NCBI GenBank assembly: GCA_965223545.1
Contig: OZ245006.1
Coordinates: 5,376,001 to 5,440,000 of the forward strand
Length of the DNA stretch: 64,000 bases
Direction: 5' to 3'
From: Planctomycetota bacterium
Lineage (GTDB): Bacteria > Planctomycetota > UBA1135 > UBA2386
Below the pieces are notes generated by a model. The model was not told where the DNA came from, did not search any database, and worked only from the letters and a program-made list of their open reading frames with translations. The position numbers and the translations under genes are program-made. Below, piece after piece: positions 1 to 64,000 of this stretch (positions are counted from its first letter, which is position 1; every line of letters starts with the position of its first letter).

Positions 1-501
1 GCCTTGTTCGCCGTCGCCGATACGCATTGGAGCGGTGCCGCGTTGCTGGCGGTGTCGGCGGCGCTGCGGAACGCAGTGGGCGGTCCAATGGCGCGGGATG
101 CAGCGCAGCCACTGGTCGCGCTGCCGACGGTGCGCGAAGTGCGCGAAGGCGATCTGGCTCGGCTGCTCGGTCTGTGGCCGGGGACCCCCGCGGCCCGCAC
201 GCGGCTCGACGAGGACTACGTCCTCGCCGTGGGCCGGCGCTCCGACGCCGGTGCGATCGCCTTGCCGCCGGCGCAGCCGTCGGCGCGGGTCGCCGTCGTC
301 GGCGACAGCTTCGCGGCGCGCCTGCCGGCCGTCCTGAGCGGTTGTCTGGGCAGCGCGGTCGACGGCAGCGCGGCGGTCGCGGCCTCCGGCCCGCGCGCCG
401 GCCTGGACGCGACCCTGGCGCGCGCCGAGAACGGCGGCGCCGTGCGTGTCATCATCTGGGTGTGCACCCAGCGCGCGACGTGGGATCAGCGCTTTTGGTA
501 G
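1..501 (+). CDS. AlgJ/AlgX-like SGNH-fold polysaccharide O-acetyltransferase, C-terminal part (5' truncated by window)
   Basis: Frame open from base 1; DTHW motif and VVGDSF motif typical of the circularly permuted AlgJ/AlgX SGNH domain. Confidence 0.6.
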   Translation, partial: ALFAVADTHWSGAALLAVSAALRNAVGGPMARDAAQPLVALPTVREVREGDLARLLGLWPGTPAARTRLDEDYVLAVGRRSDAGAIALPPAQPSARVAVVGDSFAARLPAVLSGCLGSAVDGSAAVAASGPRAGLDATLARAENGGAVRVIIWVCTQRATWDQRFW

Positions 502-570
502 GAGTCCCCGCGGTTGGCGATGGTGGTTACCATGGAACGCGGAAAGCAGTGCCACCGGAAGGAGTCCGCC

Positions 571-1881
571 GTGTCCGCATCGCCGCGTTTCTCGATCGCC
601 GTCGCCATCATCGCGGCCGCGCTGTCGGCACCGGCCGGCGCGCAGAGCTGCTACGCCGGTCCGCCGGTTTCCATCGGCAGCATCACGGTGGTCGCCCGGG
701 GGCTGCCGGCGTCGACCCGCATGCCCAACAGCACGGTCGACGCGCTCACCGTGCACTGCCGCGACTTGCCGGACATCGGTGTGTTGCTGCAGGTCACGCC
801 GCCGCCTGCGGGAGTCAGCGAGCGGGGTACCGTCGTGCTCGGTTCGGGAGCGCTCGGCACGACGTTCTACAGCGCCGAGACCAACGGCTTCCCGTTGGCC
901 CTCGCGCTGCACCAGCTCGGGTTTCGCGTCGTCGACCGCGCCTGGGTGCCCGGTTGGTTCACCAGTGCTGCCGGCCTGCGCAAGCAGTCGTGCCGCTACG
1001 GTACCCTGCTGGATCACGTGTTTCGCACCTATCACGGCACCGGTGCGTTCTGTGCTCTGGGTAGCTCGGGCGGCTCGGCCGAGCTCGCCTACGCCTTGAC
1101 CACCTGGCGCGCGGGCGAGTACCTGGACGTTGGCGTCATGGTCGGCGGACCGCCGACCTCGCGGTTGGATCTGTCGTGCCAACGGCCACCCTCGGCGGCT
1201 TGGCTGGGACAGTGCGCGGCGGTGACGCCAGCGAACGTCCTGGAGTGCGCGCCGCAGTCGTGCGAGCTGATCACCGGCTTCGGTCTGTGCACCGCGTGTG
1301 CGGCGACTCCATCCGCAACCGAGCTGCGGGAGGACAGCGTGCTGCACTCGGCGGCGGTCTTGGACTACCCGAGAACGCGCGTCCACTTGGTCGAGGGTGC
1401 GGCCGACTGCTGGGGCACGGTGCCGTCGGCGATGCTGTTCTACAACGCCGTGCAGAGCGAGAAGGTGGTCGAGTTCGTGCCGAAGACCAACCACTTCGTT
1501 GCCGCGACCCAGCAGGGGCTCGACGCGATGCTGCGCGCCGTGGTCGGCGGCGCTGCGTCGCGCCCGGGGCCGGCAACCTTGGCCTATCGCGACTGGCCGC
1601 AGCTCGGCGGTGTCGCCCAGTTCGACCTCCACGGCCAGCCTGGCGACGGTTTCGCGGTGATCGTTGGCACGCAGACCGCACTCGCCTCGGTGCCGCCCTA
1701 CGGTTGGGTGTTCGTCGGCAATCCGCTGCTCCAGGGCTTCGGCGCGGTCGACGCATCGGGGCGCGGCTCGTTCTCGGTCGGCGTGCCGCCCTTGACCGCT
1801 CTACTGGGCCTGGAGATCTACCACCAGGCGATCATCGGCGGTGTGCTGACCAACTTGGTGCGCTTTCAGCTGCTGCCCTGA
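571..1881 (+). CDS. Secreted Cys-rich alpha/beta-hydrolase-fold protein with C-terminal accessory domain
   Basis: GTG at 571 preceded by GGAG; signal peptide (…ALSAPAGA-Q); GSSGG nucleophile elbow; candidate Asp (GAADC) and His (TNHF); C-terminal VP..LLG..YHQ..LTN module. Confidence 0.6.
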   Translation: MSASPRFSIAVAIIAAALSAPAGAQSCYAGPPVSIGSITVVARGLPASTRMPNSTVDALTVHCRDLPDIGVLLQVTPPPAGVSERGTVVLGSGALGTTFYSAETNGFPLALALHQLGFRVVDRAWVPGWFTSAAGLRKQSCRYGTLLDHVFRTYHGTGAFCALGSSGGSAELAYALTTWRAGEYLDVGVMVGGPPTSRLDLSCQRPPSAAWLGQCAAVTPANVLECAPQSCELITGFGLCTACAATPSATELREDSVLHSAAVLDYPRTRVHLVEGAADCWGTVPSAMLFYNAVQSEKVVEFVPKTNHFVAATQQGLDAMLRAVVGGAASRPGPATLAYRDWPQLGGVAQFDLHGQPGDGFAVIVGTQTALASVPPYGWVFVGNPLLQGFGAVDASGRGSFSVGVPPLTALLGLEIYHQAIIGGVLTNLVRFQLLP

Positions 1882-2621
1882 CAGCGCCGCCGGGAGAACG
1901 CCGGCAGTCCGTCGTCGAACACCAGCGCCGCGATCTCGCGCGCCGGCACCGCGGCGGGGAGCAGCGCGCCGTCCTCGTGCAGGGCGACGAACCGCGCGCG
2001 GCGCGGAAAGCTCTTCGCGTCACTGGCGCGCAGCTGCTCCTGCATCGCGGTTGCGACGACCCCCGGCGCAAAGCTCACCACCGCGATGTCGCGGTCGCCG
2101 AGATCGGCGACCTCGGCGCACTCCGCGCCCAGCACCGCACCCGCCATGTCGAGGCCGGCCTTGGTGGCGCAGTACAGCGACCACGCCGGGTAGGGGTTCT
2201 GTGCAGCACCGCTGGAGATGTCGATGATGCGCAGCCGGCAGCCGGGCTCGGTGAGCCGCAACATCAGTCCGTGCAGGTACAGCGGCACCGCGAGATTGAG
2301 CACCGCACCGCGCACGAGCGTGTCGAGCTCGGTCGCGGCGACCGGCGCCAGCCCGAGCAGCGCGGCGTTGTTGACCAGCGCGACGCGGTCCCTGCCGGCG
2401 AGGGACCCGCGCAGCGGTTCTGTTGCCAGAGTGCGGCGGACCGCTTCGACGTCGCTGAGGTCGCAGACCACGTGGGAATAGCGTTCATGCGCGGTGAGCG
2501 CTGCCGGCGCTTCGCCGCGGGCGACGCCGAGGACCTCGCAGCCACGGTCCAGCAGCGCCTCGGCCACCGCTTGGCCGATGCCCCGCGACGTGCCGGTGAT
2601 GAGGACGAACGGTGCTTTCAC
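1866..2621 (-). CDS. SDR family oxidoreductase (benzil/sepiapterin reductase-like)
   Basis: TGTSRGIG NAD(P)-binding motif, VNNAA, SSGAA, YCATK (YxxxK), APGVV; start moved to GTG 2621. Confidence 0.85.
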   Translation of the reverse strand: MKAPFVLITGTSRGIGQAVAEALLDRGCEVLGVARGEAPAALTAHERYSHVVCDLSDVEAVRRTLATEPLRGSLAGRDRVALVNNAALLGLAPVAATELDTLVRGAVLNLAVPLYLHGLMLRLTEPGCRLRIIDISSGAAQNPYPAWSLYCATKAGLDMAGAVLGAECAEVADLGDRDIAVVSFAPGVVATAMQEQLRASDAKSFPRRARFVALHEDGALLPAAVPAREIAALVFDDGLPAFSRRRCQGSS

Positions 2622-2635
2622 GCGGCGCTGCTCGC

Positions 2636-3850
2636 TCAAAGGGTCCAGCTCGTCGCCGCGGTCACTTGCCGGAACAGCGTCGGCCAGGCCGGGTCGAGAG
2701 TGACCGCGGCGGCGTGCACGGTGACGCCTTGCAGTGCCGCGAGGTTGGGCAGATTGAGCACCGGTGTGCCCTTGCCCTGACCATCGAGGAGGCCGACGAA
2801 GCCGGCGAACGCCGGGGCACCGCTCAGGGACAGCTGGAACAGGGCGTCGGCCGCCAACGGCAGCGTGCGGCCCCGTGGGAGGGGGATCGCCGGGGCCTGC
2901 GCCAACGCCATGCCGGTCGCATACGCCAGTCCGGGCTCGTGAGGGCTGTCCACGGTGAACGGATACGGCGTGCCCAGGGTTGGCGACCCGGTGGTCAGCA
3001 GCGAGGCGCTGGGCAAGAACGCGACGCTGCGCGGCACGAGACTCGACCCCGGCGCCGCGGTGCGCAGCCAGGTGCCGTCCGGCTTCAGCCAGACGACCTT
3101 GTGGGTGAAGAAGCTCGCGCTGACCAGCTCGCCGCCGGCAGTCACTGCGATGCCCTGCGGTCCGCTCAGATCGGCGTGGCGGAGTTCGCGCAGCGGTGCG
3201 CCGGCCAGATCGAAGACGACGATGTTGTTCGAACCGCCGCCGGCGACGAACAGCTCGTTGTTCCACACCGCCAGCCCCATGGGGCTGGAAAGGCCGAAGC
3301 CGGTGGCGTCGAACCGCGCGGTGCCGGTGCTGTCGAAGTAGACCACCGTGCCGTTGCCCGCGCTCGCCGCGAAGAACGATCCATCCGGCAACAGCGCCAC
3401 GCAGTTGGTGAAGCGCAGCTTGGGATCGGCGAAGGTGCGGACCAGCGTGCCGTCGGGGCGGAACTCACCGACGTTGCTGGAGCTGAAGCCGGCGACCAGG
3501 AGGTTGCCATTGGTGCGGAGTGCGATTCCCGTGGGGCCGACGACCGGCCCGGTGGCGAACCGGCGCACCAGCTGGAGGCGGCGGTCCAGCTCGAGCACTT
3601 CACCGGAGTTCTGTGAGGCCACGTAGACCGTGCCAGTCGGCGACACGGCCAGGCCGCGCGGGTGCGCCAGGCCGGGGAGCGGCAGAGATGCCAGCTCGGT
3701 CCCTCCGAAGTCGAGGCGCAGGAGCCGGTCGTTGCCCGAGCTGGAGACCAGCAGGTCCCCGGTGGTGGCCGGCGGGAGCGTCTGTCCGGCCGCGGCGAGC
3801 GCGAGCAGCGCGGCAGCGGTTGCGGCGGTGATGGGCGCGGGATTCGGCAT
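2636..3850 (-). CDS. Secreted NHL-repeat/beta-propeller protein with C-terminal accessory domain
   Basis: Signal peptide; repeated P.G[IL]A....G.L.V units (HPRGLAV, GPTGIAL, SPMGLAV, GPQGIAV). Confidence 0.75.
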   Translation of the reverse strand: MPNPAPITAATAAALLALAAAGQTLPPATTGDLLVSSSGNDRLLRLDFGGTELASLPLPGLAHPRGLAVSPTGTVYVASQNSGEVLELDRRLQLVRRFATGPVVGPTGIALRTNGNLLVAGFSSSNVGEFRPDGTLVRTFADPKLRFTNCVALLPDGSFFAASAGNGTVVYFDSTGTARFDATGFGLSSPMGLAVWNNELFVAGGGSNNIVVFDLAGAPLRELRHADLSGPQGIAVTAGGELVSASFFTHKVVWLKPDGTWLRTAAPGSSLVPRSVAFLPSASLLTTGSPTLGTPYPFTVDSPHEPGLAYATGMALAQAPAIPLPRGRTLPLAADALFQLSLSGAPAFAGFVGLLDGQGKGTPVLNLPNLAALQGVTVHAAAVTLDPAWPTLFRQVTAATSWTL

Positions 3851-3942
3851 CTCCCGAATCATAGCCGCACCCGCGCTGGAGCCGGTCGCAAGACGAACGA
3901 CGTCGCGGTCGGCCGCGGTTTTTGCGTATGTTCTGCGCGAGC

Positions 3943-4968
3943 ATGCGCAAGCCCGTCATCCTGATCACCGGCGCCAACGGCGAGATCGGCCACGGCCTGA
4001 TCGAGCACTGCCAGCAGCTGCCGGAGCACGAAGTCGTCGCCTTGGACCTGCGACCCCTGGATTCCGCCCTGGCCGCCGGCTGTGCCGCCACCATCGTCGG
4101 CGACATCCTGGACGAGGATCTGCTACAGCGGCTGGTCAGCGAGTACGAGATCCACCAGATCTTCCACCTCGCGGCGCTGCTCAGTACCCGTTCCGAGTAC
4201 ACCCCGGTGCAGGCGCACCGCGTCAACGTCAACGGCACCCTCAACCTGCTGCAGCTGGCGCACGAGCAGGCGCGCTGGCACGGCCACACGGTCAAGTTCC
4301 TGTTCCCGAGCTCGATCGCGGCCTACGGGCTGCCGAGTCGGGCCGCCAAGGACGACGCCGGTCGAGTGCGCGAAGACGAGTTCAACGTGCCGACCACGAT
4401 GTACGGCTGCAACAAGCTCTACTGCGAGCAGCTCGGGCGCTACTTCACGCAGCACTTTCGCCAGCTGGCCGCCGACCCGGCGCCCAGCGGGGTCGATTTC
4501 CGCGCGCTGCGGTTTCCGGGCTTGATCAGCGCGGCCACGGTGCCGTCGGGCGGAACCAGCGACTACGGGCCCGAGATGTTGCACGCGGGCGCCTCGGGCG
4601 AGGCCTACTCGTGCTTCGTCGACGCCGGCGCCTACTTGCCGTTCATGGCGATGCCGGACGCGATCCGATCCCTGTTGATGCTTGCGGCGGCGCCGGCTGA
4701 AGGGTTGAGCCAGCGGGTGTACAACGTCGGCGCGTTCTCCAAGTCGGCGGCGCAGATCCGCGATGTCGTCGTCGCGGCGTTTCCGGATGCGCGCATCGAC
4801 TTCGTCCGCGACGACGCGCGCGCCGACATCGTCGACAGCTGGCCGGCCGACGTCGACGACGGCGCCGCGCGGCGGGATTGGGGCTGGGTGCCGGATTACG
4901 ATTTCGAGCGCGCGTTCGAGGAGTATCTGATCCCCGAGGTCGGCCGGCGCTACGGGCGCGAGCGTTGA
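3943..4968 (+). CDS. NAD-dependent epimerase/dehydratase family protein (SDR-type L-threonine 3-dehydrogenase-like)
   Basis: TGANGEIG, HLAALLS, PSSIA, YGCNK, GGTSDY and DSWP motifs match the SDR-type TDH subfamily. Confidence 0.8.
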   Translation: MRKPVILITGANGEIGHGLIEHCQQLPEHEVVALDLRPLDSALAAGCAATIVGDILDEDLLQRLVSEYEIHQIFHLAALLSTRSEYTPVQAHRVNVNGTLNLLQLAHEQARWHGHTVKFLFPSSIAAYGLPSRAAKDDAGRVREDEFNVPTTMYGCNKLYCEQLGRYFTQHFRQLAADPAPSGVDFRALRFPGLISAATVPSGGTSDYGPEMLHAGASGEAYSCFVDAGAYLPFMAMPDAIRSLLMLAAAPAEGLSQRVYNVGAFSKSAAQIRDVVVAAFPDARIDFVRDDARADIVDSWPADVDDGAARRDWGWVPDYDFERAFEEYLIPEVGRRYGRER

Positions 4969-6914
4969 CCGAGCCAAGGCTCGGCGCGCACTGGGATGGC
5001 GATGGCGTCGCCTTCGCGCTGTTCACGGCGCACGCCACCGCGGTTCGCCTGGCGTTGGTCGATGGAGATGGCCAGCAGGGCGAGCTCGTCGAGCTGGCGC
5101 GTGACGCTTCCGCGCCGGACGTCTGGGGTGCGCGCGTGCCGGGCGTGCGGCCGGGGCAGCGCTACTACTACTTCGTCGACGGACCCGCCAAGGACGGTGC
5201 CGGCCACTGCTTCGACGGCTCGCTGCCCCTGCTCGACCCGTACGCGCGCGCCATCGGCGGGCGCGTCGACGCGGCGACGCCCGCGCCCGCGGTCGTCGTC
5301 GATCCCGCGTTCGCCTGGCGTGACGACGCGCCGCCGCGAACGCCCTGGGATCGCACTCTGCTCTACGAGGCGCACGTCAAGGGGCTGACGGCGCGGCACC
5401 CCGAGGTGCCGCGCAAGCAGCGGGGCACCTATCTCGGCCTGGCACATCCGGCGGTGCTCGATCACTTGCTGTCGCTCGGGGTGACGGCGATCGAGCTGAT
5501 GCCGGTGCACCACCACATGACCGAACGGCACCTGACGCGGCGCGGTCGGACCAACTACTGGGGCTACTCGACCATCGGGTTCTTCGCGCCGGACGCGCGG
5601 TTCGCCAGTGGCGCCGACGGGCGACAGGTGACCGAGTTCAAGCAAATGGTGCGGGCGCTGCACCGCGCCGGACTGGAGGTCGTTCTCGACGTGGTCTACA
5701 ACCACACTGGAGAAGGCGGCATCGACGGACCGGTGCGCAGCTTCCGCGGCATCGACAACGCCTCGTACTACCGCGCCGATCGCAGTGGTCGCTACGAGGA
5801 CGTCACCGGCTGCGGCAACACTCTCGACCTTCGCCACGCGCGGGTGCGACAGCTCGTGCTCGACAGCATGCGCTATTGGGTCGAGGAGATGCATGTCGAC
5901 GGCTTCCGCTTCGACTTGGCGCCGGCGTTGGCTCGTGGCGACGACGGCTTCGACCCGAGCGCGCCGTTGTTCGAGGCGATGCGTGCCGATCCCGTGCTGG
6001 CAGAAGTCAAGTGGATCGCCGAGCCGTGGGATCTGGGCGAGGACGGCTACCGCCTGGGGCAGTTCCCGCGGGGTTGGGTGGAGTGGAACGGCCGCTTCCG
6101 CGACGACGTGCGCCGCTTCTGGCGCGGCGACTCCGGCGCCCGCCGTGATTGCGCTGCCAGACTGTCGGGTTCGCGCGACTTGTTTCCGATCGAGTCCCGG
6201 GGCGAGTTCGCGTCGGTGCACTACGTCGCCTGCCACGACGGGTTCACCTTGGCCGACGTCGTCGCCTACGCGGACAAACACAACGAGGCCAACGGCGAAG
6301 CCAACCGCGATGGCAGCGATCACAACTTCAGCAGCGGCCACGGGGCCGAGGGGGCGACCGACGACCCGGCCATCTTGGCGCGCCGCTCCGCGGTGCAGCA
6401 CAGCCTGCTGGCAGCCGTGGCGTGGACCCCGGGGGTGCCGATGCTGTGCGCCGGCGACGAGCTGGGGCGCACCCAGGGTGGCAACAACAACGCCTACTGC
6501 ATCGACGATGCCCGCACCTGGATCGACTGGCAGCTCGATGCTCGCCGCTCGGCGTTGCTGGCGTGGACGGTGGAGGTCTTGCGCGCCCGCCGCGCCGAGC
6601 CGCTGCTCCGGGGTGCGGGTGCGGTTTCCTTTTGGACTGCAGATGGGCAGCCGATGGACGAGTCCGTGTGGCAGGACGACGACGCCCGCTGGCTGCTCAT
6701 GGTCGCGGGCGGCGATGGCGCCGATGCGGTGGCGGTGATGTGCAACGCAGCGACCCGCGCAGTGCGTCTGGTGCTGCCGCCAGGACCACAGGAAAGCGGC
6801 CGCTGGCGGGTGCAGTGTGCGGCGCCGGCGATCGAGGTGGCACGCTTGGCCGCGGGGATGACGCTGGAGCTGGGCGCCCACGGTTGTGCGTTGTTGCGCT
6901 GGGAGTCGCCGTGA
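4965..6914 (+). CDS. glgX: Glycogen debranching enzyme (isoamylase, GH13)
   Basis: YEAHVKG, NYWGYST, DVVYNHT, catalytic FRFDLA / AEPWD / HDGFT, QGGNNNAYC; TTG start overlaps upstream TGA. Confidence 0.93.
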   Translation: MTEPRLGAHWDGDGVAFALFTAHATAVRLALVDGDGQQGELVELARDASAPDVWGARVPGVRPGQRYYYFVDGPAKDGAGHCFDGSLPLLDPYARAIGGRVDAATPAPAVVVDPAFAWRDDAPPRTPWDRTLLYEAHVKGLTARHPEVPRKQRGTYLGLAHPAVLDHLLSLGVTAIELMPVHHHMTERHLTRRGRTNYWGYSTIGFFAPDARFASGADGRQVTEFKQMVRALHRAGLEVVLDVVYNHTGEGGIDGPVRSFRGIDNASYYRADRSGRYEDVTGCGNTLDLRHARVRQLVLDSMRYWVEEMHVDGFRFDLAPALARGDDGFDPSAPLFEAMRADPVLAEVKWIAEPWDLGEDGYRLGQFPRGWVEWNGRFRDDVRRFWRGDSGARRDCAARLSGSRDLFPIESRGEFASVHYVACHDGFTLADVVAYADKHNEANGEANRDGSDHNFSSGHGAEGATDDPAILARRSAVQHSLLAAVAWTPGVPMLCAGDELGRTQGGNNNAYCIDDARTWIDWQLDARRSALLAWTVEVLRARRAEPLLRGAGAVSFWTADGQPMDESVWQDDDARWLLMVAGGDGADAVAVMCNAATRAVRLVLPPGPQESGRWRVQCAAPAIEVARLAAGMTLELGAHGCALLRWESP

Positions 6915-9124
6915 GTCGCGCGGCTGCCGAGGCGGCGCTGCTGCAGCAGCTGGCGGCCGGCGCGTGCGCGCGCCCGCGCGCGCTGCTCGGCCCGCATCGC
7001 GAGGCGGCCGGCTGGCTGGTGCGCGGCTGGCATCCCGACGCGGTGGCTGCCGAGTTGCGTGCCGGCGACCGCGTCGTGCCGATGGCGGCTGAGAGTGACG
7101 GTCTGTTCACCGCGCGGCTCGCGGAGGCGGAGTTGCCGCCCTACTCGTTGCGCTTCGAGTTTGCCGACGGCAACGCATGGCAGCACCGCGATCCGTATCG
7201 ATTCGGACTCGCGTTGGACGCAGCGGATGTCGACGCGCTGGCCGCCGGCCGGCACGCGCGGCTGTGGAAGTTGCTGGGCGCGCGGCCGCAGCGCCGGGGC
7301 GGCGTCGACGGGACGCGCTTTCTGGTGTGGGCACCGCGCGCCGCGGCGGTCGCGCTGGTCGGCGACTTCTGCGCGTGGGATGGCCGACTGCTGCCGATGC
7401 AGAAGTTGGCTGCGGGCGTCTTCGGCCTGTTCGTCCCCGAAGTCGGTCCGGGCGCCCTGTACCAGTTCGAAGTGCGGAGTGCGAGCGGCGCGGCCTGGGC
7501 GAAGAGCGATCCGGTGGGGCGGGCGATGGAGCCACCGCCGCGCTGCGCATCGCGCGTCGTGCGGCCGCGCTTCGGCTTTGCCGATGGTGCGTGGATGAGC
7601 CAGCGCGCGCGCATTGATCCGCGCCGCGCGCCGCTGGCAATCTACGAGGTCCACCTGGGCTCGTGGCGGCGCGATGGCGATCGCCGGCTGTCGTATCGCG
7701 AGCTGGCGCCGTTGCTGGTCGAGCACGTGCGTGCGCTCGGCTTCACGCACTTGCAGCTGCTGCCGCTCGCCGAGCACGCCTACTACCCCTCTTGGGGCTA
7801 TCAGGTCACCGGCCACTACGCGGTCACCGGTCGCTACGGCACGCCGGACGACCTGCGCTGGTTTGTCGACTACTGCCACCGCCACGACGTCGGTGTGATT
7901 CTCGATTGGGTGCCGGCGCACTTTCCGAAGGACGAGTTTGGTCTGCGCTGCTTCGACGGCCAGCGGCTGTACGAGCGGCAGGGTGAGCACCCGAGCTGGG
8001 GTACGCTGCGCTTCGACTTCAGTCGGCCCGAGGTGCGCGCGTTTCTGATCAGCAATGCCCTCTATTGGTTGCGCGAGTTCCACTTCGACGGCTTGCGCGT
8101 CGATGCGGTGTCGTGGGTCGTCTATGCCGACTACCTCGAGCGGGAGCCGCCCTGGACGCGGGATCCGCATGGCATCGGGTTCCTGCAGGAGCTGCACCGG
8201 GCGGTCGAGCGGGAGGCGCCGGCGGCGATCACCATCGCCGAGGAAGCCACCGATTTCCCCGGCGTCACCGCGCCGGTCAAGGACGGCGGCCTCGGTTTCA
8301 CCTTCAAGTGGAACATGGGCTGGATGCACGACACGCTGCGTTACGTGCGCACGCCGTTCGACCAACGTGCCGCGCATCATGACTGGCTCACGTTCGCGTT
8401 CAGCTATCAGCAGAACGAGCACTACGTCGACGCGTTGTCGCACGACGAGGTCGTCCACCTCAAACGGCCGCTGTTGCTGAAGATGCCGGGCGAAGAGTGG
8501 CAGCAGCGCGCGGGCCTGCGCTTGCTGCTGGCGGCGCAGGTGCTGCGGCCGGGCAAGTCGCTGTGGTTCATGGGCACCGAGTTGGCGCCGGTGACCGAAT
8601 GGGATCACGACCGCGCGCTCGACTGGAGTCGCGGCGAGACCGCCGAGGGGCGCGCGCTGCACGCCTACGTCGGTGCGCTGCTGCGGCTCTACCGCCGCTC
8701 GCCGTGCCTGTGGCGGCGAGACGACGGTCCCGACGGCTTTGCCTGGATCGCGGGCGACGACCGTGAGAACGGCGTGCTGGCGTTCGTGCGCCGCGACGGC
8801 GACGCGCATTTGGTGGTGGTGCTCCACTGGGGAGACGAGCCGTGCGAGGGCTATTCGGTCGGCGTGCCCGCGGCGGGAACCTACCGGCAGGTGCTGTGCA
8901 GCGAGGCGACCCGCTTTGGCGGCGCCGTAGTCGATCGCGGCGGCACGCTGCGCACGGCGGCCGAGCCGTCGTCCGGTTGGCGCCAGTCGCTGCTCGTGGA
9001 CTTGCCTCCGCTCGCGGCGCTGGTGTTGGCGCCGGCGCGGATCGGCGCGGTGCAGTCACCGCCGGCGGGATCGGTGCCGGCTGCGGATTCGCACGCGGTC
9101 CGCGCCGGCGGTGGGCGCCGATGA
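6911..9124 (+). CDS. glgB: 1,4-alpha-glucan branching enzyme (GH13)
   Basis: IYEVHLGSW, SWGYQVTG, DWVPAHFPKD, LRVDAV, IAEE, KWNMGWMHD, SHDEVVH; GTGA overlap with glgX. Confidence 0.93.
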   Translation: MSRAAAEAALLQQLAAGACARPRALLGPHREAAGWLVRGWHPDAVAAELRAGDRVVPMAAESDGLFTARLAEAELPPYSLRFEFADGNAWQHRDPYRFGLALDAADVDALAAGRHARLWKLLGARPQRRGGVDGTRFLVWAPRAAAVALVGDFCAWDGRLLPMQKLAAGVFGLFVPEVGPGALYQFEVRSASGAAWAKSDPVGRAMEPPPRCASRVVRPRFGFADGAWMSQRARIDPRRAPLAIYEVHLGSWRRDGDRRLSYRELAPLLVEHVRALGFTHLQLLPLAEHAYYPSWGYQVTGHYAVTGRYGTPDDLRWFVDYCHRHDVGVILDWVPAHFPKDEFGLRCFDGQRLYERQGEHPSWGTLRFDFSRPEVRAFLISNALYWLREFHFDGLRVDAVSWVVYADYLEREPPWTRDPHGIGFLQELHRAVEREAPAAITIAEEATDFPGVTAPVKDGGLGFTFKWNMGWMHDTLRYVRTPFDQRAAHHDWLTFAFSYQQNEHYVDALSHDEVVHLKRPLLLKMPGEEWQQRAGLRLLLAAQVLRPGKSLWFMGTELAPVTEWDHDRALDWSRGETAEGRALHAYVGALLRLYRRSPCLWRRDDGPDGFAWIAGDDRENGVLAFVRRDGDAHLVVVLHWGDEPCEGYSVGVPAAGTYRQVLCSEATRFGGAVVDRGGTLRTAAEPSSGWRQSLLVDLPPLAALVLAPARIGAVQSPPAGSVPAADSHAVRAGGGRR

Positions 9125-11388
9125 CTTATCATGGCGGCAGCGCCATGCGGTGGACTCGTGCCTTGTCCTTGAGTGCGGTCGTGTTCTTTGCCGGCCGTGC
9201 GCAAGCCCAGGAGCCGGCGGCGATCGACCCGGCGGCGTTCGTCCGCCGGCACTGCGCCGAGTGCCACGGTGGCGGCGAGGACCTCGAGGCCGATCTGGAT
9301 CTGGTGGGCTGGATCGAACGCGTGGGCGCCGGCCGCGAGTGGTCGGCCATCGACGTCGAGCGTGCGGCCCGGGTCAGCGAACGTCTCGCCGCGGGTGACA
9401 TGCCGCCGGACGGTGCCCGACAGCCGTCGGCGGCCGACCGGGCGGCGTTCGCCGGTTGGCTACAGGGGGGCCGCGCGGCGCCGGCGGTGACCATCCGTCG
9501 GCTCTCGCGCGTCGAGTACCGCAACTGCGTGCGCGACGTGCTCGGGGTCGACAGCGATCGCATCGACGCGGTGCCGCCCGCGGATCTCGGCCACGGCTTC
9601 GACAACATCGGGGCGGCGACGGCGTTCTCGCCCCTGCACCTCGAGGCCTACCTGGCGGTCGCCGAAGCGGTCGCGCAGCGCGCGATCTCGGTCGAGGACC
9701 CCGCCGCGCCGCCGCACCTGCACTTCGAAGCCGAGGCGATGGAGTGCTCGCTCGGCGAGGACGCCGTGCTCGGCGATTGGCTGTCCCTGTTCAGTAACGG
9801 CACCGCGCGCGTCGAGATCGAGCTGCCGCGCGCCGGTCGCTACCGCGTGCGGTTGCGCGCGCGGGGCCAGCAGGCCGGGCCCGACCCGGTGCAGGCATCC
9901 GTATGGGCGCAGGCGGCGCGCGTCGCGCAGCTGGTGATCGAGGACGAGGCGCCGGCCGAGCACGATCTGGAGGTCGAGCTCGACGGCGGCCGCCAGACGC
10001 TAGCGGTGTCGTTCGACAACGACTACTACCGGCCGCAGGCGGTCGACCCGGCGCAGCGCGACCGAAATCTGATCTTGGACTGGCTCGAGCTGATCGGTCC
10101 GCTCGACCCGCCGCGGCTCAGCTCCGGGCACCGGTGGCTGAGCGCGCTCGCGGGGGACCGCGGCAGCAACGCCGAGCGGCTCGCGCCGGCCGTGGAGCAG
10201 CTGCTGCTGCGATGCTGGCGGCGGCCGCCCTCGGCCACCGAGTTGGTCCGCGTCGTCGAGCGCGCCGCCGCCGTCGCCGACGACGAAGGTCGTTTGGTGT
10301 TCGGCTTGCGCCACGCCGTGGTCCTCGCCCTGGCGTCGCCGCACTTCTTGTTTCGGCCGGAGCCGGCCTTCGATGGCCACGCGCTGGCGGCGCGGCTGTC
10401 GTTCTTCCTCTGGAGCAGCGGACCCGATGCCGCGTTGCTCGCGGCCGCTGCGGACGGCTCGCTGCGGCGGCGCGCAGTGCTGTCGGCGCAGGCGGCGCGG
10501 CTGCTCGAGGACCCACGCGCCTCGGCCTTGGCGGAGAACTTCGCCGTGCAATGGCTCGAGCTGCGGGCGTTGCAAAACGAGCCGGAGGTGGCCGAGGAGC
10601 GCGGTGGATCGGACCAGGGCTTGCGCGCGGCGATGCGGCGGGAGAGTGTCCTGTTGTTCGAGACGGTGCTGCGCGAGCGGCGCCCGGCGACCGAGCTCCT
10701 GACCGCCGACTACACCTTCGTCAACGAGGCCCTGGCCCAGCACTATCGCTTGCCCGGTGTCCGCGGCGCGCACTTTCGTCGCGTGCCGCTGACCGACGCA
10801 CGGCGGCGCGGCCTGTTGGCCCACGCGGGCATTCTCACGCTGACCTCCAACCCCGACCGGACCTCACCGGTCAAACGCGGCAAGTGGATCCTGAGCAATC
10901 TGCTCGCGCGGCCTCCGGCACCACCGCCGCCGGGCGCCGACAGCTTCGACGAAGCCGCCGTCGACGGACCCGCGACCATGCGCGCGATGCTCGAAGCGCA
11001 CCGGCGGGACGCCCGCTGCGCTGCCTGCCACGCTCGCATGGACGGTCTCGGCCTGGCGCTCGAGCACTTCGACCGACTCGGTCGCTGGCGCGATTCCGCC
11101 GCCGGCCAGCCGATCGACGCCGGCGCGCTGCTGCCGGGGGGCACGCGCGTGGACGGCGTCGCGGGCGTCGTGGATGCGCTGGTACAGGACGCCGCGGTGG
11201 TGCGCGGTTTGCTGATCAAGCTGTTCACCTTCGGCGTCGGCCGGCCGCCGACCGCGCTCGAGCGCGCCGGGCTGGAACACGCGGCAGCGGCGCTGCCCGC
11301 CGACGCGCCGATCGCGGCGCTGATCGACCTGGTGGTGACCCACGCGGCGTTTCGCGAGGCGCCGGATGAACCCGAGGAGGCGAGATGA
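9121..11388 (+). CDS. DUF1592-family (DUF1587/1595/1592/1588/1585) planctomycete cytochrome c protein with inserted carbohydrate-binding-like domain
   Basis: CAECH and CAACH heme motifs; RRLSRVEY, GFDN, SPHFLFR, RLSFFLWSSGPD, TSPVKRGKW; start may be 9145. Confidence 0.85.
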   Translation: MTYHGGSAMRWTRALSLSAVVFFAGRAQAQEPAAIDPAAFVRRHCAECHGGGEDLEADLDLVGWIERVGAGREWSAIDVERAARVSERLAAGDMPPDGARQPSAADRAAFAGWLQGGRAAPAVTIRRLSRVEYRNCVRDVLGVDSDRIDAVPPADLGHGFDNIGAATAFSPLHLEAYLAVAEAVAQRAISVEDPAAPPHLHFEAEAMECSLGEDAVLGDWLSLFSNGTARVEIELPRAGRYRVRLRARGQQAGPDPVQASVWAQAARVAQLVIEDEAPAEHDLEVELDGGRQTLAVSFDNDYYRPQAVDPAQRDRNLILDWLELIGPLDPPRLSSGHRWLSALAGDRGSNAERLAPAVEQLLLRCWRRPPSATELVRVVERAAAVADDEGRLVFGLRHAVVLALASPHFLFRPEPAFDGHALAARLSFFLWSSGPDAALLAAAADGSLRRRAVLSAQAARLLEDPRASALAENFAVQWLELRALQNEPEVAEERGGSDQGLRAAMRRESVLLFETVLRERRPATELLTADYTFVNEALAQHYRLPGVRGAHFRRVPLTDARRRGLLAHAGILTLTSNPDRTSPVKRGKWILSNLLARPPAPPPPGADSFDEAAVDGPATMRAMLEAHRRDARCAACHARMDGLGLALEHFDRLGRWRDSAAGQPIDAGALLPGGTRVDGVAGVVDALVQDAAVVRGLLIKLFTFGVGRPPTALERAGLEHAAAALPADAPIAALIDLVVTHAAFREAPDEPEEAR

Positions 11389-12689
11389 CGCGGAGATCCC
11401 TGTCGCGGCGGACGTTCTTAGCCGGCAGCGGCGCCTGCCTCGCGTTGCCATGGCTCGAAGCGACCTCACCGGCCCGCGCGGCGGGCACACCGCGCGCGCT
11501 GTTCGTCTTTGCGCCCAACGGCGTGCACATGCCGGCGTGGACGCCCGCGGCGACCGGGATGGAGTTCGACCTGCCACCGACTTTGAAGCCGCTCGCGCCG
11601 GTGCGCACCACGGTGCGCGTCGTGTCTGGCCTGGAATTGGATCCCGCGCGCAGTCACGGCGATGGGCCGGGTGACCACGCCCGCGCGGCGGCCGCGTTCT
11701 TGACCTGTGCCCACCCGCGCAAGAACGGCCCCCTGCGCGTCGGCGTGTCGGTCGACCAGCTGCTGGCGCGCGCCTGGCGTGGGCACGCGCGCTTCGACAG
11801 CCTCGAGCTCGGCGTGCAGCGCGGCAGTGCGGCCGGCGTCTGTGACTCCGGCTACAGCTGTGCATACAGCAACCACATCGCGTGGCGCGCGCCCGGGTCG
11901 CCGCTGGCGGTGGAGAACGACCCGCGCCGCGTCTTCACGCGGTTGTTCGGTGCGGGGGACGCGACGCGAGAGGATCGAGTCGCGCGCCGGGCCCGGCGTC
12001 GCAGCGTGCTCGATGCGGTGCTCGCCGACGCCGATGCGCTGTCGCGGCGGCTCGGCGCTGCCGACCGCGCCAAGCTCGAGGACTACTTGACCGCGGTGCG
12101 GGAGGTCGAGCGGCGCATCGAGTGGGCCGAACAGCGCGACGCCGAGGTGGCCGAGGCGGCGGCCCGGCGCGAGCCGCCGGAGTGGATGGCGTCCCCGGTG
12201 GCGCGGGCGGACCGATTGGCGTTGCTCTACGAGCTGATCGCCATCGCGTGGCAGAGCGATGCCGCGCGCGTTTGCACGCTGATGCTGGGCACCGGTGGCA
12301 GCAACCTGAGCTATCCGGAGCTCGGCATCGACGCCGGCCATCACAGCCTGTCGCACCACCGCGGCAACGCCGACAACATGGCCAAGATCGAGCGGATCGA
12401 CCGCGCCCAGATCGAGCAGCTGGCGGCGTTCTTGGCGCGGCTCGACCAGCTCGGTCTACTCGAGGATGCGGTCGTCGTCTACGGGTCCGGCATCTCGGAT
12501 GGCAATCGCCACGATCACGCCGACTTGCCCATCCTGGTCGCCGGTGGCGGCGGCGGCCTCGGGTCGGCACAGCACCTCCGGGTGCCGCCGGCGACGCCGC
12601 TCGCCAACCTCTACCTCGAGCTGCTGCGGCGCTTCGGGGTCGAAGTGCCGCGCTTCGGTGACAGCACCGGCGGCTTGCCCGCGCTCTGA
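11385..12689 (+). CDS. DUF1552 domain-containing protein (Tat-exported)
   Basis: SRRTFL twin-arginine signal; PNGV, GDHAR, SVDQ, GYSCAY, HHSLSHH, DGNRHDH motifs; usual partner of DUF1592. Confidence 0.88.
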   Translation: MTRRSLSRRTFLAGSGACLALPWLEATSPARAAGTPRALFVFAPNGVHMPAWTPAATGMEFDLPPTLKPLAPVRTTVRVVSGLELDPARSHGDGPGDHARAAAAFLTCAHPRKNGPLRVGVSVDQLLARAWRGHARFDSLELGVQRGSAAGVCDSGYSCAYSNHIAWRAPGSPLAVENDPRRVFTRLFGAGDATREDRVARRARRRSVLDAVLADADALSRRLGAADRAKLEDYLTAVREVERRIEWAEQRDAEVAEAAARREPPEWMASPVARADRLALLYELIAIAWQSDAARVCTLMLGTGGSNLSYPELGIDAGHHSLSHHRGNADNMAKIERIDRAQIEQLAAFLARLDQLGLLEDAVVVYGSGISDGNRHDHADLPILVAGGGGGLGSAQHLRVPPATPLANLYLELLRRFGVEVPRFGDSTGGLPAL

Positions 12690-12708
12690 ACGGCGGCCTT
12701 TTCGGTAA

Positions 12709-14991
12709 TCAGCGGATGTCGACGGTGAGGCCGCCGGTCATCTGGGCGCCGAACGGGTTCGAGCCGGGGCTGACGTACAGCCACTGCATGTAGATCGTGC
12801 CGCTGACGGTGGACGGGATCGTCAAGCGTTGGTTGTAGGACGACGTCGGCAAGACGACGTTCAGCGTGGTCATGGCCTGCGTCGGGTCGACCAGCAGCGG
12901 GCAGCCTGTCATCCCGATGAAGCTGAGGTCGAGGTTGGTCTGGGCGCCGCCGATGAGCAGGACACCGTTGACCCCGCTGGGCGCACCGGTGATGCGGGCG
13001 ATGAAGTTTCTCGTGCCCGCCCACGGGAGGTTCGCGTGGTTGTTGGTGGCGCTGCTGATCGAAGCATTGCCGCATCCGGTGCCATAGGGGGCCGGCAGGT
13101 TGATCGCCGGGTAGGCGAGCTTGGTCGCCGAGACGACCGCGGTCGAAGCGTAGGCGATCGAGTACTCGTGGTTGTCGTCGTCGTAGGTGATCGACGGGTG
13201 GGCCGCGCCCGAGGTCGGCGTAATGCTCGCCGACTCGGCGATCTTGCCGTCGACGCCGATCCGATCGACGTAGGAGACCAGCGGCTGCGCCAACGTCTCA
13301 CTGGTCACGCAGGCATAGTGGCTGCGGGTTTCCCGGTCGTGGGCGACTCCGCCGAGCAGCAGAGCGCGGCCCTGACGCAGGCGCTCGTGTGCCAGGGAGG
13401 TTGGCAATGACGACTGAACACCCCACTGGAGCACCTGCACCCACGCTTCGGAGCCGGTGTTGCCGATCTGGGGAAACAGGTTGGCACGCTGCAGGTAGGC
13501 GATGCTGTAGTTGTCGAGACTGCCGGCAATGCGAGGCGCAAAGCTGTGCATCGCGTTGGCGAGATTGCCGAGCGAGACGTAGGAGTTCGAGCTGCCGTTC
13601 TGGTCGACGCGCGTCGCGAACACGTCCCAATCGTCCTGCGGGATGATCGTGTCGAGGCTCTGGAAGACGCACACCCAGTCGTCGCCCGAGGACTCGCGCT
13701 GCTCGTTGATGTCGGGGCGGTCGGTGTCCTTCAGCACGCTGGTGCTACTCACCGAGTAGTGTCGGATTGCACGGCCGGCGCGAACGTCGACCACGGTGGC
13801 GCGGATCGACGAGTTGTTGGTGTCGGGTTGACCGCTGTCGGAGCGGTAGACGACCAGGGCTTCGTCGCCGGCGAACCGGTTCGAGCAGCCGCCCACCGCG
13901 ATGTGGTGCGCCCAGTCGGTCGAGCGCAGCGCGACGATGCTGGTGCTGACCGAGAAGTTGCCGGCGTCGTGCAAATGGGCCCTGAGGTAGCCGATGTTGC
14001 TGGAGGGCACCAGGCGGTTGAAACCGATGACCCACCGCTGCGGTGCGGCGACGTAGGCCACGTCCATGCTGTCCGTGCTCCAGGACGCGGTGATGTCGGT
14101 GAACACCGGCGCGGACGGCGAGAAGTCGTCGTCCATCAAGTAGGCGTAGCCGTCGTAGTCGGCGCTGGAGACCGCGCGGGTGAAGACGATCATCAGCTGG
14201 CCGGTCTCGGCATCGCGCCCGATTTCGGTGTCGGCGGGGGTTGCGCCACCGGCGGAGATCGAGCGAGCGCTGAGCAGCGGATCGACGGTCAGCGGGAACT
14301 GGGCGTCGCGCACGGCGTCCGCGGCGAGCCGCAGCTCGACCTCGCCGGCGACGATCGTCGTGGTCATCGCCGTCTGGCGGCCGGCCGCGTCGATCGCGAT
14401 CGCCGCGCCGTAGCGGACACGCTCGCGGCCCGTAGCGTCGCGCAGCGCGAGCGCGCCGGAGCGCGGGGTCGCGGAGTCGATGTCGAGCTCACTGATCAGC
14501 TGGCCACGCACGACGAGATCTCCTCGCACCGAGCTTCCTTCCACGGCGGGCCGCTGCGCGATGACGAAGGTCTGCTCGACACCGTCGCGCCGCACGTCGT
14601 AGGCCTCCGTGAAGCCGGGATAGCGGTACTCGTAGCGCCAATCCTGAGCGTGCCCGCGCATCGCCTTCGCGGCGTCCGACGTCATCAGCTGGTGCCCGCC
14701 GATCGAGACGCCGGTGGTCCGCCAGCGCACCGGCAGGTTGCGCGGCGCGTCGGCACCGAGCACCGGGTAGAACACCATCCCGTCGTGGAACGACACCTTG
14801 TAGTCGGGGCCGGCGGCCCAAGTCCCGTAATCGGCAACGGCCTCGTCGGCACCGGTGTGCACGGCCACCATCCAGCGCGCGGCATCGATCGCCTGGACTT
14901 GCTCCAGGGTCGGTGAAGGGTTCTGGGCAGCCGGCGGGGCGATCGAGACGCTGCCAAGCACCATGAGCGAGATCAGGCGGTTTCGTTCCAT
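12709..14991 (-). CDS. Large secreted protein of unknown function with C-terminal accessory domain
   Basis: GAGGTG SD before ATG 14991; signal peptide; N-terminal domain ending LTVDP; beta-rich core; C-terminal YGTGC…IGMTGC…NPFG…TGGL module. Confidence 0.7.
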   Translation of the reverse strand: MERNRLISLMVLGSVSIAPPAAQNPSPTLEQVQAIDAARWMVAVHTGADEAVADYGTWAAGPDYKVSFHDGMVFYPVLGADAPRNLPVRWRTTGVSIGGHQLMTSDAAKAMRGHAQDWRYEYRYPGFTEAYDVRRDGVEQTFVIAQRPAVEGSSVRGDLVVRGQLISELDIDSATPRSGALALRDATGRERVRYGAAIAIDAAGRQTAMTTTIVAGEVELRLAADAVRDAQFPLTVDPLLSARSISAGGATPADTEIGRDAETGQLMIVFTRAVSSADYDGYAYLMDDDFSPSAPVFTDITASWSTDSMDVAYVAAPQRWVIGFNRLVPSSNIGYLRAHLHDAGNFSVSTSIVALRSTDWAHHIAVGGCSNRFAGDEALVVYRSDSGQPDTNNSSIRATVVDVRAGRAIRHYSVSSTSVLKDTDRPDINEQRESSGDDWVCVFQSLDTIIPQDDWDVFATRVDQNGSSNSYVSLGNLANAMHSFAPRIAGSLDNYSIAYLQRANLFPQIGNTGSEAWVQVLQWGVQSSLPTSLAHERLRQGRALLLGGVAHDRETRSHYACVTSETLAQPLVSYVDRIGVDGKIAESASITPTSGAAHPSITYDDDNHEYSIAYASTAVVSATKLAYPAINLPAPYGTGCGNASISSATNNHANLPWAGTRNFIARITGAPSGVNGVLLIGGAQTNLDLSFIGMTGCPLLVDPTQAMTTLNVVLPTSSYNQRLTIPSTVSGTIYMQWLYVSPGSNPFGAQMTGGLTVDIR

Positions 14992-15144
14992 CGTGGTCAC
15001 CTCGTGTTTCGGGTGACCTGATGCGTCAGGAGGGGGCGACGGCGGCCAACATTCGGGTTTCAGCAACTCGAGGGAGTACGTCGTGCCCTGAGCAGGCCGC
15101 GTCTTGCGGTCTCGACTCCGTCGGTGGACGCTTGGGGGTTCACC

Positions 15145-15639
15145 ATGGCCGATTCCGAACCCGTCCCTCCCGAGCGCGAAGACTCGGACCCACGAGACTC
15201 CGACCGCACGCGTCAATGGTGCGATGACATGCGGTGCCACGTCGCGGGCTACCTCGACGCGGAGCGGGTGCGCCACGGCCAGGTCGGCGACCGGCCGGTG
15301 TTTCAGGTCGCCCCCTACGTCTCGGTTTGGGAGGTCGAGAGCGCGGCCCGGCCGGGGAATGTCGGTGGCTGGGTGGTCTGCGGCGATCTGCCGACCGACT
15401 GCGTGTGCGCCGAAGAGGTGGCGCACCCGCGCGCGGCGTTGGCGGCGATCGCCGAGCGGTGGAGGCGCTACGCGGAGGCGGTGCGGCGGGGCGAGCCGCC
15501 GGAGGGGTTCGAGATCGCCGGCGTCGCCGACGATCCCGACAACCTGTTGCCGCAGCTGGAGAGCCGGGCGGAGACGTTGGCGCAGTGGGCGGAGGACGAC
15601 GGGGCCTGGAGCGACGAGGCTTCGGATCAGCAGAGCTGA
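15145..15639 (+). CDS. DUF4826-like hypothetical protein
   Basis: APYVSVWEVES…GWVVCGDLPTD…AERW pattern recalled for DUF4826. Confidence 0.6.
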   Translation: MADSEPVPPEREDSDPRDSDRTRQWCDDMRCHVAGYLDAERVRHGQVGDRPVFQVAPYVSVWEVESAARPGNVGGWVVCGDLPTDCVCAEEVAHPRAALAAIAERWRRYAEAVRRGEPPEGFEIAGVADDPDNLLPQLESRAETLAQWAEDDGAWSDEASDQQS

Positions 15640-15643
15640 CGCC

Positions 15644-16561
15644 TCAGGCTTCGGCCAGCGCCGCGCCGACGCGCAGCTTCATCGAGTGCAGCGTGTTGCG
15701 CATCAGCATGGCGATCGTCATGGGGCCGACACCGCCGGGCACCGGGGTGATCCAGCCGGCGATCTCCGCCGCTTTGTCGTAGTCGACATCGCCGCGCAGG
15801 ATGGCGACGGTCTTGCCGGTCTTCTCGCTGACGCGCTCGCCGACGCGGTTGACGCCGACGTCGATGACGCACGCCCCGGGCTTGATCCACTCCGGCTGCA
15901 CCAAGCCGGGCACGCCGGCGGCGACGATCAGGATGTCGGCGCGGCGGCAGTGGGCGGCGAGGTCGCGGGTGCGCGTGTGCACGACGGTGACCGTCGAATT
16001 GGCGCCCGCGCCCTTCTGCATCATCATCGTCGCGATGGGCTTGCCGACGATGTTCGAGCGGCCGACGACGACGACTTCGGCTCCGCTGGTCTCGATGCCC
16101 GCGCGTAGGATCATCTCGCGGATGCCGGCGGGCGTACACGGCGGGAAGCGTACGTCGTCGCCGATCAGTAGTCGGCCCGCGTTGACCGGGTGAAACCCGT
16201 CGACGTCCTTGTCGGGATCGATCGCCAACAGGACCTTGTTCTCGTCGATGTGGTCCGGGAGCGGCAGCTGCACCAAGATGCCGTCGATACTCGGGTCGTC
16301 GTTGTAGCGCTGGATCAGCGCCAGCAGCGCTGCTTCGTCGATGTCGGCCGGTTGGTTGTCCTGGACTTCGTGAAAGCCGATGCCGATCGCGGTCTGCACC
16401 TTGAGGCGCACATACGATTGGGATGCCGGGTTGTCGCCGACGAGAATCGTGACCAGGCCGGGCGGACGGCCGTGCTGGGCGGCGAGTTGGTCGACCTCGG
16501 TCTTGATCTCGTCGAGGATCGTCTGGCGCAGCGCCGTTCCGGAGATGATCTGTGCGGGCAT
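15644..16561 (-). CDS. folD: Bifunctional methylenetetrahydrofolate dehydrogenase/cyclohydrolase
   Basis: ILVQLPLP, KDVDGFHP, PCTP, GRSNIVGKP, DVGVN, TPVPGGVGPMT. Confidence 0.96.
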   Translation of the reverse strand: MPAQIISGTALRQTILDEIKTEVDQLAAQHGRPPGLVTILVGDNPASQSYVRLKVQTAIGIGFHEVQDNQPADIDEAALLALIQRYNDDPSIDGILVQLPLPDHIDENKVLLAIDPDKDVDGFHPVNAGRLLIGDDVRFPPCTPAGIREMILRAGIETSGAEVVVVGRSNIVGKPIATMMMQKGAGANSTVTVVHTRTRDLAAHCRRADILIVAAGVPGLVQPEWIKPGACVIDVGVNRVGERVSEKTGKTVAILRGDVDYDKAAEIAGWITPVPGGVGPMTIAMLMRNTLHSMKLRVGAALAEA

Positions 16562-16611
16562 GAGAAAAGCGTGGTCGGCGGAAGGACCAAACCCTAGCAG
16601 GTTGGCAAGCG

Positions 16612-17967
16612 GTGGCCAGCGTTCGTACGGTGTCGGTGTTGAACGCGGTTCGCCCATCCCCGTCGTCTTCGAGTCTCTGGGTGCTCGTCGTGCTCGGTGC
16701 CGGCTGGCGCGTCGGCGTCGCGGCGCGGACACCGGTGCCGGCGGAGGACGGCGCCAACTACCTCTGGATGGCCGAGCAGCTGGCGCGGGGCGCGCCGTGC
16801 GCGACCCTGGACGCGGTGTTTCCGCCGCTCAACAGCATGGTCTGTGCGGTCGGCGTCGCCCTGCTGCCGTGGCTGGAGCCGTTCCGCGCCGCGCAGCTGG
16901 TGTTGGCAGTGGTCGGCGCGCTGGCGGCCGTGCCGCTGGCCCGCTTGGTCGAGCGCGTCGCGCCCGGCGGTGGGTGGGCGGCGGCCTGGTTGATGGTCAC
17001 CGCGCCGCTGCCGATTCGCTGTGCCGCCGAGATCTACAGTGAGCCGGCCTACCTGCTGTGCGCGTCGATGGCGCTCCACGCGTGGGTGCGCGGCGCGTCG
17101 GGCGCCGCCGGCGCCTGGCTCGGGGCAGCGTCCTGGGCGCGGCCCGAGGCGTTGGTGTTGGCGGGAGCGTTGGCGCTCGCCGCGCCGCGGAAGGCTTGGC
17201 GGATGCTGTGGCCCGTCGCGGTCGCCGCCGCCGTGCTCTCCGCGGCGCGCGCGTTGTGTGGGCACGGGCCGGATCCGATGCCGAAAGCCGGGTTTGTCTG
17301 GGAGCGCACCATCGGGGTGGCGCCGGGGATCGGCGACATGGTCGCCGCGTTCGGCCGGCACGCGCTGCAGATGCCGTGGCTGTGGGTCGAGGCGTTCGCG
17401 ATCTCGGGCGTGCTGGCGGTGTTGGGGGTGTGGCGCGGCGCACTCGCGCACCGGCGCGCGTTCTTGGCAGCGGCCGTGCTGGGGTGTGCGCTGATCTGCG
17501 CGTTCTTGCCGCGCCGGCGCTTCCTCGTCACCTGGCTGCCGGTGGTCCTGCCACTCGCGGTCGCCGGCTTGGGCGCGCTGCCCGCGCGATGCCGCTCCTT
17601 CGTGCTGGCCGCGGCCGTGCTGCTCAACGTCGCGCTCTCGGTGCGCGTCATCGACGCCGACCGGGTCGCCGAGCGCCGCGTCGGCGCCTGGCTCGCGACC
17701 CAGTGTGCGCCCGGCGAGCGGATCACCGGCGACATGACCCGCGTGCTCTACTTCGCCGGCGAACGCCCGCTTCCCCCCAAGCCGTTCACCGCCGAACAGC
17801 TGGCCGACCGCGCCCACGCCGTCCGAGCCCGCTTCGTCGTCCTCGGCGCGCGCCGCCCGACGACCCCCGAAGCTCGGCGCCTCCTCGGCGACTACCGCCC
17901 GCTCCGCCTCCCCCCAGAGCTCGCCGAGCTCGCCCACCGCCGCGGCATCCTCACACTCCACCGCTAG
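16612..17967 (+). CDS. Polytopic membrane glycosyltransferase-like protein (GT-C, ArnT/PMT-like)
   Basis: Many hydrophobic helices; DG..Y after TM1, FPP, SEP and RPE motifs; start uncertain. Confidence 0.6.
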   Translation: MASVRTVSVLNAVRPSPSSSSLWVLVVLGAGWRVGVAARTPVPAEDGANYLWMAEQLARGAPCATLDAVFPPLNSMVCAVGVALLPWLEPFRAAQLVLAVVGALAAVPLARLVERVAPGGGWAAAWLMVTAPLPIRCAAEIYSEPAYLLCASMALHAWVRGASGAAGAWLGAASWARPEALVLAGALALAAPRKAWRMLWPVAVAAAVLSAARALCGHGPDPMPKAGFVWERTIGVAPGIGDMVAAFGRHALQMPWLWVEAFAISGVLAVLGVWRGALAHRRAFLAAAVLGCALICAFLPRRRFLVTWLPVVLPLAVAGLGALPARCRSFVLAAAVLLNVALSVRVIDADRVAERRVGAWLATQCAPGERITGDMTRVLYFAGERPLPPKPFTAEQLADRAHAVRARFVVLGARRPTTPEARRLLGDYRPLRLPPELAELAHRRGILTLHR

Positions 17968-17968
17968 C

Positions 17969-18050
17969 GAAAGTACGGAGTCAGGCTCGATTTTCTCGCT
18001 TCGCCGACGTGCCGGCGAAGCGAGAAAATCGAGCCTGACTCCGTACTTTC
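17969..18050. repeat. Perfect 38-bp inverted repeat (REPIN-like doublet; possible bidirectional terminator)
   Basis: GAAAGTACGGAGTCAGGCTCGATTTTCTCGCTTCGCCG (17969-18006), 6-nt loop, exact reverse complement (18013-18050); lies between convergent genes. Confidence 0.92.
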
Positions 18051-19137
18051 AGATGAGGAAGTGGCAGATGTCGCCGTCTTGCAGGACGTAGTCCTTGCCC
18101 TCGACGCGCAGCTTGCCGGCGGCCTTGATCGCCGCTTCGCTGCGGTGCTCCATCAGATCGTCGAACTGATAGACCTCGGCGCGGATGTAGCGTTTGACGA
18201 AGTCGGTGTGGATGACGCCGGCGCCGACCGGACCGGTGTCGCCCTTGCGGATGACCCAGGCGCGGACTTCCTTCTCGCCGGCGGTGAAGAAGGTCTGCAG
18301 GCCGAGGAGGTCGAAGCCCTTGTGGATCAGTTGGCCGAGCCCCGATTCGGTGAAGCCCAGCTCCTCCATGAACATCGCCCGTTCGTCGCCGTCCATGCGC
18401 ACCAGCTCGGCCTCGATGTCGCCGCACAGGGGCAGCACCTCGCTGCCCGAGCGCGCGGCGTATTCGCGCAATGCAGCGACGTGCGTGCCCTCACCGGCGA
18501 CATCGTCGTCACCGACGTTGGCGACGAACAGCATCGGCTTGACCGTCATCAAGAACAGCGGTTGCAGCGCCTTGAGCTCGAGTGCGCTCCAGGCGTGCGT
18601 GCGCAGGGGTTGATCGGTCTGCAGGTGGTCACGGGCCTTCTCGAACAGCTCTTTCTCCCGCTGGCAGTCCTTGTCGCCGGCGCGCGCCTTCTTCGCCACG
18701 CGCTCGATGTTGCGCTCGAGGGTGGCGAGGTCGGCTTGGCTCAGCTCGAGGTCTACGACCTCGGCGTCGATCGCCGGATCGAGATCGCCGGTGACGTGCT
18801 GCACGCCGCTTTTTTGGAAACAGCGGACGACGTGCAACAGCACGTCCGCCTCTTTGATCGCGCCGAGAAACGAGATGCCCATGCCTTCGCCCTGGCTCGA
18901 GCCCGACACCAGTCCGGGGATGTCGACCACGGTCATCTGCGCCGGCACGATTCGCTGCGTGGGGATGCACTCGGCGATCTTCGCCAGCCGCGGGTCCGGC
19001 ACGTCGACGGTGCCCTGCACCGGACCGGTGGTGCTGAACATGTAGTCCGAACGCTCCACCTCTTGTTGGGTGATGGCGCCGAAGATCGTGGTCTTGCCGA
19101 CGTTGGGCAGGCCGACGATGCCGCATGAAAGGCCCAT
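18049..19137 (-). CDS. ychF: Redox-regulated ribosome-binding ATPase YchF
   Basis: GIVGLPNVGKTT, DIPGLV, HVVRCF, FFTAGEKEVRAW, AGVIHTDF, EGKDYV.QDGD. Confidence 0.96.
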   Translation of the reverse strand: MGLSCGIVGLPNVGKTTIFGAITQQEVERSDYMFSTTGPVQGTVDVPDPRLAKIAECIPTQRIVPAQMTVVDIPGLVSGSSQGEGMGISFLGAIKEADVLLHVVRCFQKSGVQHVTGDLDPAIDAEVVDLELSQADLATLERNIERVAKKARAGDKDCQREKELFEKARDHLQTDQPLRTHAWSALELKALQPLFLMTVKPMLFVANVGDDDVAGEGTHVAALREYAARSGSEVLPLCGDIEAELVRMDGDERAMFMEELGFTESGLGQLIHKGFDLLGLQTFFTAGEKEVRAWVIRKGDTGPVGAGVIHTDFVKRYIRAEVYQFDDLMEHRSEAAIKAAGKLRVEGKDYVLQDGDICHFLI

Positions 19138-19148
19138 GGCGGCGCAGG

Positions 19149-20393
19149 CTACCGCCGGGTCGCGGCCCGCGACAGAGCTAGTGGCGGCCCTCCGCGGTCT
19201 CGCCACGCGCGCCACACGCTGAGCGCCCACAGCAGCACGGTGCCCGCGGTGACGAGGTAGAGGCTCTGCTGCAGCTCTTTGAGGTCGCGGCCGAGGACGT
19301 CTCCGCCGAGCAATAGCACGAGCGCGTAGCCACCGAGCACCCACAGCAGCCCCGGCCGGCCGTTTACGCCAGCGCAGAGCAAGGCGAAGAACGCGGGGAT
19401 CAGCGCGACGTGGTGGGCCTTCCACGAGATCGGCGACAGCAGCAGCGACAGCGCGCAGGTCGCCGCCGTCAGCCAGACCGCGTGGCGCGGCTTGCGCAGG
19501 GCGACCGACGCGGTGGCGACCAGGACTGCCGCGGCTAGTGCGCGCGCGACCCAGCTCACGACCTCGGCTGGCAGGCCGAGCCCCGGAACGAAGCCGGGCA
19601 CGAGCGCTGCGTGCGCGGCGGGCACGGTCCCGAGATAGCGCGCGACTGCGCAGCGCAGGCACTGGTTCATCCACGAGAACGCCGGAAACCCGTGCTCGGG
19701 CGCGGCGAAGACGTCGGTGGTCGCGGCGTAGGCCAGCGTGCCGGCCAGCCAGCGCTGCAGCGGCGCCGTGCTGCCGAGCAGCGCGGTCGCCAGCGCGGTC
19801 AGCGCCACCGCGCAGCCGAGCGCGCCGGCGGCGGCGCGCCGGTGGCCGAGCAACCACAACAGGGGGACGAAGAGCAGGCCCGTGGGTTTGGTCGCCAGCG
19901 ACAGCCCCAGTGCCGCCGCGGCGCCGGCGCTGCGGCCCTGATCGGCCCAGCGCAGCGCGGTCAGCCAGAGGGCCAAGTTGACGAGGTTGCCGCCGCCGCC
20001 ATGGGTGTCGCGCAGCACGTAACGCGCGCTCAGCACGGCCGTGCCCAACAACAGCCAGTGGAGGCGCGGGCGCAGCGGTGGTGCCAGCCGTTCGAGGGCG
20101 TCGCGCGCCCACAGGCCGATGGCCCACAGCGCGAGCACCTGCAGCATGCCCCACGCGACCCGCGCGCCCCGCTCGGGCAGCAGGGAGAACGGCGCGGTCA
20201 GCAGGCCGAAACCGGGCGGGTAGACCGGGTGCAGCGGTTTGGCTTCCAGATAGGGGGCGTAGAGCTCCTCGCCGTGCAGCACGCGCTGGCCGAACTCGAG
20301 GTGATCGGTGATGACCCCCCGGTCACGGATTCCGGTGCGCGCGACCAGTGCCACGGCCAGCGCGAGCCACAGCCAGAGCCAGGCGCGCCGCAT
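19149..20393 (-). CDS. Glycosyltransferase family 87 (DUF2029) membrane protein
   Basis: VYPP, N.N, LATKP, NQ and SPISW.HH motifs; multiple TM helices. Confidence 0.75.
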   Translation of the reverse strand: MRRAWLWLWLALAVALVARTGIRDRGVITDHLEFGQRVLHGEELYAPYLEAKPLHPVYPPGFGLLTAPFSLLPERGARVAWGMLQVLALWAIGLWARDALERLAPPLRPRLHWLLLGTAVLSARYVLRDTHGGGGNLVNLALWLTALRWADQGRSAGAAAALGLSLATKPTGLLFVPLLWLLGHRRAAAGALGCAVALTALATALLGSTAPLQRWLAGTLAYAATTDVFAAPEHGFPAFSWMNQCLRCAVARYLGTVPAAHAALVPGFVPGLGLPAEVVSWVARALAAAVLVATASVALRKPRHAVWLTAATCALSLLLSPISWKAHHVALIPAFFALLCAGVNGRPGLLWVLGGYALVLLLGGDVLGRDLKELQQSLYLVTAGTVLLWALSVWRAWRDRGGPPLALSRAATRR

Positions 20394-20401
20394 GCGCCCG
20401 G

Positions 20402-20614
20402 CTACTCGTCGAACAGCTCGCGGTAGGCCGGTCGGGATTCGGCCGCGCTGCTGGGCTCCAAGCGGTAGGTCGTCGGGCCGCGCTTGGCGAGCTCGTGTCC
20501 GTCGGCGCCCTCACCGAAATCGATCACCAGCTCCTCCGGCACCTCGCCGTGGGGAGACAACAAGATGCAGGGCTGGTCCACACCCTCCAGGCGAACGACC
20601 CGGGCTCGAAGCAT
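20402..20614 (-). CDS. Small acidic hypothetical protein (70 aa)
   Basis: Fills the gap upstream of GT87; CACAAT box 6 nt before ATG; protein-like composition. Confidence 0.5.
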   Translation of the reverse strand: MLRARVVRLEGVDQPCILLSPHGEVPEELVIDFGEGADGHELAKRGPTTYRLEPSSAAESRPAYRELFDE

Positions 20615-20725
20615 GACCCCATTGTGCCCGGAGGGCGGGCAATCTTCGAGTGGGGAGCTCGGTCGGTCGGCGGCGGCCGACAAAGGGAGCTGGCGGTTGC
20701 TCCGGGTCCCGCGTAGAGAGCGGTG

Positions 20726-22255
20726 ATGAGATCGCGCCGCCCCCCGTTGCGTGTCGCTGCCGCCCTGGTCGGTTGTCTGTCTTTCGGCGCCGGTCTCGGC
20801 GCGCAGGCCGGGGCCGCCCGGCCCGCGGAACCCGTCGAGAAGCCGGCGGGTTCGGGCCAGTGGAGCCAGTTCCGCGGCCCCGGTGGGCAGGGGGTCGCGG
20901 TCGGCGACCGGCGGCCGCCGGTCGAGTTCGGTCGGGACCGCGGCATGCGCTTTCGCGTCGAGGTCAGCCCTGGCAACTCCTCACCGTGTGTGTGGGGCGA
21001 TCGGGTGTTCCTCACCGGCGCCCGCGACCGGCAGCTGGAGACGGTGTGCTTGGACGCCGCCACCGGCGCCGAGCGCTGGCGGCGCAGTGTCGAGGTCGAG
21101 GTGCTCGAGAAGGGCCACCGCATCAACAGCGCGGCGTCACCGACGCCGGCTGCCGACGGCGCGCGCGTCGTCGTCTACTTCGGTTCGTTCGGCCTGCTGT
21201 GCTACGACCACGATGGCGAGGAGGTCTGGCGCCGGCCGCTCCCGGCGGCGGCCAACACGTTCGGCACGGCGGCATCGCCGGTGATCGACGGCGAGCACGT
21301 GATCTTGGTCCGCGACACCAACGAGGCCTCGTGGGTCGAGGTGATGCGCGCGACCGACGGCGAGACCTTGTGGCGGGTCGACCGCAGTGGGTTCCCGTCG
21401 GCATGGTCGACGCCGGTGGTGTGGCGCCGCGGTGATGCTGTCGAGCTGTTGGTCTACGGAGCGTTTCGGCTGACTGCTTACGACTTGGCGACCGGCGACG
21501 AGCGCTGGTCGGTGCCCGGTCTGGCCGACGAGCCGTGCATCACGCCGGCGCTGGGCGAAGAACTGGTGTACGTCACGTCGTACAACATGCGCACCAACCC
21601 GGAAGTCGTCGGGTTGCCATCCTTCGAGACCCTGCTCGCCGAGTACGACGACGACGGCAATGGCACGCTGAGCCGCCGCGAGGTCGGACCCAACCGCAGC
21701 ATCCTGTCGCGCATGGACGCCGATGGTGAGGGCGATCACCCCTTGCGCGGCTTCTTCCGCTTCTTGGATCGCGATGCAGACGGCCAGCTGTCCGCGGCCG
21801 AGTGGCAGCGCATGTTCGATTGGCTCTCGACCTTCGAGCACCGCAACGCCGTGGTCGCGATCCGGCCGCCCGACGCCGCCGGTGGGGAGGTCGCGATCGC
21901 GTGGCAGTTCGGGCGCGGAATCCCCGAGTGCCCCTCGCCGCTCGTGCACGAGGGCAAGGTCTACCTGGTCAAGAACGGCGGCATGGTCAGCTGCCTCGAC
22001 GCGGCGACCGGCGCTCTGCACTACCAGGGCCGGCTCGGCGCAGGCGGACCGCGTTACTCCTCCCCGGTGGTCGGCGGCGGCCGCATCTACGCCGCCTCCG
22101 CGCGCGGCGTGATCACGGTGTTTGCCGCGGGCGACACCCTCGACGTCCTGGCACACAACGACCTCGGCGAGCGCATCATGGCCACCCCCGCCCTCGTCGA
22201 CGGCGTGATCTACGTACGCACCGAAGCCGCCCTCTACGCCTTCGCCGAGCCCTAG
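20726..22255 (+). CDS. PQQ-binding-like beta-propeller protein with EF-hand insertion
   Basis: Signal peptide; WSQFRGP, SSP, TP.ADG, STPVV, ATPA repeats; DDDGNGTLSRRE and DRDADGQLSAAE EF-hand loops. Confidence 0.85.
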   Translation: MRSRRPPLRVAAALVGCLSFGAGLGAQAGAARPAEPVEKPAGSGQWSQFRGPGGQGVAVGDRRPPVEFGRDRGMRFRVEVSPGNSSPCVWGDRVFLTGARDRQLETVCLDAATGAERWRRSVEVEVLEKGHRINSAASPTPAADGARVVVYFGSFGLLCYDHDGEEVWRRPLPAAANTFGTAASPVIDGEHVILVRDTNEASWVEVMRATDGETLWRVDRSGFPSAWSTPVVWRRGDAVELLVYGAFRLTAYDLATGDERWSVPGLADEPCITPALGEELVYVTSYNMRTNPEVVGLPSFETLLAEYDDDGNGTLSRREVGPNRSILSRMDADGEGDHPLRGFFRFLDRDADGQLSAAEWQRMFDWLSTFEHRNAVVAIRPPDAAGGEVAIAWQFGRGIPECPSPLVHEGKVYLVKNGGMVSCLDAATGALHYQGRLGAGGPRYSSPVVGGGRIYAASARGVITVFAAGDTLDVLAHNDLGERIMATPALVDGVIYVRTEAALYAFAEP

Positions 22256-22286
22256 CGAGAGTACGGAGTCCGGCTCGATTTTCTCG
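22252..22286 (+). repeat. Single copy of dispersed REP-like element
   Basis: CTAGCGAGAGTACGGAGTCCGGCTCGATTTTCTCG, near-identical to the arm at 17964-17998. Confidence 0.85.
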
Positions 22287-22301
22287 GTAGGTCCCGCGCC
22301 C

Positions 22302-24077
22302 CTACGGCGCGCTCACCGCCACCGGTCCGGCGACCCACGGCGCGGCACCGCTCTGGAAAGCGCCCAGGTCGACGACCGGTCCGGGCAAGATCCCGGCGAT
22401 CGGCAGGCCGGCACCCAGCGCGGGGCTGCCGACCAACGGCATGAAGTCGCCGGATGCGCCTGGCATTGCCGGTGGGTCGGCCAGCATCGGGTCGGCGAGG
22501 ATCGCGTTGGCGCCGATCTCGCCGCCCGGGTCGGTGGCCCAGAACAGGTTGTTGTCGACCGAGTTGGAGGCGTAGTAGTTGCCCTGCAGCGCATCCCAGA
22601 TCTCCAACCCCATCTCGGGGGTGTCGAGCACGATGTTGTTGCTGCAAGAGCTGTTGGTCATCGCCACGTCGAGCTGCATGGCCGCCGAAGCGCGGCGCGG
22701 CGCGTGGCATGCCTTGTAGACCACGTTGTTGAAGATGTGGATGTCATCGAGCTCATAGCCGGACAGACCCTCGACGCGCCATTCGTTCCACACCGCGATG
22801 CCCCGCTTGCGGGTCCAGCTGACGACGTTCTCGAATACGCGAATGCCGCTGCTGCGCCCCGATTCGAAGCGCGGTCCACCGAGGTCGCCGTTGGCGACGC
22901 GAATCCCGGTCGCGCCCTTGGCGTGCGCCGGGAATCCTCGCGGCATCGTGTTCTCCAGGTAGACCGCGGCGAGCTGGAGTCCGCCGCCATCTTGCGGGTC
23001 GTACCAGCCGATGTGCCGCACCAGATTGCGGAAGATGTCGGTGTCGTCGCCTTCGTTGCAGTAGATGCCCACGTGGCGGATGTTCTCCACCAAGTTGTGG
23101 TGGATGACGCCGTTGCGCGAACCGAACTTGAAGTCGATCCCCTGCATCATCGAGTTGGATACGTGGTTGCGAGCGATCTCGAAGCCGTCGACGCGCACCA
23201 GCGTGACGGTCTCGGTCGTGTTGCTGAAGCCTTGGTTGTTGGCGCGATCGACGTAGGCACCCAGGTTGGATTGGTTGATGCGCGAGTCGACCAACGAGAG
23301 GTTCTGGATGAACGGGTCGTTCGCGTCACCGTTGGCGAACATCACCGCCGAGTTGCTCACCCATTCGACGAGCATGTGTTCGAAGCTGACGTGTGATGAG
23401 CGCCACGCCAGAACGCCGACACCCGCGATGCCGGACACTTCGATGCCGGACACGGTGACGTAGTTGGAGTTGCTGACCGTGATGCCCCGCGTCAGGTAGT
23501 TGCCGCTGCCGGGCCCGAATCCCGGCGGTAGGTTGGCCTTGTCGAACGGGAAGCTGGCCGCGCCCGCGATGCCACCGTCGATCCGCGCCGGCAGAGGATT
23601 GCCGTTCGCATCGAAGTCGCATTGGATGACCGTCGGCATGTTGGGATCAGGGCTGCCGCCGACTGGATTGTTGATGTAGTTGAGCGACAGGGTCTCGTTG
23701 AAGACGCCGCGCAAGATCAGCTTGTCGCCCCCGCTGCGCGACAGCCGGGTGACCGCTTGCGCCAGGGTGCGCATCGGCGAAGTCGGCGAGGTTCCGTGGT
23801 TGCTGTCGTCGCCGTTCTGCGAGTCGACGTAGAACACGCGGCCGGGGGCGATGCGGGCGGTGAGGCCGGCAGTCGGACTGGTGCTCGGGGCGGTGGTGCT
23901 GCCGCTGCCGCTGGTCGGCGGAGGAGGAGCAGGAGCAGGGGCTTCGCGCGTGCGCGACGGGGTCGGGGCGGGCCCGTCCTGGGCTTGCACGTCGCTCCAC
24001 AAGAACGTGGAGGCAAGAGCGAGGCTGCTGAAGCGCGTCGCCAGGCTCGCGGCCCGGCGCAGTCGTCGATGAAGCAT
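22302..24077 (-). CDS. Secreted right-handed parallel beta-helix (pectin-lyase-like) protein, paralog A
   Basis: Signal peptide, Pro/Ser/Thr linker, FYVD…GDDSN.G…P..TL start motif, Asn-ladder repeats (NNVVY, NNIV, DNNL), VDLGAF terminus. Confidence 0.8.
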   Translation of the reverse strand: MLHRRLRRAASLATRFSSLALASTFLWSDVQAQDGPAPTPSRTREAPAPAPPPPTSGSGSTTAPSTSPTAGLTARIAPGRVFYVDSQNGDDSNHGTSPTSPMRTLAQAVTRLSRSGGDKLILRGVFNETLSLNYINNPVGGSPDPNMPTVIQCDFDANGNPLPARIDGGIAGAASFPFDKANLPPGFGPGSGNYLTRGITVSNSNYVTVSGIEVSGIAGVGVLAWRSSHVSFEHMLVEWVSNSAVMFANGDANDPFIQNLSLVDSRINQSNLGAYVDRANNQGFSNTTETVTLVRVDGFEIARNHVSNSMMQGIDFKFGSRNGVIHHNLVENIRHVGIYCNEGDDTDIFRNLVRHIGWYDPQDGGGLQLAAVYLENTMPRGFPAHAKGATGIRVANGDLGGPRFESGRSSGIRVFENVVSWTRKRGIAVWNEWRVEGLSGYELDDIHIFNNVVYKACHAPRRASAAMQLDVAMTNSSCSNNIVLDTPEMGLEIWDALQGNYYASNSVDNNLFWATDPGGEIGANAILADPMLADPPAMPGASGDFMPLVGSPALGAGLPIAGILPGPVVDLGAFQSGAAPWVAGPVAVSAP

Positions 24078-24388
24078 GCGCGGTCTCCGGTGTTGTGCAC
24101 CCCGCGGCCGCGCACGCCGCGCCCGGCACCGCGCCGGCGTCGTGCATGAGACGGACTCGAAGGGGCTGCTGCGTTTCTCGACAGCGAGATCGGACGCGGC
24201 TGTCGGATTCCGAAGCAGTGGCGTGCGCGTTCGTGTCAAAACGGGACTCGCGGCGCCGTGACCAGCGGCGCAGAGTGCTCCAAATCGAGACGAGGCCGGC
24301 ATGGCGTGCTGCGTACGGAGACGATCGGAGTCGAAAGAGGGAGCGGCGGTGGGGTTCGCGGGGCACCTCTTGCCGCCGGGAGAAGTGG

Positions 24389-26227
24389 ATGAAAGGGCTC
24401 ATGGGCAAGCGCGGATTGCTGGTCTCCGCCTCCGCTCTGCTGACGTTGCTGGCATCGTGCGCCGCGGGCGGGGTCGAGAGCGAAGAGGGGGCCGGCGGCT
24501 CGGGCGGCACGACCTCCGGCGGCGGTGGCTCGACCGGCACCACGGGCGGCGGTGGTTCTACCGGCGGCTCGGGCGGTAGCGGCTCGGGCGGTAGCGGCTC
24601 CACCGGTGGAGGTTCTACGGGCGGCGGTTCTACCGGCGGCGGGGCGCCGCCGGCGCCCGTCGTGCAACAGCCTCAGCCGATCCCGGTGCCCGGCCGCACC
24701 TTCTACGTCGACGCGGCCACTGGCGACGACGCCGCCGAGGGGCTGACGCGGGCCTCGGCGCTGGCGACGCTGGCCGAGGCCGTGCGGCGCATGTCCAACG
24801 CGGGCGGCGACAAGATGGTGCTGATCGGCTCCTTTGCCGAGCCGCTGCAGATCAACGGCTTCAACAACGCGCCCGGCGGTGCCAATCCGGCGCTGCCGAC
24901 CGTGGTTCAGTGTGACTTCGACGTGGACGGCAACCCGCTGCCGGCCGTGATCGACGGTGGGATCGCCGGTGCCGCGAGCTTTCCGTTCGACCAGCAGGGG
25001 TTGCCGCCGGGGTTCGGCACCGGGCAGGGCGGCTACCTGGACCGCGGCGTGCGCATCTCCAGCTCCAACTATCTCACGATCTCCGGCATCAGCGTGCGCG
25101 GCATCGTCGGCGAGGGCGTCTTCACCTGGAAGACGTCGCACGTGCGCGTCGAGTTCGTCGACGTCGAGTGGTGCTCGAACAGCGGCATCAAGATCAGCAA
25201 CGGTGATCCGACCGGCACCCACGCGCAGGATGCGACGGTGGCGTACTGTCGAGTCAACCAGTGCAATCTGGGGCGCTTTACCAACCGCGCCACCTTGGCG
25301 GGGTTCAACTCCGCGACCGAGACCGTGACGATCGAGCGCATCGATGGGTTCGAGGTGTTCGGCTGCGAGCTGACGAACTCTCTGATGCAGGGCATCGACT
25401 TCAAGTTCGGTGCGCGCAACGGCCTGATCCACCACAACCTGGTCGAGAACACGCGCGCGACCGGCATCTACTGCAACGAAGGCGACGACACCGACATCTA
25501 CCGCAACGTGGTGCGCCGCGTCGGTTGGTATGACCCGCAGGACGGCACCGGCCTGCAGCTCTCCGCGACATGGATGCAGCAGAACGTGCCGGGCTTCTAC
25601 GGCGCGCTGGAGGCCGGCGCGGTCGGCATCGCCATCCGCAATGGCGACCTCGGCGGTCCTGCGCAGGAGAGCGGCCGTTCTTCGGGGATCCGGGTGTTCG
25701 AGAACGAGGTCAGCTGGACGCGCAAGTCCGGGATCTCGGTCTACAACGAGTGGCGCGCCGAGGGGCTTCCCGGCTGGGAGCTCGACGACCTGCACATCTT
25801 CAACAACGTGGTCTATCGCGCCAACCACAAGCTCGGCGTGTCGGCCGCGGGTCTGGTGCTCGACGTCGGCATGACCAACAGCACGGTCTACAACAACATC
25901 GTCGCCGCCGCCGGTGAGCTCGGCATCGAGGTGTGGCAGGCGTCCACCGGCAGTTTCTTCGCCACCAACGAGATCGCGAACAACCTGCTGTGGAACAACA
26001 AACCCGGTGGGGTCATCGGCACCAACCCGGTGCAGGCGGATCCCCTGTTCGTGGTGGTACCGGGTGCGCCGGGGGATCCCGCGGACTTCCAGGTCGATGC
26101 GGCGAGTCCGGCCCGCGGCGCGGGAATCGGCGTTGCGCCGATCGCCGGCGGCATTGCCACGCCCGACATCGGTGCGTACCAGTACGGTGTCTCGCGCTGG
26201 CTGGTGGGCAGCGTCTACAGCCCCTGA
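24389..26227 (+). CDS. Lipoprotein right-handed parallel beta-helix protein, paralog B
   Basis: Lipobox LASC, long Gly/Ser/Thr linker, FYVD…GDD, beta-helix repeats, PDIGAY; start may be 24401. Confidence 0.8.
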   Translation: MKGLMGKRGLLVSASALLTLLASCAAGGVESEEGAGGSGGTTSGGGGSTGTTGGGGSTGGSGGSGSGGSGSTGGGSTGGGSTGGGAPPAPVVQQPQPIPVPGRTFYVDAATGDDAAEGLTRASALATLAEAVRRMSNAGGDKMVLIGSFAEPLQINGFNNAPGGANPALPTVVQCDFDVDGNPLPAVIDGGIAGAASFPFDQQGLPPGFGTGQGGYLDRGVRISSSNYLTISGISVRGIVGEGVFTWKTSHVRVEFVDVEWCSNSGIKISNGDPTGTHAQDATVAYCRVNQCNLGRFTNRATLAGFNSATETVTIERIDGFEVFGCELTNSLMQGIDFKFGARNGLIHHNLVENTRATGIYCNEGDDTDIYRNVVRRVGWYDPQDGTGLQLSATWMQQNVPGFYGALEAGAVGIAIRNGDLGGPAQESGRSSGIRVFENEVSWTRKSGISVYNEWRAEGLPGWELDDLHIFNNVVYRANHKLGVSAAGLVLDVGMTNSTVYNNIVAAAGELGIEVWQASTGSFFATNEIANNLLWNNKPGGVIGTNPVQADPLFVVVPGAPGDPADFQVDAASPARGAGIGVAPIAGGIATPDIGAYQYGVSRWLVGSVYSP

Positions 26228-26235
26228 TGCACTGA

Positions 26236-27576
26236 CTAGCCAGGCCGGCCGTCGCCGAGCGCGGCGAGCATCGCGTCCGTCGCCTCGGCGCTGGCCAGGG
26301 CTCCTTCCATCCAGCCCGGGTACTCCGACAGATCCGCGCCCGCAATGACGACGCGACCCTGCCGCAGCGGCTGCGTCGGCCGCCGCGCGCCGGGAGTGGC
26401 GGCGACGTACGCGGCGCCGCAGCGCGCATCATTGCCGAAGTCGTGGCCGAAGACGTCGGCCGCGCCGGCAAACGGCCGGGCGTCGCGCAGCGCGCCGGCG
26501 TCCACGCCGAAGCCCATCGCCGAGCGCACGCGCCGGCCATCGACGGTCTGGGGCATCGCCCAGGTGGCGTGATGTGGCGGGCCGGATCGATAGACCGTGG
26601 CATCGTCGCTCGCCGAGGTTTCGCAGTGCAGCTTGACCTCCTGCACGTCTGTCAGGCCGCTCAGCACCGCGGTCACCCGCGCTCGGTCGGTCGGCGCCCA
26701 GGTCAGACGCCGCAGGACCGGCACCGGTAGGCACAGCGCGCAGAGCCGCGCGTGGACGGCGGGGGCTCCCTGGATCTCGAGCTCGACCTGGTCGGGGGTC
26801 TGCCGGACAGCGTGCACGGTGGCGCCGAAGACCGGTGGAGTCCGCAGGCGGTCGGCGAGTCCCGCGCTGAGGCGATCACAGCCGCCCTCGACCCACTCGG
26901 CGTCGGCGGTTTCTCGCTCTCGTCGCACTGCTTCGTGCAGTGCTACGGCACTCATCTGCTCGACCGGGTGGTAGCAGAACGCGCGCAGCAGGCGCGCGCC
27001 GCGGTTCGACAAGCCGTGGTTGCGCAGCCAGTCGAGCGCGGTGCGCGGATCATCCGCCGCCGGAGCCTCCACATCGCCGCCGAGAAAGAGGTGGTGCAGA
27101 TAGAACGGTGCTGCGCTGCGTTCGCGGTCGGTGAGGCCGGCCAGTAGAGGCTCCGGCACGGGTGCGCCGGCGCCGATGCGATGGGTGTCGCCCGCGAACT
27201 CGCAGAGCACGGTGGACGCCGGCGTGCCGAGGGTCGCGATGCGGTGTGCGTTGAGCAGGGCGCGCACGCGCCGGTGCGCGGTCGGTACGCGCTCGGCGCC
27301 GGCCTCGGCGTGTAGGCCGGGCGTCAAGCCGTCGCGCAGCGTCCACACGCGGCCACCGACGCGGCCGCTGGCCTCGAGGAGCACCGCGCGCACGCCGCGC
27401 TGCTGCAGTGCGTGCGCCAACGCCATACCGGTCAGACCCGCACCGACGACGGCCACGTCGATCGGTTGTGGCGCCGGGCTGCACCGGCTCCACAGCAGCG
27501 GCGCCACTGCCGACAGCAGCAGCTGCCGGCGATCGATCCGGCCCGGAGCCGGCGAACGGCGGGTTGCATCGCGCAT
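26236..27576 (-). CDS. Flavin monoamine oxidase family FAD-dependent oxidoreductase
   Basis: VVGAGLTG, LEAS.RVGGRV.T, EAGA, GG, AG…GWMEGAL.S; N-terminal DRRQLL possible Tat signal. Confidence 0.85.
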   Translation of the reverse strand: MRDATRRSPAPGRIDRRQLLLSAVAPLLWSRCSPAPQPIDVAVVGAGLTGMALAHALQQRGVRAVLLEASGRVGGRVWTLRDGLTPGLHAEAGAERVPTAHRRVRALLNAHRIATLGTPASTVLCEFAGDTHRIGAGAPVPEPLLAGLTDRERSAAPFYLHHLFLGGDVEAPAADDPRTALDWLRNHGLSNRGARLLRAFCYHPVEQMSAVALHEAVRRERETADAEWVEGGCDRLSAGLADRLRTPPVFGATVHAVRQTPDQVELEIQGAPAVHARLCALCLPVPVLRRLTWAPTDRARVTAVLSGLTDVQEVKLHCETSASDDATVYRSGPPHHATWAMPQTVDGRRVRSAMGFGVDAGALRDARPFAGAADVFGHDFGNDARCGAAYVAATPGARRPTQPLRQGRVVIAGADLSEYPGWMEGALASAEATDAMLAALGDGRPG

Positions 27577-27660
27577 CTTGGCGGTCGGGTCCCGACGAGC
27601 ATAGAGCTCGGCCGCGCGAGAGTAACGCCGGGGGCTGCCGCCGGCGCGGTGCGCGGCCGC

Positions 27661-30225
27661 TCAGCGCCGCCGGACGCGCACGTCGCGAAACTGCACCACC
27701 GAGCCGTCGTGGTGTTGCTGAAACGCGATGTGTCCCGCGCCGTGCCGGCGCTCGGTGTCGGTCCAGTCGACCGTGCGGACGCCGTTGACCCACACTTCGA
27801 TCCGCGTGCCGGCTTCGGTATCGGAGCACCGCACGTGGAGCTCGAACCAAGTGTCGTCGAACGGGATCAACGGTGCCGTCACCGCGGCATGGTGGTAGAG
27901 ACTGCCGGTGCGCACCGGCTCGTTGGCCGCCGAGCGGTTGATCTGCGCTTCGTAGCCGATCGGCCACACCTCCCCGGGGGCGGCGCGGAAGAAGATCCCG
28001 GAGTTGCCGCGCGGGTTGATGCGGCACCGGGCGCGCAGCTCGAAATCGACGTAATCGCTGTCGGGCGAGAGCAGATGGCCGGTGCCGCCCTTGCCGGTGA
28101 GCACGCCGTCGCGCAGCCGCCACTGGCCGGCGCCGGTGCGCGGCCACGCATCGATGCCCTGCTCGCCCCACAACGGGCGCCAGCCGCCGTCGTCATCGGC
28201 GGCGGGCTCGGCCCGAACGCGCACGTTGCGCACCGCGGCACCGGTCGCAGCCTGGAACACGAGCGGGCCGTTCGCGGCGCCCGGGCTGCCGTCGATCGCG
28301 GCCAGCGCGACGTCGCGCCGGACGGTTTCCCCGTTGACCGCGAGGCTGCGCAGCACCGCACCGCTGCTCGTTCCCGTCGTCGGAGCGTCGTCGATGGCGT
28401 ACTCGAGCCGCAGCCGGTTCCACTCGCCCGCGCCCTGGCCCATACCGGCGTCCACGGGGACGGGGTAGCGGTCCGCCAGCAGCAGGGTCGCGGCGCCCTT
28501 GCGCGGTAGCATCAGGTCGAGCTCGAGCGTGGCGCTCCCCCACTCGAAGTGGGATCTCAGCGTGCCGCCCCGCGCGCTGCCGAGCACGCGGTCGCCGTTG
28601 CCGAGGGTCAGAACCCCCGCCTCGGGTGCCGGCGTCGGATGATCGGCAAGGGCGAATCCCTCGGCGGAGAAGCCGTCGAGCGCGCCGCCGTCGGTGAGGT
28701 GCACCCACCCCTCGGCGTCCTGCTCGCGCGTCTGCGGTGGGGGGACCGCGCGCGCGATCTGCTTGGTGGTCGCCGGCCCGTGCGGAAGCTGGTTGAGGGT
28801 GTAGTCCACCTGCTCGTGCAGCAGGGGCGTGCCATCGACCGCCCGCACCCCGCGCAGCACGAGGCGCGTCATGTAGCCGGCGCGCAGATCGTCGAAGCGC
28901 ACGGTGAGGACGGTGCGGTCCTCGCTCAATGCGACCGACACCGGCGTCAGCGCGCGCGTGTCGAGCTCGGACGAGCCGTACTTCCAGTAGTAAGCGTAGT
29001 CGTACTGGGAGGCTTCGATCTGCGCCGGCGCCGGCACCGCGCCCAGGGGCTGGGTGAACTCGATGTCGAAGCCGTCCTGCAGCAGGTGGACGCGCCGCAT
29101 CTCCAGCGGAACCACGCCGGTGAAGCGCACGCGGCCGATGCCATGGCTGGGCCCTTCACCACCCCAACCCCGGTTGGTCAGACCGACCATGAGGCTGCCA
29201 TCGGGGGCGAAGCAAAGCCGGTGTGCCGAACCCACGCCGCCGCGGAAGCGGAACACCGCTCCTTGGTACTCGCCGCGCACTCGCTCGAGCTGGCAACGCG
29301 CCAACAGACCGTTGGTCAGCTCGGCGGCGAAGAGCTGTCCGTCGAACGGGCCGAACGCGCCGCCGCTGCGGTCGGCCACGACGTTGCCGGTCGAGCGCGA
29401 GAGCTCGTAGGGAAACCAGACGGCGGCGGGGCGGCGCGGCTCGGGAGGTGGCTCGTACCATTCGGGCAGACGGTCGTCGTTGCGGTAGTGGGCCGACCAG
29501 CGCAGCGAGGCGGGGTGGCCGTAGAAGCCGCCCTTGACGACGTGGTACAGCGGGCACACCGGCGACCAGTCGCCCTGGTTGTCGGTGGCGAACAGGTCGC
29601 CTTCGGCGTTGACGCCGAGGCCGTCCGGACTGCGAAACCCACTGGCCCAAGGAGTCGTCGTGCCGTCGGGGCGGATCTGCAGGATCCAGCCGCGGTACTC
29701 GGCATTGGATTGTCCCACGTACCAGTACGGATCGAAGAACCCGACGTTGAGCGAGACGTAGAAGTTGCCGTCGCGGTCGCGCGGCAGGCCGTAGGCGAAC
29801 TCGTGGTAGTTGCCCGTGCAACCCCACTGGTCGGAGATCACTTCGATCCGGTCGCAGCGGTCGTCGCCGTCGGTGTCGAGCAGGCGCGACAGCTCGGTGC
29901 GTTGCACGACGTGGATGACGTCGTCGACCACCGCGAGGCCGAGTCCTTCCATCAGCCCCTCGGCGAACAGAGTGAACCGGGCCGCGCCGGGGTCGTCGTC
30001 GAGGGCGCCGTCGACCAGCCACACCTGGCCGCGCCGCGTGCTCACCACCAGCCGGCCGCCGCTGGTGAAGTCGATCCCGCCGACCTCCATCTCGACGCCG
30101 GCGGGCAGCGGCAGGTGCTCGACGCGGTAGTGATCTTGTTCGGCCGCGGGGCGCGACTCTTGTGCCGCGACCGCGATCGGTGCGATCCCGGTGAAGACGG
30201 CGGCCATCGGCAGGAATCGGCTCAT
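27661..30225 (-). CDS. Secreted glucose/sorbosone-dehydrogenase-like propeller protein with C-terminal DUF1080 (3-keto-disaccharide hydrolase-like) domain(s)
   Basis: YHEFAYG, GFRSPDG, TDNQGDW, GFYGHP; C-terminal DFEL…GNSGIFF…YEAQI…TGSLY…GHIAFQQH…FRDVRVR. Confidence 0.8.
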   Translation of the reverse strand: MSRFLPMAAVFTGIAPIAVAAQESRPAAEQDHYRVEHLPLPAGVEMEVGGIDFTSGGRLVVSTRRGQVWLVDGALDDDPGAARFTLFAEGLMEGLGLAVVDDVIHVVQRTELSRLLDTDGDDRCDRIEVISDQWGCTGNYHEFAYGLPRDRDGNFYVSLNVGFFDPYWYVGQSNAEYRGWILQIRPDGTTTPWASGFRSPDGLGVNAEGDLFATDNQGDWSPVCPLYHVVKGGFYGHPASLRWSAHYRNDDRLPEWYEPPPEPRRPAAVWFPYELSRSTGNVVADRSGGAFGPFDGQLFAAELTNGLLARCQLERVRGEYQGAVFRFRGGVGSAHRLCFAPDGSLMVGLTNRGWGGEGPSHGIGRVRFTGVVPLEMRRVHLLQDGFDIEFTQPLGAVPAPAQIEASQYDYAYYWKYGSSELDTRALTPVSVALSEDRTVLTVRFDDLRAGYMTRLVLRGVRAVDGTPLLHEQVDYTLNQLPHGPATTKQIARAVPPPQTREQDAEGWVHLTDGGALDGFSAEGFALADHPTPAPEAGVLTLGNGDRVLGSARGGTLRSHFEWGSATLELDLMLPRKGAATLLLADRYPVPVDAGMGQGAGEWNRLRLEYAIDDAPTTGTSSGAVLRSLAVNGETVRRDVALAAIDGSPGAANGPLVFQAATGAAVRNVRVRAEPAADDDGGWRPLWGEQGIDAWPRTGAGQWRLRDGVLTGKGGTGHLLSPDSDYVDFELRARCRINPRGNSGIFFRAAPGEVWPIGYEAQINRSAANEPVRTGSLYHHAAVTAPLIPFDDTWFELHVRCSDTEAGTRIEVWVNGVRTVDWTDTERRHGAGHIAFQQHHDGSVVQFRDVRVRRR

Positions 30226-31325
30226 GGTCGCACCTCTCCGGTGACGCGGTCGACGGAAGTCGGGTCGAAGCTGCGCGTGCGCAGGTAGGCGATGGTCAGC
30301 GTCGTGGCTCCTGCCGGCAGCGCTGCCCGGACGCCGGTGTCGTCGTTGGCCAAGATGCCGTTGGCCGTCGCGTGCAGAACCAACCAGACGTGCGGCAGTG
30401 GGTCGCCGTCGGCCGTGCCGATCCGCCACGCGGCGGTGCCGCCGTCGTCGACGTCGCGCAGCAGCAGGCGCGCGCCGTTGGGAAGCCGGCCGGCGTCGAA
30501 GGTGACCGGCCTGCGCAGATCCACGTGCAGCGTGCGCCGCAGGCCGACTCCGCCACTCAGCGAAACCAACGCCACGGACTCGGCGATGGTGCCGATTCGA
30601 CGGTGTGCGTGGTCGAGCAGGCGGTACTCGAGGTGCGCGGTCGCCCCGTCGACTTCGGTCGCGGCCAGCATCGCGCGCACCGGCGCGCCGTCGGCGCCGC
30701 CGAAGCTAGGCCCCGGGTCACCGCCGTCGACGGCGAAGAACGGCGCCCCCAGCAGCGCGAGCGGCGTCCCTCCGCGGCCGCGCCAGTCGGTGCGCTCGGC
30801 GAGCTCGCCGCGGCGCACTTCGAGCAACCGGAGGTCATCGGTGCGGAACACCGCGTTGAGTCCGCCCGGGATCCCGGCCAGCAGGCCACGGGCCAACGGC
30901 AGCTCGCCGGCGCGGCGCGCCGGCAGGTGGCCGCGCGCGATCACCGCGGCCTCCCGCACGGCGAGCCGTCGCTCGGCGGGCGATGCCTCGCTCGCCTTGG
31001 GCATCAAGCCGAGCACGTGTCGCGTGAGGCTGCGCAGCCGGGCGTCGGCGAGCGAGGCGCCGAAGGCGGGCATGTGCGGGGGAATGCCGCGCCGAATGGT
31101 CTGGTAGATCGCCTCCTCGGTGTTGCCGAACGAGAACTGGCCCGAGGTCAGATCGCGTGGCCGGGGGTCGGTCTTCGTCGGGCCGTCGCCCTTGCCGCCG
31201 TCGCCGTGGCAAGTGGCGCACAGCTGGCGGAACAACAGGGCGCCGACCGCGGCGTCATCCTGCGCCGTGGCTGGAACGGCGGAGAGCGGCAGCAGCAGGG
31301 CGACCGCGATGCGGGAGACGAGCAT
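30222..31325 (-). CDS. Cytochrome c domain protein
   Basis: Signal peptide; CATCHG…G.GDG…PRDL…TIRRG…MPAF; ATGA overlap with downstream gene. Confidence 0.85.
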   Translation of the reverse strand: MLVSRIAVALLLPLSAVPATAQDDAAVGALLFRQLCATCHGDGGKGDGPTKTDPRPRDLTSGQFSFGNTEEAIYQTIRRGIPPHMPAFGASLADARLRSLTRHVLGLMPKASEASPAERRLAVREAAVIARGHLPARRAGELPLARGLLAGIPGGLNAVFRTDDLRLLEVRRGELAERTDWRGRGGTPLALLGAPFFAVDGGDPGPSFGGADGAPVRAMLAATEVDGATAHLEYRLLDHAHRRIGTIAESVALVSLSGGVGLRRTLHVDLRRPVTFDAGRLPNGARLLLRDVDDGGTAAWRIGTADGDPLPHVWLVLHATANGILANDDTGVRAALPAGATTLTIAYLRTRSFDPTSVDRVTGEVRP

Positions 31326-31393
31326 GGCGGCCGGCAGCGTATCCCGGCGAGCGGCGACGGCAAAACTCAGGCGTGCTGCTACGGTAGGCGGTG

Positions 31394-32188
31394 ATGGCCA
31401 AGCCACTGCTCGGTGTCGTCCACTTGGGTCCGTTGCCGTCGGCGCCGCGCGGCGGCGGTGGCACGGCCGCATTCGAGGCCGTGCTGGCGGCCGCGTTGCA
31501 CGACGCGCGCGCGCTGCGCGAGGGCGGAGTGGATGGCGTGATGGTGGAGAACTTCGGCGATGCACCGTTTCGCAAGGGCACTCGCGATGCGCCGGTGAGT
31601 CCCGATGTGCCCGCTGCGTTGGCGGTCGTGGCGCGCGCGGTGCGCGCCGAGACGTCTCTGCCGGTCGGCATCAACTGTCTGCGCAATGACGGCGTCGCCG
31701 CCCTCGGGGCGGCGGTGATCGCCGGCGCCGCGTGGGTGCGCGTCAACGTGCTGTCGGGGAGCTACGTCACCGACCAGGGGCGCATCGACGGCGAGGCCGA
31801 TCGGGTGCTGGGATTCCGGCGCACGGTCGGCACCGATGCTCTGTTGTTGGCCGATGTGTTCGTCAAGCACGCGGCCCCGCTCGCGCCGATCCCGGTCGAG
31901 GTGGCGGCGCGCGACGTGGCGGCGCGTTCGGGTGCCGACGGCCTGATCGTGTCGGGTCCGCGGACGGGGGCGCCGCCGACCGTCGAGTTTCTCGACACGG
32001 TCGCCGCCGCGGTGGCGCCGTTTCCGGTGTGGCTCGGTTCCGGACTCGATGTCGACAACGCCGCCGCCCTCTGGCCGCGGTGCAGTGGTGCGATCGTCGG
32101 CACCGCCGTGAAGCGCGACGGCGCGGTGCACAATCCGGTCGATCCGGCGCGCGTGGCTGCGCTGCGCGCGGCGATCGACCGCGCCTGA
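31394..32188 (+). CDS. BtpA/SgcQ family protein
   Basis: GVVHL.PLP, ENFGDAPF, GIN.LRND, ADV.VKH, ADGLIVSG..TG, GSG, IVGT..K. Confidence 0.92.
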   Translation: MAKPLLGVVHLGPLPSAPRGGGGTAAFEAVLAAALHDARALREGGVDGVMVENFGDAPFRKGTRDAPVSPDVPAALAVVARAVRAETSLPVGINCLRNDGVAALGAAVIAGAAWVRVNVLSGSYVTDQGRIDGEADRVLGFRRTVGTDALLLADVFVKHAAPLAPIPVEVAARDVAARSGADGLIVSGPRTGAPPTVEFLDTVAAAVAPFPVWLGSGLDVDNAAALWPRCSGAIVGTAVKRDGAVHNPVDPARVAALRAAIDRA

Positions 32189-32248
32189 CGGCGGCGGGCA
32201 TCACCCCTGGGGCACAGGCCCGGCGCGTGTTTCGCCGAAGACAGAGGG

Positions 32249-33262
32249 GTGAAGGTCTTGTTCCTGACGCCGTCGCCGACCGAGCTGTTCCGCGGCTCTG
32301 CCGGCACCGTGGGGCGCTATCGCATGGGGCTGCAGCGCCGCGGCCACCTGTGCGAGGTCGTCGGCGACACGCAGGACGGCGAGCTCAAGGAGTCCCTCGA
32401 GGGGGTCGTCGGCCGCTTCCGGCCCGACATCGTGCACGCGCACCACGCCAGCCGCACGGGGGTGTCCCTGCTGGGCTTGCGCTTGCCGTGGGTGGTGTCG
32501 ATGGCCGGCGAGGACTTCCACCAGGATCTCCATTGCGAGGAGCGCGGCCCACACGTCTGCGAGGTGTTCCGGCGCGCGCACCGCGTGCTGGTGCCGAGCG
32601 CCGGCTTGGCGGCGGCGGTCGAGCTGCGGTTTCCCGAGTGTGTCGGCAAGATCGACGTGGTGCCGCGCGCGGCGCCGGCGCTCGTCACCGAAGGCACCGA
32701 CCTGCGCCGCTCGCTCGGCATCTCGCGCAGCCGCTTCCTGATCCTGCTGCCCAACGGGCTGCGTCCGGTACAGGGGCAGCACCGGGCCCTGTCGCTGGTG
32801 GCGACGCTGCGCCAGAGTGGCGTCGATGCCGAGATGATCGTCGTCGGGCCGCGGCAGGACGAGGAGTACGCCGAGGAGCTCACCCGCCAGGCCGCCGAGC
32901 TGGAGGGAGTGCGCGTGCTGCCCCCGCTGTCGCGCGAGCGCATGGGAGCGGCCTATCGCGACGCCGACGTCGTGCTCAACACCTCGCTCGGCGAAGCGAT
33001 GAGTGCCTGCGTGCTGGAGGCCGGCACGCTGGCGCGGCCGGTGGTCGCCGCCAACGCCGCCGGCAACCCGGACCTGATCCGGCACAAGGTGACCGGCCTG
33101 TTGTTCGACAACGAGGAGCAGATGGCCAAGCAGGTCTTGGCGGTGGCGCGCAACCGCGCCGCGGCGGGGGCGATGGGCGTGCGGCTGCGCGAGGATCTGT
33201 GGCACCGGTTCGATCCCGAGCGCGAGCTGGACTGTCTGTTGTCCGCCTACGCTGCGGCCTGA
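32249..33262 (+). CDS. Glycosyltransferase family 4 (GT-B)
   Basis: RPDIVHAHHA, ADVVLNTS..E…VLEA…PVVA…GNPDLI…TGLLF. Confidence 0.85.
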   Translation: MKVLFLTPSPTELFRGSAGTVGRYRMGLQRRGHLCEVVGDTQDGELKESLEGVVGRFRPDIVHAHHASRTGVSLLGLRLPWVVSMAGEDFHQDLHCEERGPHVCEVFRRAHRVLVPSAGLAAAVELRFPECVGKIDVVPRAAPALVTEGTDLRRSLGISRSRFLILLPNGLRPVQGQHRALSLVATLRQSGVDAEMIVVGPRQDEEYAEELTRQAAELEGVRVLPPLSRERMGAAYRDADVVLNTSLGEAMSACVLEAGTLARPVVAANAAGNPDLIRHKVTGLLFDNEEQMAKQVLAVARNRAAAGAMGVRLREDLWHRFDPERELDCLLSAYAAA

Positions 33263-33298
33263 GGGGCTGGGGCGTCTCGACCGGGACTGTCCTCGGTC

Positions 33299-35197
33299 TC
33301 AGCGCTTGCCCGGCCAGAGTTTCTCGATTGCCCCCGGCAGCTGCTGGCGGGCGTTCTCGACACCCGACTCGAGGGCTTTCTCGATGGTGCTGCTGGCGCC
33401 GGGTGGCGTCGCGCCGCGCAGGAGCTCGTCGACGGGCAGTTGGTCGATGGCGGTGTTCGCCCAACCGCGCAGCTCTTGCGCGAGCCGCGCCTGGCCGCGC
33501 TCGGCGATGGCGTCGGCGAGGGCGTCGGCGTCGAGGGCGAGCTGCGGGGTCGCGATCGGGCCGCGCACCGCGATCGTGGCGGGCAGCGTGTCGATGGCGA
33601 AGCGCTCGCCGCGCAGCGAGAGGGTGGTATCACGGCAGGCGATCTGCAGTGGGAGGTCGACCCGGTGGCCCTGGCCGTCCCGGCGCACGGTGCCGCGCAG
33701 GCTGAGTGAAGCGGTGCCGCCGTGCAGGGGCAGGCCCGCGATCGAGGCGCGCAGGGCGTCGATCTCGATTGCCGGCAGGGCCAGGTCGACGGTGACGGCT
33801 CCCGGTCCGGTGTGGGCCAGCGTCAGCGCGCGGTCACTCGGCCCGGACACCGTGAGCTCGGTGTCCTCCGCGACGCGGTCGGGATGTGAGCTCAGGTTGC
33901 GCGCGCGTACCGAGAGCGTGCAGTCGAGCCCCGGCACGGCGATGCCGTCGATCGCCATCTCGCGCACCAACCAAGTCGGATGCGCGCTGCGCACGTGGGC
34001 TGCGACGAGGTCGTCCAGTGGGGTTTCGAGGCGTGGCCCCGGCTCGTCCGCACCACCTCCATCGCCGGGCGGCGCGTCGGGGGCTTCACCGCCCTCCGTC
34101 GCCGGCGGAGTGATGCGGTCGATCCAGTCGGCCAGGGTGTCGAGGTGGTTCCGCACCGCCTGCGCCAGCTCGAGGGCCTCGGCCGCGGTGATGGGTTTGT
34201 CGTCCGCCGGTGGGTCGGTTGGTGCCGGCGCGGTGGGCGGCGGCGCGGTGCGCTCGCCGGGGATCGCGCGCCGCGAACCGGAGCGCGCGCCCAGAGCGGT
34301 GAGGGTCTCGATCTCGAGCCGGCCGGCGAGCAGCGCGCTGGTCGAGACATCGAGCCTGAGCTCATCGGCGGTGAACGCGTCGTGGTCGAGCCTGCGTGGG
34401 TCGGCCATCGCGACGCCGCGCAGGGCGATGCGACCGCGCATCAGATCGAGCTCGGCGCCGGCGACGTCGACGGTGGCTCCGTTCCACTGGGTCAGGGCGC
34501 CGGCCGCCGCCGTGCGCAGCCGCGCGCTGCCGAAATGCGCCTGAGCCCACCAACCGGCGGCGACGAGGGCGCCGGCGGCGGCGAGCCCCGACCAACGCAC
34601 CGGTACGCCGCGTCCGCGGCGCGCGGCGATCTCTCCCCAGGAGTCGCGGCGCTTGGCGCGCCCGAGCATCAGCCAACTCGCCAGCCGCACCGAGCGTCGC
34701 GCGCGCCACGCGCTCCAGCGCTCCGACTCCTCGGTCGCCGCCATGCGGTTGCGAATGGCGCACAGCGCGCGCCACCAAGCCCAGCCGCTCGCGGCGCCGA
34801 GTGCGACCCCCAGCACGATTCCGCCGCTGACGGCGTAGTGGTCCAGGCCAAACCAGGCGAGCCAAGGGGCGTTGGCGATTGACGTCAGGAGCGGTTTCGT
34901 CGGGCCGTCGAGCAACACCTCGCCAATGGCGACCGCCGCGGGGAGGAGCGGAGCCGAAGCCAGCGACGCCAGGCCGGCGGTCAGGGCGACCAGGCCGAGA
35001 TTGGTGTTGAGGATCAAGGCCAGCGCCAGCCAGGTGAGGGCCGGAGCCGGCGCCTGCACGAGGCCTTCCCCCAGACTGCCGCCGAGGGCGATGCCGGGCG
35101 CGAAGCCGAGCAGGCCACCGAGCAAGCAGGCGAGGACGACCTGGCTGCGGGTGGCCTGGCCCCGCAGGATTCCGGCGATGTGCTTGAGGGCTCCCAT
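33299..35197 (-). CDS. Membrane protein, apparent TIGR03546 (DUF2062-like) + TIGR03545/AsmA-like fusion
   Basis: N-terminal multi-TM part (LRG.AT..Q…LG…GF.P), then beta-rich NGATVD…G.I…MADP domain; GGAG-like SD before ATG 35197. Confidence 0.55.
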   Translation of the reverse strand: MGALKHIAGILRGQATRSQVVLACLLGGLLGFAPGIALGGSLGEGLVQAPAPALTWLALALILNTNLGLVALTAGLASLASAPLLPAAVAIGEVLLDGPTKPLLTSIANAPWLAWFGLDHYAVSGGIVLGVALGAASGWAWWRALCAIRNRMAATEESERWSAWRARRSVRLASWLMLGRAKRRDSWGEIAARRGRGVPVRWSGLAAAGALVAAGWWAQAHFGSARLRTAAAGALTQWNGATVDVAGAELDLMRGRIALRGVAMADPRRLDHDAFTADELRLDVSTSALLAGRLEIETLTALGARSGSRRAIPGERTAPPPTAPAPTDPPADDKPITAAEALELAQAVRNHLDTLADWIDRITPPATEGGEAPDAPPGDGGGADEPGPRLETPLDDLVAAHVRSAHPTWLVREMAIDGIAVPGLDCTLSVRARNLSSHPDRVAEDTELTVSGPSDRALTLAHTGPGAVTVDLALPAIEIDALRASIAGLPLHGGTASLSLRGTVRRDGQGHRVDLPLQIACRDTTLSLRGERFAIDTLPATIAVRGPIATPQLALDADALADAIAERGQARLAQELRGWANTAIDQLPVDELLRGATPPGASSTIEKALESGVENARQQLPGAIEKLWPGKR

Positions 35198-35374
35198 CTC
35201 CTCTGTATCGGGTGGAAGGTGCGTTGGGCTTGGCGGGCGCAGACAAGTTGCGGTGGACCGTGTTTGGGGCCGCACCGGCCACCACGCGCAGAGTATGATC
35301 GATGGCGGTCCTGCCTCCCTCTTCCCACGGCCCACATGGGCGGCAACGCCCCGTGACAACGCGCTTGAGCCAAA

Positions 35375-37708
35375 ATGTCCGCCACCCTCGCTCTAGTCGT
35401 GCTCGCTGGTCTCTCCAGCGCAGCTCCACAGGACTCTCCCTACACCGCGCCCGCTGACGACCGCTTGCACCTTCGGTACAAGGCGTTCGACCCGGTCACC
35501 GACCGGCCGGCGATGCCGCTCGAGCTCCGCGCCCGCGCGGCGGGTCGGCTGTTCATCGTCCAGTTCCACGGCGCGTTGACCGAGGCCGGCCGCCAGAGCC
35601 TGCGCGACGCCGGTGCCGAGGTGCACACCTATCTGCCCGAGCGGGCCTACGTGGTGCGGGCGACGCGGGACGTGGCGGCCGCAATCTCGGGCTTGCCCGC
35701 GGTCCGCTGGGTCGAGGCTCTGCACCCCGCCTACCGCATCGACCCGGCGCTGATCGCTCCCACCCTGGATCAGGGTGCCGAGATGCCGACGCGCTACAAC
35801 GTGCTCGTCGTCGACTACCGCCAGGACGCGCCCGGGGTCGAGCGGTTCATCGGGGCGATCGGTGGGACCGTCGACCTCGCCGCGGGCGGCGGACCGCTGG
35901 TCGTCGCTACGTTGAGCCGCGGCCAGCTCCTACAGGTGCTGCACCACGACGGCGTGCTGTGGGTCGACCGGTGGGTTCCGGAGGAGCCGGACATGGACAA
36001 CGCCCGCCTGCAGACCGGGGCGGAGATGCTGCACGGGCTGGCGGTGCCGGTCGACGGCAAGGGCATCAACGCGCATTCGTACGACACCGGGTTCCAGATC
36101 AATCACCCCGAGCTGCGGGCGCGGGCGCCCTACCGGCAGACGCCGATCGTGGTCGGCGGCAACTCCGGTTCGGTTTCACACGGCACCAGTGTGATCGGCA
36201 TCATCGCGTCCGAGGGGCGTCGGGCGCGCGAACGCGGCCTGCTGCCATTCGCCCAGCCGCTGGTCACGGCGTTTGGCACGATGGCGCGCTATCAGCTGGC
36301 GCGCAATCTGCGGGATCCGCTCGGACCGTACAAGGCGCTGACCTCGACTTCGTCGGTCAGCGGGGGCTTGACCCTCAGCTACAACAGCGTTTCCTCGACC
36401 ACGGACCGGTGGATCTTCGATTTCGATCTGCTCTATACGCAGAGCCAGAGCAACCAGGGCAGCCGGTTCTCTCGGCCGGAAGCGTGGGCGAAGAACACCG
36501 CGAGTGTCAGCGGGCTGCAGCACTTCAACAACCCCGACCCCCTCGACGATCGCTTCGACCAGGGCTCGAGCCGTGGGCCGGCATCGGACGGTCGGATCGG
36601 GGTCACGTTCTGTGCGTACTTCAGCCGCATCAACACCATTACGAGTGGAAGTGGCTACACCGCGACCTTCGGTGGTACCTCGGGCGCGACACCGATGATC
36701 AACGGCCTCTGCGGGCTCTTGATCAACATGTTCACCGATGGCGAGTTCGGCTACCCGGGCGTCACGTGGCAGAACCGTTTCGGTGCCGAGCCGCACTTCA
36801 CCACGACCAAGGCGTTGGGCATGGCGACGACCCAGCCGATGCCGATCGCGCGCGGTGCGCGGGTCGAGCAGGGCTGGGGTCTGATCAACGTCGGTGATGC
36901 ATACAACGACCGCGACAAGATGCTCGTCTTGGACGAGGAGGATGTGCTCTCCCAAGGGCAGTCGCGCACCTACTTCGTCTTCTCGCCTGGCGGCCGCAAC
37001 CTCCGCGTGGCGATGACCTACGCCGACCCGCCGGCGTCGGCCGGCGCGACGATCCACCGGATCAACAGTCTGGATCTGCAAGTCGTGGCGCCCGATGGAA
37101 CCGCGTACTGGGGCAACAACGGCTTGACGGCCAGCAACGACAGCGCGCCGGGCGGCGTGGCGAACGACCGCGACACCGAGGAGTGTGTCTGGCTGACGAC
37201 CGCTCAGCGCGGCGTCTACCGCGTGGTCGTGAGTGCGCCGGCGATCCGCGCCGACGGCCACGTCGAGACCGCGGCCGTCGACGCCGACTTCGCGCTGGTC
37301 GTGCGCGGCATCGGCGGCGGGCGCGACACGTCGGGGATGGTGCTCGACGTGATCTCGAGCCAACCGGGGCAGCTCGACGTGGCCCTGTCCAACGTGCCGG
37401 CGGCAGGTTGGGCGACGGGGTGGACCTTGTTCTCGGCCAACACGCAGCGGCTGCCGTCGCTCGGCAACTTCCTCGGCATCGAGATCGATTCGCTGACCCT
37501 CGCCACCATCGGCCTCGCGCCGAGTGCCGGCAACGTGTTCTCGTTCACCAACGCCGGGCCGAGCGTCTACCCGTATGCCACCTTCCAGTTCCCGGCCGGC
37601 TTGGCACTCGCCCTGCAGGGGCTGACCTTCGACGCGACGACGGCCTTGCTCGATGGCCAGGGCAACGTCGTCGCGGTCTCCAACGTCGACCGGGTCACCG
37701 TGCAGTGA
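35375..37708 (+). CDS. S8 family (subtilisin-like) serine peptidase, secreted, with C-terminal accessory domain
   Basis: Signal peptide and propeptide; triad YDTG / SHGT / GTSGATP; oxyanion SQSN; EQGWG; galactose-binding-like domain (DLQVVAPDG.YWGN). Confidence 0.9.
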   Translation: MSATLALVVLAGLSSAAPQDSPYTAPADDRLHLRYKAFDPVTDRPAMPLELRARAAGRLFIVQFHGALTEAGRQSLRDAGAEVHTYLPERAYVVRATRDVAAAISGLPAVRWVEALHPAYRIDPALIAPTLDQGAEMPTRYNVLVVDYRQDAPGVERFIGAIGGTVDLAAGGGPLVVATLSRGQLLQVLHHDGVLWVDRWVPEEPDMDNARLQTGAEMLHGLAVPVDGKGINAHSYDTGFQINHPELRARAPYRQTPIVVGGNSGSVSHGTSVIGIIASEGRRARERGLLPFAQPLVTAFGTMARYQLARNLRDPLGPYKALTSTSSVSGGLTLSYNSVSSTTDRWIFDFDLLYTQSQSNQGSRFSRPEAWAKNTASVSGLQHFNNPDPLDDRFDQGSSRGPASDGRIGVTFCAYFSRINTITSGSGYTATFGGTSGATPMINGLCGLLINMFTDGEFGYPGVTWQNRFGAEPHFTTTKALGMATTQPMPIARGARVEQGWGLINVGDAYNDRDKMLVLDEEDVLSQGQSRTYFVFSPGGRNLRVAMTYADPPASAGATIHRINSLDLQVVAPDGTAYWGNNGLTASNDSAPGGVANDRDTEECVWLTTAQRGVYRVVVSAPAIRADGHVETAAVDADFALVVRGIGGGRDTSGMVLDVISSQPGQLDVALSNVPAAGWATGWTLFSANTQRLPSLGNFLGIEIDSLTLATIGLAPSAGNVFSFTNAGPSVYPYATFQFPAGLALALQGLTFDATTALLDGQGNVVAVSNVDRVTVQ

Positions 37709-37761
37709 CCGCGCGGCGCGGCGCGCTGGGGTAGGATGCGGGCTCCAACTCGGAGCCGTCC

Positions 37762-38979
37762 ATGAACAACCTGTCCCCGTGCCGCGCCCGCTGCGCGCTC
37801 CTTCTTCTCCTGCCGGTCCTGCCGGCGGCCACTGCGCAGGGCGCCGGTGGGCCCGAGTGGCCGCATTGGCGAGGTCCGGATCGAACCGGGATCTCGACCG
37901 AGACCGCGTGGCGTGTCGGTGACGATGTCGTGCCGCTGTGGCAGGCGTCGGTCGGCATCGGTTACTCGACCGTGTCGATCGCCGATGGGCTCCTGTTCAC
38001 TCAGGGTCACGAGGTCGAGGGCGAACAAGACACGATCTACTGTCTGGACGCGTTGACTGGCGAGGAGCGTTGGTCGCACACGTTTCCCGCCAAGACCATG
38101 GCCAAGTACCATCGCGGTGGTGCGCAGTCGACGCCGTCCATCGACGGCGAGCGGCTGTTCGCGCTGAACCGTGAGGGCAACTTCTTCTGTTTCAGCACCG
38201 CTGACGGCGAGGTGCGGTGGCACAAGGATTTGCGTGAGGAATACGAGCTGAAGCTGCCGCAGTGGGGGTTCGCCGCATCGCCCGTCGTCTTGCACGACCG
38301 GATCATCGTCAACGTCGGCAAAGTGCTGTCCTTCGATCGCGCCGGGGAGCTGCAGTGGCGCAGTGAAGATCTCGGCGATGCCTACTCGACCCCGGCTCCG
38401 TTCGAGGTCGACGGCGAGCGCCGGCTCGCCGTGTTCAACGGCAGCGGTCTCGCCGTGTTGGACACCGAGACCGGCGCCGTGATCGCCCAGTCGGAGTGGA
38501 AGACGCGCTACGACGTCAACGCGGCCACGCCCGTGCTGATCGGTGATCGGATCTTCATCTCTTCCGGCTACGGCCGCGGTTGCTCGATGCTGGCGTTCGA
38601 CGGCGAGGCGCTGGAGACCCTGTGGGCCAACAGGGAGATGTGCAACCACATGTCGGGGTGTGTCGAGGTCGACGGCCACCTCTACGGCTTCGACGAGGGG
38701 ACCCTCAAGTGCTTGGACCTCGAGGGGAACGTACGCTGGGCCCAGCGCGGCCTGGGCAAAGGGGCGCTGGTGGTCGCGGGTGATCGCTTGGTTGCTTTGA
38801 CGCAACGCGGCGACCTGGTCGTCGCCGACGTCGACCCCGAGGAATACCGCGAGCACGTCCGCCACAAGGTCCTCGAGGGCGGTGTGCAGTGGACGACCCC
38901 AGTGGTCTGCGGCGGGCTGATCTACTGCCGAAACAACGCCGGCATGTTGGTTTGCGTCGACGCCAGGCCGGACGCCTGA
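37762..38979 (+). CDS. PQQ-binding-like beta-propeller repeat protein
   Basis: Signal peptide; WPHWRGP.RTG, STPSID, SPVV, YSTP, TPV, SSGYGRG, WTTPVV. Confidence 0.88.
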   Translation: MNNLSPCRARCALLLLLPVLPAATAQGAGGPEWPHWRGPDRTGISTETAWRVGDDVVPLWQASVGIGYSTVSIADGLLFTQGHEVEGEQDTIYCLDALTGEERWSHTFPAKTMAKYHRGGAQSTPSIDGERLFALNREGNFFCFSTADGEVRWHKDLREEYELKLPQWGFAASPVVLHDRIIVNVGKVLSFDRAGELQWRSEDLGDAYSTPAPFEVDGERRLAVFNGSGLAVLDTETGAVIAQSEWKTRYDVNAATPVLIGDRIFISSGYGRGCSMLAFDGEALETLWANREMCNHMSGCVEVDGHLYGFDEGTLKCLDLEGNVRWAQRGLGKGALVVAGDRLVALTQRGDLVVADVDPEEYREHVRHKVLEGGVQWTTPVVCGGLIYCRNNAGMLVCVDARPDA

Positions 38980-39020
38980 AGCTGAGGAGCCTCCGACGAG
39001 TCGGGCTCTCAGGCGTTTTT
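38972..39020 (+). terminator. Probable intrinsic terminator
   Basis: Nested stem ACGCCTGA…GAGCC…CCGAC-GA-GTCGG…GCTC…TCAGGCGT followed by a T run right after the stop codon. Confidence 0.6.
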
Positions 39021-39068
39021 CGCCCCCCTGCTCCATTCGGCCGCGGCTCGCGCTACCGTGCGCCCAGC

Positions 39069-40238
39069 ATGACCACGTGGCGTCCGACCGCTCTCGTCTC
39101 CCTCTTGCTCCTGCCGGCGGGGCTGACTGCTCAAAGCTACGACGACCTGATGATGGTGCGTGCTCGGCCCGAGCGGTTCGCATCCGTCTTGCAGGTGCGC
39201 GCCGGGGCGCTGGGCTCCCTGGCCGACGATGAGGACACCCAGGTCGGGCTGGAGAACGAGATTGGCTGGGATGGGCACCTCTACTTCCGCACCGGCGGCG
39301 TCGGCGGGCGTGAGGCGGAGCTCAAAGTCTACGCCGGTCGTGACGGGGCCTACCTCAGCGTGCTGGAGGGCACCTTGCTGGGTGGCGAGACCCAGACTCG
39401 GATCGAGCTCAACGCGCGCTACTTCCCGTTCTATCGCGAGGGCTTCTACCGCAGCGGCGACTTCATCCCCACCGGCCGCTACGAGGGCGACGATTGGGGC
39501 GCGGCGGTGTTGTTCGCGCGCGAGGTGCAAGAGGGGTTGCGGATGGAGGTCGGCCCGTTCTTCCGTAGCTACTCCTTCGACCGCAACGATGCCACCGCCG
39601 TCAACTACCTCGAGCCCGACGACTTCACCGCCTACGGAGCCCGACTGTATCTCGAGCACAACATCCTCGAGCTCGATCGACTCACGGGTCGCCCGCGCGT
39701 CGGCTTCATCCTGACGCTGGCCGGAGAGTACGAGAAGAACGACAGCGACCGGCGGTTCGGCACCCAGTCGATCTACGAGAGCACGCTGCCGTCAGGTGTG
39801 TGGCGTGGTCGGGGCCACCTCGAGTGGTACTTCCCGGTGGCGCAGTCGGCGACCTGGGAGGTGCGGGTCGACGGCCAGATCACCGACGACAAGGACCGCG
39901 TGCACAACTTCGACGCGCAGAAGCCGCCTGGTCATCTCTGGGTCGACGGCGAGATCCGCCTGCGCCTGGATCTCGGCAACGCGATCGCGCTGACGCCGTT
40001 CGCCAAGGGCCAGCTGGTGCGCCTACCGGATGAGGCCGGAGTGGGCACCGACCAGGAGACCTTCTTCGGTGGTGGCCTGGACGCCGTCGTCGACTTCGGC
40101 GACATGCTGTCCTTGATTGGCCACTACTCCTACCTCGGCAACGAGAGCCGCCCGCCGGTATCGACCTCCGACGATACGTTCGGTGAGCACCGGTTCTTCG
40201 TCGGCATCGAGGCGCGGTTCGGCGCGCAGCGCCAATAA
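39069..40238 (+). CDS. Putative outer-membrane beta-barrel protein
   Basis: Signal peptide (…LTA-Q); amphipathic beta-strands with aromatic residues throughout; C-terminal strand FFVGIEARF. Confidence 0.6.
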   Translation: MTTWRPTALVSLLLLPAGLTAQSYDDLMMVRARPERFASVLQVRAGALGSLADDEDTQVGLENEIGWDGHLYFRTGGVGGREAELKVYAGRDGAYLSVLEGTLLGGETQTRIELNARYFPFYREGFYRSGDFIPTGRYEGDDWGAAVLFAREVQEGLRMEVGPFFRSYSFDRNDATAVNYLEPDDFTAYGARLYLEHNILELDRLTGRPRVGFILTLAGEYEKNDSDRRFGTQSIYESTLPSGVWRGRGHLEWYFPVAQSATWEVRVDGQITDDKDRVHNFDAQKPPGHLWVDGEIRLRLDLGNAIALTPFAKGQLVRLPDEAGVGTDQETFFGGGLDAVVDFGDMLSLIGHYSYLGNESRPPVSTSDDTFGEHRFFVGIEARFGAQRQ

Positions 40239-40244
40239 GCGCGG

Positions 40245-42473
40245 TCAGTCGTCGCCGCGGGTACTGAAGCGCAAGTCCCCGTCCTCGGGCGCGCCGGGGA
40301 CCCAATCGCTCCACTTGGTGTGGACGACGGCGTTCACGCCGTCGACGTGGGTCGTGCGGTAGAACGGCGCGCGGACGCCGCGCATGTCGCGGTAGTCGGA
40401 GAAGTGCTCGAGGATCGGCACCTCGGTCTTCACGTCGGGCCGGTACACGGAAGTCTCGATCGTGCGGATCAACGCGGACTCGAGATCGATGGTCATACGC
40501 AGCGTCGGTCCACCATTTGGCACGCGCTCGAGCACAGCGGCCTGCCGGTCCTGGATGCGGCGGATCGACACCAGCCGGTAGCGGTCTTCGCCGCGCGCGT
40601 ACTGCGCCAACAGCCAGAGTGGGTGGCGCTCGACTTCGCGCAGGTAGTGCAGGGCCTCGTCTGCCGACAGCGTGACGCGCTGCGCGCCGACGCGTTCGAC
40701 CCGCCGGCCATCCGGCCCCAGGACCGTTTCGATCACGGTGTTGAGCACCCGCCGGCTGATGCGCAACCGGTCCGGCTGGCGAAACCAGATCCGGTCGGCG
40801 GCGCTGGCGCCGGCGTCGCTGACACGCTGGGCCGTGGCGGACCAGCCTTCGAGCACGCGGATGGCGGAGCCGCCGCTCTCGCGCACGGTGGCTTCGAGAA
40901 TCGGCGTCGCTGCTTCGATCTGCGCCGCGATGTCCTCCGGCACGATCGGGGTGGTGGCATCGACGAACGCGCTGGGGAGTGGCGTGACGCCGAGCGGCTC
41001 GACAGCCTCTACCGCCGGCGGTTGCGGTCCGATGCAAAGCAGGGATGCAGTGCTGGGTTGTTTGACGGCGGCGTCGATGTCGAGCGCGGACGGATCCTGA
41101 AGTGCGGCGAGGACGCGCGCGAGGTCGGGCGGTGGTGCACCGACCAGGGCCGGCGCGACGACCCGGTCGGCCCACGAGCGCGGCGAGGCTTCGTCGTGCT
41201 GCAACCGCAGGATCGCGCGCCGCGCTGCCGTCTGCAGCTCGATCCCGCGCGGCGGTTGGCTGACGAGCGAGGCCCAGCTGTCGCGGTACGCCCGCCACAG
41301 GACGTCCGCCGGCACCGCCGCGTCGGTGTGCAGGAGGAGGAAGTCGTCGACACCATCGCTCAAGATCTCGCTGTGCAGGCCGAGGCGCTCGACCCCGGCC
41401 CGGGCCAAGCTGGCCGCCAGCCGGCCGCCGACGCCGTCGAGAGTGATGCAGGCGTGCAGCGCGAAGCGGGCGGCGGCGAGTGGCTCGATGACCTGGGGCA
41501 AGCGAAGCAAGACCCCGGCCCGCGCGGCGTCGCTCTCGGTCCAGTACGCCGCCGCGGGTGGCCGCGGAGCCAGCGGCGCAACCGCTCCGCTGGCCGCCGC
41601 CCACGGTTCGAGCAGCGTGCCGGCCTGCCCGAGTGCGTCGCCGGCTTCGCCCTCTGGCAGCCAGAGTGCCAGGACTGCTCCACCGGCGTTGAACGTCCGC
41701 CGCTGGTAGTCGAAGACCTGGGCGGCCGCGACGTCCTCGATCTCGTGGATCAGCCCGCGGCCGTCGGCGTTCGTCGAGCGCAGCACGACGTCGGCCAGCG
41801 CCGCTGCATCGTGTCGCCGGTTTGCCCGGCGAAGGTCCGCGGCGATGCGCGCGCGGACGCGATCGAGCGCGATGGTCGCCGTGGGCGGCGACTGCAGGCT
41901 GCGGCGCAGCTCCGTCAACCCGGCTCGCCACTGCGACGACGGCAGCATCAGGTCGAACATCGTGGCGCGCGCCTGCGCGTGGACGAGGATCTCTCCGCCC
42001 AACGCGCGGATCCGCGCCGCCAAGCTCGGCAGGCCGGCGTCGACCCCCGGCAGCTCGGCGAGGGCGTGGGCGGCCAGCAGGGCCGTGCCCGGCGTGTCGC
42101 GGGCTTCGGTGCGCATCGCCAGCCGGACGAACGCGGTCGCAGGGACGGCGTGGCCGGTGGCCGCGATGCGCGCGATGCCGATCATGCCTCCGGGCAGCAA
42201 CCGGACCGCGAGCGGTGGTGTGGCGCTGGCGGCCTCCGGTTCTTGTTCGGTGCCGAACTGGATCTCGGCGTGCTCGGCTGGCGGCGCGGCCGGGCCCTCG
42301 GGTTCGTCGGGAGACGGACTCGGCGGGGGCTCCGAGTCGACGGACTCGATCTCCTGGCTCAGCGGTGCGGACCAGCAGCCGAGCGCGGCGACCGTCACCA
42401 GCGAAGCCGCCGCCGAGACCGACCAGCCCGCGGGCGGACGGCGGCGACCGGATTGCGCCGGATGCGCCGTCAT
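40245..42473 (-). CDS. M16 peptidase-like (insulinase fold) protein lacking HxxEH, with C-terminal LolA-like beta domain
   Basis: LPGGM, PGTA, LGG.I patterns of the M16 fold; C-terminal FSDYR..GV..PF domain; ATGA overlap with upstream gene. Confidence 0.55.
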   Translation of the reverse strand: MTAHPAQSGRRRPPAGWSVSAAASLVTVAALGCWSAPLSQEIESVDSEPPPSPSPDEPEGPAAPPAEHAEIQFGTEQEPEAASATPPLAVRLLPGGMIGIARIAATGHAVPATAFVRLAMRTEARDTPGTALLAAHALAELPGVDAGLPSLAARIRALGGEILVHAQARATMFDLMLPSSQWRAGLTELRRSLQSPPTATIALDRVRARIAADLRRANRRHDAAALADVVLRSTNADGRGLIHEIEDVAAAQVFDYQRRTFNAGGAVLALWLPEGEAGDALGQAGTLLEPWAAASGAVAPLAPRPPAAAYWTESDAARAGVLLRLPQVIEPLAAARFALHACITLDGVGGRLAASLARAGVERLGLHSEILSDGVDDFLLLHTDAAVPADVLWRAYRDSWASLVSQPPRGIELQTAARRAILRLQHDEASPRSWADRVVAPALVGAPPPDLARVLAALQDPSALDIDAAVKQPSTASLLCIGPQPPAVEAVEPLGVTPLPSAFVDATTPIVPEDIAAQIEAATPILEATVRESGGSAIRVLEGWSATAQRVSDAGASAADRIWFRQPDRLRISRRVLNTVIETVLGPDGRRVERVGAQRVTLSADEALHYLREVERHPLWLLAQYARGEDRYRLVSIRRIQDRQAAVLERVPNGGPTLRMTIDLESALIRTIETSVYRPDVKTEVPILEHFSDYRDMRGVRAPFYRTTHVDGVNAVVHTKWSDWVPGAPEDGDLRFSTRGDD

Positions 42474-43912
42474 CTCGAAGCCCTCGGCCGCGTGACGATC
42501 ACGCGCCGCCGGTTCTGCAGAACTCGGGTGGCGAGGCGGCCGACTTGTTCGGCCTTGACCGGGGCCGGCGCGCGCAACACGTCGGCGACCGGCCGGCCGA
42601 GCAGTCCGCACTCGAGCGCCACTCGGCGCGCCAGGTCCGGCGCGCCGACTTCGCCGGCGACCCGGCGTGACCGGGCGTGTGCCACCGCGGCCGTCACCTC
42701 GTCCTCACCGCAGGGACGTTCGATCACCAACGCCAGTGCCGCGTCGACGTCGCGCAGCAGCTGGCCCTCGGAGGCGGTCGGGTCTTCGACCTCGATGAGC
42801 AGCAGGTGGCCGCGCCGGTCGGGGAAGGGGCCGCGCACGCGCACCGCCGCCCCGGGGCGACCAACCTCGCGCAGCGCAGCCGGCAGCCCGCCCGCGTCGG
42901 CGCCGAGCCATTCGACCAGGGTCTCGACGACCTCGTCCCGCACCGATGCGGGGACGAAGTAGCCCAGGCCGACGATCTCGGTCGGGCCGGCCGGGAGCGA
43001 GGCCCGGCGCTCGCCGCTCGCCGGCGGCGGTGGGGCGGCCGTGGAGACGTCGATGGCGAGCATTTTCGTGCTGTCGAACGTCGCTTGCAGCGCGGCCGCA
43101 GCGCGGTCTGGATCGAACCCTCCGACCAGCACGTGCAGCGTCCGCGTCGGGTGCTGGGTGCGCACCCACTGCCGCAGCGCTTGGGTGAACTGCAGAGGGT
43201 CGGCCTGTTGTGGGATCGCGCGCGCGCGCGCGAGCCGGTGCGTCGTGTACGCGAGGCCCAGGATCTCGCGCCGGACGTCGCCGCCGGCCACTCGCCCGCG
43301 CGCGGCGTCGAGCTCGGCGCGGACCTGGCGAAACGCGGGATGCAGCCCGCGGATCAGCTGCGCCTCGCGGCGCTCGACCAACAAGGCGCCGACCGCGGCG
43401 ATGCCGTCGCTCGCGGTGGTGATCGCGAGCAGCGAACCGGCGTCGGTCTCGTACAGTGCGGGTCCGAGTGCCGGCACCGCGCGCAGGCGGGCGCGCCAGT
43501 GCGTGGGGTCGAACAGGGCGGCTGCCTTGGCGCGGGCGTCCGCCAGCTGTGTCGCGGCCGACTCGGGCAGGGAGAGGTTGCGCGCCGCGGCGAGGTCGAA
43601 ACCCCGCTCGGCGAACTCCAACAGCGACAGCGCCTTGCGCTCGGCGTCGGCATCGAGCGAGCTGGCGATCGAGGTTCCGGCGAGCGAGGCGCGCACCAGG
43701 GCGGCGCTGAGCCCCTCGAGGCCGGCGGGGTCTTCGGCGGTGCCGCCGGGGCTGGCGACCACCCAGTGCACGATCGGCGGCCCGTCGCGTGGCAGCAGTA
43801 GGAAACGGCTGCCGTCCGGCGCGCGGACCTCGCGCGGTGTCGCCGTCGGCTGTTGGGCGGTCAGCGCCCAGGTGGTGAGGACGCACGCGAACGCGGTCGT
43901 CAGCACGCGCAT
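42470..43912 (-). CDS. Insulinase (M16) family protein, zinc motif degenerate
   Basis: Signal peptide; DG.RFLLLPR…P.V…GG.AEDP.G..GL…GT; LVGGFDP; HxxEH position reads AALVR. Confidence 0.65.
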   Translation of the reverse strand: MRVLTTAFACVLTTWALTAQQPTATPREVRAPDGSRFLLLPRDGPPIVHWVVASPGGTAEDPAGLEGLSAALVRASLAGTSIASSLDADAERKALSLLEFAERGFDLAAARNLSLPESAATQLADARAKAAALFDPTHWRARLRAVPALGPALYETDAGSLLAITTASDGIAAVGALLVERREAQLIRGLHPAFRQVRAELDAARGRVAGGDVRREILGLAYTTHRLARARAIPQQADPLQFTQALRQWVRTQHPTRTLHVLVGGFDPDRAAAALQATFDSTKMLAIDVSTAAPPPPASGERRASLPAGPTEIVGLGYFVPASVRDEVVETLVEWLGADAGGLPAALREVGRPGAAVRVRGPFPDRRGHLLLIEVEDPTASEGQLLRDVDAALALVIERPCGEDEVTAAVAHARSRRVAGEVGAPDLARRVALECGLLGRPVADVLRAPAPVKAEQVGRLATRVLQNRRRVIVTRPRASR

Positions 43913-44733
43913 CAGTCGCCCGATTCCTGCAGCTCGGGTTCGCCGGGGTCACTCCGGCCCCGCGCCATCAGCACGCCCCGGCGCGAGCCGTCCAAGAAGG
44001 CGAGGATCTCGTCGACGCGGGGATGGCCACCGAGTTCACGGCGCACGCGCGCCACGCGCGCGGCGAATGCCTCCGGCCGCCAGAACAGCAGGCGGTAGGT
44101 CCGCTTGATGGTCGCCACCTCGTCCTGGTCGAGCCCGGCGCGGCGCATACCGACCAGGTTGACGCCGCGGATCCGCGCGCGATCGCCCTGCACCAGGGCG
44201 TAGGGGGGCGCGTCGCGGGGCACCATGGCGCCGGCGCCGAGCATCGCCAGGCGACCGACGCGCGCGAATTGGTGCAGGCCGACCATGGCGCCGATCACCG
44301 CGTGGTCGGCGATGCTGGTGTGGCCCGCGGCCATCGCGCTGTTGGTCATCGTGACGTGATTGCCCAGGCTCGCGTCGTGCGCCACGTGGGCGCCGGCGAG
44401 GAGGAGGTTGGACTCACCCAGCTCGGTGATGCCACGGCCGGCGCGGGAGCCGACGTTGACGGTGACCGACTCGCGAAACCGGTTGTGCGCGCCGATGCGC
44501 AGCCGGCCCTCGAAGTCGCTGTCGCGGTGCTGGGCCGAAGTGCCGATCACACTGTGTGGCCAAAACTGGCAGTCGTCGCCGACGTGCGTGTCGCCGTCGA
44601 TCACGACGTGCGAGTGCAGCACACAGCCAGCGGCGAGGCGGACCCTGGGACCGACGAAGCAGTGCGGTCCGACGACGACGTCGTCGGCGAGCTCCGCCCC
44701 TGCGGCGATGACTGCTGTCGGGTGGACGTCCAT
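43912..44733 (-). CDS. lpxA: Acyl-ACP--UDP-N-acetylglucosamine O-acyltransferase
   Basis: VHPTAVI, hexapeptide repeats, RE.VTV, HVAHD, AGH, HQF.RVG, GVNLVGMRR. Confidence 0.93.
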   Translation of the reverse strand: MDVHPTAVIAAGAELADDVVVGPHCFVGPRVRLAAGCVLHSHVVIDGDTHVGDDCQFWPHSVIGTSAQHRDSDFEGRLRIGAHNRFRESVTVNVGSRAGRGITELGESNLLLAGAHVAHDASLGNHVTMTNSAMAAGHTSIADHAVIGAMVGLHQFARVGRLAMLGAGAMVPRDAPPYALVQGDRARIRGVNLVGMRRAGLDQDEVATIKRTYRLLFWRPEAFAARVARVRRELGGHPRVDEILAFLDGSRRGVLMARGRSDPGEPELQESGD

Positions 44734-44869
44734 GGCTGCGCCGGTGCCCCGGCATTGTGCTCCCGGGTCCGCCCGCCGGCAAGGCTTCGTCCAGCGCAGA
44801 CAAGCACTTCCGGCGATTGCGTCGAGACGATCGGAAGCCGCGCGAAGCGGCGCTAAGGTGTCCGTCAAC

Positions 44870-45550
44870 ATGGCGTTGATCCAGTACGTCATCGTCGGCC
44901 ACGCGGCGGCCGGGGGCGGGATCGTGACCCGCATGCTCCGCGGCCACCCCGGCGTGGTCGCGTGTGGTCCGCTGTTCGGGTCGGGCGCCGGCGCGGAGCT
45001 CGATGTGCCGCTGCCCGCCCTGGCCGAGGACTCCGTGCTGGCGGACCGGCGTTGGTCGGATCCGGTCGATTTCCTCCGCGAGCTCGAGCAGCGCCTGCCC
45101 GAGGCGGTCGTCGGCTTCGAGCTGCCGGACATCCACGCGGTGAGGGGCGCCGACGTCGTCGAGTTCTTGGCGGTCGAGCGCCGGCCGCGCGTCATCGAAG
45201 TCACGCGGCAGAACCTGCTGTGCCGCTTCGCGGCGAGCCAGGGCGCGCGCGCCGCCGCGCCGATCGAGCTCGAGTTCGCCGCGTGCGTGCACGACTTCCT
45301 CTGGACGCGGAGCTGCCGGCAGCGCATCGCCGACGCCCTCGCCGCGCTGCCGACGCTGTCGTTGACCTTCGAGGCCTTGCTCTCCGACTCGGAGACCTGC
45401 GCTCTCGCGGTGCAGGAGCACCTCGACCTCGCGCCCCATTCCCTACCGCTTCCCACCGAGGCGACCGACGACCCGGCCTCCGCGATGGTGACCAACAGCG
45501 CCGCCCTGCGGCGGCGGTTCGAGGACTGGCTCACGCAACTCGAGCGCTAG
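44870..45550 (+). CDS. Degenerate Stf0/LpsS-like sulfotransferase homolog
   Basis: L..HPGV…G.LF, VVGF, RVI.V.R.N…..S, L.FE.L pattern parallel to the neighbouring gene; 5'-PSB loop degenerate (GHAAAGGG). Confidence 0.55.
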   Translation: MALIQYVIVGHAAAGGGIVTRMLRGHPGVVACGPLFGSGAGAELDVPLPALAEDSVLADRRWSDPVDFLRELEQRLPEAVVGFELPDIHAVRGADVVEFLAVERRPRVIEVTRQNLLCRFAASQGARAAAPIELEFAACVHDFLWTRSCRQRIADALAALPTLSLTFEALLSDSETCALAVQEHLDLAPHSLPLPTEATDDPASAMVTNSAALRRRFEDWLTQLER

Positions 45551-45577
45551 CGCACGTACGGAGCCAGGCTCCCGTTC
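45547..45577 (+). repeat. Diverged copy of dispersed REP-like element
   Basis: CTAGCGCACGTACGGAGCCAGGCTCC; retains GTAC + GGAGCC-A-GGCTCC palindrome; between convergent genes. Confidence 0.65.
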
Positions 45578-45596
45578 ATCACCTCGCCTCCCGCGC

Positions 45597-46343
45597 CTAT
45601 CCGCAGTCGTCGATCCACCGCCGCAGATCGGCGCACAGCGCATCGAAGTTGGCCACCGAATCCCGCATCGCCGTGGTCCCGGTCTTCTTGTAGCGCACTT
45701 GGCCGGCCACCGGTGGCAGGTCGAGAAACCGGCAGACGTCGAGCGAGGCCGCGGCGGGGTCGCTGGCGATGTCCTCGTACCAGAGCGTGATCTTGCGATG
45801 GCCGGAGAAGGCCGCGTCGTACTTCTCCACCCAGGCCTCGAGCTGGACCAAGTCCGCGGCCAACTGGTCGATGGTGATCTCCACGCGCGGGGCCGGGCCC
45901 GTCCGGGGCGCGTCCTTGGCGCGCTGCCACTCCCCGGTGTCGACCGCTCGCCGGTAGCTGACCACCTGGTGCACCGGTTGGCGCCGGCGCAAGTGGATCA
46001 CCCGGGCGTCTCGGTTCGCGAGCAGGTGCTCGCGCGCCGCCGGCCACTGGTCGAGATGCCGGTAGAACACCTTGTAGCCGACGACCGCGGTCGCGCCCTG
46101 CTCGGCCGCGCGCTCCGCCAACCGTTGCAAGAACGCGCCGGGATCACGCTGCCGCAGGGCCAACAGCTCGCCGTCGTGCTGCAGCCCGGGAAACGGGATC
46201 TCGTTGTCCGCGACGCACGTCTGGTTGAACAGCTCCCCACCGACCTGCGCGCCGGGCTGCGAGTCGATGAGGCCGACGAGCAGGTTGGAACCGGTGCGCT
46301 CCGAGCTGAGGATGACGGTGATCGTCGGCTGCGGCGCGCTCAT
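45597..46343 (-). CDS. Stf0/LpsS-family sulfotransferase
   Basis: SSERTGSNLL PAPS 5'-PSB loop, GELFN, VGYK, VIHLRR…QVVS, YEDI, FL. Confidence 0.8.
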   Translation of the reverse strand: MSAPQPTITVILSSERTGSNLLVGLIDSQPGAQVGGELFNQTCVADNEIPFPGLQHDGELLALRQRDPGAFLQRLAERAAEQGATAVVGYKVFYRHLDQWPAAREHLLANRDARVIHLRRRQPVHQVVSYRRAVDTGEWQRAKDAPRTGPAPRVEITIDQLAADLVQLEAWVEKYDAAFSGHRKITLWYEDIASDPAAASLDVCRFLDLPPVAGQVRYKKTGTTAMRDSVANFDALCADLRRWIDDCG

Positions 46344-46498
46344 GCCGCCGCCAGCATACCGCCCGCGGCATTCGCCGGCACCGACCGACAACGAGGCAGG
46401 ACAAGGCGCCAACCGCTCGCTACACTTCGCAGCCGCTCGTCGGAGCCGACCGCCGTCTTGCGGAAGGCGCCGGGTCCCCGTCGCAGAAGAATCGGTTC

Positions 46499-48223
46499 GT
46501 GCAGGTCTATCGAGGTGAGGGCGTTGCCGGCGGTGTCGCGCTGGGGCGCGTGTTTCTGCAGGGCTACCCGGCTGGCGATGGCCACCATGCGCGCATCCCG
46601 TCCGACGAGGTCGAGAACGAGCTCAACCGGCTGCGCGACGCGGTCGCGCGCAGCCGCCAGCGCCTCGAGGAGATGCGCGCCAAGCAACAGGAGACCATGC
46701 AGCCCGACGAGCTGCGGATCTTCGACGTCCACCTGAGCTACCTCGCCGATCCGCTGTTCATCGACGAGATCGAGAAGCAGATCCTCAACGAGCGATTCAC
46801 CGTGCGCGGCGCCATCGGCCAGCTGGTGGCGCGCTACGACCGGCTGGTGTCCCTGGTCGAGAGCGAGCAGCTGCAGCAGCGCGCCGGCGATTTTCGCGAC
46901 GTCGGCATCCGCCTGCTGCGCAACCTGGTCGACAAGGGCGAAGCCGTCGAGTTCGGCGAGCGACCCGAGGGCCGCTGTATCCTCGCCGCCGCCCGTCTCA
47001 CGACGGCCGACCTGTTCGACCTCGAGACCGGCGGCATCGACGGCATCGTCGCCGAGGAAGGCGGCATCAGCTCACACGCCGCGATCTTGGCCCGGTCGAT
47101 GGGGATCCCGACGGTCACCGGCATTCGCGACCTGGTCTCCAAACTGGAGAACGGGGCGTTCGTCGTCGTCGATGCCGGTGCCGGCGAAGTCGTCGTCAAG
47201 CCGAGCGAGGATCAGGTGGCGCGCTACCAAGAGGCCGCCGCGCGGTTCCAGGCCGAGCGGGTCGAACGCCCGAGCGGCGACCGCGAGCACGCTCTGCGCG
47301 ATGGCGCCGAGCTGCGCATCTACGGCTCTTGTGGCAGCCCCGGCGAAGTGCGCCTCGCGCAGACCTACGGCATGGACGGCATCGGTGTCTACCGCACCGA
47401 GCTGCTGTTCTTGAGCGAGCGGCGGCTGCCCTCCGAAGACGAGCTGATCGAGCACTACCGCGAGGTCGTGCACCAGCCCGGGGGCGCACCGGCACACGTG
47501 CGTCTGCTGGACATCAGCTCGACGCTGGGGCTGGGCGGTGAAGAGCCGGCGCACGAGCGCAACCCGGCGATGGGCGCGCGCGGCGTGCGTTATCTGCGCG
47601 CGCATCCCGACCTGCTGCGCCTCCAGCTGAGGGCGATCCTGCGGGCCGCCGTCGGCACCCGCGCCACCGCTCTGTTGGTGCCGTTCGTCACCGGCGTCTC
47701 CGACCTCGCGCAGGTCAAGGCGGCGATCCTCGACGAGCGGCAGAGCTTGCGCAAGCGCGATGTGCCGTGCGCCGAGACCTTGCGCGTAGCACCGATCGTC
47801 GAAGTGCCAGCGGCGGCGTTCATGCTGACCACGTTCTTGACGCACAGCGACTTCGTCGTGGTGGCGCTGGACGACCTTCAGGCGCACCTGTTGGCAGCCG
47901 ACCGCGACAACCTCAAGGTGCGCGAGTACCACGAGATGGTGCACCCGGCGCTGTTCGAGCTGCTGTCACGCATGGCCAAGGACGTCACCAAGAAGAAGCA
48001 GCGGTTGGTGTTGTTCGGCGAGCGCGCGGGCGACCCTCGGCTGTTGCCGCTGTTCTTGGGGCTCGGCATCCGCGATCTCTCGGTCGCGCCGGTGCGCATG
48101 GAGGGCGTGTTGAAGGTGCTCGCGCGCTACACCAGCGACGAGTGCCGCCTGCTCGCCGAACGCGTGCTGCAAGCGCCGCGGGCGCTGGACATCGAGCGGA
48201 TCTTGGTGCAGCTCGAGGGCTGA
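46499..48223 (+). CDS. ptsP: Phosphoenolpyruvate-protein phosphotransferase (PTS enzyme I) homolog, atypical PEP-binding domain
   Basis: IF..H….DP, GG.SSHAAILAR (phospho-His), GIG.YRTE, ERNP.MG.RGVR, EVP, DR; IGTND replaced by VALDD and CGE by FGE. Confidence 0.88.
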   Translation: MQVYRGEGVAGGVALGRVFLQGYPAGDGHHARIPSDEVENELNRLRDAVARSRQRLEEMRAKQQETMQPDELRIFDVHLSYLADPLFIDEIEKQILNERFTVRGAIGQLVARYDRLVSLVESEQLQQRAGDFRDVGIRLLRNLVDKGEAVEFGERPEGRCILAAARLTTADLFDLETGGIDGIVAEEGGISSHAAILARSMGIPTVTGIRDLVSKLENGAFVVVDAGAGEVVVKPSEDQVARYQEAAARFQAERVERPSGDREHALRDGAELRIYGSCGSPGEVRLAQTYGMDGIGVYRTELLFLSERRLPSEDELIEHYREVVHQPGGAPAHVRLLDISSTLGLGGEEPAHERNPAMGARGVRYLRAHPDLLRLQLRAILRAAVGTRATALLVPFVTGVSDLAQVKAAILDERQSLRKRDVPCAETLRVAPIVEVPAAAFMLTTFLTHSDFVVVALDDLQAHLLAADRDNLKVREYHEMVHPALFELLSRMAKDVTKKKQRLVLFGERAGDPRLLPLFLGLGIRDLSVAPVRMEGVLKVLARYTSDECRLLAERVLQAPRALDIERILVQLEG

Positions 48224-48263
48224 ACCCCGCCGCGCGGACCCCCGTCCCGCCGCCGCCGACCGG

Positions 48264-50522
48264 TCAGGTGCGGACCGCGGTCGCCGCGCACATCGCGGTC
48301 AGCACACCGCGCAACCGCGCCGGCGATTCCACCGCCCAGCTGGCGGTCGCGTTGCTGCTGCCCACGTGCAGGATCACCGCTTCGGGCGGCAGCGCGCGGT
48401 ACATGTCGAGGTCGGTGCGGTCGTCACCTGCGCACAGCACGAACGCGTCGCGCAGGTCGAGCCGCTGGATGTAGCTGCCCTTGTTGACCCCCGTGGCGCG
48501 CACTTCGACGACGCGATGTCCGCTGACGACTTCGACCGGCTGTTGCTCGAGCGCCTCGCGCAGGTTGGACATCAGCTCGCGGGCGCGCCAGACGCCGTAG
48601 TCGAGATCCGCCATGCGGTAGTGCCACGCGATGGCGCAGTTCTTGCGCTCGACCATGGTGCCCGGCACTTCGCGGCTCACCGTCTCGAGCGTGCGCTCGA
48701 TCGCGGGCAGCCAGGACAGATCGACGTCGTGCAGCGGCGTCCAGTCGCCGTCGGGAGGGCGGGCGACGAAGCCGTGCTCGGCGCACAGGTGAATCGGCAG
48801 CGCGCCGAACCAGTCCTGCATGGTCTCGCGCAACCGCCCGCTCACCAAGTGGACCTCGGTGTCGGGGAGAGCGGCGAGCGCGGCCAATAGGTCGAGGATC
48901 TCCTGCGTCGGGGCGGCGTCCTCGGGGCGTTGCTCGATCTCGCGCAGGGTCCCGTCGTAGTCCAGTGCCAGCACCCGCCGCGCCGCGCGCTGTCCGCGTT
49001 CCACCAGCGGCGGCACCTCGTCGTCGGTGAGGCGCGGTAGGCGCTCGGCGGCGCGCCGCGCGGTCGCGCGCTCGTGGGTCTGCTGCAGATAGGTGTCCGC
49101 CCAGCGGTGGCAGTCCATCGCCACGACTTGTTGGCCCATCGCGGTCATCCGATGCGCCTTCTCGTCGGGCGGCATGCGCAGCGCGGCCTCGATCGCGTCG
49201 GCCATCTGCTCGGTGTTCCACGGATTGACCAGTAGCGAGCGCGTCAGGTAGTGCGCGGCCCCGGCAAACTCACTGAGGATCAAGATGCCGCGATGCGCGG
49301 GCAGCGGAGCAGGCTCCGCTTGGCTCAGCACGAACTCCTGCGCGACCAGGTTCATGCCGTCGCGAACCGGTGCCACGAACCCGGCGTGCGCGAAGCGGTA
49401 CAGGGCGACCAGCTGGCTGGGGCTGACCGAGCGGTGCATGTACTCGACCGGAGTGACGCCGAGGCCGCCATACACGCCGTTGATGCGACCGACTTGCTCT
49501 TCGATCTCTCGCTTGAGGGTCTGGTACTCGGGATGGTTGAGGCGCGAGGGCACCAGCACCTGCAGGAAAGTGACCTCCTTGGCGAGGTCGGGGTTGCGTT
49601 GCAACAAGCGCTCGAACGCCTGCAGCTTGAGCGGCACGCCCTTCGAGTAGTCCAGACGTTCGACGCCCAAGATCAGCTTGCGGTCGCCGTAGCGTTGGCG
49701 GAGCTCTTCGTACAGGGTGGCCGTCTCCGGGCTCTGCAGGTGGCCGCGGAATCCGTCGACGTCGATGCCGATCGGGTTGGCGCCGATGCCGATCTCACGC
49801 CCCTCGAAACGGATCGCGTTGGGGTCCGACTCGAGGCCGAGCACGCGGAGGCAAGCGCTGCGAAAATGCCGCACGTAGTCGTTGGAGTGGAACCCGATGT
49901 AGTCGGCGCCGAGCAGCCCCTTGAGCAGCTCCATCCGCGACGGCAAGAGCCTGTAGATTTCAGAAGACGGAAACGGAATGTGCAGGAAGAAGCCGATCTC
50001 CAGGTCCGGCCGCTGCGCGCGCAGCATGCTGGGGACCAGCATCAGGTGGAAGTCGTGCACCCACACCCGAGTGCCGGGCTCGCAGTGCTGCAGTACGGCG
50101 TCGGCGAAGCGCTGGTTGACGTCGACGTAGCACCGCCAGGCGTCGTGGGTGAACGCGATCCGGTCGGAGAAGTAGTGGAACAGCGGCCACAGGACCTCGT
50201 TGCACAGCCCGCGGTAGTAGCGGTCTTCTTCGAGCTGGGTGAGGAACACCGGCGCCAGCTGTTGCTCGGCCAGGAGCTGGGTCACCTCGTCGCGCTGCTC
50301 CGGCGCGATCGGGCATCCCGGCCATCCGACCCAGGTGAACGCGCCGCTCGCCTGGTAGCCAGCGAGCGCTGAGGCCAAACCGCCAGCACTGGGGAAGCTT
50401 TGCAACTGCCCACCGACCGTCCGCAGGCTGGTCGGCAGTCGATTGCTGACGACCACGAGCTTGTCGTCTGTAGCTGAGCTGGCGTTTGTGGCGATAGGAC
50501 TGGAATCGAGAGCCTCGGTCAT
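48264..50522 (-). CDS. otsA: Bifunctional trehalose-6-phosphate synthase/phosphatase (GT20 + HAD)
   Basis: VSNRLP, GGL, WPLFHY, WVHDFHL, FLHIPFP, RLDYSKG, DGMNLVA.E, SEFAGAA; HAD DYDGTL and GDDRTD. Confidence 0.95.
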   Translation of the reverse strand: MTEALDSSPIATNASSATDDKLVVVSNRLPTSLRTVGGQLQSFPSAGGLASALAGYQASGAFTWVGWPGCPIAPEQRDEVTQLLAEQQLAPVFLTQLEEDRYYRGLCNEVLWPLFHYFSDRIAFTHDAWRCYVDVNQRFADAVLQHCEPGTRVWVHDFHLMLVPSMLRAQRPDLEIGFFLHIPFPSSEIYRLLPSRMELLKGLLGADYIGFHSNDYVRHFRSACLRVLGLESDPNAIRFEGREIGIGANPIGIDVDGFRGHLQSPETATLYEELRQRYGDRKLILGVERLDYSKGVPLKLQAFERLLQRNPDLAKEVTFLQVLVPSRLNHPEYQTLKREIEEQVGRINGVYGGLGVTPVEYMHRSVSPSQLVALYRFAHAGFVAPVRDGMNLVAQEFVLSQAEPAPLPAHRGILILSEFAGAAHYLTRSLLVNPWNTEQMADAIEAALRMPPDEKAHRMTAMGQQVVAMDCHRWADTYLQQTHERATARRAAERLPRLTDDEVPPLVERGQRAARRVLALDYDGTLREIEQRPEDAAPTQEILDLLAALAALPDTEVHLVSGRLRETMQDWFGALPIHLCAEHGFVARPPDGDWTPLHDVDLSWLPAIERTLETVSREVPGTMVERKNCAIAWHYRMADLDYGVWRARELMSNLREALEQQPVEVVSGHRVVEVRATGVNKGSYIQRLDLRDAFVLCAGDDRTDLDMYRALPPEAVILHVGSSNATASWAVESPARLRGVLTAMCAATAVRT

Positions 50523-50575
50523 GGGGCTCGAGCAACCTCCTGTTCTTCGTTCATCGAACGCGAGCGCCGTCCAGC

Positions 50576-52330
50576 ATGAGACTCGGGATCATTGGAAACT
50601 GCGCCTACAGCGCGCTGATCGAGAACGGCGCGGTCAACTGGCTCTGCTGGCCGCGCATGGACAGCAGCTTCGTCTTCGGCTCGTTGCTGGACCGCGAGCG
50701 CGGTGGTGTCTTCGAGATCGCCGGCGTCGACGCCAGCTCGGTTCGGCAGGAATACGTGGAGAACACCAACGTGCTGCGCACGGTGTTCGATTCCCCCACA
50801 GGGTCGTTCGAGGTCATCGATTTCGCTCCCCGCTTCCAGCAGTACGATCGCTACTTCAAGCCGACGATGCTGGTGCGGCTGATGCGTCCGTTGGACGGCG
50901 AGCCGTTGGTGCGCGTCCGTTGTCGGCCCAAGGCGGACTACGGCCGTGGCGAGGTCTCGAGCTACACCGCCAGCAACCACATCGAGTATCTCGGGTTGCC
51001 GGCGCCGGTGCGGCTCACCACCAACGTGCCGCGCACCTACGTCGCGGAGGAGCAACCGTTCGTCCTCAACCGGCCGCGGCATTTGGTGTTGACGTGGGGC
51101 CAGCCCCTGGAGTCGTCGCTAGAGGAGACCAGCGAGAGCTTCTTGGCGCGGACGACGGAGTACTGGCGGCGGTGGGTCAAGAACGCGCGCATCCCGCGTG
51201 ACTACCAGGAGCACGTGATCCGCTCGGCGCTGGTCCTCAAGCTGCACCAGTACGAGGACACCGGCGCCATCATCGCGGCGACGACCACCAGCTTGCCCGA
51301 GTTCCCCGGCTCCGGCCGCTGCTGGGACTACCGCTACTGTTGGCTGCGCGACGCCTACTTCTCGCTGAACGCGTTCGAGCGCTTGGGCCAAGCCGAGGAG
51401 ATGGAGCGCTTCCTCGAGTACTTGCACAACATCTGTGAGATCCACGGCGACGCGCTGCAGCCGCTGTACGCCGTCAACGGCGCCGCCGATCTCCGCGAGG
51501 AGATCCTCGATCACCTGTCGGGGTTCGACGGCGACGGTCCCGTGCGCATCGGAAACCAGGCGCACGAGCACGTGCAGAACGACGTCTACGGCGAGATGAT
51601 CCTCGCCATCAGCCGCTTGCTGATGGATACGCGCTTCAAGGGGTTTGCCGGCTTGGCGGGTGCACAGCGGCTGGTGTCGCGGCTTCTCGATCAGATCGAG
51701 GCGCGCATGGAGCAGCCCGACGCCGGTTTGTGGGAGCTCCGCAACCAGAGCCATCTGCACTCCTTCACGCTGCTCATGCACTGGGCCGGCGCGCAGCGCG
51801 CCGGCGACATCGGCCGCGCGATGGCGGCGCCCGAGCTGGCGGCACGCGGTGACGCGGTGGCGGCGACGGCGCGGGCCATCCTCGAGCAGCGCTGCTGGAA
51901 TCCGCACGTCGGCGCCCTGACCCAGGCTGCCGACCGGCCCAACCTAGACGCTGCGATGCTGCTGGCGGTGCAGTTCGGCTTCTTCGAACCCGGTGATCCG
52001 CGCGCCCTCTCGCACGTCGAGGCGGTGCACCGCGCCCTGGCTTCCCCCGGCGGCTTGCTGCGGCGCTACGACGTCGAGGACGACTTCGGTTATCAAGAGG
52101 CGGCGTTCACGGTGTGCTCGTTCTGGCTCGCCGAGTCGCTGGCGATCGTCGGCCGCGTCGACGAGTCGCGCGAGCTGTTCGAGCGCTTGCTGTCGCTCGA
52201 GAACGGCCTCGGCCTCTACAGCGAGGACATCCTGCCCGAGACCCGCGAGCAGAGCGGCAACTTTCCGCAGACCTACTCCCACGTCGGGTTGATCAACACG
52301 GCCTTCCGGTTGTCGCGCGACTGGATGTGA
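50576..52330 (+). CDS. Glycoside hydrolase family 15 (trehalase/glucoamylase-like)
   Basis: [47 protein letters not shown]. Confidence 0.93.
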
Positions 52331-52374
52331 CGCCCACAGACCCGGCGACGGCGCCGGTGCGGTACACTTTAGCG

Positions 52375-52893
52375 ATGGGTTGCCTGCGAAGTGGTCTTCT
52401 GCGCGGTCCTCTTGCCTCGCTGCTGTGGGGGCTTGCCGTCTGTGGTGGGCTGCGGGCGCAGTCCGCCCCCGACGTCGGCCTGACGCTGGACCTCGGCCCG
52501 ACGCTGCCGGCATTCGTCGGCTACGACTGCGGCGCGTTTTCCTGCGCCGCGGTGCCGGCGGGACTCTGGGCGCCCGGCGCGTCGCGCACGTTCACCGGCT
52601 ACGGCGCTCCGGCCTCGCCGTGGGTCGTCGTCGGTGGGCTACCGGGGTTCTGCTTGCCGGTCGGCGGCATCGCCAACGCGCTGATTCCGGCGCCGCCCTT
52701 GTTCGTGATGCATGTCGGCTCGCTGGGGCCCGTGCTGCCGGGGAGCCCGTGCGCGCAGGGCGCCGAGAAGGTGCCGTTCACCATGCCGGCCGGGGCGCCG
52801 ACCGGGTTCGTGCTTTGCATCCAGAACGCGGCTCTTTCGCCGTCGCTGGGGCAGCTCGCGTTCGGCCCGGCCCTCGACGTGATCATCAGCTGA
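52375..52893 (+). CDS. Small secreted protein, essentially a stand-alone C-terminal accessory domain
   Basis: Signal peptide (…LRA-Q); ends MP….G..L.IQ…….LDVIIS; TACACT box 6 nt upstream of ATG. Confidence 0.6.
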   Translation: MGCLRSGLLRGPLASLLWGLAVCGGLRAQSAPDVGLTLDLGPTLPAFVGYDCGAFSCAAVPAGLWAPGASRTFTGYGAPASPWVVVGGLPGFCLPVGGIANALIPAPPLFVMHVGSLGPVLPGSPCAQGAEKVPFTMPAGAPTGFVLCIQNAALSPSLGQLAFGPALDVIIS

Positions 52894-52912
52894 TCGCGCG
52901 TGGGCGACGCGG

Positions 52913-55900
52913 CTAACGCGGGTTGGACGCCGCGGCGAGCCGTGCTTGCAGCGCTTCGTAGGCTTGCTGCATCACCGCTGGCGCGATGACGAGCTCCACC
53001 GATGCCGGCGACCCCGCCCCGACTTGGATCAGAAAACTGGGGTGCGGCATCGCGCTTTCGATCTCGAGGCCGTCGGCGCGATGCACGAGCGACAACGAGA
53101 CGCGGTACGCTCCCGGCCGCGGCGCCGCCAGTCGGACGCGGCCGGCTGCATCCACGTCGGCCTTGCTCGGCGCCTTGTAGCTGATCGCCGCCAGTGGCGA
53201 GGGGCGGGTCGGTCCCTCCCCTGGGTGCGAAGCCCTCAGCCTCGCGCGGAGGGCGAGGCCCTTCCCCGGCGTGGTTGCGCCCGTGATCGTCAGGTCGACA
53301 GGGTGTCCGCGCGACAACACCGCGGGCTCGTTTGCCTGGTCGATCGGCACGGCGATCGGAAAGTACCCCTCGCAGCGGAGCAGGAGCAGCTCGATCGGCA
53401 GTGACGATGGTACGACCAGCGGAGTGCCGGTCTTGCCGAGCGCGGTGCGCGCGCCGGGCGTCCATGCCCACACCGATGCCGTCAACGGCGCGCCATGCTC
53501 GTCCACCGCGCGCAACGGGATCGGGCGTACCAGATCGCTCAGGTCGATCGGGTCGAGGCCGGGTGTCGGCGTGTTCTTCCGGTCGGCAATGATGCCGCGC
53601 AGTCGCGCCAATTCGCGGCGCGGCGAGCCGGTCACGATCAGCGTGTGTGATCCCGGTTGGAGTCTGTCGATGTGGAACTCGCCGTCGAGGTCGATGATTC
53701 CGCCGACCCACCCAGTGGGTGTCTCCGATGGCGACCCCAGTCGGTCGGGCCAAGCTTCGACCCCGAGCCGGTCGAGGGCGATGCCCGAGTCGGAATGCAG
53801 CCGGCCCCGCAGCGAGGCCGCGGGTTCTGGGCGGAGCACGATTGCGCCAGCGGCCGGGTGCCAATGTTGCGGATCGTGGCGCCAGCCACGCGCACGTACC
53901 GCGAGCCAGGTCTCGGTCGCGGGGGCGTCCGGCATCGCGAACTCACCGCGCGTGCCGGTCGTTGCGACGCGCTGGTTCGTGACGTGTTCGAAGCCCGACG
54001 AAGACGCGTCGCTGCGGCGCATTCGCCACACGCTTGCGCCGGCGATCGGTGCCCCTTGGGGATCGAGGACCGTGCCGCGCAGCGCGGCGGTCGAGCGAGG
54101 CCACGCGAGCTCGCCGAGATCGAGAACCTGTTCCGGACTCCGTTCGGGCAGTGAAACGCGAAGCGTCCGCCGCTCCCCTTCGTGCTCGAAGAGAACGACC
54201 TGTGTCGCGATGTGCTCGATCGCCGTCGGCCAGTGCAGAGTGAAGCGCCCGTCCTGACCGGGATGGATCGCCGCGTGGAATACTGCTTCGTCGGTGGCTG
54301 TGAACAGCCGCACGGAGGCGCTGCCTGCCTCGCCAAGCGCATGCGGTAGTCGCCCCACAACTTTGGTCAACGAGTCCGACGAAGTCAGCCGCAGTTCGAC
54401 GACTTCCCCCGCCGTTCCCAGGCCCTCGTGACTCACGATGCTCGGCAGCGCGCCCGGCCAGGGCGAGTGCGCGGCGACGAATGGCACGCCGAGGCCGACC
54501 GCGGCGAACCGGGCAGTACCGTCGTGAGTGGGGGCGGGGACTCTGGTCTCTTCTGCCGGGCTGGTCGGCGCGTCGGGATACAGCCAGATCGGCGTGCCGT
54601 CGGGCGCTGGTGCTCCGTCGAGCGAGACGTGGACGGCCACGGTTCCGGTGGCCGGCAGCCGCAGCTCGAACGGCGTCTCGGGCGGCGCGCCGTCGTCGGG
54701 CAGCGCGGTGTGTACCGGCGCGCCAAGCGGGCCCAGTAGCCGTGCGCCGACCACGAGGCGCTCCGATCGGCCGTGGATCCCGCGAAACCAGGTCAGCTCG
54801 GCGGTGCCGTCCGCTCGCGTCCGAGCCGTTGAGAGTGGGTTGGTTCCGCCGTCATGGACCAGGGCCACTTGGATGCCAGGGCGCGGAGCGCCGTCCTCCC
54901 CGACGACGCGCACTGTTGCCCGCCGGACTGGCCAGAGTCGCAGGTCGAGCGGAGCCTCGACGTGCTGGCCATGGGGAACGCGGAGAACGCCGCGACGATC
55001 GCCGGACTCCCCGACCAGCATTCCGGGAGCACCGATCGGCATAGAGCAGGTTCCGAGGCCATCGATGGCCAGGCGCTGGCCGACACGAGTCGCCGCCCTC
55101 CACAAGTCGTCGCCCCGCGCTACTGCCCGCTCGTGCGCGCGGCGGAGCGCCGGTTGTTCCAGTCGTTGCGGGATCAACAGATGCACGGTGGCATCCGTCG
55201 CTGGCGCTCCCGTGATTCCGTCGACGATCCGCACGAGCGCGCCGCGGATCGGGTCCTGCGGTTTCGCGGCCGCGGTTCGGGTGCCGGCTGCCGGCGGTGG
55301 CGCTACGGGTGCCTCCCGCATCGCGACCATCGCGGCCTGACGGCCGGGCTCGGACGAGATCGTGGGTTTCGCGGGCTCCTCCCCCGGCAACGCGCACCAG
55401 AGTGCGACTGCACCCACAGCCAACACACCGGTCGCGGCGGGCGCGACGCTGGCTTTGCCGGCGGACGGTCGCAGGCTCGCGAACGCGGCGACCCACGCCG
55501 CGCGGTTGCCGTCGTTGGCAGCATCGAGGGCGCCGCGGAGTCGCTGCAACGCCCGCGTCGTCCGGCTGTAGACCGTGGCGCGGGGCAGGCCGAGACGGTG
55601 CGCCGCGGCTTCGGGCGTCAATCCCTCGTAGAAGCGCAGCAACACGACGTCCCGAAACGGCGACTCCAAAGCGAGCACGGCCTCGGCAAGGAGCCGTTGT
55701 TGCTCGAGTCGCGTGGCCGCTTCGGCCGCGCTCGGCGCGGCGCCCTTCTGCGCGTCCCCCGCGACCCTTTCGGCTCGTTCGCGTCGCGCGCGCCGCCTGC
55801 GGACATCGAGCGCGAGATTGCGGACCGTGCCCCGCAGCCACGCGCGACCCGCGCGGGTGGTCGGCTTGGTGCGCAGGGCGGCCAGCGCGGCATCTTGTGC

Positions 55901-56005
55901 CACGTCCTGTGCGGTGTCTCGGTCGTCGACGAGTCGGACCGCGAGCTGCGCCAGCCAGCGCGGCTCGGCGCACAGCACCGCGGTCGGTGGGAGTGGGGTG
56001 GACAT
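52913..56005 (-). CDS. ECF-type sigma-70 factor fused to a TM helix and carboxypeptidase-regulatory-like/Ig-like repeats
   Basis: Region 2 (TAQDVAQDA, AWL..VRN), region 4 (FRDVVLLRFYEG…LGL…TV.SR..RAL..LR), hydrophobic segment, repeats such as GTVLDPQGAPIAGA. Confidence 0.85.
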   Translation of the reverse strand: MSTPLPPTAVLCAEPRWLAQLAVRLVDDRDTAQDVAQDAALAALRTKPTTRAGRAWLRGTVRNLALDVRRRRARRERAERVAGDAQKGAAPSAAEAATRLEQQRLLAEAVLALESPFRDVVLLRFYEGLTPEAAAHRLGLPRATVYSRTTRALQRLRGALDAANDGNRAAWVAAFASLRPSAGKASVAPAATGVLAVGAVALWCALPGEEPAKPTISSEPGRQAAMVAMREAPVAPPPAAGTRTAAAKPQDPIRGALVRIVDGITGAPATDATVHLLIPQRLEQPALRRAHERAVARGDDLWRAATRVGQRLAIDGLGTCSMPIGAPGMLVGESGDRRGVLRVPHGQHVEAPLDLRLWPVRRATVRVVGEDGAPRPGIQVALVHDGGTNPLSTARTRADGTAELTWFRGIHGRSERLVVGARLLGPLGAPVHTALPDDGAPPETPFELRLPATGTVAVHVSLDGAPAPDGTPIWLYPDAPTSPAEETRVPAPTHDGTARFAAVGLGVPFVAAHSPWPGALPSIVSHEGLGTAGEVVELRLTSSDSLTKVVGRLPHALGEAGSASVRLFTATDEAVFHAAIHPGQDGRFTLHWPTAIEHIATQVVLFEHEGERRTLRVSLPERSPEQVLDLGELAWPRSTAALRGTVLDPQGAPIAGASVWRMRRSDASSSGFEHVTNQRVATTGTRGEFAMPDAPATETWLAVRARGWRHDPQHWHPAAGAIVLRPEPAASLRGRLHSDSGIALDRLGVEAWPDRLGSPSETPTGWVGGIIDLDGEFHIDRLQPGSHTLIVTGSPRRELARLRGIIADRKNTPTPGLDPIDLSDLVRPIPLRAVDEHGAPLTASVWAWTPGARTALGKTGTPLVVPSSLPIELLLLRCEGYFPIAVPIDQANEPAVLSRGHPVDLTITGATTPGKGLALRARLRASHPGEGPTRPSPLAAISYKAPSKADVDAAGRVRLAAPRPGAYRVSLSLVHRADGLEIESAMPHPSFLIQVGAGSPASVELVIAPAVMQQAYEALQARLAAASNPR

Positions 56006-56084
56006 CGCAGGGGAGTCGCCCGGCATCGGCCGGGTCCCCCCGAGTTTCTGCGATTCTGTCGATCCGTGCCGGGGCGCGTGCAGC

Positions 56085-57491
56085 TCAGCGCGCGCCGATC
56101 GTCAGTTGCAGGCCTCCCGTTGCGCTCGCGCCGGCCGGGTTCGCGCCGGCGTCGAGGACGAACGCCTGCCCGAACGTGGATGCGCCGAGCAGGCTCGGGT
56201 TGATGGGAATCGGCAGTTGCCAAGGAATGCTCGGGCCGGTGGCCACGGGCAGCGCGGCGTTCCATTCGGCCGACGTCCACAGGGAGCACCCGGTCATGCC
56301 GATCGGCGTCAGGGACAGGGGGAGCGGGCCGCCGGCCCAGGTCGTTGCCGAGCTGCCGAGCGCGGCGACGACCGGCGCGCCGGCGGGCACCGCGTCGACC
56401 TGGAGGGTGAGGGTGTCGCCGAGCCACGGCAGGGCGCCGGTCGGCGTGAGCTGCGGGGGGCCCAGCGCACCGGGACAGGCCAGACCATACGCGCGAACCG
56501 CGGCCGGGTTGACTGGCGCCAGCCACCACGTGTCGCCCAAGGGCGTGCGCCCGTCGTAGCCGCCGAACGACACGGTCCGCCGGCGCAGCCCGTCGTACGC
56601 GAGGGTCGGCCAGCCGCGGGCCGCCGGAGCCACTCCTGCGGCGCGCCGCCGCCAGGTCGTGCCGCTCCAGTCCCAGACGTCGCCTCGCCAGCGGCCGCCA
56701 TCCCAGCCACCGAACATGACGGTGCGCCGGCGCCCGGCGTCGTAGGCCATGCCGTGTGTCGATCGCGGTCCGGGTGCCGTCGCTGGCGTGCTTTGCGTCC
56801 AAGTTCCGGCACCACCGTCCCACTCCCACGTGTCGGCGAGCTGCCCGCGTGCGTCGCGCCCCCCGTAGAGCACGACGACGCCGCGGTGGAGGTCGTACGC
56901 CATGCCGGCGGAGTAGCGCGGCCCGGGGCTGTTCGCCGGCGTGCGTTGGGTCCACGTGCCGGCGCTGCCGTCCCACTCCCAAGTGTCGCCGGCGATGCAG
57001 CCGTTGGTGCAGTCGCCGCCGAACAGCACGACCCGACCGCGGGAGGCGTCGTACACCATGCGGTGCGCGAAGCGCGGCGAGGGGCTCGGGCCAGTTGCCG
57101 GCGTGCGGTCGGTCCATCGGCCGCTGCCGCCGTCCCACTCCCACGTCTCGGCACGACCGGCGCCGGCGTTCCAGTCGCCGAACAGCACCACCGTGCCGCG
57201 CTGCGCATCGTAGGCCAGCGCGTGCGACGAGTGGATGCCGGGACCACCGGTGGGCGAGCGTTGTCGCCAAGCGCTGCCGTCGAACTCCCAGACCTCGTCG
57301 AGATCGGCACTGCCGTCCCAGCCACCGGTGATCACGATGCGGTCGCGGCCGGCGTCATACGCGATTGCGTGGCTGCTACGCGGCGACGGCGGCGCGGTCG
57401 GCATGGCGTTGGTCCAGGCGAGCTGTGCTGGCGCTGGAACGCCGTAGGCGAGTGCGGCTGCGGTGAGAAAGACCTTGTGGTGTTGGTGCAT
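56085..57491 (-). CDS. Secreted kelch-repeat beta-propeller protein with C-terminal accessory domain
   Basis: Signal peptide; about six repeats P.PR..H.MAYD..R…VLFGG…DTWEWDG; C-terminal YGLAC…IGMTGC…NPAG…TGGL module. Confidence 0.85.
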   Translation of the reverse strand: MHQHHKVFLTAAALAYGVPAPAQLAWTNAMPTAPPSPRSSHAIAYDAGRDRIVITGGWDGSADLDEVWEFDGSAWRQRSPTGGPGIHSSHALAYDAQRGTVVLFGDWNAGAGRAETWEWDGGSGRWTDRTPATGPSPSPRFAHRMVYDASRGRVVLFGGDCTNGCIAGDTWEWDGSAGTWTQRTPANSPGPRYSAGMAYDLHRGVVVLYGGRDARGQLADTWEWDGGAGTWTQSTPATAPGPRSTHGMAYDAGRRRTVMFGGWDGGRWRGDVWDWSGTTWRRRAAGVAPAARGWPTLAYDGLRRRTVSFGGYDGRTPLGDTWWLAPVNPAAVRAYGLACPGALGPPQLTPTGALPWLGDTLTLQVDAVPAGAPVVAALGSSATTWAGGPLPLSLTPIGMTGCSLWTSAEWNAALPVATGPSIPWQLPIPINPSLLGASTFGQAFVLDAGANPAGASATGGLQLTIGAR

Positions 57492-57529
57492 GCGATGCTC
57501 CGCGCCCGCGACGTCGGGTGCCGAGCAGA

Positions 57530-57548
57530 TAGTTGTAATATACAACTA
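57530..57548. promoter_or_regulatory. AT-rich palindromic operator upstream of kelch gene
   Basis: TAGTTGTA-ATA-TACAACTA perfect 8-bp inverted repeat, about 40 nt upstream of ATG 57491. Confidence 0.6.
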
Positions 57549-57573
57549 AACACCGAGCAAGCGGGGCGGGCGC

Positions 57574-59076
57574 CTACTGCACGGTCGCGACCCAGACGTT
57601 GGTCAAGTGGCCGGATCCGGCGGGATCGAGGATCAGGGCCTGCGCTGCGACCGTCTGGCCGACGAGTCGCGGATCGGCGGGAATGGCCACCGTCACGCGC
57701 GCCGGTACGCCTGTGGACGGAACGACCGTGAGCGGAGCCAGCGGCACCAGAGTCCGCAGCTCGAGCCCGAGGCGGCCGAACGGCGTCGCCGTGGTTTGCT
57801 CCGCAACTGCCAGCAAGGGGATGGCGACGCGGAACAGGGGGGCGTAGCCGGGCTCGACGCCGATGCGCAGATCGAGGACGCCGCCGATGCTGGGTGTGCC
57901 GGCGATCTGCACGTGCCGGTGCTGGTTGAACCACGGCCGGACCGGTTGGTTGCCGGTGAACCCTCGTGCGCCGATGAACAGGTCCTGATCGCGATCGCCA
58001 TCGAGGTCGGCCGCCGCGAGATCGGCGGCCAACATGACCGGCGCCAGCATGCGTCCAGTGGCGTCGCGCAACGCACCGGTGCCGTCGTTGATGGCGAGGA
58101 AGGTCGGCGACAGCGGAGTGTTCGTCAGGCCGACGACGTCGGGGTCGCCGTCGAGATCCACGTCGACGGCGATTGCTTTGGCGACGTGGTGGAGCGGCAG
58201 CGTCAGTCGCGCGCTGCAGTCGCTGAACACGCCCGCGCCGTCGTTGCAGAAGAGCGCGTCGCCGAAGAAGCCGCCTCCGCCCACGTACAGGTCCGGATCG
58301 CCGTCGCCGTCGAAGTCGGTGACCACGAGCGAGTAGGCCAGCACCGGCCGTTGCGGCAGCTGCCCGGGGCCGGCGGGAGAGAACTCGGCCCGGCCGGAGT
58401 TGAGGTACAGCGCGACGCCCTGCGGAGCCATCGACGTGCCCGAGTTGGCGAACAGCAGGTCGAGGTCGCCATCGCCGTCGATGTCGCGCGCGGCCACCGC
58501 TTCGGTTTGATCGTCATCGGCGGGCAGACGTGGCGTGGCGTCGCGGAACCGGCCATTGCCGTCGTTGAGGAACAGGAGGTTCTGCGCGTTGCCGGAACGC
58601 GCGAACGCCGCGTCGAGATCACCGTCGCCGTCGAGGTCCGCCAGCGTGACGTCCGACGACAAGCCGAACGGCAGTCGCAGTCCCCCGGACGGAGACAGCC
58701 GACCGGTCCCGTCGTTGAGCAGCAACGCACTTCCGCTGCTCGCCAGGACGACGTCGACATCGCCGTCGCCATCGACGTCGCCATGGTCGAGCGCTGCAAC
58801 GATGCCTCCGGTGAGCGGCGTCTCGAAGCCGGCGGCAAACACACCGTTGCCGTCGTTGAGGCGGACGACCACCGCGTCCGCCGACGCGCTGCCCTCGACC
58901 CACACCGCATCGCCATCGCCGTCGCCATCGAGATCGACGACCGCCACCGCGAAGACCGACGCCGCCGGCACCGGGGATACGCGGTTGGCATACTGGTGAA
59001 ACTGCAGCTGCGCGCCGAGCACCGGCGCAAGCAGCGCGGTCGCGGACAGCACGGACGTTTGCATCGACAAAAGCAT
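57574..59076 (-). CDS. Secreted FG-GAP/VCBS repeat protein with C-terminal accessory domain
   Basis: GAGGA SD; signal peptide; seven D[LVIF]D.DG(D) calcium-binding repeats each followed by L.NDG.G; C-terminal IP…LVG….Q…D…LTN. Confidence 0.87.
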   Translation of the reverse strand: MLLSMQTSVLSATALLAPVLGAQLQFHQYANRVSPVPAASVFAVAVVDLDGDGDGDAVWVEGSASADAVVVRLNDGNGVFAAGFETPLTGGIVAALDHGDVDGDGDVDVVLASSGSALLLNDGTGRLSPSGGLRLPFGLSSDVTLADLDGDGDLDAAFARSGNAQNLLFLNDGNGRFRDATPRLPADDDQTEAVAARDIDGDGDLDLLFANSGTSMAPQGVALYLNSGRAEFSPAGPGQLPQRPVLAYSLVVTDFDGDGDPDLYVGGGGFFGDALFCNDGAGVFSDCSARLTLPLHHVAKAIAVDVDLDGDPDVVGLTNTPLSPTFLAINDGTGALRDATGRMLAPVMLAADLAAADLDGDRDQDLFIGARGFTGNQPVRPWFNQHRHVQIAGTPSIGGVLDLRIGVEPGYAPLFRVAIPLLAVAEQTTATPFGRLGLELRTLVPLAPLTVVPSTGVPARVTVAIPADPRLVGQTVAAQALILDPAGSGHLTNVWVATVQ

Positions 59077-59087
59077 TCGCTTCCTCA

Positions 59088-59125
59088 CTAACGGCAAGTA
59101 CCGAGTCAGGCTCGTTTTTCTCGCT
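59088..59125 (+). repeat. Single copy of dispersed REP-like element
   Basis: AAGTACCGAGTCAGGCTCGTTTTTCTCGCT has 2 mismatches over 30 nt against the 17971-18000 arm; abuts the sigma factor stop codon. Confidence 0.85.
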
Positions 59126-62100
59126 ACACCTTCCCGCGGGGCAACAAGACTGGAACTACGGCCGCCGGGGGGGCCGGCGGCACGACGAAGGGGGCTGTCG
59201 TGTGGGCGGCATCGAGCGCGCGGAGTCGGAATGTGACCCCCGGAGCCGGTGGCAACAGAAAGTGGCCGTGCACGTCGGTGCGGACTGGTGTGGGCAGCGG
59301 CGTGTCGCTGCGCAGCAACAGCAGGTCCGCGTCGGCGCGTGGGTGACCGGCGGCGTCGTGCACCGAGATGCGCTGCAGCAGTGGTGGTCGCCACTCGACG
59401 GAGTGCTCGATGCGTGCTCCCGGTCCGACCACGATCACTCCGCGAAGCGGGTGTTGGTCGAGCGTGCCGGTTGCCGGATCCTCGAGGTGGATTCGAGCGC
59501 GATACCGCATCGGCGCCAGGGCCGTGAAGGTGTGTCGGCCCGTGGCGTCGAGCGGCGTCGGTTCGGTCGAATGCGTGGTGAGCGGGAGACCCAGACTGGG
59601 ACTCCGCGGTGCGTCGGGGCTTCCCACCAAGCTGACCGATGCGCCCGTCAGCGGGGCACCGTCGCGCGTCACTTGCAAGACGACCACGCCCGGAGCGGCG
59701 GCGTGCGCCGCAAGCGTGGCCACGCGCTCTTGTCCGGCGACCAGCTGGACCGTGGCGACGCCGCGCAGCAGCTCACGCCACCCGAACCCGAGGCTCGTGT
59801 CCGTGCGTCGCCATAGATCGACCTGCCAAGTGCCCGCGGGTGCGCTGAACGGACCGAACGTGCCGCGTGCCCCGACGGCCGCACCGGCCCGGGTCTGATC
59901 TCCGCGCCGCAGGCGAATGCTCACGCCGAGGGCCGCCACGCTCGACGGGATGACTCGCCCGCGGAACGTCGCAGACGCCGGCAGCTGCAGGACGATCTCG
60001 CTGTTCGCCTGCTCGACGACGATGTCGGCCGCCGCCGAGGTGGTGCCGTCTGGCGCCAAGGCGCGCACGGCGATCCGCTCGTGCAGAGCGGCGTGCAGGA
60101 TTGCGTCGCCGAAACGATCCGTGGATGCGGCGTCAAGCTGCAGGGACACGCGGTCGTCGTCGCCGACGACGTGGTGCAGCACGACTCCGCCGGTGCCGGC
60201 GATGGGGGGATCGTCCGGGCACCGCAGCAGGTCGACCCAGCAGCCCGGGCACGGGGTCCCCTCTCGCACGACCCGCACGCGCAGCGGGACGACCGGCTCG
60301 AGCGCGACTGCCACCTCCGCGTCGGAAAAGTCCACCGCCACCGGCACGCGCGGTTGCGCGCGGTACCGGTCGCGGCGCGGGATGACGCTGACGATGAGGT
60401 CGCCTGGGGCAACGCGCTCGGCGATCGCGACGCCCCCGGAGTGCGCGCCGAACTCGCCTCGTTGCCGTCTGACCATTGGCATCCCCGCGGTGCCACTCAG
60501 CTGCCAGGCGAACTCTTCGACCGGTGCGCCCGTGCTGGAGTCGAAGGCGCGAATCGTCAGCGTCGGCAGCGGCTCCCGGCGGGCGACGAGGCGAAGGCCG
60601 GCCGTGCCGAACTCGATGGGCTCGTCGATCCAAAGTGCCGTCAGGCCGCTGCCCTGCGACGGTCGTAGGCGCACCGGCGCCGGCGCGGCGTCCGCCGATG
60701 GCAGCTTGAAGCGACCGTCGGCGCGCGTCCGCACCATTCGATTGCCGGCTTGTAGGAGCGCGTGCGCGACCGGCGCGCCGCCTTCATCGACCAGCTGGCC
60801 GGTGATGAGCCGCGTCGGAGCCGCGGTCAGCTCGCACTTTGCAGGGCGCGTTCCTCCAGCGATGGCGAGCCGCCGCGGCCCGGCCTCGATCCGGTGGCCG
60901 CTGACCGACAGTGGCCAGTCGCCGGGTGGCAGCGGTTGCTCGAGTGCGAACGCACCTTCTCCGTCGCTGCGGCCGCGGACGAAGTGCGAGGCCGCGTTGC
61001 CGCCCAGCACGTCACTGATCCGGACCGATGCCGTGATCGTCGCCTGCAGCGGGCGGCCTTGCAGATCACGCAGCACGCCGCGCACGTGCTGGCCGGGTCG
61101 CATGACGAGGTCACCCAAGTCGACTTCCGTGCCGGGCTGCAGGCCGACGCCGGCCATCGCGCTCAGCAGCATCGACGACCACGTCGCCGCGACGCCGACG
61201 TAGTCGGGATGCTCGACGCGCAGTCCGTAGCGACAGGCGGGGTGCGGCCGAGCGACGAGAGTGAAGCGGCCTTGGTCATCGGTCGTGCCGCGCAGCGGCT
61301 CCGGCGAGGCGAGACCGCCGTAGCGGGCGGCGCCGGCCGAGTCCGGCTGACCACTCAGCGTGATCCCGCAGCCGCTGATCGGCCTGCCGCTCGCGTCGAC
61401 ACACCGGCCCGTGATCGTGGTTGCCAGGAGTTGCGGAGCATGCGGCGGTGGGGGCGGCGTCGGGGTTCGATCCGCGTTCGGTGAGACCGCGGCCGTCGCC
61501 GGGGCCGGGAGATCGGCCGCGTTCGCGGGGGATGGCGGTGGGGGGGCAAGCCAAGACCAGACCTGCCAGCCGGCGAACGCGGTGACGATCAGCGCGATCG
61601 CGGCGGCTGCCGGTACCAGCGGCACGACGCGATGCGGCGTGCTCTCGAGCTGTCGCGCTCGCTGCAGCACGGCCCGGCGCGCGGCTCTCAACGCAGGCCG
61701 TAGCGTGGCGATGGCGAGGCCTGCTGGCAGGGCGTTGCGCAACATGGCGAGCCCGCGCTGCAGCTGGCTGCGCACGGTGCTCGGCGAGCGATGCAGGGCC
61801 GCCGCGATGTCACCGGGTACTTCGGCGTCGACCAAGTAGGGGTAGACGACGTCCCGGTAGCGCGTCGGCAGACCGGTGATCGCCCGCTCGAGTCGCGTGC
61901 GCAGCTCGCGCTGCTCGAGCGCGCTCGGTGGCTGGCTGGCGGCGCTCGGATCGGCGATCTGCACCGCTCCATCCGACGGCGCTTGCCGCCGCGTCCTGGC
62001 GCGTTCGCGCAGCGCGCGCCGCGCACGGTGGACGAGAATGCCGACCAGCCACGGCAACACCGCCCGGCGTTCGTCGAACTGATCGCGGGCTTCGACCAGC

Positions 62101-62267
62101 GTCACAAACGCTTCCTGCACCGCGTCGTCGGCGTCGTCGGAGTCGCGCAACAAGTGCCGCGCGATGCGGTGTAGCTCCGGCGCCACGCGGTCGAACAGCG
62201 CGCCCAGAGCGCGCAAGTCGCCGTGCCGGCGGTAGGCGTGGAACAATTGGTCGAGGTCGGGTGGCAC
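59124..62267 (-). CDS. ECF-type sigma-70 factor fused to a TM helix and carboxypeptidase-regulatory-like/Ig-like repeats
   Basis: Region 2 (DADDAVQEAF, PWL.GI), region 4 (LP.RYRDVV…IA.AL…STVRSQL.RGL), TM (AAAAIALIVTAFAGW), repeats ITG..VD..G.P. Confidence 0.85.
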   Translation of the reverse strand: MPPDLDQLFHAYRRHGDLRALGALFDRVAPELHRIARHLLRDSDDADDAVQEAFVTLVEARDQFDERRAVLPWLVGILVHRARRALRERARTRRQAPSDGAVQIADPSAASQPPSALEQRELRTRLERAITGLPTRYRDVVYPYLVDAEVPGDIAAALHRSPSTVRSQLQRGLAMLRNALPAGLAIATLRPALRAARRAVLQRARQLESTPHRVVPLVPAAAAIALIVTAFAGWQVWSWLAPPPPSPANAADLPAPATAAVSPNADRTPTPPPPPHAPQLLATTITGRCVDASGRPISGCGITLSGQPDSAGAARYGGLASPEPLRGTTDDQGRFTLVARPHPACRYGLRVEHPDYVGVAATWSSMLLSAMAGVGLQPGTEVDLGDLVMRPGQHVRGVLRDLQGRPLQATITASVRISDVLGGNAASHFVRGRSDGEGAFALEQPLPPGDWPLSVSGHRIEAGPRRLAIAGGTRPAKCELTAAPTRLITGQLVDEGGAPVAHALLQAGNRMVRTRADGRFKLPSADAAPAPVRLRPSQGSGLTALWIDEPIEFGTAGLRLVARREPLPTLTIRAFDSSTGAPVEEFAWQLSGTAGMPMVRRQRGEFGAHSGGVAIAERVAPGDLIVSVIPRRDRYRAQPRVPVAVDFSDAEVAVALEPVVPLRVRVVREGTPCPGCWVDLLRCPDDPPIAGTGGVVLHHVVGDDDRVSLQLDAASTDRFGDAILHAALHERIAVRALAPDGTTSAAADIVVEQANSEIVLQLPASATFRGRVIPSSVAALGVSIRLRRGDQTRAGAAVGARGTFGPFSAPAGTWQVDLWRRTDTSLGFGWRELLRGVATVQLVAGQERVATLAAHAAAPGVVVLQVTRDGAPLTGASVSLVGSPDAPRSPSLGLPLTTHSTEPTPLDATGRHTFTALAPMRYRARIHLEDPATGTLDQHPLRGVIVVGPGARIEHSVEWRPPLLQRISVHDAAGHPRADADLLLLRSDTPLPTPVRTDVHGHFLLPPAPGVTFRLRALDAAHTTAPFVVPPAPPAAVVPVLLPRGKV

Positions 62268-62380
62268 GTGGCAAGCAGGGTATCTGCAAGGCCGCTGCGT
62301 GCGGGCAGCCGCGGCGTCTCACGAAATCCGGGGTTCCGATCCCCGGGGGCATGTCGGGGCACGTCGAGCGGTTCGTGAAA

Positions 62381-62397
62381 TCAGAATAGCATTCTGA
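62381..62397. promoter_or_regulatory. Probable TetR operator palindrome
   Basis: TCAGAAT-AGC-ATTCTGA, followed by a partial overlapping copy (GAAATACTGTTCTG), upstream of the TetR gene. Confidence 0.65.
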
Positions 62398-62440
62398 AAT
62401 ACTGTTCTGCTCCGAGCGCAGATCACCACCTTGGCCACCA

Positions 62441-63094
62441 ATGTCACAACCGCCGCCTCTCAAGCGACCACGGCAGGAGCGCAGCCGCCGCACCATGGAG
62501 CGGGTGCTGGATGCCGCGGAGAAGCTGCTGGAGTCGCGCTCGTTCGAGTCGATTCCCGTCAGCGAGCTGGTGCGTGCGGCCGGCACTTCGGTCGGTGCGT
62601 TCTACACTCGCTTTCGCGACAAGGGAGCGCTGTTGCCCGCGCTCTACGAGCGCTACGACGCATGGGTCTCGGGCCAGGCCAGGCGCATGGCGAGATCGCG
62701 CGCGTGGCAGGGGATGGGCCCGGAGGCCACGGTCTCCTGGGTCGTGCACCAGATGGTGCGGCTGTTGCGTCACCGACCCTACCTCCAGCGCGCCATGGCG
62801 CTGCACGCACGCCAACACCCGGAGAAGATCGACGGCGAGACCCGCGCCCGGCGGCAACGACAGTTCGCCTTCCTCGGCGAGGCGCTGCTGGCGAACCGCG
62901 AACACTGGTGCCACGCCGACCCGGAGCGCGCCGTGCAGACCGCGGTGTTCATGGCCGCCGCGGTTTGCCGCGAGGCGGTTCTGTTTCGCGATGCGCCGCA
63001 CTCGCAGGCCACCGCGATGAGCTACGCGGAGGTCGAGCGCGAGGTTGCCCGCCAAATGCTGGGCTATCTCCGCACTCCCGCCACTACCGAGTGA
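62441..63094 (+). CDS. TetR/AcrR family transcriptional regulator
   Basis: PRQERSRRT…VLDAAEKLL…FE.I.V.ELV..AG.SVG.FY.RF.DK N-terminal HTH. Confidence 0.93.
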   Translation: MSQPPPLKRPRQERSRRTMERVLDAAEKLLESRSFESIPVSELVRAAGTSVGAFYTRFRDKGALLPALYERYDAWVSGQARRMARSRAWQGMGPEATVSWVVHQMVRLLRHRPYLQRAMALHARQHPEKIDGETRARRQRQFAFLGEALLANREHWCHADPERAVQTAVFMAAAVCREAVLFRDAPHSQATAMSYAEVEREVARQMLGYLRTPATTE

Positions 63095-64000
63095 GGCGGT
63101 GCCTCCCGCTCCGGACCATCGCGCTCTGCATCGTCGCCGTCGTCTTCGCCGGCACTGCGCGTCCCCAGACGGCATCTTCCCGTGCTTCGGCGCTCTCTCT
63201 GGAGTCGACGACCATCCAAAGTGGGGCGGGTCAGTATCGAGCCCAACGAGGCCGGATCGTTGTGCCCGAGAACCGAGCGGCGGAGGAGACACGCGAGATT
63301 CGCCTCGCGTTCATTCGACTGCAGAGCGGTGCGGACCGGCCTGGCCCGCCGTTGTTCTTGCTGCCGGGCGGGCCGGGCAACGCGGCCACTCCGTTGGCGC
63401 GCAGCCCGCTGTGGTCGCGCTATCTCGAGCTCGGCGACGTCGTGCTCATGGACCCACGCGGCACCGGCAGGTCGGAACCGGATCTGCTGTGGAGCTCGGA
63501 CAGCCTCTCACCGGAACTGTTGTTCACCGAACGCGAAACCGCCGTCGCGCACCTTGCCGAGGTCGGCGGCGAGGCTGCGCGTCACTTCGCGACCGAGGGG
63601 TGCGACCTGGCGGGCTACAACACCCGTGAGATGGCGCTGGACATCGATGCTCTGCGACGCGCCCTGGGGTACGAGCAAGTGCACCTGTTCGGCCACAGCT
63701 TTGGCACGCACTTGGGGCTCGAGATCCTGCGGCGGTTTCCGAGCACGGTTGCGCGATTCGTCGCGGTCGGCACGGCTGGCACCGGCGACATGATGAAGCT
63801 GCCAGGCGAGCTGGATGCGAGATTGGCAAGGCTCGCAGCGGTGATCGCTGCCGATCCCGTGGTGGGAGCGGAGATGCCCGACTTTGCCGCGGACGTGCGC
63901 ACGGCGATCGAGCAGTTGCGCGACGAGCCGTTGCTCGTGCCCGTTGTCGACCCGCGCTCGAGGCAACGACGCATCGTCGAGCTGGGGTCGTTCGGCATGC
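63091..64000 (+). CDS. Secreted alpha/beta hydrolase (tripeptidyl aminopeptidase/TAP-like), 3' truncated; absent from the ORF track
   Basis: GTG 63091 overlaps TetR TGA; manual translation gives a signal peptide, VPENR, LPGGPG, DPRGTGRS, DL.GYNT, D.LR.ALG and the GHSFGTHLG nucleophile. Confidence 0.85.
   Translation, partial: MRRCLPLRTIALCIVAVVFAGTARPQTASSRASALSLESTTIQSGAGQYRAQRGRIVVPENRAAEETREIRLAFIRLQSGADRPGPPLFLLPGGPGNAATPLARSPLWSRYLELGDVVLMDPRGTGRSEPDLLWSSDSLSPELLFTERETAVAHLAEVGGEAARHFATEGCDLAGYNTREMALDIDALRRALGYEQVHLFGHSFGTHLGLEILRRFPSTVARFVAVGTAGTGDMMKLPGELDARLARLAAVIAADPVVGAEMPDFAADVRTAIEQLRDEPLLVPVVDPRSRQRRIVELGSFGM

Follow-up and report, generated by a model that had tools for sequence, protein, structure and literature searches.

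The window, a stretch of 64,000 nucleotides from a Planctomycetota bacterium, contains seven open reading frames that a sequence-only reading had grouped by a similar segment at their C-terminal ends. The gene coordinates and the tail sequences quoted in that reading proved to be exact. The segments are the following, with E values from the core HMM that is described below:

1531..1878, plus strand: module at the C-terminus of the secreted hydrolase-like ORF 571-1881 (core HMM E 1.1e-10)
2639..3034, minus strand: 'NHL-type' subfamily module at the C-terminus of the NHL/SGL beta-propeller ORF 2636-3850 (core HMM)
12712..13095, minus strand: canonical two-cysteine module at the C-terminus of ORF 12709-14991 (core HMM E 3.9e-14)
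37331..37705, plus strand: C-terminal residues 653-777 of the S8 peptidase ORF 35375-37708, a likely divergent module
52459..52890, plus strand: likely divergent stand-alone module, the entire mature part of the 172-aa protein 52375-52893
56088..56507, minus strand: canonical two-cysteine module at the C-terminus of the kelch ORF 56085-57491 (core HMM E 3e-20)
57577..57927, minus strand: cysteine-free module at the C-terminus of the FG-GAP ORF 57574-59076 (core HMM E 4.9e-7)

The copy at 1531..1878 is a short cysteine-free variant. The 'hydrolase' label of its carrier comes from the sequence-only reading, and Pfam returned only a weak PhoPQ_related match. ORF 12709-14991 encodes a secreted product of 760 aa with no Pfam match, and the NHL cargo showed a weak resemblance to the PEP-CTERM protein ScyF in a library search. 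Signal peptides had been assigned to all seven proteins. A hydrophobic N-terminus with an [AG]-Q end was present in six of them; the N-terminus of the S8 peptidase is hydrophobic but has no AQ. Most modules are indeed appended to different cores, with the exception of 52375, which consists of a signal peptide and the domain only and carries no cargo.

The pairwise similarity of the tails was faint. The top pair was kelch and 12709 (E 0.0025-0.023), and the motifs YG.xC, LPW.G, IGMTGC and NP.G...TGGL that had been ascribed to both are common to them. Iterative HMMs seeded with the kelch, FG-GAP and hydrolase tails led to a single common family, and the NHL seed led to an overlapping subfamily (hhalign 97.6% to the core). 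The NHL copy is matched by the core HMM at E 2e-6 with the tail alone and at 4e-3 with the whole protein. By their sequence profiles, five tails (hydrolase, NHL, 12709, kelch and FG-GAP) belong to one HMM family, so that the claimed likeness of seven tails held for these five, whereas S8 and 52375 are only likely divergent members. The core HMM did not match the S8 or the 52375 tail, and hhalign gave 14-16% and 1%, respectively. S8-type tails reached E<0.1 in 32 of 78 cases and their reversed sequences in 0 of 78, and in 36 of 120 S8 homologues a canonical module is found in its place. The AlphaFold model of the S8 tail (pLDDT 95-98) has the strand and helix order of the canonical module, and its residues 653-777 gave Ig/FN3 structural matches with Z 8.1-8.2. 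In VIA, the full S8 model drew matches dominated by subtilisins. The 52375 protein has two paralogues in the genome, and its second-ranked ESM Atlas cluster (0.94) shares length, size and taxon counts with the top cluster of the kelch tail and appears to be identical with it. The pattern proposed for the tails, coded literally, was found in 2 of the 7 proteins, in 31 of the 401 family genes and in none of the 5,215 other genes.

The genome-wide copy number was determined with the round 0 HMM. Later rounds were less sensitive and gave 375, 357 and 353 matches at E<0.1. The core HMM matched 401 of the 5,616 predicted genes, about 7%, and no reversed decoy was matched at E<0.1 in the core-HMM searches. 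This agrees with the dozens to hundreds of copies that had been predicted. A scan of genome contigs gave one locus only. The domain comprises about 125 residues, the copies are about 20-40% identical to each other, and a protein nearly always carries one copy. The cargo falls into 95 clusters, including peptidases, sulfatases, peroxidases and propellers. Worldwide, 34,631 clusters at 50% identity match the domain. Among 301 Planctomycetota genomes, 67 were domain-positive, 61 of them with multiple copies, in line with the expected restriction to a lineage. The copies of Pfam and NCBIfam that were used gave no match to the module (seven proteins, and 40 further carriers in Pfam), and the best E value in a sequence search of the PDB was 0.1. 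No characterised family was thus recognised, as had been anticipated, and the domain constitutes a very large family that lacks annotation in the searched Pfam and NCBIfam copies. No paper describing it was found in the full texts of the open-access literature. In the part of 10.1101/817700 considered here, secretion systems, signal peptides and the S-layer go unmentioned.

Ad hoc heuristics, and not SignalP, served to identify signal peptides and lipoboxes. By these calls, 301 of the 983 genes with an AQ signal encode the domain, compared with 2 of the 223 lipobox genes. The predicted enrichment on signal-peptide cargo of many kinds was therefore found, and lipoproteins are avoided. The domain is hydrophobic and poor in charge (GRAVY +0.49 and 8% charged residues, against -0.09 and 17% for the cargo), and its alignment contains few conserved aromatic residues.

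The module had been described as strictly C-terminal, which did not hold. When 356 copies of the genome were inspected, 325 were terminal, 19 were followed by an extension of 30-45 aa and 12 by a longer sequence. Five of these 12 come directly after the signal peptide. Most terminal copies end 0-1 residues from the end of the model. About nine copies stand alone, with no one dominant stand-alone gene apparent. N-terminal copies were also found in a second genome, G187 (3 of 32 genes), and in 5 of the 150 top global matches. Our genome encodes a fusion to a polytopic inner-membrane glycosyltransferase, and 7 of 120 homologues share it. Two genomes contain only one or two copies; there the domain is internal and a further C-terminal domain lies behind it.

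AlphaFold predicted an Ig-like beta-sandwich into which a hydrophobic segment is inserted and in which two cysteines covary. The model of the kelch copy (pLDDT 96) is a two-sheet Greek-key sandwich with Z 7-9 to many Ig, FN3 and macroglobulin (MG) domains, and a disulphide between the two conserved cysteines is predicted. The best structural match was TEP1r (Z 8.9, rmsd 2.6 over 90 residues), with Z 6.8 at rank 50. The identity is 4-19%, and none of the matches stands out. About 90 of the 140 residues match Ig folds and about 50 do not; in our reading of the model, the unmatched part would be largely the insertion. S-layer proteins occur among the weak Ig-fold matches. Foldseek against the PDB gave nothing at E<=1e-3. 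Its top matches were the ML (MD-2-related) lipid-binding proteins, which were weak (E>1e-3, TM 0.28-0.38, rmsd 9-13) and did not rank among the best 50 matches when structures were searched more widely. The P. gingivalis protein HBP35 gave one weak Foldseek match. Titles of T9SS CTDs and FlgD_ig, to which the fold was to be compared, and of cohesin were absent from the top 50, which does not exclude them.

The domain was then compared with known appended modules. The sequence-only reading had likened it to dockerins, and this was borne out by orthologues that bear dockerin-like tails in its stead. In other Planctomycetota, type I (PF00404) and GC-type (NF041540) dockerins occupy the same slot on orthologous cargoes, with one per protein and many per genome. 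Such tails, with dockerin matches below the cut-off, were seen in 2 of 120 S8 homologues and in 8 of 120 homologues of a protein encoded in a TonB-receptor operon. Of the nine genomes in which at least two GC-dockerins occur, none belongs to the 67 that are domain-positive, so multi-copy forms of both were not seen together, although kinship confounds this exclusivity at the genome level. The position of dockerins is not strictly fixed. In contrast to the dockerin, a 60-aa EF-hand-like repeat, the domain is all-beta in the model and has about 125 aa and no Ca-binding loops. Neither PF00404 nor NF041540 matched the module or any gene of the genome, and cohesin (PF00963) was absent from the genome with a positive control. 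The T9SS C-terminal domain of Bacteroidota (TIGR04183/Por_Secre_tail) is likewise an Ig-like sandwich that ends diverse signal-peptide proteins, rarely lipoproteins, with similar cargo. Our domain differs from it in that it is longer, has the hydrophobic insertion and the cysteine pair, is without an HMM match of the TIGR04183/PF18962 type and also occurs in N-terminal, internal and stand-alone positions. PEP-CTERM, GlyGly-CTERM and MYXO-CTERM are also lineage-restricted tails shared by many exported proteins. According to the part of 10.1101/2023.06.07.544157 considered here, sortase-type CTERM signals consist of a short motif, a transmembrane helix and an Arg cluster. The alignment and the model suggest that our domain, unlike these, is folded and globular with beta strands to its end.

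A dedicated translocon or sortase, for which a search had been suggested, was found neither by domain searches nor in the comparison with G187. Sortase and exosortase (PF04203, PF09721) were not found and their controls were positive. PorP, C25, SprA and TIGR04183 were unmatched in the genome, which is 91% complete, with positive controls that were silent or lacking. The PorV model, with a working control, gave 24 bits against a cut-off of 90 for a barrel at C1:4588758, which has no counterpart in G187 either and was therefore rejected. For the comparison, 2.31 of the about 2.4 Mb of G187 were read, giving 938 reciprocal best hits, and Pfam was run on 253 shared envelope-like candidates, which comprise 149 of the 158 whose N-termini look like signals and 104 of another 105 that are hydrophobic. 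Among them we recognised neither a T9SS core nor an outer-membrane barrel without annotation nor a protein resembling a sortase. The outer-membrane channels recognised were secretins, BamA, LptD and a TonB receptor. Since 615 of the 1,861 G187 genes are without a BLAST match in our genome, a fast-evolving partner could be missed.

The genome has six secretin matches and two candidate machines, a T2SS-like cluster (C1:1836502-1853714) and a twin-secretin/ExbBD cluster (C1:7078860-7090901). The twin secretin was present in 60 of the 61 multi-copy genomes and in about 60 of the 240 others (E<=1e-120, hand count). A 489-aa protein of the T2SS-like cluster was present in 60 of 61 and in 83 of 240. 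Both occur with the domain but are not specific to it, and they were rejected as specific partners. No domain gene lies inside either cluster; one is found two genes beyond the T2SS-like cluster on the opposite strand. In the gene-neighbourhood survey, no family stood out. ECF-sigma fusions were adjacent in 10 of 29 cases compared with 548 of 5,220 (p 5e-4, uncorrected), which we read as an effect of variable regions because transposases were similarly enriched. The only domain gene with neighbours conserved between the two genomes is the first in a TonB-dependent receptor/ExbBD/TonB operon. A partner of the domain was thus identified neither by neighbourhood nor by the G187 comparison nor by marker co-occurrence.

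We give about an even chance to the explanation that the domain is an envelope-docking module that is retained on the mature protein. Domain-bearing proteins would leave the cytoplasm via Sec, and the Ig-like domain would stay on them after export. The hydrophobic insertion loop may then dock the cargo non-covalently at the cell envelope, most plausibly at the outer membrane, by binding an envelope lipid, polymer or receptor. The side of the outer membrane on which the cargo ends up we can only infer. The freedom of position fits a docking module, as do the avoidance of lipoproteins, the dockerin-like swaps, the hydrophobic composition, the membrane-protein fusion, the part of the fold that Ig domains do not match and the copy at the head of the TonB-receptor operon. 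Counted against it are the about 90% of copies at the extreme C-terminus, as expected of a signal that is read out, and the lipoprotein avoidance, which is equally expected of a secretion signal. In addition, the insertion may just cover the hydrophobic residues, and no binding partner was found, with cohesin absent and the ML matches weak. It is possible, if doubtful, that the domain is instead a position-independent export signal that is read in the periplasm by one of the two secretin machines. T2SS signals are conformational, secretins are among the shared outer-membrane channels recognised, the markers of both clusters accompany nearly all multi-copy genomes, and cargo such as PAD, SBBP, LVIVD, reprolysin and S8 resembles surface or T9SS cargo. 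However, the markers are also found in many genomes without the multi-copy domain, neither cluster includes a domain gene, and the conserved fusion to an inner-membrane protein cannot be secreted. Rather unlikely, in our estimate, is a cargo tag of an undescribed surface-display system in deep-branching Planctomycetota. Through this position-independent Ig-like tag, about 7% of the proteome would be handed to the conserved twin-secretin/ExbBD or T2SS-like machine, cross the outer membrane and be anchored by the hydrophobic loop of the tag, and in other lineages the machine would be served by dockerin-like or other tails.

An accessory Ig domain that binds a ligand or stabilises the protein (CBM-like or lipid-binding), bringing the cargo to an external substrate or aiding its folding with no attachment to the producing cell, is improbable. 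The generic Ig fold with its CBM/FN3-like neighbours, the free position and the internal copies kept in two genomes would suit it, but there a further C-terminal domain follows, and the 95 unrelated cargo clusters, the nearly constant single copy, the few conserved aromatics and the swaps for dockerin-like tails argue against it. We hold it very improbable that the domain builds a surface layer by self-association or co-assembly, in which the stand-alone copies would be fillers and the cargo would be shown on the lattice. The stand-alone copies, the charge-poor composition and the S-layer proteins among the weak matches would agree with such a layer, whereas the low identity of the copies and the lack of a dominant stand-alone gene do not. 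The least probable is that the domain serves as a C-terminal signal for sorting, like a T9SS CTD or a sortase signal, which is cleaved off and has its own translocon or transpeptidase. In favour of this are the prevailing terminal position, the Ig-like fold, a Gln at the predicted mature N-terminus and T9SS-like cargo. The N-terminal, internal, stand-alone and membrane-fused copies make such a signal improbable, the module is without the tripartite layout of motif, transmembrane helix and Arg, and the searches for sortase and T9SS components gave the results described above. Of the targeting or attachment function that had been proposed, attachment is the better match, and a cleaved sorting signal the poorer one, because no dedicated translocon or sortase was found.

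Planctomycetota are reported, in the part of PMC11495043 considered here, to have many signal-peptide proteins whose location is unknown. With an HMM for the domain, the likely proteome of the envelope or surface could be marked out in many uncultured members. The dockerin-like swap offers a handle on why non-cellulosomal bacteria hold many dockerins, and the copies that are N-terminal, stand alone or are fused to a membrane protein provide constructs made by nature to separate anchoring from secretion.

The seven window ORFs and their tails were present in the sequence as the sequence-only reading had described them. The cores of the tail-bearing ORFs matched the NHL/SGL, S8, kelch and FG-GAP families in Pfam and NCBIfam, and none of the seven tails was matched by either database. 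Single-sequence searches joined only the kelch and 12709 tails, and weakly. Iterative HMM searches from the kelch, FG-GAP and hydrolase tails converged on the same approximately 300 ORFs without reversed decoys, and the NHL seed led to a subfamily overlapping this core family (hhalign 97.6%). The core model detected 318 of the 69,420 six-frame ORFs of the genome (G000) at E<1e-3 and no decoys; in 287 of these the module ended within 15 residues of the stop. Applied without filters to 5,499 gene tails it matched 375 at E<0.1, again with no decoys. The proposed genome scan returned hundreds of copies, core and subfamilies together accounting for 401 of the 5,616 G000 genes predicted with a codon model built in this analysis. 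The domain family is real, very large and uncatalogued.

That up to seven ORFs share the tail was confirmed. The two looser cases, the S8 tail and 52375, were not matched by the core model, but are likely divergent members. Of 120 S8 homologues, 78 ended in the S8-type tail and 36 in the canonical domain; 2 had a dockerin-like and 4 another tail. At E<0.1 the core model matched 32 of the 78 S8-type tails, and none when they were reversed. The modelled S8 tail (pLDDT 95-98) showed strands, hairpin and short helices in the same order as the kelch tail, and a structure search aligned it to Ig/FN3 domains. For 52375, the second Atlas match (0.94) equalled the top cluster of the kelch tail in length, size and taxon counts.

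The kelch tail was modelled by AlphaFold as an all-beta domain of nine strands (pLDDT 96). Foldseek returned no significant match to the domain model; a wider structure search gave generic Ig/FN3/MG matches, the best of them (Z 8.9) covering about 90 of the 140 residues. Conserved positions in the alignment were chiefly Gly and Pro, and also Gln, Ser/Thr-Asn and Leu. Two cysteines covaried (both present in 148, only one in 37 and 12, neither in 116), which suggests a predicted, optional disulfide. Compared with its cargo, the domain is much more hydrophobic (GRAVY +0.49 versus -0.09) and carries fewer charged residues (8% versus 17%).

Homologue names and Atlas taxa indicated a range within the Planctomycetota. 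A global search yielded 34,631 clusters at E<=1e-3, and one query matched 29 of 31 close genomes. In a phylum sample of 301 genomes 67 were positive, 61 of them with at least six matches and 6 with a single one, no more than 14 candidates being scored per genome. A sibling form rich in cysteine and bearing a W-x-R-D motif (hhalign 68%, E 5e-5), possibly also the form of OM190-type genomes, was multi-copy in seven of the eight genomes from one family of the same order.

Of 355 carriers, 265 had an AQ-type signal peptide, compared with 720 of 4,687 non-carriers and 25 of 1,500 shadow ORFs, and many carriers scored without one had it visible upstream of a misplaced start. The cargo fell into 95 clusters, and the tail indeed sits on signal-peptide proteins with unlike cores. 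Among 40 representative cargoes Pfam recognised kelch, FG-GAP, SBBP, RCC1, LVIVD, sulfatase, GSDH, beta-lactamase, di-haem peroxidase, PAD, reprolysin and amidase families; 18 of the 40 were without a match at 1e-5. In G000 the domain was present on just 2 of the 223 genes with a lipobox and on 1 of the 263 polytopic ones, the latter being

C1:2680994-2682976, a polytopic membrane protein ending in the domain, with homologues named arabinofuranosyltransferase.

Pfam gave no match for this protein, which we take to be a GT-C enzyme; 7 of 120 homologues had the same fusion.

The expectation of a strictly C-terminal module did not hold. In G000, 325 of 356 copies were terminal, 19 had a further 30-45 residues behind them and 12 a longer sequence, 5 of the 12 lying directly behind the signal peptide; about nine proteins consisted of signal and domain only. 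Of 32 carriers in a second domain-bearing genome (G187), 29 were terminal and 3 N-terminal, and the best 150 global matches divided into 145 and 5. The 30-45 residue extension, perhaps a domain insertion or donor strand, ended in a beta-strand-like stretch, and 15 of its 19 carriers had one unannotated N-domain of about 180 residues in common. An example is

C1:7532015-7533124, a carrier with the 30-45 residue extension.

In G197 and G227, which have one or two copies only, the domain was internal and followed by a different C-terminal domain. These carriers were peroxidase-like, and their shared region of about 320 residues, ending in WSR, is possibly the tail of that lineage itself.

Tail exchange was also seen on the carrier heading a TonB-receptor operon:

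C1:4672417-4684333, in the order carrier, TonB-dependent receptor, DUF3450, ExbB/ExbD, TonB and TPR.

The operon was kept in G187 with carrier orthologues 67% identical; the precomputed annotation lists the carrier as PF28492. Its best 120 homologues carried in the same slot the canonical domain (72), the cysteine-rich sibling (18), a dockerin-like tail (8, called, like those above, from visible motifs and sub-cutoff matches), another beta tail (6) or a short W-x-x-aromatic end (3), the remainder being borderline or truncated. The short W-x-x-Y/F end of P0273, P0274 and P0275, which lack the domain, is possibly a further terminal tag. GC-dockerin occurred in 12 of the 301 genomes; none of the nine with at least two copies was domain-positive, a count confounded by kinship, and two domain-rich genomes each had a single copy.

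Searches of G000 with positive controls detected no sortase, exosortase, dockerin or cohesin, and searches lacking such controls detected no PorP, C25, SprA or TIGR04183. A PorV-like barrel in G000 was rejected as a sub-cutoff match with no G187 counterpart. Envelope proteins common to both genomes included BamA, LptD, secretins, T2SSF proteins and a TonB system. G000 had six secretin matches, and two clusters were considered as candidate machines:

C1:7078860-7090901, twin-secretin cluster, two secretins around ExbB, two ExbD and two TPR proteins.
C1:1836502-1853714, T2SS/T4P-like cluster with PilM, pseudopilins, a 1,751-residue protein (pilin-like N-terminus, no Pfam match) and an unannotated 489-residue exported protein (143 of 301 genomes).

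They lie within about 30 kb of each other in several genomes. The twin-secretin marker was found in 217 of 301 genomes at E<=1e-40; it marked 60 of the 61 multi-copy genomes and, by hand count at E<=1e-120, about 60 of the 240 others. The T2SS-like marker was found in 60 of 61 and 83 of 240. Either cluster could play a role, but neither is implicated, as both markers are also common among the 240. The anticipated co-occurring translocon or sortase did not emerge.

We give about even chances to the domain being a retained docking module at the cell envelope. The carrier would be exported by Sec, would fold and form disulfides in the periplasm, and would attach non-covalently to the envelope through the domain's hydrophobic insertion. 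Free position, the membrane-enzyme fusion, lipoprotein avoidance and the swaps with dockerin-like tails favour docking; the marked preference for the terminus and the failure to find a partner weaken it. The main rival, a position-independent signal read by a secretin machine, is clearly less probable; it and docking are not mutually exclusive.

An accessory ligand-binding module seems unlikely, and a self-assembling coat more unlikely still. A cleaved signal of T9SS or sortase type is the least probable. T9SS CTDs are deployed alike, but the domain fails the sequence and position tests. Dockerin tails are likewise deployed alike, but the sequence tests fail. A full-text literature search found no description of the domain. 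The measurements made here concern the copies away from the C-terminus or fused to a membrane protein, the avoidance of lipoproteins, the exchange of tails in two sets of orthologues, and the genome profiles of the two candidate machines, which are not specific to the domain.

Other genes in the window were

52913-56026, minus strand, ECF sigma factor with a long CarboxypepD_reg-type extension (Pfam/NCBIfam).
59124-62267, minus strand, ECF sigma factor with the same type of extension (Pfam/NCBIfam).
38889-40238, plus strand, protein without Pfam match that has a signal peptide and a beta-barrel-like alternation; the S8 carrier lies two genes upstream.

The ORFs at 4878-9124 (plus), 46499-48223 (plus) and 48264-52330 resemble genes for enzymes of glycogen debranching and branching, a PTS enzyme I-like protein, a fused trehalose synthase/phosphatase and a GH15 protein. 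The two ECF sigma fusions lie either side of the kelch and FG-GAP carriers, and one such fusion family has 29 members in G000, of which 10 adjoin a carrier (p 5e-4, uncorrected).
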